The notes below the pieces were generated by a model, which was not told the origin of the DNA, searched no databases, and saw only the letters and a list, made by a program, of their open reading frames with translations. DNA of 64,000 nucleotides from Octopus vulgaris. Lineage: Eukaryota. The DNA lies in assembly GCA_951406725.2 (NCBI GenBank), contig OX597817.1, positions 48,174,001 through 48,238,000 of the forward strand, in the 5' to 3' direction. The translations under genes were made by a program, and so were the position numbers. This document shows positions 1 through 64,000 of the stretch, one piece after another (the stretch's first letter is position 1; every line of letters starts with the position of its first letter).

Positions 1-790
1 ATGATATATAGCCCATTGCTTGTATTATAGTGCATTGTTATACCATTCAAAACTTTTTATTCTTTACAAACAATACACAATGCTTCAAGCGAACTACAAT
101 ACTCTCCTAACATTAATATTATTACCACCTCTTGCTAATTTAATATTCTTTTTATTTAACCTTGCTATGATGGTACCCATATTTGGGAGAGTAGAGTATG
201 AAATTCTCTCTTACGGGAAAAAATTCTGTTGTATCTATGGGAAGCAGGAAAGTTTTTTCTAAAATTGTCATAGATTTCCATTATATGTTTATGGATATGG
301 CCCAGTTGAAGGGAACGTTATACCAGATCAAGTCCTTATTTTCAGACTTACGGCGCATGTAAGGGCGGAATCTACCTGTTCTCTCAACGCCTTTCAAAAT
401 CTTGACTTGATTATTAGGTATGACTCTATTACCAGTATTTTTCATATGCTTACAGGCTCAAGCAACTTGTCCATTCCCTCCACTACCCTTATTATCTAAA
501 CCAAAGTTCTTACTTGTTGTAGCATCTAATTTCCTGTTGTTGCTTATTTTTTTAAAATTCAAATTGATGGGTTAGCTGGATGCTTTTCTAGTTGGTATGT
601 TTTCCCGACCAAGTAAGTTTGTAATCCGTCTATCACTTAAAATCTCATTACTTTCTCTATAATTAAGTGCTGTACTTTCAGGACTAAGAAAAGTAATTTC
701 CTTGTCGTATCTTGCTTTAGACAAAGCGAAGTTGTAGTGGGGGTAATGGGTATTGAAAATTGGTAATTTCATAAAAAAGAGATTCATATC
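1..790 (-). mobile_element. Degenerate Penelope-like element fragment (RT thumb/linker region)
   Basis: Broken minus-strand frames give IFNTHYPHYNFALSKARY, IWYNVPFN, NFPASHRYNRIF and ISYSTLPNMGTII, matching the PLE WFNPP..HFP..H.L.KIF..SYS..PN signature. DNA similar to 49570-49740. Confidence 0.6.
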
Positions 791-1357
791 GTTTAAGTGA
801 CCAAATCAGTTTACGTCATTATTTGTGTTTGTGTGTATATATATATTTCAAAGGATTTATAGGGGCCCAGAAAGGGCAATTGCCCAAGGTATCTCGATAT
901 TGGAGCCCCCTGCTAAGAAGGCTAGGCGCGCCTCACCTCCTAGCAATCAATATGTAAAAGTGTCTTGGCTTCTTAAAAACTGTAATGGATCCACTTTTTA
1001 TCATTAAAAAATAGATTTTGTCACTTAAGAGACACCAAGTAATTCAATTAAAAATTTGTAGCTGCTTTTGGGGGGACAGACACAACAGGGAAACAACAGA
1101 ATATTCCTATGTATGTGTGTGCGTATGTATGTATGTATGTATGTATGTATGTATGTATGTATGTATGTATGTATGTATGTATGTATGTATGTATCTGCTA
1201 GTGTGTGAGTGCTTGTGTGTCTCTAAAGTATGAATGTATAAAGAGATTGATAGAAAAATGTTTTAAGTCTCAAGGCCAAATTCTTTCTTTCAACGCATGA
1301 CTGAGCTTGACCTGTGGCTTGACCAGCAGCAGTTAAAAGTACACACGCACGCATACA

Positions 1358-1395
<38 letters not shown>

Positions 1396-1820
1396 CGCGC
1401 ACGCGTGCTTCTACTTCTAGATAGCAAGTAAATATAGAAAAAATTGAAATTAGTTTTAATTATAAAATTACATCTCTCAACAGTTAAAACCATTCTTTTT
1501 CAGCTTTAGAATTATTGCATATATATTCAAATGTTTCATTAAATGGAACCTTTTTTCTTACTTATTTTATTTCCTATATTTTTCGTCATTCTGTCAAACA
1601 CTTGAAATAACTACATGGAAGTGGGGCAAAATTGGTAACTGGGTCAAAATGAATAATTTCCGATGTCTTGATATTTTCTCTCATCTTAACTATTATATTA
1701 ATTATAAGCTAAGAATCAGAAAAAATCGGAAAAAAGTTGTGTACAGATGCACACACATATTTAACTATGTGCACACATTCAAATATACACAAATATTTAT
1801 AGTTTATTATGGATATATTA

Positions 1821-2377
1821 TTGGGTTGTCCGGAAAGTTCGTGCCGATTTATAGTAGCTTACCTTTCAGCTTATTTTAGAACATGGTTGAGTCCATAAAA
1901 TAGGATTTGACTACACCTCCATTTAGAGCACAGTTTAAGCTATCTTTTCGTGGAAGAAGGTTTATGTTCCTATAATCTGTGTTAATTCTGTAACCCTTTA
2001 AAATGGAAGATAAGTCCATTTTCGGCACTTGATACTTTGGGAACCAGACAAAAATTGCTGCAGCTCGGCTGGGATGTGTTACCCCACCCTCCATATTCAC
2101 CAGATATTGCTCCTTCGGATTTCCACTTATTCAGGTCTCTGCAGAAAAGTCTTAATGGTAAAAATTTCAATTCCTTGGATGACATAAAAAGATATCTTGA
2201 TGAATTCTTTGCCACGAAACCACCACAATTCTGGGAAGAGAGTATTTTCAAGTTAAAGGAAAGATGGAGACGCATCGTGCAACAAAAGTTTTCATATTTG
2301 GCTGATAAAAAATGTAATGGAAAGTATTTATTGACCATTTTCTTTAAAAATCGGCACGAACTTTCCGGACAACCCAA
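1821..2377 (+). mobile_element. Internally deleted mariner (non-autonomous), 557 bp
   Basis: Perfect 30-bp TIRs TTGGGTTGTCCGGAAAGTTCGTGCCGATTT (1821-1850 / 2348-2377) with flanking TA. Transposase C-terminus LGWDVLPHPPYSPDIAPSDFHLFRSL. Confidence 0.95.
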
Positions 2378-2892
2378 TATAATCAACTCTCATAGACTTA
2401 ATTAACTAGAAAGTTCATATCTCTATTTAAGAACAGTTACAACTTAAAAGGGATAAGAGGTTAATAGGTAAAGATATTAAAATAAGAAAACAAAATAATA
2501 AGAAATTATAGAGAATAGTAAGAAAATATATTTAACATATTTTAAGGAGACAGAGTACTGAAATTTGAGGTAGGGAAGAGATAAAGATAACCTCAAAGAA
2601 GAAGCAATGGGTATAGGAGCAGTGAGGGCAACTGGAGGTATTCAGACCGAAAGGGCATTTTATAAGTTGTACAGTTACAGGTGCTATTACACACATAATT
2701 TTATAGTTTCACAAGGCTATGAAATTAGGAGTCTTACTTACATAAAAGCCATTACAAAATGCATAATATGATTAGTAGGGTAGAACGTCATAAAAAGGGA
2801 CAAATAATTTAATCACAAAAAACATGATGAAGTCAGACTAACAAGGCAGGAGTTTCCATAGGATAGTAATTACATGTAGCATACCACATACC

Positions 2893-3119
2893 TATTTCTT
2901 CACTACCCACAGGGGGCTAAACACGGAGAGGACAAACAAGGACAGACAAACGGATTAAGTCGATTATATCGACCCCAGTGCGTAACTTGTACTTATTTAA
3001 TCGACTCCGAAAGGATGAAAGGTAAGGTCAACCTCGGCGGAATTTGAACTTAGAACGTAACGGCAGACGAAATACCTTAAAGCATTTCGCCCGGCGTGCT
3101 AACGATTCTGCCAGCTCGC
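2893..3119 (-). mobile_element. tRNA-headed SINE with Nin/Deu-like core. Other copies near 14000, 14236-14556, 15045-15220, 18157-18332, 19060-19190, 45484-45693, 51897-52118, 57405-57616, 60388-60510, 63825-63990
   Basis: Recurrent GAGTTCAAATTCC (B-box-like) followed by GCCTTTCATCCTTTCGGGGTCGATAAATTAAGTACCAG; more than 10 copies on both strands. Confidence 0.85.
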
Positions 3120-3531
3120 TACATACCATACCATATAGCTTATAACATATGCAATGCACTTTAATTCATCATATAACACAATATCCCATGAATTTATTAT
3201 ATATAATACTAGAGGGTGAGTTCACATCAGAGACAACATTAAAATTAAACGACATTAGTGGCAACAAATGTTAAATGCTCGAAATACGAGAGCAAAAAAA
3301 CAGCCAACAACTAGTGAAGGGTCGTTTTCTTGTGATGTTTGTTTTGTTTTCCATTTGTGTCTTTCGTTGTTCGAAAAAATAGTTCATAATCCATGTACTC
3401 GTACTTCGTGTTTTTGTTCTACAAGTTTCGTGACGTCCTGTGCCCGCATATGCATATATATATATATATATATATATACGTATAGATGTAAGTATGTACA
3501 TATGCACACATATATATATATATATATACAT

Positions 3532-3733
3532 ACAGGCGGGATGGGTATGCGGTAATATACATTTGGAAGATCCTTGTCGAGAGTCCCAGATGAACCTACC
3601 TCGTGGCAAGAGGTGCAACACCAAATTCCCTTATTCACCAAATGCCACATATCAGAGGTGGCTCTCAATAATAACAATGTAGCATAACGGCGGTGCCCCA
3701 GCATGGCCACAGCTCTGAGCCGAAACTAAAAAA
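3532..3733 (+). mobile_element. Internally deleted CR1 3-prime fragment
   Basis: Shares TACAT(C/T)TGGAAGATCCT, GTCCCAGATGAAC and the tail GGCGGTGCCCCAGCATGGCCACAGCT..GAAACTAAAAAA with the CR1 at 53459-54363. Confidence 0.7.
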
Positions 3734-3741
3734 GTACATAC

Positions 3742-3772
<31 letters not shown>

Positions 3773-3940
3773 CACACATGAACACATCGAAACCGGTTAT
3801 ATTTTAAATCACTCAGTTACAAAAATATTAAACATTCCCTAAAATATATTTTTCTGCCTTTTTCAACTTTATTTACTTTTTTAACCGTAATTTTCGATCT
3901 TATAGACTCTAAGCATCTTTTCAGCCGTATATATATATAC

Positions 3941-4076
<136 letters not shown>

Positions 4077-4149
4077 ATTCTCATATATGCACACATGAAT
4101 ATGCATTTGTGTGCTTGCTTCTCACAATATGGAAACATTTCTCATAGCA

Positions 4150-5025
4150 TAATGACGGCATGACTGTGGGTGGAGGCCGTAAGAATCCAAAATGGATTCG
4201 CATCGACATTGTTGAAGCTCAAGCCTCAGGGAAGCGCTGATGTGCAGGCAGTTGCTATCAAGCTGAGTGCCAGTTACGAGTGATGGCACCGCATTAAGCC
4301 AAGCTCCGCTGTGAGGCTCGGAGGTTGAGTGAAAACATGTGCTGGTCAAGTCGGTGCATTAGCTTGTCCGAGGTTATGTTACACTAAATGGCGTCCTATT
4401 TCATTTGTGAGGACCGGACATTCACAGAGGGGTGCAGTCTGAGCCGGTTCCATGTCGTGTAGGCTTCTTCGCGTTCCCCGATCACAAATGGTTCAGTTGT
4501 GTTGCGAAGAACCCTGTTAATGAGGACACGGCAAGAGGTCACCAACGAGAAAAAAGCCGGTAAGGCCAGTGGGACCAGAGATCGAAAGCCAAGAACGCTA
4601 TATTTGATGGGTAAGGTAACCTATTGCCAGGTAGTGCTGTCAAACCGAACGTTGCATATCCCTTCGGCGGCCCGTTGAATAAAGGCGTCGAGATCCGTGA
4701 GGAGAGATGCGTGGTTGTAGCAAGGGGCACTGCGGAAGGTATACAGTAGCTTCGGCATGGCGAAGCAGTTTCTTAATAGGAACAATGCTGGGTGGGCATC
4801 GATTGCCGTCAATCATTCAAGCTGGGGGAGCTTAGACCTGAGGGTGGGGCGAATGGCAGGCAGGATGATCAGCGAACCAAAAATAAGGACGTTTTCCTTT
4901 GACGTCACTTGGACCTGGTGAAGTATTGAACGTACGTCCGAGAGGAGGCCACAAAGCCCTCTGCGCCGTAGTTGACGTTCACGACTTTCGACTTGGACGA
5001 GTTTATCTCGAGGCCTATCTCGCAA
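4150..5025 (-). mobile_element. CRE-clade-like non-LTR retrotransposon fragment
   Basis: Frames give HPALFLLRNCFAMPKLLYTFRSAPC and GAWLNAVPSLVTGTQLDSNCLHISASLRL..CRCESILDSYGLHPQSC (WL..P..LRL followed by CCHC, typical of CRE-type elements). Frameshifted. Confidence 0.65.
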
Positions 5026-5521
5026 TGTAAATATGTTTGGTGGCTATAAATTAACTCCAACTTATAGACTTACGGTTGTCATAGAGTAGGCTGAACAGCG
5101 CTCTATTCCTCTAGATACATTTAATGACCTAATTGCTTTTAATGCGTTCTTTTGTATATATAATTCTTTTGTTTTGATAGAACTATTCATATATATCCGG
5201 TTTGATGTTTTTATATTATGTATGCTTTGACGTTTTGATATTATGTATGTATTTATCTACGTTTTATCGGTGTATTTCATTGTACTACGTTTTTGAAGAG
5301 AAGTTTGACTTCTCTCTCAGTTTCTCATGGAAACTGCTAGAATGCAGCAGCAATCTAGACATGTATCTTAATAGAGCTATGTAATATGGAGTGACGAAAA
5401 AGTGAGATACTTGTTTCAAAAAGCCACTCGAGGAGACTTAATCTGCATCTATGATGCAAGACGATTGTACAGCACCTTACCTGTGCGGTATAGATGCAAG
5501 ATGAGTCGAAACTATAGCAGG

Positions 5522-5986
5522 GATTTTGAATAAAGAATCACATGAATTCCATTTTCTGCCACTGATCCATTTACTGTCTCTAATTTTGAATAAACAATCA
5601 CATGAATTCCATTTTCTGCCTCTGATCCATTTACTGTCTCTGATTTTGAATAAACAATCACATGAATTCCATTTTCTGCCACTGATCCATTTACTGTCTC
5701 TGATTTTGAATAAACAATCACATGAATTCCATTTTCTGCCTCTGATCCATTTTCTGTCTCTGATTTTGAATAAACAATCACATGAATTCCATTTTCTGCC
5801 ACTGATCCATTTACTGTCTCTGATTTTGAATAAACAATCACATGAATTCCATTTTCTGCCTCTGATCCATTTTCTGTCTCTGATTTTGAATAAACAATCA
5901 CATGAATTCCATTTTCTGCCTCTGATTCATTTTCTGTCTCTGATTTTGAATAAAGAATCACGTGAATTCCATTTTCTGTCTCTGAT
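5522..5986. repeat. 60-bp tandem minisatellite, about 7.7 copies
   Basis: Unit GATTTTGAATAAACAATCACATGAATTCCATTTTCTGCC(A/T)CTGATCCATTT(A/T)CTGTCTCT repeats in register line by line; no unique spacers. Confidence 0.97.
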
Positions 5987-5990
5987 CACA

Positions 5991-6021
<31 letters not shown>

Positions 6022-6057
6022 TAACAGGGACTATAACCACCCGAAAATACCGATCGA

Positions 6058-6118
6058 GAATTCCTTATACTCACCGGTCAGTTTCAGCAATTTCCGTTGC
6101 CTCATCAGAAAGGATTTC
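6058..6118 (-). ncRNA. Type I hammerhead ribozyme motif (canonical core)
   Basis: Minus strand reads gaaatccttt CTGATGA ggcaa cggaaa ttgct GAAA ctgaccggtgag TA taaggaattc; helices I-III can form with a few mismatches. Confidence 0.75.
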
Positions 6119-6394
6119 GGCAGTTACAAGACTGAATTCTCTGTCAGTATATATGTTTTCACCCCCAAAATCTATGGATGATTTAACAGAAAATTAATAC
6201 AGACAGCAATATGCAATGTTTTACCAAATAGGAAAACTATAATTGTCACTTAAATATGACCAGAATGTTAGAAACACCTACATTGCTAGAAATAAGAGCT
6301 AAAATTTTCTAATGCTTTAGTCTATTCTATGATAGTATACTCAGCTGTATGTATATATACATATACATACATATACATACATACATACATATAC

Positions 6395-6462
<68 letters not shown>

Positions 6463-6850
6463 GTAGGAGTGGCTGTGTGGTAATGAGCTTGCTTCCCAAC
6501 CACATGGTTCCGGGTTCAGTCCCACTGTGTGGCAACTTGGGCAAGTATCTTCTACTATTGATTTGGGCCGACCAAAGCCTTGTGAGTGGATTTGTGGCGG
6601 AAACTGGAAGAATCCTGTCGTGTATGTATATATGTATGTGTTTGTGTTTCTGTGTTTGTAACCCACCTCCATCACTTGACAACCGATGTTGGTGTGTTTG
6701 CGTCCCCGTAACTTAGCAGTTCAGCAAAAAAGACCGATAGAATAAGTACCGGGATTACAAAGAATAAGTCAGAGGGTCGATTTGATCGACTAAAGGCGGT
6801 GCTCCGGCATGACCGCAGTCATATGACTGAAACAAGTAAAAGAATAAAAG
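6463..6850 (+). mobile_element. SINE with CORE-like centre, internal microsatellite and CR1-like tail. Other copies at 23295-23690, 34150-34560(-), 52121-52516, 54690-54957, 56308-56712; fragments at 7380-7500, 48350-48545, 57895-58090
   Basis: Recurrent GGCTGTGTGGTAAG..GGTTCAGTCCC..CTTGGGCAAGTGTCTTCTAC and tail GGCGGTGCTCCAGCATGGCCGCAGTCAAATGACTGAAACAAGTAAAAG. Confidence 0.85.
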
Positions 6851-6882
6851 AATATATAGTCATTATATTCATGTATATTCGA

Positions 6883-7372
6883 ATCATCATCATTTAACGT
6901 ACGTTTTCCAAGCTGGCAGGAATTAGACGGTTTGATAGGAATTGGCATACTGGAGAGCTGTACTAGGCTCGTGTCTGCTTTGGTTTGTTTCTACGGCTGG
7001 ATGCTCTTCCGGACGCCAACCACTCCAAGAGTGTGGTGGATGCCTTTTACGTGTCACCGGCATTGTCCACGACTCCGATTTCACTTGGCTTGATAAGCAC
7101 ACCAAATCGCCAAAGGTTTCGATCACTTGTCATCGCCTCTGTGCGACCCAGCATCCGAAGACAATGCAACACTATCTCGTCTCATGTCTTTCTGGGCCTA
7201 CTTCTTCCATAGATTCCCTCCACAGTTAGAGACTGGCGCTTCTTTACACAAGTGTCATTGTCCATACGCGTTCCATACGCAGTCTTCCCTCTTTCCACAT
7301 CACATCTGACACCTCTTATGCCTAACTTTTCTTTCAAGATGCTTACAGTCTGTTGTATATGCACACTGAGAT
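6883..7372 (-). mobile_element. RTE LINE 3-prime fragment. Others at 39955-41052(+), 42375-42725(+), 53010-53285(-)
   Basis: QTVSILKEKLGIRGVRC..GRSRPRKT is homologous to the RTE at 23730-27178; (GAT)n tail. Confidence 0.8.
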
Positions 7373-7556
7373 TGCAAATCCAGCGAAGACTTATTCTTTG
7401 TAAGCCTAGTACTTATTCTATCGGTCTCTTTTGCCGAACCGCTAAGTTACGGAGACGTAAACACACCAGCATCGGTTGTCGAGCGATGTTGGGGGGACAA
7501 ACACAGACACACACACATATACACACACATATACATACGTACATACATACATACAT

Positions 7557-7641
<85 letters not shown>

Positions 7642-7646
<5 letters not shown>

Positions 7647-10600
7647 TTCTCGTAGGCCTCGTGTTGTATTTTAGCCATTTTTATTTTCAAAAATGGCTAC
7701 TGGTCACCACGAGGCTGAGGCGCAACTGAAGCGTGACGCCAAAACAAAAAAACAAGATTCCCTGTCGCAACGCACTGAACTTGACGGTGTAAACACTACT
7801 TACACCACCACCACCACCAGCATCGACAACAGCAACAAATACAAAACAAAGATCGCAAGGCCAAGCACCGTCACCGCCAGCAGTGATTCCACCACCATGG
7901 CAGCATCTGCTACTACAACTGCTATCCCTGCTAGCGACACCGCTACCAATAACAATACCAACATCACCATCACCGCCACCAATGCCTCCCTTGCTACTAA
8001 TACCTCCGCCGTCACCAAGAACGACAATAACAACAACAACAACAACAACAACAACAATTCCCTTCAGCCACTGCTCACTCCATCACCAACAAGTGAAGGT
8101 GAGGAAAAAATAACAACGACAATCAAACGAAGTGCCGAAATTTGCGCTAATGCAGGACCAAATTACGCAGACAATTTTCCACCCCTTGCTAGTTGCATAA
8201 TCAGCAACCACAAACCTAATACACCCACAACCCACACCCCCTGCCATCAACACCAACACCACCGGCAGTAACAACAATAACAAAACAACAACAAACTTCG
8301 CCGAGGTGATAAAAGAAAAAGTAACAAGAGTATCGTTTACTGCACAGCAGATAAAAGACTCCAGAGCCCTAATCACCAAAGAAAACGGCAAAATACACTT
8401 ACACATACCAGAACACATACTGAATGAGGAAAAAAAGAAAGCGATTATTTATAAAATAACAAACAAAACAACTAAAAGTCCAGAAAAGGCAAGCATGGAC
8501 AAACTAGAAAAGTGCCTACGCCCCATCTGGTGATACAAGAATTATGTGACTTGGGCGAACAAGTTCGCCCACGTACAGGTGGTTTTTCAGATTGAAGAGT
8601 TGGCAAAGCAATTCTCAACGCTAACCCTTCATTCCGATGAACTAACGATGACACCCAGTTACCTTGGCCAGAAGGTGACGAAAGTCATTATCAATAATGT
8701 CCCCCAAGTAACAACCACACTATGGATAACATCTGCCATAACATCCGAAATGGAGGACTTAAACATCCTGGATATCGCTGTTTCGAAACACAAGGACTGG
8801 CTGGGAAAGAGAATGGAGTTTCTCTTCCACATAAGCCAAGACGACATTAACAAAATTCCCACCCACGTACATCTTGCGGATGGCCGCAAGTTGTACATAG
8901 TAGTCGAGGGCAGAAGGCCACGCTGCTATACATGTGACAGTGAGGCACACCTCAAAAAGGAGTGCAAATCTGCCGCTAAATCACAACAACAACAACAGCC
9001 ACAGGAAAAACCACAAAAGCCAGCATTATTGCCCACACCACAATATGGACGGCTAATCAAGAAGCTGTATGCAGAAATGCATGAAAAACAACAAAGAACA
9101 GGCCAACCCAACCAAACAATACCACCACCAGCGCCAAGAACAGAATCATCACCACCAACAACAACTAAACCAATTCCAACACCGAGAATAACAACGAAGA
9201 AGACAAGCACCAAGGATGTAGGAGAGACAATCACCACACCAAACCCCCCAGCAACACCCTCCCCGCGCACCACAACAATATCTACAACCGCACAAACAGA
9301 CCCAGAAGCTTACCCCCTGCTGATTCGTCAGACTTTTCATCTAACGATGAAAGTTCGACAGAATGGCAAATAGCCACCGGGGGTAAAAGAAAAAGATTAA
9401 AAAAGACCAAACAAGAAAACGCAACCAAAGCAGGGAGATACCTGAACCCTGAAAACTCCATACACAACCAAACAAGCACCAACACCACAAAAACACACAC
9501 ATTGCTATCAGCGATAGACACCAAAGACTCCAAACTAATGGAGTACATCACAGCCCACACAAACATCTGTGAAGATGACTTCAAAACTAACAATCATCCA
9601 CGCACTATACCACCTAAACACATCCAAATACTACATATCACACAAACACAACACCACAAACTCAAAGCCCTCTTTCCAAACGCTGTTGGGGGTTTCCAAA
9701 AATATCTCTCTCAAAAACTCTATAAAAACCTGCTCCAAGACACATCAAAGAACGAGGAAGCCAAAACTTTCGACACAAGTAAGTAACTCTCTGTACTTTC
9801 TTTTTTGTGTTTTAAAGCACACACCCCAATAGAATCATGGTCAAGATTGGTTGTGTGAATGCGCGTGGCTTGGGGTCTCCTTGGAAACAAGGATACCTCC
9901 TAACTGACATCAAGTCACACGATTAGGGAATCATAGCCATAAGTGAGACCAGACTCCACGAGCCACGGGCCCTAAAGTCCATGTTTGGCGAACAGTTTAA
10001 CATTTATTTTGCTCCCTGTCTGCCAAGGATGGGCGGTAGTGGCACCGCGGTACTTTTTCACAAGAGCCTGGATCTCGAAGTCAAGACGATATTCGTAGAC
10101 CCGGAGGGTAGACTGGTCGTTCTGGATGTCGACGGCAGCAATGGGTGCGCTTTTCGACTCGTATCAATCTACGCACCGCCTTTAACAGGTCGGCCGGATT
10201 TCTTTCAACGTCTAGAAGTATTCCTGGGAACGTCTCGTCTTTTACTTTTAGTGGGGGATTGGAATGCTACCTTGGACACGCATCTAGACTATGTAGGGAG
10301 AGACAAAAACAAAAGGGGATGCAAATGCCTCAGAGACCTGCTCAGACGATTCCAACTGTCTGACAGGTACCGACTCGACCACCCAAATGCACCAACGTGG
10401 ACATGGAGCAACCGCAGTGGGTCATCGAGATTGTATCTAGATAGGATACTGTGTAGGACAGTAGACAAAGATAACTTAGGATGTTCACAATTCCACACAG
10501 TCAGCTACACGGATCACAAATTCGTGACGTGTACGCTAGACTTAGGGTCCTGGTTACTGGAAACTGAACGCATCATTCCCGTCCAGACAAGTTTTCAGAG

Positions 10601-13600
10601 ACATAATCAACACGTTAGTAAAAAGGGCTTTAACGGGAGCCATTGTCAACAACAAATGGTGGTTCGCCCTCAAGAGAGCAGTAAAAGCGGAAGCAATAAG
10701 ATATAGCAAGGCACTAGCCGTAGATAGAAATAGAGTAGAGGGTGAGTTAGTTAAGAAGTTAGAAGAGGCAATAAGAAGCGGCATCACACCCGACGTTTTG
10801 GCAGCAAGGTTGGCCCTTGACCAACACTTCAACGCCAAACACGAAGGGTGTGCTGTCAGGGCTAGGATGTGTGCTCTAAGGATGGAAGGTGTTGGAGCCG
10901 CGAGGGAGGCCCGGGTGGCGGAGGCGCAGCAGGGCAACAAAGCCACCATTCGGTCTCTGGTAGATGAACAAGGGCGCGAATTGCTCGAACCCAGCAAGAT
11001 GTGCGAGACATTTCAGCGGCACTTTGCCCGACTGTACGGGACGAGTGGTGAGCGTGAACGCAGGGTGGACTTCAGTGCCTACATGCACAGCCTACCACGA
11101 CTCTCGGCAAGAGAGGCAGAGTGCTGCGAAGGTGCCATCACGGCGGCGGAAGTGAAGGGACGCGATGGCAGAATGCTGGAGAGACAAATCACCGGGTTTG
11201 GATGGTCTGCCCTACGAGTTTTACAATTGTATGCCAGACTTGTTTGGAGACGTCTTGGCAGCGGTATACTGCAACTGGCAGCAAAACGGGAGCATACCCG
11301 GTTTTGTGAGTCGAGGAGCTGTAACACTGCTGAAGAAAGATCCAAACAAGGGGAACATTATAGATAACTTTAGACCAATCACTCTGCTCAATGCAGACCT
11401 GAAAATTTTGACAAAGGTGTTAGCCAAGAGGTTGGCGCTTGTCATCGAGAAACTGGTCGACAACGCACAAACGTGCGCCGTGCCGGGCCGGAGCATCCAT
11501 GACAACTTCCATCTGATGCGCTACATCATAGACAGGGTAGTTTACGAACCTGGCATGGATGGGGCCCTGATCAACTTGGATCAATCGAAAGCCTTCGATA
11601 GGGTAGACCATCGATACTTGGAGGCAGTCCTGAGAGCGGCTGGTTTCGGTCCCGTCTTCCGCGGCTGGATAGCTGCCTTGTACAGAGGCATCCGTTCGGT
11701 AATTCGCGTAAATGGACATCTATCGAGACCTTTCGACATTGCACGTTCGGTCCGTCAGGGATGCCCCTTCTCGGCGCTTCTATACGTATTGACTCTTGAG
11801 CCACTACTGCGGAAGCTGGCGACTCTGAGGGGCATCCCGCGAGAATTGGGATGCGGGACGAGCGTGTCTGCATACGCGGACGACGTCACCGTCCTAGTGT
11901 CAAGCCACGAGCACATCGAGCGGGTCGGCGAGACACTGAAAGACTACGAAGCGGTGACAGGAGCAAAAATCAACCGGGAAAAGTCAGTGGGCTTGCGGCT
12001 CGGCACCTGGAGAAGCAAGCCCATGCCGTCCACCAGTACCTCCGTCGTGGGACGCTGGACAGACGGCCCGGTTGAGTTGCTCGGGGTCTGGTTCGGTCCG
12101 GACCTCCAAATGGAGAAGAACTGGAACGAGATAACGAGTAGGGTGGTCACTCTCGCCCAGCAATGGGCCGAGAGGAAACTGTCCCTAAAAGGTCGGGCGG
12201 AGGTGGCGAACACGTACATCGCATCCATCATCTACTACCGCCTGACCGTCGTACCTTGTCCCGACCCTACCATCACCAAACTAGAACGCATTCTCTTTTG
12301 CTTCTTGTGGAAAGGATGCGTCCCGATGGTCAGGCGATCCATTTGCTGTCAACACCCGTTAAAAGGAGGGCTGGGCATGTCGTGGTTGATGATGCGCAGA
12401 CACGCGCTGAGACTGCGACATCTCCGGCTCTATGTAGACGACGGTGAACAGGTGTGGTCGCCGTTTGTGAGGCACGCATTCCCGCAACTCGTCTCCATGA
12501 CCGAACTGCAGTCGTGGATCAAAAAGAGGCCGAGGAAGGGCGAATGGCACCGCGAGTGTCGCGTTGCTCTCAAGCAACTCTGCCGTCCCGGGTCGACCTT
12601 GAGTGACTTCAACACAACCAAAGCATTCTATAGGGGATTAGTGGAAGGGAGGTACGACGACGACCTCGGGGCAAACTTGGGCGTCGACGAGGAATACCTG
12701 ACCCGCCTGTTTCAAACGATTTTCGGCCCGGGACCTATGGACAACTTCCAGAGATCCCTGGCCTGGCGGTGCTACCGAGAAGCGCTACCCGTTCGGGATA
12801 AGCTCTGGCTCGAGAAACACGGGGCCGACCTGCCCGAGATGCGGGCAGAGCGACGAAACCGCTCTGCACGCAATCGTGCAGTGTCCAGCAATTTCCGACC
12901 TGTGGGCTTATGTCGAACGACTGCTGTCACGTGTGGGACGTGTCAGTTTATCAGCCGAGTCTATCGTTAATATCGTCACGCCTCCTTCCTTCAAACGGGA
13001 AGGAAGAGCTATTTTTATCATACTTGTGGCTATGGCGAAAGAATGTATCTGGTGGACGCGCCTGAAAGGATTAGAGACAAACACTTTCCTCTCTGGTCAA
13101 TCTCTCATCAACTTCTTTAAGTATCACTTGAAGAGGAAAGTGAGAGTAGAGAGGCAAGTTTTGTCTAGTGAATGTTTTAAAAAAAGATGGGTGAATGTAG
13201 CAAGGATGGCACGTATGAATGACGAAGCCACCTTGACTATGATTATATGAACCGTAAACATTTATACAGAGAGTTGCTTATTTGCAAAAAAAAAAAAAGA
13301 AATATAACATGTGACTTCATTGACCGAGGTTACCGTGGTCTTTTCCGTAGGCTTTTCTTTCCACAGGTAAACCTCACCTTTCCCCCCCCTTTACACTTCA
13401 TATTGTCATTTCTGTGATTACGATCCCTATTGATCCACTTTTTCCCTCTCCCCTTCTCTTTTTTTTCCTCTCCCCCCCTTTTTTTAAATCCTCCCCTTTT
13501 TTTGTCCTCTTTCTTTCCTTTTACGATCCCTTTTGATCGAAAACCAACCCCCAAAAGAAAAGCTCTACCTTGTAATTTGTTCTGTCTGTGTGCAGCCCTG

Positions 13601-13619
13601 TGTGGCTAATAAAGAAACA

Positions 13620-13620
<1 letters not shown>
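7642..13620 (+). mobile_element. Near full-length Tx1/L1-group LINE, inactivated (ORF1 about 7693-9786, ORF2 about 9837-13250)
   Basis: ORF1 has the CCHC knuckle RCYTCDSEAHLKKEC. ORF2 has an APE endonuclease (NARGL, SETR, GDWN, LDRIL, TDH), RT (SPGLDG, FRPITLLN, DQSKAFD, VRQGCP, YADD) and a C-terminal CxxC..H..C. AATAAA at 13608. Lesions: TGA 8531, TAG 9924, frameshifts near 10545, 11160 and 12805. Confidence 0.92.
11165..12970 (+). pseudogene. Reverse transcriptase part of the disrupted LINE ORF2
   Basis: 601-aa open stretch with all RT motifs including YADD, bounded by frameshifts. Confidence 0.9.
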
Positions 13621-13660
<40 letters not shown>

Positions 13661-13790
13661 ATCTATATAACTATCCATCCATCCATCCATCCATCCAACC
13701 ATCCATCTATCTATCTTTCTATCTATCTACCCATCTATCCATTCATCTATCCATCCATCCATCCATCCATCTATCTATCTATCTATCTAA

Positions 13791-13873
<83 letters not shown>
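13620..13873. repeat. (TATC)n/(TCCA)n tract abutting the LINE 3-prime end
   Basis: Directly visible. Confidence 0.95.
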
Positions 13874-13874
<1 letters not shown>

Positions 13875-14590
13875 TATATTCTTCTTATTATTCCATTAGT
13901 AAATTAGCATGTGCGCTTGCTACTGCTCTTGCTTGGATCAAGTTACAACATGAGTTAGTAGTAAAAGCCTATCAATCCAGAAGCTACTGAGAGAACTATC
14001 GACCCCGAGGGGGTAAAGGCAAAATCGACTACGGCGGAATTTGAATTCAGAGCGTGAAGACGGACGAAATGCCGCTAAGCATATTACGATGCCCTCATAT
14101 GGTAAGTGTTATAAATTCCTCCATTTCCTAACCTAATTATCCTTAATCTAATGTACTAAAATTACTCTACAATTTTGTGGCTAAAGCCTTAATGACCCTC
14201 AATTCCATAGATTTAATGAACATGAAATAAACTTTCTGAGTTTAAATTCCGCCGAAGCCGACTTTGCCTTTCATCCTTTCGGGGTCGATTAAATAAGTAT
14301 CAGTTACGCACTGGAGTCGATATAATCGACTTAATCCGTTTGTCTGTCCTTGTTTGCCTCCTCTGGGTTTAGCCCCTTGTGGGCAGTAAAGAAATAGGTA
14401 TTTTGTCTGTCTTTACATTCAAATTCCGCCCAGGTCGACTTTGCCTTTCATCCTTTCGGGGTCGATAAATTAAGTACCAGTTGCGTACTGGGGTCGATTT
14501 AATCGACTGGTCCCTTCCCCCCAAATTTCGATCCTTGTGTCTAGAGTAGAAAAGAATATATATGTTATAATTAGTAATATGCCAGTATTG

Positions 14591-14835
14591 TGGAGGCGCG
14601 TGGCTTAGTGGTTAGGGTGTCAGCATCATGATCGTAGGATTGTAGTTTCGATTCCTGGACAGGGCGACTCGTTGTGTTCTTGAGCAAGTCATTTCATTTC
14701 ACATTGAACCAGTCCACTCAGCTAGCAAAAATGACTAACGCTGCGATGGACTGGCGTCTCGTCCAGCTGGGGAACACATGCGCCATAGAAACGGGGGAAC
14801 CGGGCCCATGAGCCTGGCTAGGCTTTAAAAAGGGT
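14591..14835 (+). mobile_element. tRNA-derived SINE with Meta/V-domain-like centre
   Basis: A-box TGGCTTAGTGG, B-box-like TTCGATTCC, then GTTGTGTTCTTGAGCAAG..CCAGTCCACTCAGCT..GATGGACTGGCGTC. Confidence 0.65.
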
Positions 14836-15622
14836 GCAATTATTTTATTTTAATATACCAGTATTAGCAATATACCAGGATTTATGGTTTTATTGTATTA
14901 GATCTGAATATATGGTACAGTTAGTGTAGCGTAACTGTACCATATATTCATATTTACTTTACAATTATATAAGGGTGTGTTTAAGTGAAAGTATGTATTT
15001 GTTTATATAAGAAAGCCATTTATATATTATGTATCAATATTGATTTCAAATTTTGGCACAAGGCCTGCAATTTCGTGGAGGGGATATAGTCGATAGCATC
15101 GACCCAAGTAGTCAAGTGAAGCTCATTTTAAAGACCCCCGAGGGGATGAAAAGCAAAGTCGACCACGGCGACATTTGAACTCAGAGCGTGAAGACGGACA
15201 AAATGCCGCTAAGCATATTACGATGCACTCATATGGTGAGTGTTATAAATTTCTCCATTTCCTGACCTAATTATCCTTAATCTAATGTACTAAAGTTACT
15301 CTACAATTTTGTTGCTAAATCCTTCCATCAATTTATTTTCGCGGCAAAATTTGCAACGTAAGTGAAATAGAATCGGCAGGGAATCGAAACCACATAGACA
15401 TTAAGATTCTGGTCTGAAAAGCGCTTTCTGTTATTCAAACGACCGTGTGAAGCATAAAATTGGACTCTACCTCACATTCACAAACAGTTGACTTCTAACA
15501 AAAACCAAACAAATCAAACAGAAAGGACATATTGAAGAATGAAAAACAAATAAAAAAAACCTATCAAATACCTGCTTTTTTGGTAGTAGGGCTCTTCCCT
15601 CTGCACTTAATGTGAGAATGGT

Positions 15623-15741
15623 GGGCGGAACTTTCTGACTGGTTATAAATAACTTATCTCCCCTCCCATTAACTCGTCATTGTGGTTTGTTTTAAGCCAC
15701 AAAGTGTTTAAAAGCGATAAAGAAGTCAAACAATATCAGTC
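15623..15741 (+). promoter_or_regulatory. Predicted core promoter of chitin deacetylase gene A
   Basis: GGGCGG at 15623, TATA-like TTTAAAAG at 15707, Inr-like TCAGTC at 15736 (A at 15738, 31 nt after the TATA start). All three elements occur in the same order in gene B. Confidence 0.6.
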
Positions 15742-15817
15742 TCAGCCTAAATTTCTAGCAGTACGTTTAACATTTCAAATCGACATATACGTTTATATCG
15801 ACGAATATTTCATGGAA

Positions 15818-16268
15818 ATGGGCTTTGAAGGAGTTTTTCATAAATATCAATATAAATTTTGGTTGTTATTAATTTTGGGACATGTTTTATTTATTACTCC
15901 ATCATATTCTAATGAAATTTGTGCGGCAAGTGGTGGTTTTGTGTGCCACGAAGAAAACCCTAGCCAATTCTATCGGTGCATTGGATATAAGAGGAAAATA
16001 TTAATGTCTTGCAATACAGGACTACATTTTGACCCAGAATTTAACGTCTGTAACTGGCCAAACTCTAATGATTGCAGTGCACAGATAAATCGATCAAAAA
16101 CCACCAAGTTAAATGATGTTGGAGCTGCTACAAAACCACCTACAAAGTCTGTAGTTACCACTCACGGTGTTCCTTTCAAACGAAGTTCATTACTAAGTAA
16201 AATTTTGCCAACCACTACTTCTAAACCATCAACTCATCCTCAAACTACAAAGATATTTGAACTCACAG
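15818..16268 (+). CDS. Chitin deacetylase gene A, coding exon 1 (signal peptide, CBM14/peritrophin-A domain, Thr/Ser/Pro linker)
   Basis: ATG 15818 (MGF) is conserved with the paralog; an in-frame ATG at 15812 is an alternative. Hydrophobic FWLLLILGHVLFI..SYS, six-Cys domain with FYRC..SCNTGLHFDPEFNVCNWP, donor G|GTAAGT at 16269 (phase 1). Confidence 0.9.
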
Positions 16269-17257
16269 GTAAGTAATATATTTTCAGTAATTTTACATAC
16301 CAAATCTTTCACTGAAGTTTTTATCTCTTGACATAGTTGTCATTCAAAAAGAAGGAAGTGATCTCTGATTGTCGAACTAGAGTTACATATAAATCAGTTT
16401 ACAGCACTGGTGTCTATTGAAAACTGATTTTTTTTCTCTTTTCTTTTAAACTTGAAATATTTCTTATTCCAAGCAGTCATTTAGCGTTTTGTTTCCCACG
16501 AGCAACCTGTTTTGTTTTTCTAATATTAAATTTCACAAAACGTTAATGAGTTTGCCTTTCAAATTATAACTCTCCGCCTTTTAACGATCTTTCGTATAAA
16601 TTTAATACGTTATTTTAGATACGAGGTATTGTATGCAACTATGCGCTTATGAAACAGCCGAAATATTGGTGCTATTCGTTTGGAGTAAAAGTTTAAGTCA
16701 CATATTATGTCATGCATACGTATCATTGAACTCAGTTCTCAGATTGTGTTGTGGATTGAATCCTTGAGCAATATACTTCATCTCCTGTTGCTTCAGTAAA
16801 CTCTGAAAATCAGCGTTAACATACAATTTTGGGTGATAAAATAATGGAAGTAAATTGCGATAAAATGCGTAAAACTGACACAAATGGAAGTGACGAGAGC
16901 AAAAACCCGCAATGAAAGGCCACCGAAGCAATGACACTGAGCAGATTTAAACTAGAAAATAAATTAAACTTGAAAACAATGTTTGCAAGAAATTTTTCTT
17001 TATAAGCAAAACATGTTATATGAAATCAGATTCGTGAATGACAGTTCATGGTTTCCGAATATACTTCTCCAAAAACACCCCTGCAGATACGATGTATATA
17101 AAGCACTGCCCATTCTGCATTGTCGCCTTGGCTGTTTTTGTTTATTGGCGAGCACCCATCTCACTTCGATTGTTTGAGCATGTATACTCTCATTGTTTTG
17201 ATTTACGAATTTAAAAGTATGGCTTACAACTTCATGTCTATACATATTACCTAAACT

Positions 17258-17548
17258 AATCAAAACCAGAACACAAGGGATGTCGCGGTACACGTGTTTC
17301 AAGCTTTATAAACGACCTCTTCTTACACCAGTGTATAATAGACATAAAGGATGGGTTAAAGCTCTCTTCAGCCGCATGCAATTGTTATACCAAAGAGTTA
17401 CATAATATTAGGAAAAATCCGAGAGGTACATTTAGTATTTTCCATAATGATAGGTATATCAAGTCTCCCTGAGAAAGATGTAAGAATAGGTCGTTTATAA
17501 AGCTTGAAACACATGTACCGCGACATCCTTTGTGTTCTGTTTTTGATT
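17258..17548. repeat. Intronic inverted repeat with about 70-bp arms (17258-17327 / 17479-17548)
   Basis: AATCAAAACCAGAACACAAGGGATGTCGCGGTACACGTGTTTCAAGCTTTATAAACGACC.. and its reverse complement, with few mismatches. Confidence 0.9.
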
Positions 17549-19820
17549 TCATTTGATACATATACCCTCTCACCTTTGCCACTAGCTGGCGTATACAGGT
17601 GCTTACACTTATCAAGTATTCACCCTAGATTTACAGTATTACCAAAACTAACATAGGACGCCCATCCATTGCATATCGTACGCTTCTCTACCAATAACCA
17701 CAAGGTTATAATCAACCAAAGTGTTTCCCGCCTACGATCGGCTTTCATAGACAGCCTTTGCCTGTACGTCTTTCTATTGAGTCAAACGCCCAATGACTCG
17801 CATCGTCCCACTTTCCCCAATGATATTTCCGATACATGTATTTCGATTCATCTAAATCTACGATAAAGGGAAACCCTGCGTAATCTAATCCACCGAGTTG
17901 CTGCGTAGTTACCATTTATTGCTCACAAACATTTCTCATAGTGTTACACCAATCAAAAACGGTATTATTGCTCGGTTCCTTTTTCGAAATTCTTCTCAGT
18001 CTGAGCGCAGTCTGTTAGGTGAAGATGCATGAAACGAATTAGTGTGGATAAGATTAGGTAACCGTTCTCGTGGGGGAAAAATGAGCTCTTAGGCAGCGAG
18101 TGAAACCACATCGCCAGCGCTTGCCATCAGCTCTTTCTGAACGACTCGTTAATTCTGAGCTGGCAGAATCGTTAGCATGCCTGGCGAAATGCTTAGCGAT
18201 ATTTCGTCTGCCGCTGCATTCTGCGTTCAAATTCTGCCGAGGTCAACTTTGCCTTTCATCCTTTCGGGGTCGATAAATTAAGTACCAGCTGAGCACTTAA
18301 CTTTTCCCCACAATTTCCTATAGTAGAAAAGATAAATCTACTAAGACTATTGCATCGGTTGTTTCTGAGCATACACACTAGCATGCCTCGATAAACAAAT
18401 CACGGGATCTTTTTTTCAGGGGTATTCGTTTCTGGGTATACTACCTTACAGCAGTCTGATTCAGCTACATCAGCAATATTTCAGACAAAACCAGAAGATA
18501 GAAAATTTGTTGTTGGATGTCGCATGATCGACTTATGAAGTCAGTAAATTTTTGATAAATAATGTAGAATTTATTTTGGTTAATTACTTTCATCTTGGTA
18601 TTTCACTGACATCACTCGTAGTTTATTTGTTTAATTTCTCCGGCAATTAATCGTCATTCTTTTGGACGGAGCTGCCTGTTAACCAAAATGAGTACCTATA
18701 GCACCTGGAACTAAACCCTGCAAACGACTGGCATCTTGTTAGGCGGGGCAGTGTTGTGTTCTCAGTCTAAACTACTTGAAAATCTACGTAAATTGCGACC
18801 TCATAGACTTGTAGCCTCTCAGCAAATTAAACGAAAAGAGTAATCTCTAGCAATGGAGATGTTTAAACATTCAAATAACGGGATAAAATGGAGAGTTAAG
18901 TTTTGTATTCCACAAACATCAGCTCAAGTGGTCTGTGTAATATACATTGTCTGATATGAATGCGTCAGATAGGTTAAGTTTAGTTAAGAGCCATTCAGCT
19001 AAAATGAGGTATTGTTAACATTGGTGGAAATCTCCCCATAATATTACAAAAGAACTGAAGGCGGAGAGCTAGCATATTCGTTAGCATGTTGGGCTAAATG
19101 CTTAGCGGCCTTTCTTGCGTCTTTATGCTCTGAGTTCAAATTCTGCCGAGGTCTGCTTTGCCTTTCATCCTATCCGGTTTGATAAAATATATACCATTAT
19201 ATTACTGTGTAATATACATTGACTGATATAAATGCGTCGGATAGCTTAAGTTTAGTTAATAACCATTCAGCTAAAATGAAGTATAGTTAACGTTGATGGA
19301 AATCTCTCCACGATATTAGAAAAGAACTGCGTTCACTGATATTCCTCGATAAGCAAGCCGTTGAGTCGCTTTAACAGCGGCGTTCACCGGGTGTATTTCT
19401 TCGTATAACATACACGTTCAGATCTATGTATTTCCACGAAGAATTTCAGTGATCTTTGAAATGATTACTTTATAGTGTAATATAAATATTTTCTGTTCTC
19501 TGATAGTAAAATGGTTATGTTTTCGAGATAACTGCATCATTCTGCTCTCTTGAAAATCAACCTTCCAAAAATCCCCACGGTAAATGAAATTTTTGCGCAG
19601 TTTTCTCTGATTCCACAGATTTCCCCTATTGTTTGCATAGTTGCAATTTTACCCCCGTATCAATGGTTGAAACTCCTGTTTCCTTTTTTATTGTTGTAGA
19701 TCAATAGCTCTAGGCCTCATTCCATATTAGAGTTAATTAGCAGATGTGTGTTCATATCCATTTAAAAAAAAAAAACGTTCATCTTTTGATTTGATTTTGT
19801 TTTTTGTTTTTACTTTGCAG

Positions 19821-20773
19821 GTCCCTGTCAACCAGAATATTGCAAGCTACCGAAATGTAAATGTCCTGGGCCGGAAATTCCAGGCTCATTGCCAATAAAT
19901 GCAATTCCGCAGATAATTCTATTGACTTTTGACGACGGAATTAATGAGCACAATATCGGTTATTACAGGGATTTGTTTGGTTCTAACATAACAAATCCAA
20001 ACGGCTGTCCTATTCAAGCAACATTTTTCGTTTCCGGCGATTATACTATTTATAAAGATGTGAAAGAATTATATGGCCAAGGACATGAAATAGCTTCTCA
20101 TAGCAAATCGCATAAATTTCCACACGCCTATTGGTTGAATTCTGATTACAAGACTTATTCCGATGAAATAGTTGGCATGAAAAACTGGCTTAGTGAAAAG
20201 GCCGATATTCCAGCAAAAGATATTCGTGGAATGCGCTCACCGTTTCTTGCAATGGGAAAAGATGCCCAGTTCAAAATGTTGAAAGATAATAGATTTTACT
20301 ACGATAGTTCGATGGTTACAGGTTCACTTTCTACTACTACAGAGATACCAGTATGGCCCTTTACACTTGATTACCCGGTTATCAAAAAATATTGCCTACT
20401 TAAATACTGTCCAGAGAAATCATATCCAGGATTATGGGAAGTCCCACTTATACGTTGGTACAATGACAAAGGAAGTGCTTGTTCAATGGCTGATTCCTGT
20501 ATAATTCCTCCAAACTCATCGGCTGTCGTAAATTTCTTGAAAGACAACTTTAATCGCCATTATAAAAGAAATAAGGCACCTTTCGGCATATTTTTGCATG
20601 CACCTTGGCTTAAAAATAACTTAAAACCATTGAAGAAATTTTTGGAAGAAGTTGCCCTCAAAAACGATGTATGGATTGTGACTGTGTCTCAAGCTTTGCA
20701 ATGGATTCAGAATCCAGTTCCATTGGACAAAATTTCTGAATTCAGAAATTGGAAATGTAAATTAAATAACTGA
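19821..20773 (+). CDS. Chitin deacetylase gene A, coding exon 2 (CE4 polysaccharide deacetylase catalytic domain); joined protein 467 aa
   Basis: Polypyrimidine tract and TTTGCAG acceptor at 19820 in matching phase. GPCQPEYCKLPKCKC start; motifs TFDDG, NPNGCP, HEIASHSKSH, RSPFL, YDSS, WPFTLD, MADSC, FLH; TGA at 20771-20773. Confidence 0.95.
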
Positions 20774-20911
20774 GGAGAAACAAACAAGATGATGGATATT
20801 TTATGATTCAAAATTGAAGTATTTAAATATATACTTGTTCTCGGAATTTTTACATTTTTACCATTTTTACATTTTTACCATTTCCATTTTTGCAGTTTTA
20901 TCGCTTAATTG

Positions 20912-20917
20912 AATAAA
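20912..20917 (+). terminator. Probable polyadenylation signal of gene A
   Basis: AATAAA in the context TTTTATCGCTTAA(T/C)TGAATAAATT, conserved in gene B (58599-58604, minus strand). Confidence 0.6.
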
Positions 20918-21534
20918 TTGAGATATACTGAAATATATTCTTGCTGCACTTCATAAATCAATTCATAAACAAATAACACGTATAAATAAATATACGTGTA
21001 TATTGTTTGTATGTATATATAGGTGTATATGTTTGTATGTATACATAGACGTGTATATGTTTGTATGTACATATATATATGTATTTAGATATATGTATAT
21101 ATGTGTGAATGTATATATATATGTGTATATATGCGTGTGTGTTTATGTATATATATAATGTGTATATGTATGTATATATATATATGTGTATATATAGGTA
21201 TGTATATATGTGTATATGTGTATATATATGTCTATATATATATGTGTATATATATATGTGTATCTATATGTGTGTATATATATATATATGTATATATATT
21301 CGTATATATATGTATATGTATGCATAATGGTGTATATATGCAAATATGTATGTATATATATGCGTACATATATGTGTGTATGCATATATGTGCATATATA
21401 TGTGGATATATATGTGTGTATGTATGCATATATATATGTATGTGTTTATGTAGTCATATATATATATGTATGTATGCATATGTGCGTGTGTATGTATATG
21501 TATGTATATGTGTGCATGAATGTATATGTGTATA

Positions 21535-23160
21535 CAGTGGCGGTCAAAATGTTCAGAACGGAATTGTTTTCGTCAGAAAAGTAGATATAATGTTTTTTAT
21601 CAAAGTTGTTTTATATTCTGTAATTTTCACAGACAATAAATACGATATTATTTGTTATTGCCTGAGATTTTGATGTAATTTGAGAGGATAATACAAAAGT
21701 TATGGATGATTTAGTGATTTACTGCAAAAACCCATGGCGCCCAAAATGATCAGAACGGTTGCTTTTACTCCGTGTTTTAGTATTTTTAACCGGCGAACTC
21801 TAATGTTTTGGATTTGTTTACGTGACGGTTCGTTTACTAAACATTAGTAAGAATATTTGCAGTGTACTTTGTTGATATAATGCCACTTACTCCGTTACCA
21901 ATTCGTCAGCAGATTATTAAGCTTCGAAGGAAGGATAATTTAAGTATTGGATCTATTGCAAAGATTGTTAACAAGTCAAAAAGTGTTGTACACGGTATTC
22001 TTAAGGTCTACGATGATTGTGGTTCGTGTGAAGCAAGAAAGTTTACAGGTAGGCCAAGAAAAAACGACCAAGAGAGAAGATCGTGCTATGGTGAAGTTGG
22101 TTAAAAAGGACAGATTTAAAACTGCTGCTGCTGTTTCTCGGAAAATGAGCATTTTATTGAAGAAAACTTTATCTCGAAAAACTGTGTTTCGTCGTTTAGT
22201 TGAACATGACCTACACGCAAGAGCACCTACAGTGAAGCCACTTATCAGCTCCAAGAATAAAAAAGTGTCGTCTTACCTTTGCAACCGAACATGTGTTGTG
22301 GTCTCAAGAAAAATGGCAAACGGTGCATTTCAGTGATGAATCTAAGTTTATGTTATTTGGCTCAGATGGGAAAAGGTACGTTATAGAAAAGTAGGTGAAA
22401 AATTGTCGCCTAAATGCCTTAAGACTAGGGTTAAATTCGGTGGAGGAAGTGTCATGGTTTGGGGGATGATATCTGGAGATGGTGTGGGCCCTTTGGTGCG
22501 ATTACATGGAAAGGTAAATGCAGGAGTTTATAAACAACTTGTAAAAGATCATGTCTTGCCTGTGTTGAGATATTTAACTAAGCGACCACCCATATTCATG
22601 CAGGACAATGCCCCATGTCACAAGGCTAAGGTGGTCATAAACTTTCTCAAGGCTGAAAAGGTTATTGTTATGGATTGGCCTGCTCAAAGCCCAGATCTCA
22701 TCAATCCTATTGAAAATGTGTGGAATATTCTAGGAGAACGTTCGAAAGCCAGAAATCCTAAAACAACTGAGCAATTATGGAATGCCCTTCAGGAAGAATG
22801 GAATAAGATCACCCAGCAAGAAATTGAAAATTTAATTTCCTCATGCAGTCGAAGATGTCAGAGTGTAAAGGGCTTCACACTAAATATTAAATAATTCCAG
22901 TATTCTCTGTCATTTTTGATTATTTTGTTATTTTTTCAATCGTTCTGATTATTTTGGCCGCCATGGGTTTTGCAATAAATCACTAAATCATCCATAACTT
23001 TTGTATTATCCTCTCAAATTACACCAAAATATCAGACAATAACAATTAATATTGTATTTATTGTCTGTGAAAATTATAGAATATAAAACTACTTTGATAA
23101 AAACTTATACCTACTTTTCTGACGAAAACAATGCCGTTCTGAACATTTTGACCGTAACTG
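21535..23160 (+). mobile_element. Full-length Tc1 (DD34E-type) transposon with IR/DR-type long TIRs and a frameshifted transposase (about 21880-22894)
   Basis: TA|CAGT...ACTG|TA ends and about 220-bp TIRs. Motifs GRPRK, FSDESKF, KFGGGSVMVWG, FMQDNAPCH, WPAQSPDL-NPIENVW are spread over several frameshifted segments. Confidence 0.95.
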
Positions 23161-23178
23161 TATGTGTCTGTGTGAATG

Positions 23179-23245
<67 letters not shown>

Positions 23246-23729
23246 ATGTATATATGTATATATGAATATGTGTGTATGTATATGTGTGTATGTGTGGCTG
23301 TGTGGTAAATAGCTTGCTAACCAACCACATGGTTCCGGGTTCAGTCCCACTGCGTGGCATCTTGGGCAAGTGTCTTCTACTCTAGCCTCGGGCCGACCAA
23401 TGCGTTGTGAGTGGATTTGGTAGATGGAAACTGAAAGAAGCCTGTCGTATATATGTATATATATATATATGTATGTGTGTATGTTTGTGTGTCTGTGTTT
23501 GTCCCCCTAGCATTGCTTGACAACCGATGCTGGTGTGTTTACGTCCCCGTCACCTAGCGGTTCGGCAAAAAGAGACCGATAGAATAAATACTGGGCTTAC
23601 AAAGAATAAGTCCCGGGGTCGATTTGCTCGACTAAAGGCGGTGCTCCAGCATGGCCGCAGTCAAATGACTGAAACAAGTAAAAGAAAAAAAATGAAAAAG
23701 AATATATATATATATATATATATATATAC

Positions 23730-26700
23730 ATTATTTACCGTCTGCTTTCCCTGCTAGCATGGGTTGGACGATTTGACTGAGGACTGACGAACCAGATGGC
23801 TGCACCAGGCTCCAATCTTGATCTGGCAGAGTTTCTACAGCTGGATTCTCTTCCGAACGCCAACCACTCCGAGAGTGTAGTGGGTGCTTTTACATGCCAC
23901 CGGCACGAGGGCCAGCCACCTGCATACCGGCACAAGTGCCAGTAAGGTGACTCTGGTAACGATCACGCTCGAATGGTGCTTTTTATGGGCCACCGGCACG
24001 GACGCCAGTTATCCGCTCTGTCAACGATCCCGCTCGGATGGTGCTCTTAGCGCTCCACTAGCATGGATGCCAGTCATCAAATTTGATATCGATTTCACTT
24101 GCCTCAACAGGTCTTCGCAAGCAGAGTTTAGTGTCCAGTGAAGGAAAGGTATGCATAAGTGGGCTGGTTACGCCCCTGGTATAGGCCACAATGTTATGGT
24201 TTCATTTGGCTTGCCGGGTCTTCTCAAGCACAGCATATTTCCAAAGGTCCCGGTCACCAGTCATTGCCTCAGTGAGGCCCAATGTTCGAAGGTCATGCTT
24301 CACCACCTGATCCCAGGTCCTTCTGGGTCTAACCTTTCCACAGGTTCCCTCAACCGCTAGGGTGTGGCACTTTCTCACACAGCTATCCACATCCATTGTC
24401 GCCACATGGCCATACCAGCACAGTCGTCTCTCTTGCACACCACATCGAATGCTTCTTAGGTCCAACTTTTCTCTCAAGGTGCTTACACTCTGTCGAGTAT
24501 GCACACTGACATTACACATCCATCGGAGCATACTGGCTTCATTCTATGTGAGCTTACGCATGTCCTCAGCAGTCACGGCCCATGTTTCATTGCCATGTAG
24601 CATGGCTGTTCGCACACATGCGTCATACAGTCTACCTTTAACTCTGAGGGAGAGGCCCTTTGTTACCAGCAGAGGTAAAACTCTCTGAACTTTGCCCAGG
24701 CTATTCTTATTCTAGCAGCTACACTTTCAGCACACCCTCCCCCGCTACTGACATCGTCACCTAGGTAACGGAAGTCATCAACTACTTCTAGTTTTTCTCC
24801 CTGGAATGTGACGGAAGTTGTTCTCTGCAAATTCTCTGTGTTTATTGCTCCTGAGCATCTGCCACATACAAAAACTATCTTCCCAGTTAGCCTTCCTTTG
24901 ATACTGCTGCACTTCTTATGTGTCCATAGCTTACACTGGGTACATCTTTTCTACAGATCGAGCAGGGCCATCTACCTGAAGGGATTTGTGGTTTGCCTGC
25001 CTTCTTACTTATTAGGACTTTGCCTGCCTTCTTACTTATTAGGACTTTGGTTTTAGCTAGGTTGACTCTAAGGCCCTTCGATTCTAATCCTTGTTTGCAC
25101 AACTGAAACTTCTCCTCTAGTTCTGATAGTGACTCAGCAATTAGAGCAAGGTCGTCAGCATAGAGGATCTCCCAGGGACATCCTGTCTTGAATTCCTCTG
25201 TTATTGCCTGGAGGACTATGATAAATAGGAGAGGTCTAAGGACTGAACCTTGGTGGAGCCTTACCTCCACCCAGAATTCTTCACTGTACTCGTTGCCAAC
25301 CCTCACTTTACTGAAAGCGTCGCTATACATGGCTTGCACAGCTCTCACTAACCATTCATCTATTCCTAGTTTCCTCATTGATCACCAGATAAGGGATCGG
25401 AGGACCCTGTCAAAAGCTTTCTCCATGTCAACAAAAGCCAGGTACAGAGGTTTATCTTTGGCTAGGTATTTCTCCTGCAGCAGTCTCACCAGAAATATGG
25501 CATCAGTGGTGCTTTTCCCTGGCACGAACCCAAACTGCATCTCATCTAAACTGACTCTCTCCCTAATTAGTTGGGCTACGACCCTCTCAGTGACCTTCAT
25601 TACCTGATCAACAACTTGATACCTCTGTAATTATTTGTATCTAAAGTGTCACCTTTAACTTTGTAGCAGTTGACTATGGTGCTGTTACACCAGTCATTGG
25701 GTATGTACCACCTGGTTGACTATACGGGTGACTAGGCTATAGGTGACACTGTCAGATATTTTGAGCATCTCTGCGGTGATTCCTGATGGGCCGGGGGCTT
25801 TCCCTGTCTTCTTACCCTTAATAGCTTTATCTACCAAGGCACTGTCAATTCGGATAGTTCGTCCGTCTGTTACGTCGGCATTCGGTTGGCTCTCTTTCCC
25901 CCATTCATTCTCTTTATTTAGCAACCTTTCATAGTGGCATCTCCATACCTCTCTCTTTGTAGCCTCGTCTAGTGCAAGTGAACCATCATCAATGCGAATA
26001 CATTTCTCTCCTACAACATCACGATTCTCTCTCACACACTGTCTTGCAACACGAAATACCGCAAATCTTTGGTCCTCGCGGCGCAGAACATTGGCAATTT
26101 TTTTTATCTGCTTGCCCTCTGGCTAGATAAACCTGTCTCATAGCTGCTACCACCGTTCTTCCAGTATTTCCAGTCTTTCCAAGCCTGTTTCTTTTCTCTA
26201 ACAGCCCTGTCAACAACATTGTTCCACCGCCATATTATTTTGGGTCGAGAGAGAACTTTGCACCATCCACAGATCTGGTCAGTGGCCCCCAGCAGATTGC
26301 CCCGTAGAAACCTCCAGTTGGCTTCTACATTGTGTGAAGTTATATCCCCTGCTATTTTGTCAAAGGCTTCGAGTAATATGTCTCTAAATCTCTGTCTATT
26401 GGCAGGATCTTTAAGCTTCCAGACTCTTCTCCGCCATGCTGGTCGTCTTTTGGGTATTCACTTAGCCCTGATTCTGAACTCACTAACTACAAGCCTATGT
26501 TGTGGGCTACATTCTTCGCCTGAGAAGGTTTTGCCATTTATAAGCAGCCATATTTCCCTTTTCTGTTGAGGATGTAGTCAATTTGGCTAGTGTTTGCCAG
26601 AACAGTAGGTAACTAGGTGACAGACAGGTTTTCTGAAGTTAGTATTGCAAACCATAAAATCATTTGCATCGCAGAACTCCAGCAACCTGGTTCCCTCCTC

Positions 26701-27178
26701 ATAGCGGGAGCCAAAACCGTAGCCTCCATGTACGCCATGGAAGCCCCCGGCATGTTGTCCAACATGTCCATTGAATTCACCAGCCAAAAAGAGAAGGTCC
26801 CTGTCATTCGTCAACGCAGTAGTCTGCAAGAGGGTGTCACAAAATCGGTCCTTCTGTCCATCGGGTAGCCCTGGCTGAGGAGAATAGGCCGAGATAATGG
26901 TTGCTAACCCATGATGAAGCACTAATCTAATCTTAAGTATTCTGTCGCATACTCTGACTACCTCAATTACCTTATCTACCCATTTCTCCGCAAGAAGTAT
27001 ACACACGCCCCCGACCCGGTCAGTGTTCGCTGCCCAGAAAATCTTGTACCTGTGTTCTTTGCCTGTGAGGAAAATAGCAGAATCTCCTCTCCACCTTACT
27101 TCTTCGATGCAGCACATATCGACACATCTCCGTTCAAGCATCTCAATAAACCAGACCTAACTTTCAGTGTACCAACGT
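23730..27178 (-). mobile_element. RTE-clade LINE, nearly complete ORF but degenerate
   Basis: APE (IEEVRW, ISAYSPQ, GEFNGH, FCDAN), RT (GKAPGPSG, QFGFVPG, FVDMEKAFD, LHQGSVL, LYADD, FRYLG), C-terminus LRWMCNV..RLCWYGHV..RPRRTW. 3-prime UTR carries repeated GTGCCGGTGGCA..TAAAAGCACC. Confidence 0.93.
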
Positions 27179-27324
27179 GGTACTGAAATAGACAGAATAA
27201 TGAAAAGGAGCTAATAAGGAGTTTATAATCTGCACAAAAATAGAAGAATAGATGATGGGGTTGAAAATGACAGAACTTATCTGGGCATCTTCTGGGATTC
27301 ATATTTTCAGCCGAGATATTTGAA

Positions 27325-27368
<44 letters not shown>

Positions 27369-27389
27369 GTGTGTGTATGTGTGTGTGTG

Positions 27390-27436
<47 letters not shown>

Positions 27437-27507
27437 ACGTTTATATATGTATGTGTATGTATATATGCATGTATGTATATATGTATATATATATGTATGT
27501 ATATATG

Positions 27508-27550
<43 letters not shown>

Positions 27551-27944
27551 GTGTATGTATATATATATGTCTATGTGTATATATATATGTGTATGTATAT
27601 ATATGTGTATGTGTATATAAATATATATGCGTATGTATATATATGTGTATGTATATATATATATATATGTATGTATATATATATGTGTGTATGTATATAT
27701 ATATATGTGTATGTGTATATATATATGTGTATATATATGTGTATGTGTATATATATATGTGTATATATATGTGTATGTATATATATATATATGTATGTAT
27801 ATATGTGTGTGGATATATATATGTGTGTGTGTATATATATATATATATATGTGTGTATGTATATATTTGTGTGTATGTATGTACATGTGTATGTATATAT
27901 ATATGTGTATATATTTGTATGTATATATATATGTGTGTGGGTGG

Positions 27945-29343
27945 TTTTTACCAGCATGTCTCTTGAGTAGCCATAGAATCGAGAATGGGCCCCAACTATG
28001 CGTACCTATCTGTTGGCTACGTTGAGGCCCAAATACTCTCAAGATTCACCGGTCCCACTGCCGAACTATGCGGTCGTTATATTGACCACTGTATATTGGT
28101 GCGACCTTGCTCTCAAGCGAACTACTAGATTCTTTCCTCTCTTTTGTCAAAACCTTCCATCCTGTCCTCGAATTCTCCTGCAATATTTACAACCCTTTTA
28201 TCACCTTTCTGGACATTTTGTTCAGTATTCATCACTCCACTCTCACTACCTCCATCCACTACAAACACACCTACTCACACTCATATCTCAACTTCTCCCC
28301 TACTCCCAATTCCTCCGTCTGCGCAGGCTCTGCAGTGACCACCATGACTGTGAGACTCAGTCTCAACTCATGGTTCGCCAATTCATCCTTCGTGTATATC
28401 CCGTCACCACTATCCACTCCTCCCTTGCCAGAGTATGTCTCATGGACCATGCATCTGCTCTCTCTCTCCGCCCCTCCTCCCGTCTTCCGTTTCCCGTCAT
28501 CTACCAGCCTACCAACCTACCTATCCAACGCACCATTCTCCCAGCCTTCCGTCGACTCCAGTCCGACCCCTCCACTTCGCACTTCTGTTCCAACCTACCC
28601 CTCCGCCCCTTCAAACCAGGTCAAAACCTACATGACTTCCTGGTTCACAGTTTCTTTCCTAACCCTAACTCCCAACTCCGCTCCTTCCCCTGCTTCTGCC
28701 CACGCTGCCGCACTTGTCCCTACCTCTCCAACACCACCTTTCTCAAAGGCACTCATCATCGACACCATCATATCTCTGACTCCTTCACCTGCATTTCTAG
28801 CAACGCCATGTACTGTATCACCTGCTCTCTCTGTCCTTCTTTGTGCATCGGTCAAACAAGACACCTCCGAGACATCAGACTCAGCAACGACATCTCAGTC
28901 TTGCGCTATTTCCGCTCTACCGGTCACTCTTTGCAACACCTGTCCGTGTTCGGATTGTCCTTGCACAGGGGCCATCCGGAATCCCGTCTTCACCGTGAAC
29001 AAGAATGAATCTTCTCTCTTCGCTCCTTTGAGTCACATAGGTTCAACTCCCTTCCCACTTCCTCTAACTCCCCTCCCACTTCCTCTAACTCCCCTCCTCT
29101 CTTCCTCTCGCATCTACTTCTCTCACATCTACTTCCTCTCACATCTACTTCCTCTCACACCTACTTCCTCTCGAAACTACTTCCTCTCACCCCTACTTCA
29201 TCTCTTTACTCCCAACCACCTCTCATCTCTTGCTCTGACACCAACTTCCTCTCTTCACTCCTACCCACCTTCTCCCTTCACTATCTCCCTTCATCGTCAC
29301 CCATCCATCATTACCCCACCCCTACACATCCCAACTCCACCAT

Positions 29344-29388
<45 letters not shown>

Positions 29389-30045
29389 TATATACCATTT
29401 CATCCTCACACCTCCCTCACAACCCATTCCTACATACCATGCCCCTACACTCTCTCCACAAACCACACCATTACCCACCCCACACCCCACTCATGCCTCA
29501 CCTCACACTTGCATCTCCCACACCCCACTCATGCATCACCTCACACTTGCATCCCCCACACCCCAACATCATCACACCACCACCACATCATCCCACACCA
29601 TCACACCACAACACACAACACGCCACCACACCACATCACACCACCCCGCACACACTAGCACTGACCACTTCCCAGCAATCACACCATCATCCACACACTT
29701 ACACATGCACACACCCACACGTCAAGGTCACCATCCCCTATCCAGACGCACAAACGATCTCATAAACACACGCGCACATTTGTTTTGGGATCACCACTAC
29801 TTTATTATCTCCCCTTCTTCCTAGCTCTCCTGTCTGACCACCTCTGTCCGGCCATCGCCATGATTGACCAATAGTTACTAAAGCTTTCTTTTTTTATTTT
29901 CTCTCTGTTTATTTTCTTGTGTTTCTTTCTGTTGAAGAGCGTAGGCTAGAAACGTAAAATACTTTCCCACCTTCCCGAGCGTTAAGCTAATACACCTGTT
30001 TGTTGTTTACACATTCGTCTTCGTCTCTTTGTAAATACTCACTAT
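27945..30045 (+). mobile_element. Penelope-like element (Neptune-like) 3-prime part with GIY-YIG remnant and pLTR
   Basis: FITFLDI..TSIHYK, LPYSQFLRLRRLCSD, linker PCFCPRCRTC, FTCISSNAMYCITCSLCPSLCIGQT, HREQ. The terminal segment 29830-30045 recurs inverted at about 36466-36615 and 43172-43430. Confidence 0.85.
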
Positions 30046-31119
30046 ATATTTAACTGGAATATATTCAGTGCTGAATTTTATTCTGAATAAATACGTGTAC
30101 CGAGATGCAATTCGAAAAACCGCCTATTACATAGATATATAAGTGTGAACAATTCTATGTACTATGCTGGATACATTTGGTGTTTATCTGGTATGTTGAT
30201 TTTTTGTTCATTTTTATGTGTCTTGATTATGCTTGCACTGACGATTAAAAAGTGCATTTTGTGCACTAATTATGAAATCATATGAGCTGCAGCTGAATCT
30301 GTTTTTAAAAGGCTCGCTTCGAGAGTTGCATTCCCCCGCGTTCGGTACAATGTCTTTATTATGGTAGTTTTGACCTTAAGAGTCACTCCTAGCGTGAGGC
30401 ATTTATGTATAGTAATGCCCTTAATATATATAAATATATTTAAAAGGAATAATTAATAGATTTTTCCCTTATGAAGTTTTTCATGCTAACTACTTGATAA
30501 ATTCTTATAAAGATTTTATCCTATTTTTAAATTGTAAATTTAACCGGAATATATTCCTTGCTGAATTTTATCCTGAATAAACACGTGTACCGAGATGCAA
30601 TTCGAAAAGCCCACCTTTTACATAGATACATAAGTGTGAACAATTCTACGTAACTAAACTGGTCCTTCGGGAATGAGTCAATCACCCTGAACATATCGAC
30701 TTCCAATACGACCTCCGTAGTCACCTGCAGAGGCCAATCCGGGTCATCAGTCCAGGTCATGGGCTCCTCCCTCCGGCCCTCTAGCTTTCTTAAGAAGCTC
30801 TGTATTGCCCCTCCCTTATGGAAGAAGATAACAAAATCATTTCTCTTCGCTCTGGGAGGGGGCCACAGTTTCCTCTGTCGGTGGCACACTTCCCACCGAC
30901 AAACTTTCAGGGCATGCTGGCAGTGTACTATCAACCGCCGGCAATGTCCCGTTCCTTTTCTCCCCTTTGCTACGGGAGGATGTGGTACTTCCGCTTTATC
31001 CGGAGAATCTTCCTCCCCTCCAGCAGCTTTAGGGTCGTTCGGTGGGCACCATTGTTGGGTCAGTGTACCCTGTAAATTTTACTTTCAGTTTTGGTCGCTG
31101 GTAGCTCAGGGCTTGTAAT

Positions 31120-32260
31120 CATCCAGCATTAAACTGCATATTATTGTCCTCATCCCATCTGTAAATTGTGTGTAACTCCTGTTACAGACGTGCAACATCG
31201 CAAGGTTTTTGTACTTTCTGTGAGACTATCCGGGCTGCTAAGGGCATATCTAAGAGAGCCACTATGAAAAGCAGTGGTCCCAAGACAGTGTACTGTGGAA
31301 CACCACTCACTACATGTGTTTTATTTGAGGTGAGTCCATTGGCCACTACTGCCTTGCTTCTGCCTTTCAGAAAGTTATGTAACCACTCTCCAAGTTTTCC
31401 AGCTATGCAAAAATCACGCAGTTTTTGGCATATCATACCATGACTCTTTATCAAAAGCTTTTGTAAAGTCAGGGTATATTACGTCTTCATTTGAGTTGCT
31501 GATTAACCTCCTCAACACCCAGTCATAGTGCTGTTGGAGCTAAGTCAGGTAGCTCCAAACTGGTCAAATTCCATGCTGGATATCACTAAACTAGTCTTTT
31601 TCTTCAAGGAATGCAATGAGTTTCCCTCTGACTATCCGTTCCATGACTTTTCTGATGTGCGAAGTCAGAGAGATAGGCCTATTAATATTGGCATTTGCTC
31701 TGTATCCTTTATGGATTGGGCATATTCCCTCCTTCAATTTGCCTGGCAGCCTGCCATTTGCAAGAAAACTCTGTAAGAGAATCTGTAGTGGTTTCACCAG
31801 GGCAAGCTTACACGATTTAAGGAGGATTGCGGAAAACCATCAAGGCCCGCAGTTGAGTTTGCCTCCATCTCATCTATGGCTAGTATTATGTTTTCTTCGC
31901 CAATGATATAATCCATCACAACTGCCTCGCTGGTGAAGCGGCAAAGAAATCCACTGGTTTGTTCACTCGTCTGTGTTCCAACGGGGTGGTAAAGGCACTT
32001 TTGAACTGGTCATTCAGTACCTCACTGATTCTGGTTGGGTTATCTGTGAGGGAGCCATCCATTTGGAAGAGGGGTCCTATTTTGCAGCGAAATGAGGCTG
32101 CTTCTTTGGCATAATGAAAGAAGGCTTTGGGTTTGAGTTGATATTTTTTTAAAACCCAGGCTTCTTTGTATGCTCTCTCTTTAACATATCATTGTTGCAG
32201 GCTTTTTTCAATCTTCATCAGTGATACTTTTAGGCGGGACCTTTCACTACTTTTGGCATT
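31120..32260 (-). mobile_element. CR1-like RT fragment, degenerate
   Basis: NRPISLTSHIRKVMERIV, YPDFTKAFDK, WLHNFLKGR..SGVPQYTVLGPLLF. Confidence 0.85.
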
Positions 32261-32529
32261 TTAGTTGGTAAAGTGGGAAGGTGGTATTGGATCAGTGTGT
32301 GTGTGTTTTAATTTTTATTGGTTGAAGCGACGTCTCATGCGGCGTCTCATGAGGAACTTCGTGCGGCGTCTCATGAGGAACTTCCTCTCCCTTGGATTCT
32401 TGTTCATTTTTGTTTATCCACCCATCCATCCATCCATCCATCCATCCATCCATCCATCCATCCATCCATCCATCCATCCATCCATCAATCCATCCATCCG
32501 TCCGTCCATCTGTCTGTCTGTCTGCAGCG

Positions 32530-33400
32530 GCGTGGTTGCTGTTTGACACCCCAGAGGAGACTCGCAGTTTTGCGAGCCAGCCCGTTCAGAGTAAAGAAAT
32601 TTTGTTTCTTTCCACTTATTGTAAGAAAAAATTGACGAGGGACTGGGTCTGTGGTTTGCAACCCGTAATTGAACCCCAATGGATAGAGAATAATATCCGT
32701 CGGGGTCTGGGTGGCAGCGGAGCCAGGCTCCTCAATGGGAAAATTCTTCCTACGGCTGATTTGGTTGGGTCAAAAGCTGTTTTGACCCTGTAGACCCAAT
32801 CAGCCACGAATCTGGTTATGCCAGATTTATTGAAAATGGCCGGGTGCAGGTACCCGGTGATTCTTGATGGTCGCCCCACCCCCACCCAGGTGTCATCGGT
32901 GCCTGAAGCCTGGCCATATAAAGAAGAACTGTCTTCGGGAGTAAGGCGGAGTCCTGGAGCAGTCAATTGATACCTCTGTAAAAGAGGAAACGAAGGCGGC
33001 TAAGGAGACGGAGGACTCCTCAGGGAAGGGCCGCAAGAGGAAGAAGGTGAGCAACAATGGGTGCTCACCGAAGGATCCTGGGGATGAGGGAGGGGAGGTG
33101 AATCTCCCGGTGACGGAGGAGACGCACCATCCCTCAGTTGAGAGGAAAAAGAGGAAGATGAAGAGAACCGGGACATTGCCGGCAGTCGGTGACATAGCAC
33201 CAGAATATCCTGGAACCTTGCCGGTAGGAGTTGTGCCACCGGCAAAGGAAGAGACACAGTTGCGAGGAACTGTGCCGCCAACGGTAGAATTGACTACCTC
33301 GAACCGCTTGTACTTGCGACAATTTCCTTTCAGCTATTAGCCAATATTCATAGGTAACGATAAGCAGGAAAACCGAATTGGTGACAGCGAGTTCTTTGGG
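32530..33400 (+). mobile_element. Divergent Tx1/L1-like ORF1 fragment
   Basis: [39 protein letters not shown] and MPDLLKMAGCRYPVILDGR align with VVFQIEELAKQFSTLTLHSDELTMTPSYLGQKVTK..LWI and IPTHVHLADGRKLYIVVEGR of ORF1 at 8546-9373. Confidence 0.55.
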
Positions 33401-34338
33401 TTTTTTTTTGCCAACCTCAGCTATTCTGAGGAACGAATGCTGGAGTTGGTGCATTTCTGTGCCAACTCCTGCAATCCTAGCATCCGATTCAACATGCTGC
33501 TTCCATCACTTGAGAATATATCCAAAGGTGACGAGTAACCTCACAGAAACTGAAATAGTAGAGGCGATTAAAGTGGTCAGATGTTGTAAGGCCGCTGGAG
33601 AGAAAGAAGATTTAAATAGAGAAGGCATTCTCTGGTTGACTTGTGTATATCACTGGCAAAATAAACAGCAAAGCAATGGCAATAGTGAGTGATAATTGCT
33701 AATATTAAAAAGAGAGAGATAATAAGTCTCTTTGCCATAAAGTTTCTATACAAGTGTTCAGATGTTTATACTCAAATTAATGGTGCTAAGTAGATACTTT
33801 TGAACGGAGGTGTTGCGATTAGAAAGGGCTGTGTATTGGCACCTCTCCTTTTCATAAATTTTAAGAAATACATTGATATGCACAGTCGTGGTGGAATTGG
33901 TACCAAAATCTTGGCGTGTAGGAGCCGTCGGCGGTTTTTTGTATTCGACATGGTGCTATAAGGCTCATCAGAATGTGAACTGCACCATGTATAACATGGG
34001 TTCGAGTACTACAAGGCTTTTAGCTCATGCAAATGAAAAAAAAAAACGAATTATTTATAGGCTGACTCAATACATGTATTTACATATACACACACTTACG
34101 GATCTCTATCTCGTGTATGCATATCTATCTATATCTTATGTATATATACTCTTTTACTTGTTTCAGTCATTTGACTGTAGCCATGCTGGATCACCGCCTT
34201 TAGTTGAGCAAATCGACCTCAGAACTTATTCTTGGTAAGCCTAGTACTTATTCTATCGGTCTCTTTTGCCGAACCGCTAAGTTACGGGAACGTAAACACA
34301 CCAACATCGGTTGTCAGGCGATGTTGGGGGAACAAACA

Positions 34339-34398
<60 letters not shown>

Positions 34399-35104
34399 CA
34401 TATATACGACAGGCTTCTTTCAGTTTTCATCTACCAAATCCACTCACAAGGCTTTGGTCGGCCCGAGGCTATAGTAGAAGACACTTGCCCAAGGTGTCAT
34501 GCAGTGGGAATGAACCCAGAACCATGTGGTTGGTAAACAAGCTACTTACCACACAGCCATTCCATATATATATATATATATAGTGAGAGAGAGAGAGGGA
34601 GAGGGAGGGAGTAAGAAAGAGAGAGAGAGTAGAGGAAGGGGGAGAAGAAGAGAAAGAGAGGGAGAAAGAAACACACACACACGATATCGACGAAGAGTGA
34701 TTTATTTAATCATACTGATACTTTAATTATTTGTGGATCTAGACTGCCAGAATTGGTTAATTGGTTTCATTCGAACCATCGAAATTATGAAGCCTTCAAG
34801 TATATTTATAATCCTTCTTACTTAGAAATAGATGACGTTAGACTTACAAGACTCTACGACTGCTAACATTGGCAACTGGAATACAGTGAAAGACGGATAT
34901 ACAAAGTTTAAGGGAGGTAACTCACATACGTACTTATTTCATTATTATTTCCCTTGAGTAGTTTTCACTCGTATTATTAAGCATGCAGCAACCGATGAGC
35001 GCTAGCGAGCATTGTATTGATATCGAGAATCTCTTAATTCTGACTGTAAGTTTTCCATACCAGTTTCGTTTCACCCCTCCCACAACTCTTTCTCTCTCTT
35101 CCTG

Positions 35105-35215
<111 letters not shown>

Positions 35216-35238
35216 TAACTACTTATATATATACATTA

Positions 35239-35271
<33 letters not shown>

Positions 35272-35575
35272 CACCGTGATCACCGTGACCGACCAGGATA
35301 TCAGATGTTGCTACACATCACTGGTCACAATGCACTTCGTATTGTTTTAGCCTTCAAATGATGCCACCCCACTGGCTAAGCGAGCAGGCCAACAGAAGAA
35401 AGAGAGAGAAAGTTGTGGCGAAAGACTACAGCAGGGATCTCCACCACTCTCTGCCGGAGGCTCGTGGAGCTTTAGGTGTTTTCGCTCAATAAACACTCAC
35501 AACGCCCAGTCTGGGAATCGAAACCGCAATCCTACGACCGTGAGTCCGCTGCTCTAACCACTGAGCCATTGCGTC

Positions 35576-35580
<5 letters not shown>
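35272..35580 (-). mobile_element. tRNA-derived SINE (octopus OR-type, inference); partial tail copy at 36333-36452
   Basis: Minus strand GACGCAATGGCTCAGTGGTTAGAGCAGCGGACTCACGGTCGTAGGATTGCGGTTTCGATTCCCAGACTGGGCG has A/B boxes and is followed by a non-tRNA body. Confidence 0.8.
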
Positions 35581-35627
<47 letters not shown>

Positions 35628-35663
35628 AGAAGGTTTGAAAACGCAATTTTAAAAGATGTTTAT

Positions 35664-35709
35664 TTACTTGACCGTTTTCACTTTTTTAGAAAAAGATTGT
35701 CAAAAGTAA
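35664..35709 (-). ncRNA. Hammerhead-like motif with U3-A8 core variant, partly decayed
   Basis: ttactt TTGACAA t cttttt cta aaaaag t GAAA acgg TC aagtaa. Confidence 0.45.
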
Positions 35710-36148
35710 CATGTAATAGCTTTGTTGTGTTAGGTACTGGTTGTCATAAAATATTACAATATATATATATACATTCTTTGATAATAAGAAGAACATGTTA
35801 AAAACAGTTTACAGAGAAAAATCTTGGGAAAATACAAAAAAGTTCATTAAAATATTGAGCACAAAAAGTTGCAATACTTATATACATTCTCTGATAATAA
35901 TATGTTAAAAACAGTTTAGAGAAAAAAATTTATTGAGAAATTATTTATATATATATATATATATATACCGGAGTAAGCACATAAATGTGAAACAAGATGG
36001 GAAAAAGGAGTGCTCAAATACCAGAGGTAGAGTAATATGCTTTATTTAAAAGCAGCAGAAATATTACAAAAGCTTTTACGCATGTCCGAACGGGAACGTG
36101 AAACTCCGAGTAACAGCTTCTGTTATATTTCTGCTGCTTTTGAATAAA

Positions 36149-36219
<71 letters not shown>

Positions 36220-36230
36220 CATATACATAT

Positions 36231-36277
<47 letters not shown>

Positions 36278-36286
36278 ATATATATG

Positions 36287-36336
<50 letters not shown>

Positions 36337-36558
36337 CGTAATCACCGTGACCGACCAGGCTATCAGATGTTGCTACACATCGCTGGTCACAATACGCTTC
36401 GCATTGTTTTAACCTTCAAATGATGCCACCCCGCTGGCTAAGTGAGCAGGCCATATATATAACGGGAAACTTTATGAAAATAAACAAAAGACGAAGGCAG
36501 GTGGAATATAAACAAACAATTGTATTAGTATGGCGCTCAGGAATATAAATAAAACAAG

Positions 36559-36596
36559 TCTTTTACGTTTCGAGCCTACGCTCTTCAACAGAAAGA
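36559..36596 (-). ncRNA. Minimal hammerhead-like motif in Penelope pLTR (copies at 43262-43299(-) and 29924-29961(+))
   Basis: tcttt CTGTTGA a gagc gtag gctc GAAA cg TA aaaga. Confidence 0.6.
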
Positions 36597-36611
36597 TACA
36601 CAGAAAAGAAA

Positions 36612-36701
<90 letters not shown>

Positions 36702-36770
36702 GTATATATATATATGTATATATATATATACATATACATACATACATACATACATACATACATACATACA

Positions 36771-36806
<36 letters not shown>

Positions 36807-36811
36807 TATAT

Positions 36812-37129
36812 AAAGGTAATAATTTTTACAACTATAAATAGGGGTATCTGAGAGACACCACCATGCCGAAATAGCAGTCAAAACCCTGACTCTAACAACC
36901 ACCTTAAATGTTCATATCGCACCATGAGATAAGACAGAGAGACGAAATAAACTAGCAAAAAGAATTATCCAGTAAAATCTTTTTGCTAGTTTATTTTGTC
37001 TTTCTGTCTTATCTCATGGTGCGATATGAACATTTAAAGTGGTTGTTAGAGTCAGGGTTTTGACTGCTATTTCGGCATGGTGGTGTCTCTCAGATACCCT
37101 TATTTATAGTTGTAAAAATTATTACCTTT
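36812..37129. repeat. Long palindrome with about 150-bp arms and about 15-nt loop
   Basis: AAAGGTAATAATTTTTACAACTATAAATA..ACTAGCAAAAAGA and its reverse complement. The right arm is homologous to 38218-38420, just downstream of a hammerhead. Confidence 0.92.
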
Positions 37130-37176
37130 GTATGGTATTTATTCCCATGCTGGCCTCTTGATAATATCGATATTAT

Positions 37177-37265
<89 letters not shown>

Positions 37266-37383
37266 ATATAGGGTAAAAAATTATTAATTTATAATTAATA
37301 AATTTCACCTAGTAGTTTTTCAGTATGGAAAAGAACCATATTCGGTAAAAACTTATACAAGAAGTTTTATATATAATTATAAC

Positions 37384-37479
37384 AATAATTAAGGGTTTAG
37401 CAACGAGTTGCTTAACCACATACTGAAAACAATTTTTCGGTATGTAGTTAAGCAACTCGTTGCTAAACCCTTAATTATT
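37384..37479. repeat. Palindrome with about 46-bp arms
   Basis: AATAATTAAGGGTTTAGCAACGAGTTGCTTAAC.ACATAC.GAAAA / TTTTCGGTATGTAGTTAAGCAACTCGTTGCTAAACCCTTAATTATT. Confidence 0.9.
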
Positions 37480-37485
37480 ATTATA

Positions 37486-37544
<59 letters not shown>

Positions 37545-38086
37545 TCATTCTGCTTACACAATTGATAACGATACCGACGTTAAGATTAAAATAAATTCAA
37601 GAAAATCATTCCTGTTTTCTTGTTGGGTGAAAAGATGTCGATGAACTCTTTAAAGTTTCTATAGGTATCCACGATGGAGCAGAGGTACTGGCCTTGCCTG
37701 CCTTATAAACCTTAGATATACTTAAGGAAATAAATGATGCTTACATAAGGTTATATAGGGAAGGGTCAATGTGTAGTTCAAAATAAGAATGGTCACGTTC
37801 TGGATAGGAACAATTTATGCAAGCTATTTTCTCAACTCATTTTAAATATCACAGTTAGTAGCAAGCTTAAATGACTCAATTTCTTCGATATTAATGTGAA
37901 ATTACACACAGGCAAGTATAAACACTTCCACAAACTTAATGACGAAATAAATTTAAATTTATATAAATATGTATAAGATCGTAAATAAGGAGAAGATCGT
38001 TAAGTAAGCGGGCATTTTAAACTGGTCATGTTGCATACGTGCATATATATGTGTGTATACGTTTGTATATGTAAGTATACGTATGT

Positions 38087-38141
<55 letters not shown>

Positions 38142-38161
38142 TTATGTTTCTCTCTGCGTGT

Positions 38162-38220
38162 ATTCCACTGATGAGGCGAAGCATTTCTAAATGCAAAGTC
38201 AGAAATCCGGGATCTGGAAT
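38162..38220 (+). ncRNA. Type I hammerhead ribozyme motif (canonical core)
   Basis: attcca CTGATGA ggc gaa gcattt ct aaatgc aaa gtc a GAAA tcc g gga TC tggaat; 6-bp helix I, AUC cleavage triplet. Confidence 0.75.
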
Positions 38221-38466
38221 TATCCAGTAATGTTTTACTAGTTTTATTTTGTCTTTTTGTCTTCTCTCCTTGTGCTATATGAACACTTAATGTGGTCTTA
38301 GAGTCAGATGCTGGCTGCTATTTTCAGCATGGCGGTATCTCGTAGATCCCCTAAGTTATAATTTTAATAATAATTATTACTTTTGAAGTTTTTTTATTTC
38401 CATGTTGGCCACTTGATAAGATTGTTATTTAATTTAAATTAACGATCTGATCCTTATATATATATA

Positions 38467-38606
38467 CTTTATTTAAAGCAGCAGAAAATTCAACAAAACC
38501 TGTTACTCTGAGTTTCCCGTTGCCGTTCATATACATATATACATTCATACATACATACAACTCAAAGTAACAGGTTTTGTTGAATTCTCTGCTGCTTTAA
38601 ATAAAG
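38467..38606. repeat. Inverted repeat with about 48-bp arms; related sequence at 35969-36150 and 48142-48265
   Basis: CTTTATTTAAAGCAGCAGA.AATTCAACAAAACCTGTTACT.TGAGTT and its reverse complement; carries a partial hammerhead (GAAACTC.GAGTAACAG). Confidence 0.85.
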
Positions 38607-38960
38607 CATATTACTCTACCACTGGTATTTGAGTAGTCTTTTTTCCACCTTGTTTCACATTTATGTGTTTACTCCGGTTTATATATATATATATATATAT
38701 ATGTATAAGGATGAAAGGGAACACACGAGTTGATATATATGAAAAAACAAGTCAAGATAGAAAATGCTAACATAATTTTATAAAGAACATTTCAGTTTCG
38801 GTCATTTGAGACCTTTTCAACTGTAAAAATGAAATTATTTAATTTAGAAAAATTAAAAGCAAAGTTTTTAAAAAAAAAATAGTGTTCAAATATATGTGGC
38901 ATTTCCCTTGTTTCTGCCTTTCTCTGTCTCTCTTGTTTACACTCGTGAGTTCGAGGTCGT

Positions 38961-38997
<37 letters not shown>

Positions 38998-39201
38998 TAG
39001 TAATGCAATACTAGAGTATCGCCTTCCAGGTATTTCATCTTTCAGATGTTCTCCCTGGAGGTAAGACAATCTTTTCTAGTTTGTTGCACGCACGCATTTT
39101 TGCTGATACATACGCGCTGAAGCTATACATTAGCGTCGTATTATTACGTTCGCTATTTCCAGTAAATAACGGTACTTAGTTGTGTCATATATTTACTACT
39201 T

Positions 39202-39286
<85 letters not shown>

Positions 39287-39376
39287 TTATATGTGTGTGT
39301 GTATGTATGTATGTGCGTGACCCTATGTATATATGTGTGATTATATGTATCATATATATATATATATATAAATATG

Positions 39377-39740
39377 CATGGAGAGTTTAGCTTGGAAGCT
39401 AAGATTGTGTACGACAACGTAGTCCGAAAAAATCCTGTTGTTTGCCTAAGGATTCCCCAAAACAGCAACTAAAGACGAATATTTATGCCAAAGAATATGC
39501 ATTGTGTTTAGTGGGATCATAAAGCATTTTCTATTATGAGTTTCTCCCATAAAACTAGGCCAATAGTTCTGATGTGTACTGTCGTTATCTGGCAAATTTG
39601 AACCCCGCCAAATGAGACCGGAAATTGCCAACAGGAAAGATATGGTGTTCCAACAAGACAATGCCCAACTACATGTGCCTTATTGCTACCCGTACAACGT
39701 TGCAAGAACTTGACTGGGATCCCCCTATCCACCATATTCT
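39377..39740 (+). mobile_element. Highly decayed mariner transposase fragment
   Basis: Remnants WDHK..FYYE, VFQQDNAQLHV, LQELDWD..PPYS. Confidence 0.6.
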
Positions 39741-39754
39741 CTTGTCTCTTAAAC

Positions 39755-39915
<161 letters not shown>

Positions 39916-39916
39916 G

Positions 39917-39950
<34 letters not shown>

Positions 39951-39954
39951 GCAC

Positions 39955-41052
39955 AGGGGCAATAGACACCACAGAAACTCAGAAAACAGATTCCATCACA
40001 CTCCAGGGGGAGAAACTAGAAGTAGTTGATAGCTTCCGCTACCTAGCTGACCATGTTAGTAGTGGAGCTGGATGCTCAGAGAGTGTCACCACTAGAATAA
40101 GAATGGCGCGGGGAAAGTTTAGAAAGCTTCTACGCCTACTGGTGATAAAGGGCCTCTCGCTCAGAGTGAAAGGTAGATTGTATGACGCATGTGTGCGAAC
40201 TGCCATGATTCACGGCAGTGAAACATGGGCTGTGACTACGGAGGACATGCGTAGGCTCGAAAGAAATGAAGCTAGCATGATCCGATGGATGTGTAATGTC
40301 AGTGTGAACGCACGACAGAGTGGTGTAAGCGCCCTGAGAGAAATGTTGGACATAAGAAGCATTGGATGTGGTGTGCAAGAGAGACGTTTGTGTTGGTATG
40401 GTCATGTACTACAGATTGATGAGGAGAGATGTGTGAAGAAGTGCCACTTCCCAAACAGATGAAGGAATCCGGGGTAGAGGTAGACCAAGAAAGAAATGGG
40501 ATGAGGTGGTCAAGCATGACCTTCGAACGTTGGGTCTCACAGACGCAATGACGAACGACCGAGACCTCTGGAGATATGCTGTGACTGCGAAGACCTGACA
40601 AATAACGTGAGTTCATGGCTGTTCCTGCACCAGCTTCACCAGCGTCACATAACCAGCCCCAGCCCATCCAAAGTACCTTGGATCGTAGGACGGCCTGCTG
40701 TGCTTGAGGAGACCTATTGAGTCAAGTACATCAACATCAAAATTAAAATCAAATGGGAATTGTAGTTGATATACCCGTGCCAGTAGCACGTAAAAAGCAC
40801 CATTCGAACGTGGCCAATGCCAGCGCCGCCTTGACTGACTTCCGTGCCGGTGGCACGTAAAAAGCACCAACCTATCGTGGCTGTTTCCAGCCTCTCCTGG
40901 CCCCTGTGCCAGTGGCACGTAAAAAGCACCCACTACAGTCACGGAGGGGTTGGCGTTAGGAAGACCATCTGGCTTCCTCCTAGCTTCCCAGACCCCGGTC
41001 GAACCGTCCAACCCATGCTAGCATGGAACACGGACGTTAAACGATGATGATG
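39955..41052 (+). mobile_element. RTE LINE 3-prime portion
   Basis: LEVVDSFRYLAD..KGRLYDACVRTAMIHGSETWA..IRWMCNV..RLCWYGHV, 3-prime UTR repeats and (GAT)n tail. Confidence 0.9.
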
Positions 41053-41615
41053 AAGAAAATGTTCACCTAGCACAGACACAGAATGACCTTAATTCTTCGT
41101 GAGTTATCATCGAAAGGTACTAATACTCAGTTTTGTGCCTTTAATGAAAAAACTGAGAACTTCGTATATTGGCGGCTCTCGCAAAAATTGCGAAGAGTTA
41201 AAGCTCGAGCAAACAAGACAATAGATGGAGTACATAAGAAAGAAAACAAAAGTAATTTGAAATGATAGACGAAGATAGAATGAATAAAACCTTTTGGCTA
41301 AACACGAGAGTGATGGGTAATGCCTAGAAGAAATCCTCAAATTGATATAAAAAGAGAAATAGTAAGAGAGGAGAAAATGTTGACCAGCCAGTGAAGCGTC
41401 TGGTGGTGAAAAGGTAGGGATGAGAGAACTAGTCAAGGGTCACATGTGAGCAGTAGATAGAGGGGAAGGAGAATGAGAGAGAGAGAGAGGGAGAGAGGAA
41501 GTAGGGATGCTAGAAAACGAATAAGGGGATGTGAGAGAAAGAAAGAAAGAAGATAGTCGCAAAAAATCTATGGAAACTTTACTGTTAACAAAAGTTGTGA
41601 TGCCTGGCGTTCTGT

Positions 41616-41798
41616 TATTCAGTAAATGAAAAATGCATTAAGTATTGCGAGGCGTACATGTGGGACGGACGCGGAAGGACCCTAATTTATCATCAGTGAT
41701 GAAGAATTAAGGTCCATCGCTGAAGAATTGAGGTCCTTCTGTGTCTGTCCTACATGTATGTTTTGTAGTATTTAATGCATTTTTCATTTATTGAGTAG
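41616..41798. repeat. Imperfect palindrome with about 75-bp arms
   Basis: TAAATGAAAAATGCATTAA.TA.TGC..TACATGT.GGAC.GAC.C.GAAGGACC and its reverse complement. Confidence 0.75.
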
Positions 41799-41825
41799 AT
41801 AGGTAGACATTCACACACACACACA

Positions 41826-41857
<32 letters not shown>

Positions 41858-41985
41858 TACACACACACATATATATATATATAAATCAAATGGCATGTCT
41901 AAGGTCATAATACTTTTGAGATCATAATCAAGGTTGACCTGGTGCTAACAAGCAACAGCAAAAACAACACCTATTGCTATTATTT

Positions 41986-42023
<38 letters not shown>

Positions 42024-42875
42024 GACATCGCCACAACCACTGTATTGTGCATATTGTTAGTCTCTCCTTGAAGTTAATTGTAAAATCTTTGATCATGACA
42101 CGGCATTTTCTATTGAAATCATATTGAAAAATACTTTCACTTATCATTGAACTTACTGAAAAAGTAAAAACATTAAAAGAACCAGGATTGGTTGTTGTTT
42201 TTCTTGTTTTTTTTTACACGGGGTTGCTAATAATTTTATTCGTTCAGACTCATTTTATACAAATTAATGAGCTGAGATGTTTGAAAATTTTGTACAATTT
42301 GAAATCCTATTGATGGATTTTACTTGGTGTTTGAGAATAAAGGATCAATAGTGTTTCTTAACTCTAACAATGAGATTCTGCAATGTGACTGAGACCTTTG
42401 GAAATATGCTGTGCTTGAGAAGACCCTGCAAGCCAAGTGAGACCATAACCCGTAGCCGATACCAGTGGTGTAACCAGCCCACTCAGGCGTACCTTTCCTT
42501 CATTGGGCACTAAACTCTGCTTGCGAAGACCTGTTGAGGCAAGTGAATTTCAAAATCTGGCGCCCGTACTAGTGGAGCGCTAAGAGCACCCCACCCCGAG
42601 CATGATCATTGCCAGGGCTGCTGACTGGCCCACGTGCCTGTGGCACGTAAAAAGCACCATTCGAGCGTGATCGTTACCAGCTTCGTCTTACTGGCACTCG
42701 TGCCGGTGGTACGTGAAAAACATTTAGAAAAATGACTTATTATAGAAAGATTAAATATAATATAAAACATATAATGATGATTAAGTAATGTGCAAAATAA
42801 TAAATAAAACGTATATATTTGGTAGAATAACGACACGTGTTTCGTGCTATATTTAAGAAATGATAATAGTAAAAA

Positions 42876-42928
<53 letters not shown>

Positions 42929-43130
42929 ATAGTAGTAAAATCCCCTGAATACAAATATTGCCACTCTTCAGATTAAAGATAACAACAATAATAAAACAAT
43001 TAATTTGATAGATTAATAAATATACGTAAATAATCTTGTAAAATACGAAATATCTTAAGAAATATATTCTTGTTTAAAAAATGAGATACAGTTAATTAAA
43101 ATATTTAAAATATATATATATACATATATA

Positions 43131-43174
<44 letters not shown>

Positions 43175-44321
43175 GGAAGTTTACGAAAAAAAACAAAAGA
43201 CGAAGGTAGGTGGTGTACAAACAAGCAAATGTATTAGTATAGCGCTCAGGAATAGAAAAAGTCTTTTACGTTTCGAGCCTAGGCTCTTCCACAGAAAGAT
43301 ACACAGAAAAAAACAAGGAGAGAAACAAGGAGAGAAAAGAATGCGTGTAGTAGCTAACGATCTATCATGGCGTCTGACTTCGGACAGAATGGTCAGACGC
43401 GAGAGAGACAGTAGGGGAGATAACAGGGTCAAGTGACTTCCAATACGAATGAGCCCCCAACAAAAGGGTGCGTGTGTGTATAAGAGAGTATGTATGTGCG
43501 TGTGAAAGAGGGCTGGTGGTCTGGACGTATGTGTGTATGTATGTGTGGGTGTGCAGATGTGGGGATGGGTGTGTGGGTGTTGTGTTGTGATGTGATGTGT
43601 GTATGTATGTGTAGGTGTAAAGATGCGGGGATGGGTGTGTGGGTGGTGTGTTGTGATGTGATGTGTAACGTGGTATGGTGTAGTGTAGTGTGGTGTGGTG
43701 TGATGTTGTGGGGAGGTGGGGGAGGCGAGAGTGGGGAAAGCACAGATGTATATATATATATAAGATACAAAATATAAATTAAGTGAAAACTAAATACTAC
43801 AAATTAAACTATATACATTAAAACAAATTTTAATTAATTAATTTATTTATTTAATAAGCATCCAAATTAAGTCTCATACCCATTAAGCAATTTATACTAA
43901 AAACCTTAATGTTAAGTAATATACACTATGCTAGTACAAGCTATAAATGCTAGAATCAAAAATAGGAAATGGTTCAAATATATCCGCCCCCTAGATAAAC
44001 TAACTATATTATTAATATATGTGTAGTATCAATAGATTTATAATTTCACTCAATAATATAGTTGACCAAAATATCAATTAATGTAAAACTATTTACTTAA
44101 ATGTAAGACTACGTAATAAATATACCACCTAATTATTAAGTAATGTATTGTCTTACAAAACTAATTCTCAAATTAAATTATATGTAATACGTTAAATCAC
44201 ATTATGAAAATAATAATAAAGCATAATAAATATTATTATTACATATAATTTAATTTGAGTATTACATATTTTTGAGTATTACATTATATTACATATTACA
44301 TATTTGAGTATTACATATAAT

Positions 44322-45705
44322 TTTATACGATTATTGCTATCGGAGAAAAAATGAATAATTATTTCATAGATCACTGGAAATCTTCGCGGAAATACATAGA
44401 TCTGAATATGTTTGTTATACATAGAAATACACCCGGTGAACACCGCTGTTAAAGCGACTCCATGGCTTGCTTATCGAGGAATATCAGTGAACACTTCTTT
44501 TATAATATCGTGGAGAGATTTCCATCAACGTTAAATTTCCAAATCACGGAGATGTATTTGCATAGCAAGTGACCTGATCTAAGATCGTGTGCTAGAATGA
44601 AAACAGTTGTAGCGTGGAAGGTGCTTATAAGTCATTTAGGAAACACAAAAATAGTAAGATTCACTTCAACATTTAAATTTATTTTGCCAAAATATTTTCG
44701 TCGCTTTTGAGATCGCGACCTGATCACTGACAAAATTCCGTGCAGCATGGAATTTTGTCAGTGATCAGGACGCGGTCTCAAAGCGATGAAAATATTTTGG
44801 CAAAATAAATTTAAATGTTGAAGTGAATCTAACGATTTTTGTGTGTTTCTTAAATGGCTTATAAACACCTTCCACGCTGCAATTACTTTCCAAACTAAAA
44901 TCTTAATTTTCTCCATACCGTTTCCATTCCCTACCGATTCTATGTCGCCTCACTTACGCAGCAAATTTTTCCCACCTCAAGGCCACGAATACAGATCGGT
45001 GGAACTGCGAGCCTTTCAGGCTTTACCAAGAATATTTGTAGAGTAATTTCAGTGCATTACATTCGACTAAAAATAACGATCACAGTATATATATATTTCT
45101 TTCTTCTGCGATTAAAATTCCAAATTATTTAGGGTGTTAGACGTGGTCTCTTCTATTTAGTAGACTTTAGTGTAGTTTGCTGTTGCAAGCGTATGGAACA
45201 GGTTCGTGACTGGAGATTGTCATAACTTCCCGTTTATACTTCCCAAGATGTCAAAAACTAACGCTAAATACTCTAGACAATTACCTCCTCCGCTTCTCTA
45301 ACATCCCTGTATTCCGATCCAACCTCAACGTTGTACATCACTTCTTAACAGGCTAGCATATCATATATTCTGATCTTCTCAAGGCGCGAATATTTTCGTC
45401 TTTATCAATAGATTAGTTTCGAGGTCCAGATTAGACTCTTTACTCAAAGCTCACTCCAGAAAGTGTTGCCCGAAACTATAGTGATTTCAAATTTACGCAC
45501 AAGCCAGCAAACTCCGGTGGAAGGGGTAAGTCGATTACATCGATCCCACTGCTCAACTGGTACTCAATTTATCGACTCCGAAAGGATAACAGGCAGTCAA
45601 CCTCGGCGGAATTTGAACTCAGATCATAAAGACAGACGAAATGTCGCTGAGCATTTTGCCCGGCATGCTAACAATTCTGCCAGCTAGCTGCCTAAAGTTG
45701 CCTGT
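44322..45705 (-). pseudogene. Exon-less relic of a third chitin deacetylase locus (gene B intron piece fused to gene B upstream region)
   Basis: 44322-44534 matches 60047-60281 (intron of B) and 44536-45705 matches 63030-64000 (upstream of B), in the same order and orientation. Confidence 0.8.
44682..44805. ncRNA. Divergent pair of hammerhead-like motifs with G3-C8 core inside an about 280-bp palindrome
   Basis: Each arm reads ttttgtca GTGATCA g gtcgc (loop) gcga(c/t) GAAA atat TT tggcaaaa; the plus-strand arm has gacgc in helix II. Confidence 0.6.
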
Positions 45706-46586
45706 AACTATACTGATTTCATTCATTTACACTCACACATTCCCTTGGACATCGGCAACAAGGACTTCCACTTAACTGACTCAGACTTTCTTTCTTCGCC
45801 CTCCTACAAGGTATGTGTTACCTCAAGCACTCTGTGAACTTAAGCTACCAATTTTCGACTGTATTTCTTCCTGCTTCGAAAGTGTTTATCTCACTTCACA
45901 TCTATGCACTTGGAGGGTCATCCAACGATTGCTTTAGCGTAACTAGTCCGCGCATGCTCAGCTATGACTTAGATCTACACCACCCACCTTCTGCAACCAA
46001 TAACATTTCATGTCAGCTAACTGATTATAGCTCCATCGGTTTTCATACCAGTTATCCCTGGCAATAAATGTACTTTACTTGTGAGTTATGAGAAATAGCT
46101 AGGCATGAGATTGAAAGCAATCCACACGCAAACATGACCTCAATCCTACAAGTAGTTCGATAATAGATGCCCTGCAACAATTCATGTAAAGAACACAGAA
46201 CCCCACACCTGGAGAAAAATCGCTAGCACTACACGCTGGACCCGGTACTGCAACACCTGTAAGACCATCTTTGGAACTGCAACGGTTAGGTCCGTACCTC
46301 GCACCGGTTGAAAGCCCTCGTGAGTCTTAGACTTAAAGTTGGTCACTTACTAAAATTATTTCTACAAACTTTATAGAAACTTTCTTCATGCAACTTTACA
46401 ATGACGATGGTTCATGAAGCAGTATACCCGCAGAGGAAATCACCTTCTTTGCTTCGCGTGTATGAAGTATCTCACAACATACACTAGTTAAATCTGGTCG
46501 CTTCGAGTGGACAATGTCCATTCTATTATCCTCAAACAATGCACCATCAGAAAACAGCAATCTCTTTCTGTTATTTACATTCATCG

Positions 46587-46950
46587 TGGAGGCGCAATGG
46601 CCCAGTGATTAGGGTGGCAAATTTACGGCTTCGATTCCCAGACCGGGCGTTGTGAGTATTTATTGAGTGAAAAAACCTGAAGCACCACGAGGCTCCGGCA
46701 GCGGGTGATGGCGAACCCTACTGTACTCTTTCACAATACCATTCACTCTTTCTTCCTGTTTCTGTTGTACCTGTATTTCAAAGGGCCAGCCTTGTCACAC
46801 ATTGTGTCACGTTGAATCTCCCCGAGAACTACGTTAAGGGTACACGTTTCTGTGGAGTGCTCAGCCACATGCACGTTAATTTCACGACCAGGCTGTTCCG
46901 TTAATCGGATCAACTGGAGCCCTCGTCGTCATAACCGACGGAGAGCCAAG
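46587..46950 (+). mobile_element. tRNA-derived SINE sharing its head with 35272-35580 but with a different tail
   Basis: GGAGGCGCAATGGCCCAGTG..TTCGATTCCCAGACCGGGCGTTGTGAGT..CCACGAGGCTCCGGCAG. Confidence 0.75.
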
Positions 46951-47028
46951 AAATATACAGGCATTGGCATATGGCTACATACATATTCAGACACATATGG
47001 GTAAAACATAAATATATACTAATGCATA

Positions 47029-47530
47029 CACAGGGGTTGGTCAAAATAATGGAAATACCTAGCATCATAATTTTGAAATATCTATAAAACCGTCAAAAGC
47101 TTGTTTATCTTTATGTTTATTTATATATTTATTATTAGTGTTGCTTAATGTTTTGCTAAAATTGCTGGGGTTTTTTCAGATATCATCAGAAAAAGATAAT
47201 TAAAATTCATTAAAATGACCGATCTATCGGTCTTTCAAAGAGATCAAATTGTTGGTGCTCGTATGGCAGGCGCTGGCGTAACGAAAACAGCCGAAATGTT
47301 TGGTGTACTGTCTCGAAAGTATTCACAGCCTTTGAGAAAGAGGGAAAAACCTCCTCGTTGAAACAAAACTCCGAAAGAAAACCAAAACTTTCAGATAGGG
47401 ACCGGCGGATTCTTACGCGAATTGTTAGGAAGGATCACAAAAGTACAGCTCCCAAAATTATTGCAGAGCTTAAAGACCACCTCGTAAACCCAGTTTCCAC
47501 AATAACTCTTCGCCAGGAGATGCACAAAGA
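47029..47530 (+). mobile_element. 5-prime fragment of a second Tc1 family
   Basis: TA|CACAGGGGTTGGTCAAAATAATGGAAA end; MTDLSVFQRDQIVGARMAGA..KTAEMFGV and RKPKLSDRDRRILTRIVRK (HTH region). Confidence 0.8.
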
Positions 47531-48265
47531 CTGTCTATCTATTTTCTCTTTCTAATTTTGTTTCTTTTTCTTTTATTTCTTTTCTTCTTTTCCTTTTTCT
47601 TTCTCTCACCACTTGTTATTCTCTGAGTTTCTTTTCGTTTTCGTTCTCTCGCCTCTGTCTACTAAGGTATTATGTGCGTGTGTGTTTATGCATTTGTATA
47701 TATTTATGTTTTGCCTATATTTGTCTGTATATGTATGCAGTCAGGTACCAACGCCTGTATGTTTAGTGTATATAATGTATGTCTATATAGGTTGTTTGGT
47801 ATGTGTATGTATTGCTAAATGTATATGTATTTCAGGATGTTAGTTCTTTGTAAAAGTTTTTTAAACGTTTATATCTTTTAATTGATATAATTTATCTAAA
47901 TTTATTATTTTTTGCCACGAATTACTTACCCTGGGTATTCAGGGCTCCTTCCTTCTACATAATCTTCTTTGATTTAAGGTTTTCTTCGATTTTTATAATA
48001 ATATGATTTTTGACCGCAATTGTAATTTCATGCAAGCGTTTATTGAAAAGACCGTTAGTTCAAAGGACCAACGAAACAAAAACCATTTTCAACAGTAATT
48101 GTATATGTATGCAAATATCCTTATTTTGTTCCATTTTAAACAAAACTGTCCGAAGAACGGGTACGTGAAACTCTGTATCACAGTTTTTGAGATATTTTTG
48201 CTGCTTTTTTAATAAAGCATATTACTCTACCTCCGGTATTCGGGTACTATTTTCCCGATCCCGAT

Positions 48266-48353
<88 letters not shown>

Positions 48354-49039
48354 GTTTGTGTGGTCTTTCTGACTGTGTTTGTCTTCCATCACCGTTGAAA
48401 ACCAACCGGTGTTGGTGTGTCTACGTTCCCGCAACTAAGTGGTTCGGCAAAGGATTCCATAAGAATAAGTATTGGGCTTAAGAAATACGTCCTGGCGGTG
48501 ATTTTGTGGACTAAATCCCTTCAAGGCGGTGCTCCAGCATGGTCGCTCAGTAGGAGAAATGAGTTTTTGACGTTTGGAACATAGTTCTTCGTCGGAAAGT
48601 AGAAACGGAAAAGCTCAAAGAAGTAGAAAGAAATCACCAACAGCACGTGTGTAGTTACATATACATCACCGTCTTTATGTCCCGGAATATATCACCATAT
48701 CACCTTCTTCGGAAATATGCCACAGTAAGTTTCATTTCTAAGAACAACCCCTCTCACCATACCAACTATCGTTTTATCACGCTCTCAGCATCTGAGAGGT
48801 GATGTAGCCAACCATATAAACACGAGGCTAATCCAGAATGAGCCTTATATTTATAGACCTGGTGTTGTCTGCGTGTGTGTTTGTGGTAGGCTTGGTAGCC
48901 TTCAACTAACACACTCTCCTCTGAAACCGTGCGGCGCAAGTTGACCACAATTGGGAGTATGATAGAAGAAGGTTTGCTCTTTCTTTCGTGGAAGAAAAAA
49001 TTCAAATCGGACCATGTTAATATCAAAATTTAGCTGCTG

Positions 49040-51463
49040 TGAGCATTATACTTTGTAAGACCATTATAAAAATAGAGACTAAATAAAAGATATTATTATC
49101 TATTCAATTGTCAGGTTTTGAATATTAATTAAGGGGATTTAGAAGAAATTTTTATGAGAAAATTTCTAGCAAAAAAAATATTAATTAGCACATATATCAA
49201 GAGCCTTTAAAACATTTTAAAATACAATGGAAGGGAATTAACCAAGATGGAAGTCTTTAGAATTAGGGATTATTAATTTAGTATTCAAGAATGAAATATG
49301 GTTTTTATGGGGTATAATAAATTAGGCCAGTTAGGGGTAATATTTATAAAAAAAGGGGGAAATTAGGTGTAGTAGAATTCTTGCAGAAATAGATATGGAA
49401 AGTACCATTTCAATTAAAACTTAATAATTTCACTAGATATATGGAATTTATGTAATAGTTATAGAAATTTTAAAATATTTTATTCTACTTCATTCAATTT
49501 ATTTATATTACTAAATCTTTTAATAATTAATATTTTTCCTATTTAATCTAGCTATTATAGTTCTTATATTTGGAAGAGTAGAGTATGATATTCTAACTGA
49601 TTTACGAGAAAATATTTTATAATATTTATGGGAAGCAGGGAAGTTTGTTTCTAGTATGGACATAAATTTGTCATATATGTTCGTAGAAATTACTCAGTTG
49701 AAAGGTATATTCAACCATACAATATTTGTACTTATGAAATTTTTTATTTGAGTAAGGGTAGGAAAGATTGGTGATATCCATATCCCTCAGAGTTTTGTTA
49801 TTATCTTCAGTCTTATACATATATTTAATAGGTTTTTTATCAGTGGGAGAGATTTTTATATTTTCATTTGTATTTATTTAACTTAACTTAATCTTTTTAT
49901 ACTTATTTGTGTCTTGTCTACCATTTCTATTATTTGTATCAGGTTTATATGATAGGTTATCTGTTTTGGTTGATTCATATTTTTTTAAAGTTGAAGATTC
50001 AGTTTGAGACATTTTTATTCATTTTCTTATTCGAAAGGCTTGTATTATCAAGATCTAGGAAGGCAATTTCCTGGTTATATCCTGCTCTAGATGAGGCAAC
50101 ATTGTAATGATATGAGTGAGAATTACAAATTTCATTGTTAGAAGATAATTTAGTAATTCTTCTCGAAATACTTTTAACTATCGATTTCAGTATATTTGGG
50201 GAGGGGGGTGATTTGATAATTTATTTACATATCTAGTAATTTCACCATCTTTTCTACATGGGTAATATAATTTCGAGTTTAAATCCAAAGTAACATCTAG
50301 AAAGTTAACTATCTTAGTGTTATATTCATAAGTAATACTTAAGTTGAAATCTTTGAAAAATCTACTAATTTTCTTTCTTATTCTCTCAATGATCGATTTA
50401 TTATTGCTAGGAACGATGAATAATGCATCATCCCTATATAAACCTCCTTGCAATTCAGGGATCTCTCTACTTAAAAATTTTAATAAGTTCCTACTAAATT
50501 AGTGACCTCCGCCGAGTCACTGGAGCCCATGGATATATCAAAATTATTTGGGGTATCAGCCCTGGTCCACAATTTTCCTTCAAATTCTATGATAGTTTTC
50601 CTAGCTAGTAAAATAATATCAATTTCTTCCCTAGTTATGAGAAAGAGGATTTTTTAGCGGAAATGAGTGATTTATTTAGGAGAATATGAGATATACTAGA
50701 ATAGTAATTATTAATGTCGAATTGGATGAAGGAATATCCGCTATTATTATTTAAAGATTTAAACCAATGGATTACCATGTCTGTGTTAATCCATAATTTC
50801 AAAGGAAGGCTAGGGATTATATGGGGCAGAATATTGTCCAAAATAGACTTAGTAAGCCGGCCAATATCCGACTTAGTTGGGCATATAAGTCTTACAGAAG
50901 GGTTGTCACAGAAATTTTTCTTGTGGTCTCAGATTAATTTGAGGTTCACACGGTGTTAATGGCTCTGTCCTGTCAACTAAATCGTATTTCATCATAACGT
51001 TTTTTATTTCTAAATTTATATCCCGCAAGTTCTTCCTTGTAGTTATTTTATATTTCAAGTTCAGTTTTGGTATCTGGTCGGTGTCTGGTCCAAAACGTAA
51101 TTTATAAATGTACAGAAATGACTTCAAATAATAGCTATTTTATTTTCGATGTTCAATAGACCTGAAGAAAAGTATAAACAACCATCTGTCTAGCTTTAGA
51201 CTTAAACATAAGGCAGGTTGCATAACGCTGTCTAGAAAAATTTGGGAGTTGAAAGAAAAAATATCGGATTTAGCCTTAAATGGGATATAATAAGACAGGC
51301 GCAGCCTTATAAGAATAGTAGAGATGGATGTGAACTTTATTCTATGGAGATATATGAAATTTTGAAATATAGGGATAATATAAACTTATTGAACAACCGT
51401 TTTGATCTAGGAGCATCTTGTATACACTGTGCCACCCGTACCTTTAGATATTTTAAAGAATAA
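49040..51463 (-). mobile_element. Penelope-like element (YRDD-type RT), decayed, with an inverted endonuclease-end fragment at about 51150-51463 (+)
   Basis: FIQFDINNYYSSI, FDISMGSSDSAEV, GGLYRDDALFIV, VNFLDVTLDL, YVNKLSNHPP on the minus strand; LKWDII..Y...CEL..E..IL..LLNNRFDLGASCIH on the plus strand. Confidence 0.8.
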
Positions 51464-51599
51464 CATTCTGGCTATTCCTATATATATATGTATGTATGCG
51501 TGTATATATATGTATGTATGTATGTGTGTATATATATTGCATATTTTCATTCATCAATAGATTGAGGGCGATGACTGAATACTTTTGATTTTAAATATC

Positions 51600-51790
51600 T
51601 CCACAAGAAGAAATCGCATTTCACAATTCCAGAAGAAATGATCCCCAGAGTTATCGATAACTTTCATGAACGTCTCCAACAGTGTGTTGACAATGATGGG
51701 AAGCATTTAGCTGATTTAATTTTTAAAACATAATGAAATAAAATGGCATTATATGTACATTCGGAAAATACAATTTTTCGTTTCATTATT
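51600..51790 (+). mobile_element. Tc1/mariner-superfamily transposase C-terminal remnant
   Basis: RVIDNFHERLQQCVDNDGKHLADLIFKT*. Confidence 0.5.
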
Positions 51791-51820
51791 TCTTATTTTG
51801 TGCTTTTAAGTATGTTTATA

Positions 51821-51894
<74 letters not shown>

Positions 51895-53282
51895 GATATT
51901 TCTTTACTACCCACAAGGGGCTACACACAGAGGGTCAAATAAGGACAGACAAACGGATTACGTCAACCCCAGTGCGTAACTGGTACTTAATTTATCGACC
52001 CCGAAAGGATGAAAGGCAAAGTCGACCTCGGCGGAATTTGAACTCAGAACGTAACGGCAGACGAAATACAGCTACGCATTTCGCCCAGCGTGCTAACGTT
52101 TCTGCCAGCTCGCCGCCTTTTGGCTGTGTGGTAGGTAGCTTGTTTACCAACCACATGGTTCTGGGTTCAGTCCCACTGCGTGGCACCTTGGGCAAGTGTC
52201 TTCTACTATAGCCCCGGGCCGACTAATGCCTTGTGAGTGGATTTGTTAGACGGAAACTGAAAGAAGCCCGTCGTATATATGTATATATATATATGCGTGT
52301 GTGTGTGTGTTTGTGTCTGTGTTTGTCCTCCTAGCATTGCTTGACAACCGATGCTGGTGTGTTTATGTCCCCGTTACTTAGCGGTTCGGCAAAAGAGACC
52401 GATAGAATAAGTACTGGGCTTACAAAGAATTAGTACCGGGGTCGAGTTGCTCGATTAAAGTCGGTGCTCCAGCATGGCCGTAGTCAAATGACTGAAACAT
52501 GTAAAAGAATAAAAGAATATATATATATATATATATGTGTATGTGTGTGTGTGTGTATGTATATATATACATGTATGAGTATATGTATATATATATGTAT
52601 ATATATACATACATGTGTGTGTATGTATGTATGAATGTATGTATATATGTATATATGTATGGTGAAAGTAACTAACTGTACTGAAGCTGGTGGTGGTGGT
52701 GGTTGTGGTAGTAGTAGTAGTAGTAGTAGTAGTTGTTGTTGTAGTAGTATTAGTATTAGTAGTAGCAGTAGTAGTAGTAGTAGCAGTAGTAGCTAGCAAA
52801 TGTACTGGAACTGGCAATAGCAACTACACTAATAGTAGTCGTGATATGGGTTTCGACAGCCTTGAATTCAGCGACGTCAAGTAGCTTCTATAAGCCACTG
52901 GTTTGACAAATCCCACTTGGAAGTTGAGATGGTCAATAGAAACTAACTACTAGCAGGTCATATGGTCCCCAGTTGAAAAATACTGATTTATGTCTGTGTT
53001 TGTATATATCATCATCATCATCATCATCATCATTTAGCGTCCGCTTTCCATGCTAGCAATTTCCATTGATGTTGATCGACTTCGAGTTTGGTTCTGATTT
53101 CCACTTGCCTCAACAGGCCTTCACAAGTGTAGATTTGTGTCCCAAGAAGGAAAGGTATGCATAAGTCGACTGGCTACATCCCAGGTAGAGGCCATGGGTT
53201 ATGGTCTCACTTGTCCCGCCGGGTCTTCTCACGCACAGCATACTTCCATAGGTCTCGGTCTCTAGTCATTTCCTTGGTGAGA

Positions 53283-53362
<80 letters not shown>

Positions 53363-53458
53363 TATATATATATACATATAATTAGGAAAAAAACCCACCT
53401 TTTATCAATTCAAAAGGAACAATTAAATTACACCATCTAGAAAATTACATACAATATA

Positions 53459-54363
53459 CAAGTGGGCTGAAAAGAATTGCATGCAGTTCAATGCTGAAAA
53501 GTTTCAAGCTTTATACTATCAGCATGCAAAATTAAATGCAATACCCAATAAATACACTGGACCTGGAGGGGTTGCACTCCCAGAGATACAATCAGTGCGA
53601 GACCTGGGTATTTACATGAGTGATGATGCAACCTTTCATGTGCATGTTGCTAAATTGGCAATGAAATGTAGGCGGCTGACCGGATGGATTCTTAGAACTT
53701 TTAGAACAAGAGACCAGGAAACCGTGATGGTCCTCTGGAGGACACTTGTCCTCAGCCACTTTGACTATTGCTCTCAGCTATGGTCACCATCCAGTGTCAA
53801 GTTAATCACAGAACTTGAGGCGATCCAACGAAGCTACACGAAGAAGATAGCCTCTGTGCAGCGTATAAGCTATTGGGAAAGACTGAGGAGATTGAGACTC
53901 TATTCCTTGGAGCGTAGGCGAGAAAGATATGCCATAAAATACATCTGGAAGATCCTAGAAGGACTTGTCCCAAACTTTGGCATCGAGAGTTACACAAATG
54001 CCAGAACTGGGCGCCACTGCATAGTGCCAAGGACTCCAAATTTGCCATCAATATGTAGGACAAGATACTGTGATAGCCTGGGCTTCCGAGGCCCACAGCT
54101 CTTCAGTATCCTCCCGAAGAACCTAAGAGATCTGCATGGGGTGGATGCAGATGTCTTTAAAATGAAACTGGATCTCTTCTTGTCAGGTGTCCCAGATGAA
54201 CGAACGTCACGGCAGGAGGTGCAGATGAGGGCAGCTGCATCGAACTCTCTCATGCACCAGATGGCATTTGCTAAAAAGCATTCGTGAAATAAAATCATGT
54301 AGCAACACCAAATGGCGGTGCCCCAGCATGGCCACAGCTTGTGAGCTGAAACTAAAAAAAAAA
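53459..54363 (+). mobile_element. 5-prime-truncated CR1 LINE (268-aa open C-terminal ORF2, 3-prime stem-loop, A tail)
   Basis: MQFNAEK, RDLGI, ILRTF, LVLSHFDYCSQLWSP, LEAIQR, SYWERL..LYSLERRRER. Confidence 0.9.
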
Positions 54364-56453
54364 AGAAATATTAAAATGAAAATAACAATAAAATGTCAAT
54401 GAGTAAGTAAATTGCAAAAAATAACAATAATTATTTATTATTTTATTATTTTTATTATTATTATTATTATTATTATATGCAATTTACTTAATCATTGACA
54501 TTTTATTGTCATTTTAATTTTAATATTTCTATTATATGTAATTTTCTAGATGGTGTAATTTAATTGTTCATTTTGAATTGATAAAAGGTGGGTTTTTTCT
54601 AATTTTATATATATATATATCATATTGTGTGAAATTTCGTTTTTGGATTAGGTATGCACACACACACTGACCCACACATTTGCGCACAAAACTGAAAGAA
54701 GCCCGTCGTATATATGTAAATACATATATGTGTGTGTGTGCCTGTATGTTTGGGTGTCTGTGTTTGTCCCCCTAGCATTGCTTGACAACTGATGCTGGTG
54801 TGTTTATGTCCCTGTCACTTAGCGGTTCGGCAAAAGAGACTGATAGAATAAGTACTGGGCTTACAAAGAATAAGTCCCGGGGTCGAGTTGCTCGATTAAA
54901 GGCAGTGCTCCAGCATGGCCGCAGTCAAATGACTGAAACAAGTAAAAGAGTAAAAGAGAATAAGTTTTGTGATATATCTGCTGCTTTTCAGTAAAGCATA
55001 GTCCTCTACCTCTGGCATTCGAGTACTATATCTTCCATTTTGTTTCACATTTATGTGCTCCTTTCAGGGCTATCTGCTTGATCTAAAAGGCTTCTCACAT
55101 TCCAATAGGCCAGGTTAAGAGAAACTTTATTCCTTGCATACATGTTATCGTTGTTTGTATCAGTTCTTTGTTCATTCCTGCTAAATTAAACCACCGTTCA
55201 CCGCAGTAAACTAACCAGCAGAGGAACGACAGACAATTTTTATTGCACTTTTTGTAGCACTTTTCCAGTGTATCTAGGTGAGAAATGTTCTCCTTGAAAG
55301 AGCTGCCCAGACAGAATATTCTCTACGGAAAACAGTTCCTGTCCATGAAAACATGTTAGTGATTGTTAAGACAAGAACCCTGCCGCCTTTTGTGCAGATT
55401 TGTAACTGTATGTTTCCAACAGGCCAAGGCTGCATTTATGTTGCTACAATCCTTAACACTGCATCAAGAACATTAAAATGCGTTTTCCAAAAATCATTCA
55501 GTGTCAAATCATTTGAAGAAACGATCTCGAAAGCGTTTATGAAAAGGAATCTTTATAGTGAGTGTTCTTTTAGAAACGATCGGAAGTGACCTGCTGGTCT
55601 GATGGACAGTGAAATGGAAATGTGGTGTGAGGCAATAAATTTACTTTTACAAATCTCAGCTATTCTGCAGCTGGTCCATCAAATAAGGAGAGTGTGCTGG
55701 GGCCAAAAGTCCTTTGACCAGAAATGCCTTGAGAAAAATGTATGAAACAGCTCGGCTTGCAAGATACATTCTAGCCCTATAAAACCCTGGTGTTTTAGGG
55801 GCTCCATAAGCCTGTTGGACGTGGATCTCAGGGCACTCGCCTCCTTTATTCCTGAACTACTAAATTTATGACAATGGAAGTTGACATATGTATAGACAAT
55901 TGATAGGTAAATATTTCTGCATTATAAAAATCTTGTTGACGTCGGCCATTCTTCTGATGACATCATCAGTTGTTCTCAGATGAGCTAAAATTTAGGTCTC
56001 CTATAGTGTTCAAAATGTCTTCCAAAACCAGTAAGACAATGACCATGAAACTTTACAGGGATATGGGTACAGCACAGGAAAAAAAAATTTTAATAATTTT
56101 AAAAATGACGTCATCAAATTTATCCAATTTAAAACAAGAAACATTTTGCCTTTCTATTTGTTGAAAGTTTCCAGGAACTACTCATACTATGATATGAAAT
56201 TTGGCGAGAATATACATCAGTAGCAAACAAATATTTTTTTTGTAACAGCAATTTTGCTATTGTTTCTATTGTATAATCAAATTTTATTTAACCAGACAGA
56301 AAAATTAAGTGGTAAGTAGCTTGCTTACCAGCCACATGGTTCCGAGTTCAGTCCCACTGCGTGGCTTCTTGGGAAAGTGTCTTCTACTATAGCCTCGGGC
56401 CGAAAATTGCCTTTTGAGTGGATTTGGTTGACGGAAACTGAAAGAAGCCTGTC

Positions 56454-56503
<50 letters not shown>

Positions 56504-58147
56504 ATATGTTTGTGTGTCTGTGTTTGTCCCCCTAGCATTGCTTGACAACCGATGCTGGTGTGTTTACGTCCCCGTAACTTAGCGGTTCGGCAAAAAGAGA
56601 CCGATAGAGTACGTACTGGGCTTACAAGGAATAAGTCTCAGGGTCGATTTGCTCTAAAGGCGGTGCTCCACCATGGCCGCAGTCAAATGACTGAAACAAG
56701 TAAAAGAGAGAAAAGAGAGATATACCACCTGTTCAACTCCTACCGTTTCTAGGGCAACGAAGAAAACTTTTTTCGAAATCAGTGATATGAGCTTTTAGCA
56801 GGATAAATTTCAGGCTAAGTAACCCAGTTTCAGAGAAAAATCTTCTTTCGAAAGTTATGAAAATAATAATAAAAAAAAGGCTCAGAGAGTCCTTTTTACC
56901 AGGCATAACAGGGTTAAAAGAATAACTCAAAAACGTAGAAGAGAAGAAGAGATCACTTGAAAATCCAGTGGCTTCAATATCTGCTCGCGCAGATGTGCTG
57001 CAACGGTCATCGTCAGCTGCTGGTATCTTAGTAACGCTTACCCGCATCACGTTCCACTCGTTCGCTCTGACGTCGAAACAAATCATTTGGAGCATAACAC
57101 ACACACGAGCTCGATCGAGCCGGCCGGTGGATAGTCGTTTCTTTCCTTCTCGTGCCACATGCCAAAGCTTCGAATGGTACTTCTTACTCTCATGATACAG
57201 TGTAAAATTAAACAACCCGTACTGGTTTTATGAACGCAGTATATTTATGTTTAGCATCTGGTACTATTTTGTGTTCGTGAAGAGCAGTCGTAAGATGGAG
57301 AGAGTGTAACATATCAACACACCATTTAAGATATATCTAGAATTCACCTCACATTTATACGTAGACTGCGTCAAAGAAATTTTCTTGTTATATAACTATT
57401 CGTAAAGCGGCGAGCTGGCAGAATCGTTGGCACGCCCAACAGAATGCTTAGCGACATTTCATCCGTCTTTACATTCTGAGTTCAAATTCCGTTGAGGTCG
57501 ACTTTACCTTTCATCCTTCCGGGGTCGATAACATAAGTATCAGTTGAACACTGCCGTCATTGTAATAGACTTATCTCCTTCCCCGAGCTTGATGGACTTG
57601 TACCAAAATTTGAAATCGTTATATTAATTATTCGTAGTTGTTGCGGCAACATTATACACTAAATACCCTACATTGAATAACCTATACTGCACTTTACCAA
57701 ATGGCTTACAGTATTTTGCTAAGTTTTCAAAGTAACTATTTTTATTCGATCTATTTCTTGCTCTCACAGCATAAAATTAACCTCATTATTTCAATCAGTT
57801 TACATACAAGTTTTGTTCTCTCAGATTCCATTGTTTTATATTTCATTTCGTAGATTACTAAACTTTCAATTTCTCTTATTTCTATTCAAGAATATCTTTT
57901 CTTTTACTTGTTTCAATCATTAGACTGCAGCCAAGCTGAGGCATCACTTTCAAGAATTTTAGACGAACGAAATCAACCCCAGCACTTGTCTTTTTAAAGC
58001 TTGGTGCTTATTCTATCGGTCTCTTTGCTGAGCCGCGAAGCACATGAGCACATCCAAACCAGTTGTCAAGCAGTGATGGAGACAAACACAGACAATATGT
58101 ACCCTAATATTTTTACCAGAGATCAATCCTATAGCCACTACACACGC

Positions 58148-58233
<86 letters not shown>

Positions 58234-58791
58234 TCATTTTCCGTCTAACAAGTAGAAATGTAATGGAAAATTGGTCAGTTTCAAAACATTGATGTTCAGG
58301 TCAGAAAAGCAAAGTTTGAAGGCAATTGTAGTCATTTATAAACATCGTTTTATTGAAGCGAAGTATATTTACATAATGAACTGTATAAATCTACTAGAAA
58401 TTCAGTCTTAATTCGTATTTCATCTAATATATATAAGATATAAAATATTTTCAAATTTCATACGAGTTTGTAATAAAAATTAAGCAATTCATAATTTTAT
58501 AATGGCATATTTTAATAAGATTACTTAGCAAAGCTTTAAAAATTTTCAATTGATTTCTTAAGAGTGGTAGTAATACATTTCTACGTATTTTTACGTAATT
58601 TATTCAGTTAAGCGATAAAACTTCATAAAGGGTAATAAGAAAATATGTAAAAGATTGATGAAGAGCAAACTATTAAAAAACACCCAAAGAATGGCAAAAT
58701 TCCGAGAACAATAAGTGACATTTTAAATAGTTTAAATTTTCAATCGAAAAATACCCATCATCTTGTTTGTTTCTCCTTCTCAGTTATTTAA

Positions 58792-59738
58792 TTAACATTT
58801 CCAATTCCTGAATTCTGAAATTTTGTCCAATGGAACTGGATTCTGAATCCATTGCAAAGCTTGAGACACAGTCACAATCCATACATCGTTATTGTGGGAA
58901 ACTTCTTTCAAAAATGTTTGCAATGCAGCTAAATTCTTCATAAGCCATGCCATATGCAAAAATATGCCGAAAGGTGCCTTATTTCTTTTGTAATGGCGAT
59001 TAAAGTTGTATTTCAAGTAACTTATGACATCCTTTGAGTTTTGAGGAACTCTATTTTCATCAGTCATTGAAAAAGAATCATCTCCTGCTTCATTGTACCA
59101 ACGATTAAGAGGGAATTCCCAAAATCCTGGATATGAGTTATTTGGGCAGACTCTAAGTTGGCAATATTTTTTGATAACCGGGTAATCAAGTGTAAAGGGC
59201 CATATTGGTATTTCTGTAGTATTAGAAAATGAACCTGTTACCATCGAAGTATCGTAGAGAAATTCATTAAGTTTCAAAGTTCCAAACTGGGTGTCGCCCC
59301 CTTGTTCAAGATACGGTGAACGATATCCTACAATTTTTTCTTTTGGAATACTGGCCTCTTCACTAAGCCAGTTTTTCATGCCAACAATTTCACGATAATA
59401 ATCACTGGAATTAGCATTATTCCAGTATGTAGATGGGAGTCTATGCGTTTGGGTGTGAGTAGCTATTTCATGCTTTAGGTCATATAATTCTTTCACGAGA
59501 GCAGGATCAGAATATTTGCTGTCGGACACGTAAAACGTTGCTCCAACAGGACAGCCGTTTGGATTGGTTAGGTTCATGCTAAACAAATTTCTGTAATAAT
59601 CGAAAGTTTGCCAGTAAATTCCGTCGTCAAAAGTCAATAGAATTATCTGCGGAGTTGCATTTGTTGGAAGGGAGCCTGGAATTTCCGTCCCAGGGCATTT
59701 ACATTTCGGTAGCTTGCAACGTTCTGGTTGACAGGGAC
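58792..59738 (-). CDS. Chitin deacetylase gene B, coding exon 2 (CE4 catalytic domain); joined protein 600 aa
   Basis: TTTGCAG acceptor at 59739. GPCQPERCKLPKCKC start; TFDDG, NPNGCP, HEIATHTQTH, RSPYL, YDTS, WPFTLD, MTD, FLH; TAA at 58794-58792. Confidence 0.95.
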
Positions 59739-61621
59739 CTGCAAAGTAAAAAAAACCATAAAATCAAACCAAAAGATGAAAGTTTTTTTTTTTTAATGGA
59801 TACGAACACACATCTGCTAACTAACTCTTATATGGAATGAGGCCTAGAGCTATTGGTCTACAATAATAAAAAACGGAACAGGAGTTCCAACCATTGATAC
59901 GGGTGTAAAAATGCAATTATACAAACAATAGGGGAAATCTGTGGAATCAGAGAACACGGCACAAAAATTTCATTTGTCGTGGGGATTTTGGAAGGTTGTT
60001 CATCAACAGAGAGCAGAATGATGCAGTTATCTTGTAAACATAACCATTTATACGATTATTGCTATCGGAGAAAAATAAATAATTATATAACACTATAAAT
60101 TAATCATTTCAAAGATCACTGAAATTCTTCGTGAAAATACATAGATCTGAACGTGTATGTTATGCATAGAAATACACCCGGTGAACGCCGCTGTTAAAGC
60201 GACTCCATGGCTTGCTTATCGAGGAATATCAGTGAACGCAGTTCTTTTCTAATATCGTAGAGAGATTTCCATCAACGTTAACTATACTTCATTTTAGCTG
60301 AATGGTTATTAACTAAACTTAAGCTATCTGACGCATTTATATCAGTCAATGTATATTACACAGTAATATAATGGTATATATTTTATCAAACCGGATAGGA
60401 GGAAAGGCAAAGCAGACCTCGGCAGAATTTGAACTCAGAGCATAAAGACGCAAGAAAGGCCGCTAAGCATTTAGCCGAACACGCTAAAGAATATGCTAGC
60501 TCTCCGCCTTCAGTTCTTTTGTAATAATATGGGGAGATTTCCACCAATGTTAACAATACCTCATTTTAGTTGAATGGCTCTTAACTAAACTTAACCTATC
60601 TGACGCATTCATATCAGGCAATGTATATTACACAGACCACTTGAGCTGATGTTTGTGGAATACAAAACTTAACTCTCCATTTTATCCCGTTATTTGAATG
60701 TTTAAACAATCGAAGTGAGATGGGTGCTCGCCAATAAACAAAAACAGCCAAGGCGACAATGCAGAATGGGCAGTGCTTTATATTCATCGTATCTGCAGGG
60801 GTGTTTTTGGAGAAGTATATTCGGAAACCATGAACTGTCATTCACGAATCTGATTTCATATGACATGTTTTGCTTATAAAGAAAAATTTCTTGCAAACAT
60901 TGTTTTCAAGTTTAATTTATTTTCTAGTTTAAATCTCTTCTATGTCATTGCTTCGGTGGCGTTTATTTTTTGTTATCTATGCAGAATATTACAGAATATA
61001 CTTTCATTTTGGTTTTCCGCCCTCGTCACTTCCAGTTGTGACAGTATTACTCATTTTATCGCCAATTACTCTCATTATTTTATGACTCAAAACTATGTTG
61101 ATCCTGATTACCAGAGTTTACTGGAGCAACAGGAGATAAAATACCCTATTCAAAAACCCAACCCGCAACACAGTTCGAGAATTGAGTCCAAAGTCACCTT
61201 TTCAGGATGAAATATAGTAGTTAAAATGACTATATCCTATACTATATACAATACCTCTTATCTAAAATAATCTATTAAACTTGTACACAAGATCGTTAAC
61301 AGGTGGTGAATTACAATTTCGGATATAAACTCATGTTTTACGCCGTTTAATATTTTAAGAAATGGTCGTTCGTAAGAAGCAACATAAAATCGATAAATGA
61401 CTGCTTAGAATAGGAAATATTTTAAGCTTAAAAGATAAGAGAAAGAACAGCAGTTTTGAATAAATACCAAATTCAGAGTGTTGTAAACTGGATTATATAT
61501 AACTCTAGTTCGACAATCAGAGACCACTTATTTCTTATTGAGTTACTACTGTGGCAAGAGATAAAAACATCACTGGAAGAAGAGATTTGGTACATAAAAT
61601 TCTTGAAAATATATTACTTAC

Positions 61622-62477
61622 CAGTGAGTTGGGGTTTAGAAGTAGTGGTTTTTGACTGATCATCCTGGTTGTGGCACTTGACAGCGTTTGGAATATTTGA
61701 ACAGGTACAGATGCTAGCTACTGGATTGAAATGAGATCCTTCAGGACAAGTTTTTAATGCGCCTGTTTCAAATCCCGTACAAAGATAGAATAGGGAATTG
61801 TTTGTTTCATGGCACTTATATTCATTGCTTTTTCTACAGCTTTTCAGAGAATTTGATGGTTTAGAAGTAATTTGAGAATGAGTTGATGGTTTAGAAGTAG
61901 TTTGAGGATGAGTTGATGGTTTAGAAGTAGTTTGAGATTGAGTTGATGGTTTAGAAGTAGTTTGAGAATGAGTTGAAGGTTTAGAAGTAGTTTGAGGATG
62001 AGTTGATGGTTTAGAAGTAGTTTGAGATTGAGTTGATGGTTTAGAAGTAGTTTGAGAATGAGTTGATGGTTTAGAAGTAGTGGTTGACAAAATTTTACTG
62101 AGTGTTGAACTTCGCTTGAAAGGAACACTGTGAGTGGTAACTACAGACTTTGTAGGTGATTTGGTAGTAGCTCCAACATCATGGGTGGTTTTTGACTGAT
62201 CTCTCTGTGTTTTGCAATAGCCATCGCCATCGACTTCCCAGTCACAGACGTTATACTGTGGATTGAATTCTAGTCCATTACCACAATTTAGCAATATGCC
62301 GTGTTTAGGTCCTGTACAATGATAGAATTTGGAATCGTCTGTTTCATGGCACTTATATTCACCGGCTTCTGTACAGCTTTCCTGAGAATATGATGGAATA
62401 ATAAATAAGACATGGAGCAAAATTAATGACAGCCAAAATGTGTGTTGGCGTCTCTGGTAAAAACTTTGAAAGCCCAT
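61622..62477 (-). CDS. Chitin deacetylase gene B, coding exon 1 (signal peptide, CBM14, mucin-like repeat, second CBM14)
   Basis: ATG 62477; FWLSLILLHVLFIIPSYS signal; two Cys-rich domains (CHETDDSKFYHC..CGNGLEFNPQYNVCDW and CHETNNSLFYLC..CPEGSHFNPVASIC); donor G|GTAAGT at 61621 (phase 1). Confidence 0.92.
61854..62081 (-). repeat. Coding 30-bp tandem repeat TTSKPST(H/Q)(S/P)Q, 7 copies plus a partial
   Basis: TTAGAAGTAGTTTGAG..TGAGTTGATGGT units are visible in register. Confidence 0.97.
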
Positions 62478-62562
62478 TTCGATGAACTATTTGTCAATAT
62501 AAATATATATATATATATATATTGATTAAAGTGTTATGCATAAAGTCTGAAGTTTAGGCTGC

Positions 62563-62672
62563 GACTGAAATTGCTTGATTTCTTTATTGCTTTTATACAC
62601 TTTGTAACATAGAACGAACCACAATGACTATTAATGGGGAGGTTACGTATAACTTTTTAAAAAATTCCGCCC
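62563..62672 (-). promoter_or_regulatory. Predicted core promoter of gene B
   Basis: GGGCGG at 62672-62667, TATAAAAG starting at 62597, Inr-like TCAGTC at 62568-62563 (A at 62566, 31 nt downstream). Confidence 0.65.
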
Positions 62673-62717
62673 ATCATTCTCTCACATCGTCTATGCAGTG
62701 GGACAAGACTTATTGTA

Positions 62718-62761
<44 letters not shown>

Positions 62762-62879
62762 CAGAAAGAAAGAAAAAAGAAAGGAAGAAAGATCGAAAGG
62801 AAGAAAGAAATAAAGAAAAAAGAAAGGAAGAAAAAAGAAAGGAAGAAAAAAGAAAGGAAGACAGAAAGAAAAAATAAAA

Positions 62880-62916
<37 letters not shown>

Positions 62917-63037
62917 GAGCAGGCGTTTGACGAGTTTTTTTTTTTTCGGTAACAAGTTTTTGTGAATGTGAGAGTGAATGTAGAATGCAATGTCATGCTT
63001 CACAAGGACGTTTTAATAACAGAAAACACTTTCCAAA

Positions 63038-63377
63038 TCACGGAGATGTACTTGCATAGCAAGTGACCTGGTCTAAGATCGTGTGCTAGAATGAAAACAA
63101 CTGTAGCGTGGAAGGTGTTTATAAGTCATTTAGGAAACACAAAAACAGTAAGATTCACTTCAACATTTAAATTTATTTTGCCAAAATATTTTCATCGCTT
63201 TGAGACCGCAACCTGATCACTGACAAAATTCCGTGCAGCATGGAATTTTGTCAGTGATCAGGTCGCGGTCTCAAAGCGATGAAAATATTTTGGCAAAATA
63301 AATTTAAATGTTGAAGTGAATCTAACGGTTTGTGTGTGTTTCTTAAATGGCTTATAAACACCTTCCACGCTGCAATT
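63038..63377. mobile_element. Palindromic insertion carrying two G3-C8 hammerhead-like motifs (63176-63228 minus, 63246-63298 plus), flanked by an ACTTTCCA duplication
   Basis: About 145-bp arms centred near 63236; ACTTTCCA at 63028 and 63378; absent from the homologous position upstream of gene A (about 15415). Confidence 0.75.
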
Positions 63378-64000
63378 ACTTTCCACGTTTCCATTCCCTA
63401 CCGATTCTATGTCGCCTCACTTACTCAGCAAATTTTTCCCACCTCAAGGCCACGAATACAGATCGGTGGAACTGCGGGCCTTTCAGGCTTTAACCAAGAA
63501 TATTTGTAGAGTAATTTGAGTGCATTACATTCGACTAAAAAAAACGATCACAGTATATATTTATTTCTTCTGCGATTAAAATTCCAAATTCTTTGGGGTG
63601 TTAGACGTGGTCTCTTCTATTTAGTAGACTTTAGTGTAGTTCGCTGTTGCAAGCGTATGGAACAGGTTCGTGACTGGAGATTGTCATAACTTCCCGTCCA
63701 TACTTCCCAAGATGTCAAAAACTAACGCTAGATACTCTAGACAATTACTTCCTCCGCTTTTCTAACATCCCTGTATTCCGATCCAACCTCAACGTTGCAC
63801 ATCACTTCTTAACAGGCTCGCATAGTCGATTACATCGATCCCACTGCTCAACTGGTACTCAATTTATCGACTCCGAAAGGATAACAGGCAGTCAACCTCG
63901 GCGGAATTTGAACTCAGATCATAAAGACAGACGAAATGTCGCTGAGCATTTTGCCCGGCATGCTAACAATTCTGCCAGCTAGCTGCCTAAAGTTGCCTGT

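What the first reader, a model, noticed from the sequence alone, without database searches (positions are those of the whole stretch)
15818..62477. Convergent pair of secreted CBM14-CE4 chitin deacetylases in a probable cephalopod genome
Seen: two intact two-exon genes with the same phase-1 intron, signal peptides and the CE4 motifs (TFDD, H-S/T-x-x-H, RxPF/Y, the Asp of MxD, LH). Established: metazoan chitin deacetylases are best studied in arthropods, where groups I/II carry an LDLa domain that is absent here. Inference: a locally expanded chitin-to-chitosan remodelling module, possibly for beak, radula, sucker or gut lining, or for handling crustacean prey.
Basis: partly seen in the sequence, partly recalled or inferred. 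Interest (0 to 1): 0.72.

Follow-up and report, generated by a model that had tools for sequence, protein, structure and literature searches.

The report
Fast-diversifying octopus chitin deacetylase cluster
These two real, intact genes belong to an eight-gene octopus cluster of enzymes predicted to be secreted and to strip acetyl groups from chitin; several young copies have swapped parts and differ more in coding than in neighbouring non-coding DNA, likely under selection, but the enzyme family itself is well known.

Summary
Observation confirmed. Gene A (+, 467 aa) and gene B (-, 600 aa) are intact two-exon genes: predicted signal peptide, CBM14, Thr/Ser/Pro stalk, CE4 domain with all five catalytic motifs. 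B has two CBM14 domains. B's predicted fold matches Bombyx CDA8 (TM 0.92). A's intron is spliced out in 4 of 4 runs laid, B's in 1 of 4. Both are already annotated as Octopus 'chitin deacetylase 7-like'. Lacking LDLa is not special: insect groups III/IV and gastropods share this layout.

They are not a pair but 2 of 8 CE4 genes in about 290 kb. Six form an Octopus-only clade in my sample, supporting local expansion. One neighbour is an A/B chimera; another carries a stop codon. B differs from its closest paralog at 8.0% of replacement sites versus 2.3% of intron sites. Variable residues include the equivalent of a known substrate subsite. Formal selection tests are positive but weaken to p about 0.05 under rate variation. 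Peptides of cluster neighbours, not of A or B, occur in octopus arm mucus. Activity and tissue are untested.

Verdict: known enzyme family, undescribed diversifying cluster; interest 0.45.

The parts
15707..15741 (+). Gene A core-promoter-like TATA variant plus initiator-like hexamer (motif labels recalled); the same arrangement lies before all six close paralogs
   Evidence: (2 matches in the window, 0.14 expected by chance; pattern read off these two genes)
15818..16268 (+). Gene A exon 1: predicted signal peptide (about aa 1-31), CBM14 (aa 35-86, 15920-16075), Thr/Ser/Pro/Lys stalk; phase-1 donor
16269..19820 (+). Gene A intron, GT..AG, 3552 nt; 18860-19320 is only 2% diverged from B's intron
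19821..20773 (+). Gene A exon 2, CE4 domain. Exon-2 numbering: Asp37 base (19931), Asp38/His93/His97 metal triad (19934, 20099, 20111), Arg138 (20234), Asp224 (20492), His259 (20597)
   Evidence: roles of the base, triad and Arg by alignment to BmCDA1/8 (PMC6463723); roles of the motif-4 Asp and motif-5 His recalled from the CE4 mechanism
20912..20917 (+). Gene A polyadenylation-signal-like AATAAA; contigs of two runs end 11-16 nt after it (weak hint only)
44536..58805 (.). Segmentally duplicated flanks (95-99% to the units around B, g7 and g8); no CE4 or exon-1 remnant found here
58792..59738 (-). Gene B exon 2, CE4 domain: Asp37/Asp38 (59628, 59625), His94/His98 (59457, 59445), Arg139 (59322), Asp226 (59061), His261 (58956); the two Cys flanking motif 4 are lost (8 Cys against 10 in A)
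59739..61621 (-). Gene B intron, GT..AG, 1883 nt, phase 1
61622..62477 (-). Gene B exon 1: predicted signal peptide, CBM14-1 (about 62375-62214), 7.6 x 30-nt Thr/Ser/Pro repeat (62081-61853), CBM14-2 (Pfam stretch 61838-61692)
62563..62597 (-). Gene B TATA box plus initiator-like hexamer (motif labels recalled)

Best explanation
A and B are two of six young Octopus paralogs, inside an eight-gene CE4 array, that encode likely secreted, zinc-dependent chitin de-N-acetylases, which probably act on chitin at the animal's surface epithelia (skin, sucker or foregut cuticle and mucus). Mechanism, inferred from BmCDA8 and BmCDA1: one or two CBM14 domains hold the enzyme on chitin through a mucin-like stalk. 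An Asp-His-His zinc site with the motif-1 Asp as base (and, recalled, the motif-5 His as acid) would remove acetate from some GlcNAc residues along an open cleft, leaving partly deacetylated, cationic chitin. Shown: gene structure, motifs, fold model, splicing of A, the cluster, the chimera g7 (B-type exon 1, A-type exon 2), and excess coding over non-coding divergence between B, g7 and g8. Inferred: tandem and inverted duplication with gene conversion homogenises introns and flanks, while selection likely keeps cleft-side loops and CBM14 surfaces different, giving enzymes with different substrate preference.
For: Fold: AF2 model of B, pLDDT 96, TM 0.92 to 5z34 and 5znt; phmmer E 6e-73 for A. 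All 8 key residues are kept in all six paralogs. A neutral simulation of the ~170 substitutions on the B lineage kept the frame open in 0.12% of 20,000 runs, and frame plus 8 key residues in 0.01%. A is spliced in 4 of 4 runs. O. vulgaris arm mucus (PMC10138644 Table S1): 4 spectra (3 peptides) match g2 and 1 spectrum matches g3/g4. Octopus oesophagus, crop and stomach are cuticle-lined (PMC9501996 passages). Divergence: B vs g8, replacement sites 59/734 against intron 36/1588 (p 6e-10), flanks 1.8-4.3%, CpG-context transitions only 7 of 70 differences. A vs B: intron 2-8%, central exon 22%, the peak-of-divergence pattern described for opsins (PMC3924837 passages). CBM1: pN 0.11-0.33 against pS 0.01-0.13 among g3, B, g7, g8. 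M1a/M2a p 1e-4 (F3x4) and 4e-4 (F61); the top site, 101, aligns with BmCDA8 Gln125, a subsite residue shown by mutagenesis, and reads H, S, V or I in the paralogs. O. vulgaris-bimaculoides identity: cluster orthologs 88% and 84%, unlinked CDA 97%.
Against: No activity data. BmCDA1 has all motifs yet is inactive without an accessory protein. No peptide of A or B in the stored, truncated mucus table, so the surface role rests on neighbours and 5 spectra. Selection tests weaken: p 0.049 with site rate variation, 0.11 and 0.047 by segment. Pairwise N-versus-S Fisher tests are not significant (0.14 and 0.23). CBM1 omega = 1 is not rejected under M0 (p 0.06-0.12), and M2a gives an implausible omega of about 25 on clustered multi-base changes. 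Synonymous sites are also raised over introns (11/208, p 0.018), so conversion history alone explains part of the contrast. A vs g7 and g3 vs g4 show no clear coding excess over non-coding DNA. The codon models are my own code on 6 sequences and one fixed tree. g8 has a premature stop here.
Confidence: 0.55

Rival explanations
1. Feeding enzymes: secreted in saliva or the foregut to deacetylate or loosen crustacean chitin together with salivary chitinase, and diversified like other predatory secretions.
For: Chitinase is reported in octopus posterior salivary gland, digestive gland and stomach (PMC9501996 passages). Secreted layout and rapid coding divergence. The expansion is confined to Octopus in my sample.
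Against: The cluster peptides found come from arm skin mucus, though contamination by saliva or gut fluid is not excluded. No direct salivary evidence was obtained either way.
Confidence: 0.2
2. Immune or wound effectors: released by haemocytes or mucus cells to alter microbial, parasite or self chitin signals, with diversification driven by microbes.
For: A 'chitin deacetylase' is the third most abundant transcript (about 16,000 TPM) in Sepia officinalis haemocytes (PMC7551771 passages and supplement rows). Mucus location of neighbours. Gene conversion, gene gain and loss, and variable binding surfaces resemble immune families (own knowledge).
Against: The Sepia protein in my tree does not fall in the six-gene clade. 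Chitin is chemically invariant, so an arms race needs an unidentified partner.
Confidence: 0.13
3. Mostly neutral birth-and-death array of weakly active, chitin-organising proteins; the B type is under relaxed constraint, and apparent selection comes from conversion patches and multi-base mutations.
For: omega 1.2-1.35 on B-type branches. Loss of the motif-4 Cys pair. Stop codon in g8. B junction seen only once, at low depth. 8 of 18 A/g7 codon differences carry the B base. Weak tests under rate variation. Insect CDAs are often poorly active in vitro.
Against: About 40% of codons fall in an omega about 0 class. Catalytic residues and the open frame are kept against neutral expectation. The g8 ortholog is intact in O. 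sinensis (P0301).
Confidence: 0.12

Closest known systems
Bombyx mori CDA8 (group V, PDB 5z34) and CDA1 (group I, 5zns/5znt)
   Same: Insect-type CE4 fold (TM 0.92, 34-37% identity for B); Asp-His-His triad, motifs 1-5, motif 4 of the S/A-M-x-D form.
   Different: The octopus domains end about 45-50 residues earlier and lack most of the C-terminal loop region that forms one end of the insect cleft (alignment against, 21 numbering). They carry CBM14 without LDLa. The B type lacks the motif-4 Cys pair. They lie in a separate molluscan clade (100/98).
Insect group III (CDA4) and group IV (CDA5) chitin deacetylases
   Same: CBM14 plus catalytic domain without LDLa; group IV also has a Ser/Thr/Pro-rich linker. 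Cda5 proteins are abundant among the arthropod hits at 42-46%.
   Different: Not orthologous in the tree: the two CDA5 rows fall outside the molluscan clade. The octopus linker is far shorter, and B, g7 and g8 have two CBM14 domains. No CDA4 was labelled in my tree.
Molluscan CBM14-CE4 proteins (Haliotis, Patella, Babylonia and others; Argonauta P0005)
   Same: Same domain order and same molluscan clade; Argonauta is the sister row at 62%.
   Different: The gastropod rows form their own clades. The six-gene expansion appears only in Octopus among the proteins sampled.
Public annotation 'chitin deacetylase 7-like' of Octopus vulgaris, O. sinensis and O. bimaculoides
   Same: A is annotated in full (P0296, P0001, P0298); B's domains are in P0072.
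   Different: Several models are faulty: P0071 fuses g3 and g4, P0072 and P0004 replace the signal peptide with a repeated upstream piece, and P0002 joins a g3-type exon 1 to A's exon 2. The '7-like' name is a best-hit label, not group V membership.

Membership tests
CE4 chitin deacetylase (metazoan type) | NodB / polysaccharide deacetylase domain, (beta/alpha)7 barrel | tested here: met
   Pfam PF01522 above cut-off for both; model of B TM 0.92 to 5z34; A not folded
CE4 chitin deacetylase (metazoan type) | Motif 1 TFDD and motif 2 H-S/T-x-x-H (base plus Asp-His-His metal triad) | tested here: met
CE4 chitin deacetylase (metazoan type) | Motif 3 RxPY/F, motif 4 Asp, motif 5 His | tested here: met
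   B's motif 4 keeps the Asp but lost both flanking Cys
CE4 chitin deacetylase (metazoan type) | Metal-dependent release of acetate from chitin or chito-oligomers | not testable with these tools
   needs recombinant enzyme; motifs alone do not guarantee it (BmCDA1)
CE4 chitin deacetylase (metazoan type) | Secretion | tested here: inconclusive
   hydrophobic N-terminus only; neighbours g2 and g3/g4, not A or B, found in mucus
Insect group I/II CDA | CBM14 + LDLa + catalytic domain | tested here: not met
   no LDLa hit; definition
Insect group IV CDA (CDA5) | CBM14 joined to the catalytic domain by a Ser/Thr/Pro-rich linker, no LDLa | tested here: met
   linker shorter, and B has a second CBM14
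Insect group IV CDA (CDA5) | Clade membership with CDA5 | tested here: not met
   Penaeus and Andrena CDA5 fall outside the molluscan clade (100/98); no AU test run
Insect group V CDA (CDA6-9, source of the '7-like' name) | Catalytic domain only, no chitin-binding domain | tested here: not met
   A and B have CBM14; only g1, and probably g2, lack it
Locally expanded, lineage-specific family | Paralogs group together to the exclusion of other molluscs | tested here: met
   (98/97 Octopus only; 100/99 with Argonauta); squid, cuttlefish and Argonauta genomes could not be scanned, so sampling is thin
Family under positive selection | A class of sites with omega > 1, robust to recombination and rate variation | tested here: inconclusive
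   p 1e-4 and 4e-4; 0.049, 0.11 and 0.047; CBM1 mixed

The most novel reading that the evidence does not exclude
Octopus has turned a housekeeping chitin deacetylase into a combinatorial, positively selected repertoire. Recombination in the single phase-1 intron swaps chitin-binding and catalytic exons, selection diversifies the substrate cleft and CBM14 surface, and the enzymes are shed into mucus to write different acetylation patterns on chitin, in an arms race with chitin-sensing microbes, parasites or crustacean prey. This would be an immune-gene-like mode of evolution in an animal chitin-modifying enzyme.
Probability: 0.2. Interest if true: 0.75.

Novelty: new member of a known kind. Interest (0 to 1): 0.45.

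Why it matters
Animal chitin deacetylases are understood almost only from insects. My ten literature searches found no study of an octopus one. If active, six closely related natural variants that differ at a known substrate subsite are a ready series for learning how cleft residues set the pattern of acetylation, and possible biocatalysts for the beta-chitin of cephalopods (own knowledge). If the selection signal holds, it raises the question of why an enzyme with an invariant substrate diversifies quickly, and points to an unstudied chitin/chitosan layer in octopus skin, sucker or gut biology. The locus also needs re-annotation, since several public models are fused or lack their signal peptide.

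Tried and rejected
No run on record as RNA was listed; RNA status is the tool's guess. B had no cover in 3 of 4 runs laid; the runs were chosen on A, so this says nothing on B's expression.

Salivary-gland supplement of PMC7693380 (file cut when stored): no CDA name or motif in the stored part. Mucus supplement of PMC10138644 (cut; highest row seen 2573, against 5937 spectra in the paper; Table S2 not seen): none of the A- or B-derived peptide terms. The unseen parts may hold A or B peptides. PMC9547907 has no 'chitin' or 'deacetylase' in its main text. PMC7560691 names chitin deacetylase only in a reference. Six locus and protein ids gave 0 papers. The primary paper on divergence peaks under conversion was not held, so a review was used.

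A B-type protein of O. bimaculoides was not among 8 hits at E <= 1e-85 or the cluster members read; this is not proof of absence. No third gene or remnant exon lies between A and B. Earlier scan findings: none.

Rejected: chance ORFs or pseudogenes; LDLa loss as a novelty; CpG hypermutation as the cause of exon divergence (7 of 70 differences); independent SINE insertion as the cause of intron identity (same site and flanks, 2% apart, while other copies in the window align at about 75-85%). Not excluded: g3/g4 (98% alike over 14.5 kb) may be two haplotypes assembled in tandem. No complex prediction was sent, as no binding is claimed.
Full report
OBSERVATION. A (+): exon 1 15818-16268, GT..AG intron of 3552 nt, exon 2 19821-20773, 467 aa. 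B (-): exon 1 62477-61622, intron of 1883 nt, exon 2 59738-58792, 600 aa. Both introns are phase 1. Pfam gives CBM_14 in exon 1 (twice in B) and Polysacc_deac_1 in exon 2, all above cut-off. A TATA-like plus initiator-like pair (labels recalled) precedes both genes: 2 matches in the window, 0.14 expected, though the pattern was read off these genes. The same pair precedes four neighbours. I laid 4 of the 24 listed runs, one from each of four studies; all were found with A's exon 2 and are guessed to be RNA. All 4 skip A's intron exactly, with the intron uncovered except at repeats. B's junction appears in 1 of 4, as one low-depth contig from a related organism whose exon-1 side fits B better than its paralogs.

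IDENTITY. A is 99% identical to O. sinensis 'chitin deacetylase 7-like', 88% to an O. bimaculoides protein and 62% to an Argonauta protein. It is identical to a protein named O. vulgaris (P0296). The closest solved structures are Bombyx CDA8 and CDA1. The model of B's catalytic domain (pLDDT 96) superposes on 5z34 with TM 0.92. From Liu et al. 2019 (PMC6463723, parts 1-3 of 6 read): motif 1 holds the base and one zinc ligand, motif 2 two zinc ligands, and motif 3 the Arg that stabilises the base. BmCDA8 is active and needs subsites 0, +1 and +2 (Gln125 and Ser241 by mutagenesis); BmCDA1 needs an accessory protein. All key residues are present in A, B and their four close paralogs. The octopus domains stop about 45-50 residues before the insect C-termini and so lack most of the C-terminal loops. 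B and g8 have lost both Cys around motif 4, likely one disulfide (inferred from the paired loss).

CONTEXT. The window is G000:C4:48174001-48238000. The genome search scored 21 of 21 candidates and kept 18 matches (a lower bound), 8 of them in C4:48.006-48.295 Mb. In a 348-kb stretch the order is g1(-), g2(+), g3(+), g4(+), A(+), B(-), g7(-), g8(+). g3, g4, A, B, g7 and g8 share the two-exon plan. g3, g4 and A have one CBM14; B, g7 and g8 have two. g8 has a TAG in CBM2 (C4:48291216), whereas its O. sinensis ortholog is intact. g1 and g2 are distant (47%). g1 has a signal-only first exon 86 kb upstream and no motif-4 Asp. Flanks of B, g7 and g8 are segmental duplicates at 95-99%.

PHYLOGENY. 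FastTree was run on 82 CE4 domains (5 rows dropped as short or redundant: P0002, P0004, P0027, P0061, P0066) and IQ-TREE on 39 hand-picked rows. The two trees agree on the octopod clade. In the IQ-TREE tree the six close paralogs and their O. sinensis and O. bimaculoides counterparts form a clade (98/97), sister to Argonauta (100/99). This sits in a 32-row molluscan clade (100/98; 2 rows unnamed) that excludes arthropod CDA1, CDA5 and CDA8. The A type and g3/4 type have O. bimaculoides orthologs, so they predate that split. The B type was found only in O. vulgaris and O. sinensis. Other cephalopod genomes could not be scanned. CBM14+CE4 without LDLa is the layout of insect groups III and IV (PMC7953033 passages) and of gastropod proteins, so the architecture is not new.

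EVOLUTION WITHIN THE ARRAY. g7 is a chimera. Its promoter, exon 1 and 5' intron are B/g8-type (intron 2-3% diverged), and its 3' intron and exon 2 are A-type. A and B differ by 2% at intron -960..-500, 8% at -500..0 and 22% in the centre of exon 2. This is the divergence peak expected when selection resists gene conversion (PMC3924837 passages). B vs g8 differ at 59/734 replacement sites, 11/208 synonymous sites and 36/1588 intron sites (p 6e-10 and 0.018 against intron), and only 7 of 70 differences are CpG-context transitions. In CBM1, pN is 0.11-0.33 against pS 0.01-0.13 among g3, B, g7 and g8. My codon models on six exon-2 sequences gave M0 omega about 0.8 and M1a/M2a p 1e-4 (F3x4) and 4e-4 (F61). 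High-posterior sites lie just after motif 1 (41-43), after motif 2 (101-102, 109-110), at 79 and next to the motif-5 His (260). Site 101 aligns with BmCDA8 Gln125 (offset derived from the paper's triad numbers). Between O. vulgaris and O. bimaculoides, cluster orthologs are 88% and 84% identical, against 97% for an unlinked CDA.

RESULTS AGAINST SELECTION. The test falls to p 0.049 with site rate variation, and to 0.11 and 0.047 in two segments. Pairwise N/S tests are not significant. The CBM1 signal rests on clustered multi-base changes: M0 does not reject omega = 1, and M2a gives omega about 25. Eight of 18 A/g7 codon differences carry the B base, and most ortholog differences in O. sinensis match another paralog's residue, so conversion patches contribute. 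A vs g7 and g3 vs g4 show no clear coding excess. Pure decay of the B type is nevertheless unlikely: 0.12% of neutral simulations kept the frame open. I put diversifying selection at about 0.6.

WHERE IT ACTS. In the stored, truncated part of the O. vulgaris arm-mucus proteome (PMC10138644, passages and supplement rows), 4 spectra match g2 and 1 matches g3/g4. None of the terms for A or B was found. Octopus oesophagus, crop and stomach have a cuticle, and salivary chitinase is reported (PMC9501996 passages). A chitin deacetylase of unknown clade ranks third in cuttlefish haemocytes and is unchanged by Vibrio (PMC7551771 passages and supplement). The tissue of A and B is therefore open; a surface-epithelium role is the best-supported guess.

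MECHANISM. Shown: gene structure, motifs, fold model, splicing of A, the cluster, the chimera and the divergence contrasts. Inferred: secretion, tethering by CBM14 on a mucin-like stalk, zinc-assisted acid/base de-N-acetylation of part of the GlcNAc residues, and paralog-specific preferences set by cleft loops. My odds: CE4 CDA family 0.97; A active 0.75; surface role 0.5.

NOVELTY. The genes are in public annotation, some as faulty models. Ten searches of the held library showed no study of octopus chitin deacetylases or of this array. The 10 papers holding both 'chitin deacetylase' and 'octopus' were seen as listings; two were also searched for passages. Subscription journals are not covered. 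Verdict: new members of a known enzyme family in an undescribed, fast-changing array. It would be about 0.75 if selection-driven substrate diversification is confirmed.

Noticed in passing
G000:C4:48007085-48006132 (-), first exon near 48093323: g1 is a CBM-less CDA with an 86-kb phase-1 intron; its motif-4 Asp is replaced by Gly, so it may be catalytically impaired. It is nearly identical to O. sinensis P0315.
   Followed up: partly
G000:C4:48291216: Premature TAG in CBM2 of g8; the O. sinensis ortholog has Gln. It could be a null allele, a young pseudogene or an assembly error.
   Followed up: partly
G000:C15:837664-841494, 861862-862761 and 66577965-66580862: Long open frames (862-1329 aa) with tandem CE4 domains, several with degenerate motifs; related multi-CE4 proteins are common among the representative hits.
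   Followed up: no
G000:C4:48269247-48281127: A tandem array of about 12 kb with a 69-bp period, copies about 91% alike, between g7 and g8.
   Followed up: no
window 18076-18443, 19050-19200, 60370-60500 and other copies: A SINE-like repeat in both introns draws very high contig depth in the laid runs (over 100,000 summed in one run), i.e. a very abundant repeat family.
   Followed up: no
window 8100-13250 (+): LINE retrotransposon with endonuclease and reverse transcriptase domains broken over several frames; more RT remnants at about 24200-27200 (-), and probably 53400-54300.
   Followed up: partly
window 21614-23162 (+): Tc1/mariner-type DDE transposon remnant 0.9 kb downstream of gene A, 96% identical to a copy at C4:48087613.
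   Followed up: partly
window 5522-5987: 60-bp minisatellite, 7.8 copies at 96%, open in several frames; no sign of coding function was sought.
   Followed up: no
P0002, P0071, P0072, P0004: Public gene models at this array are fused, chimeric or lack the signal peptide, probably because of the shared repeats.
   Followed up: partly
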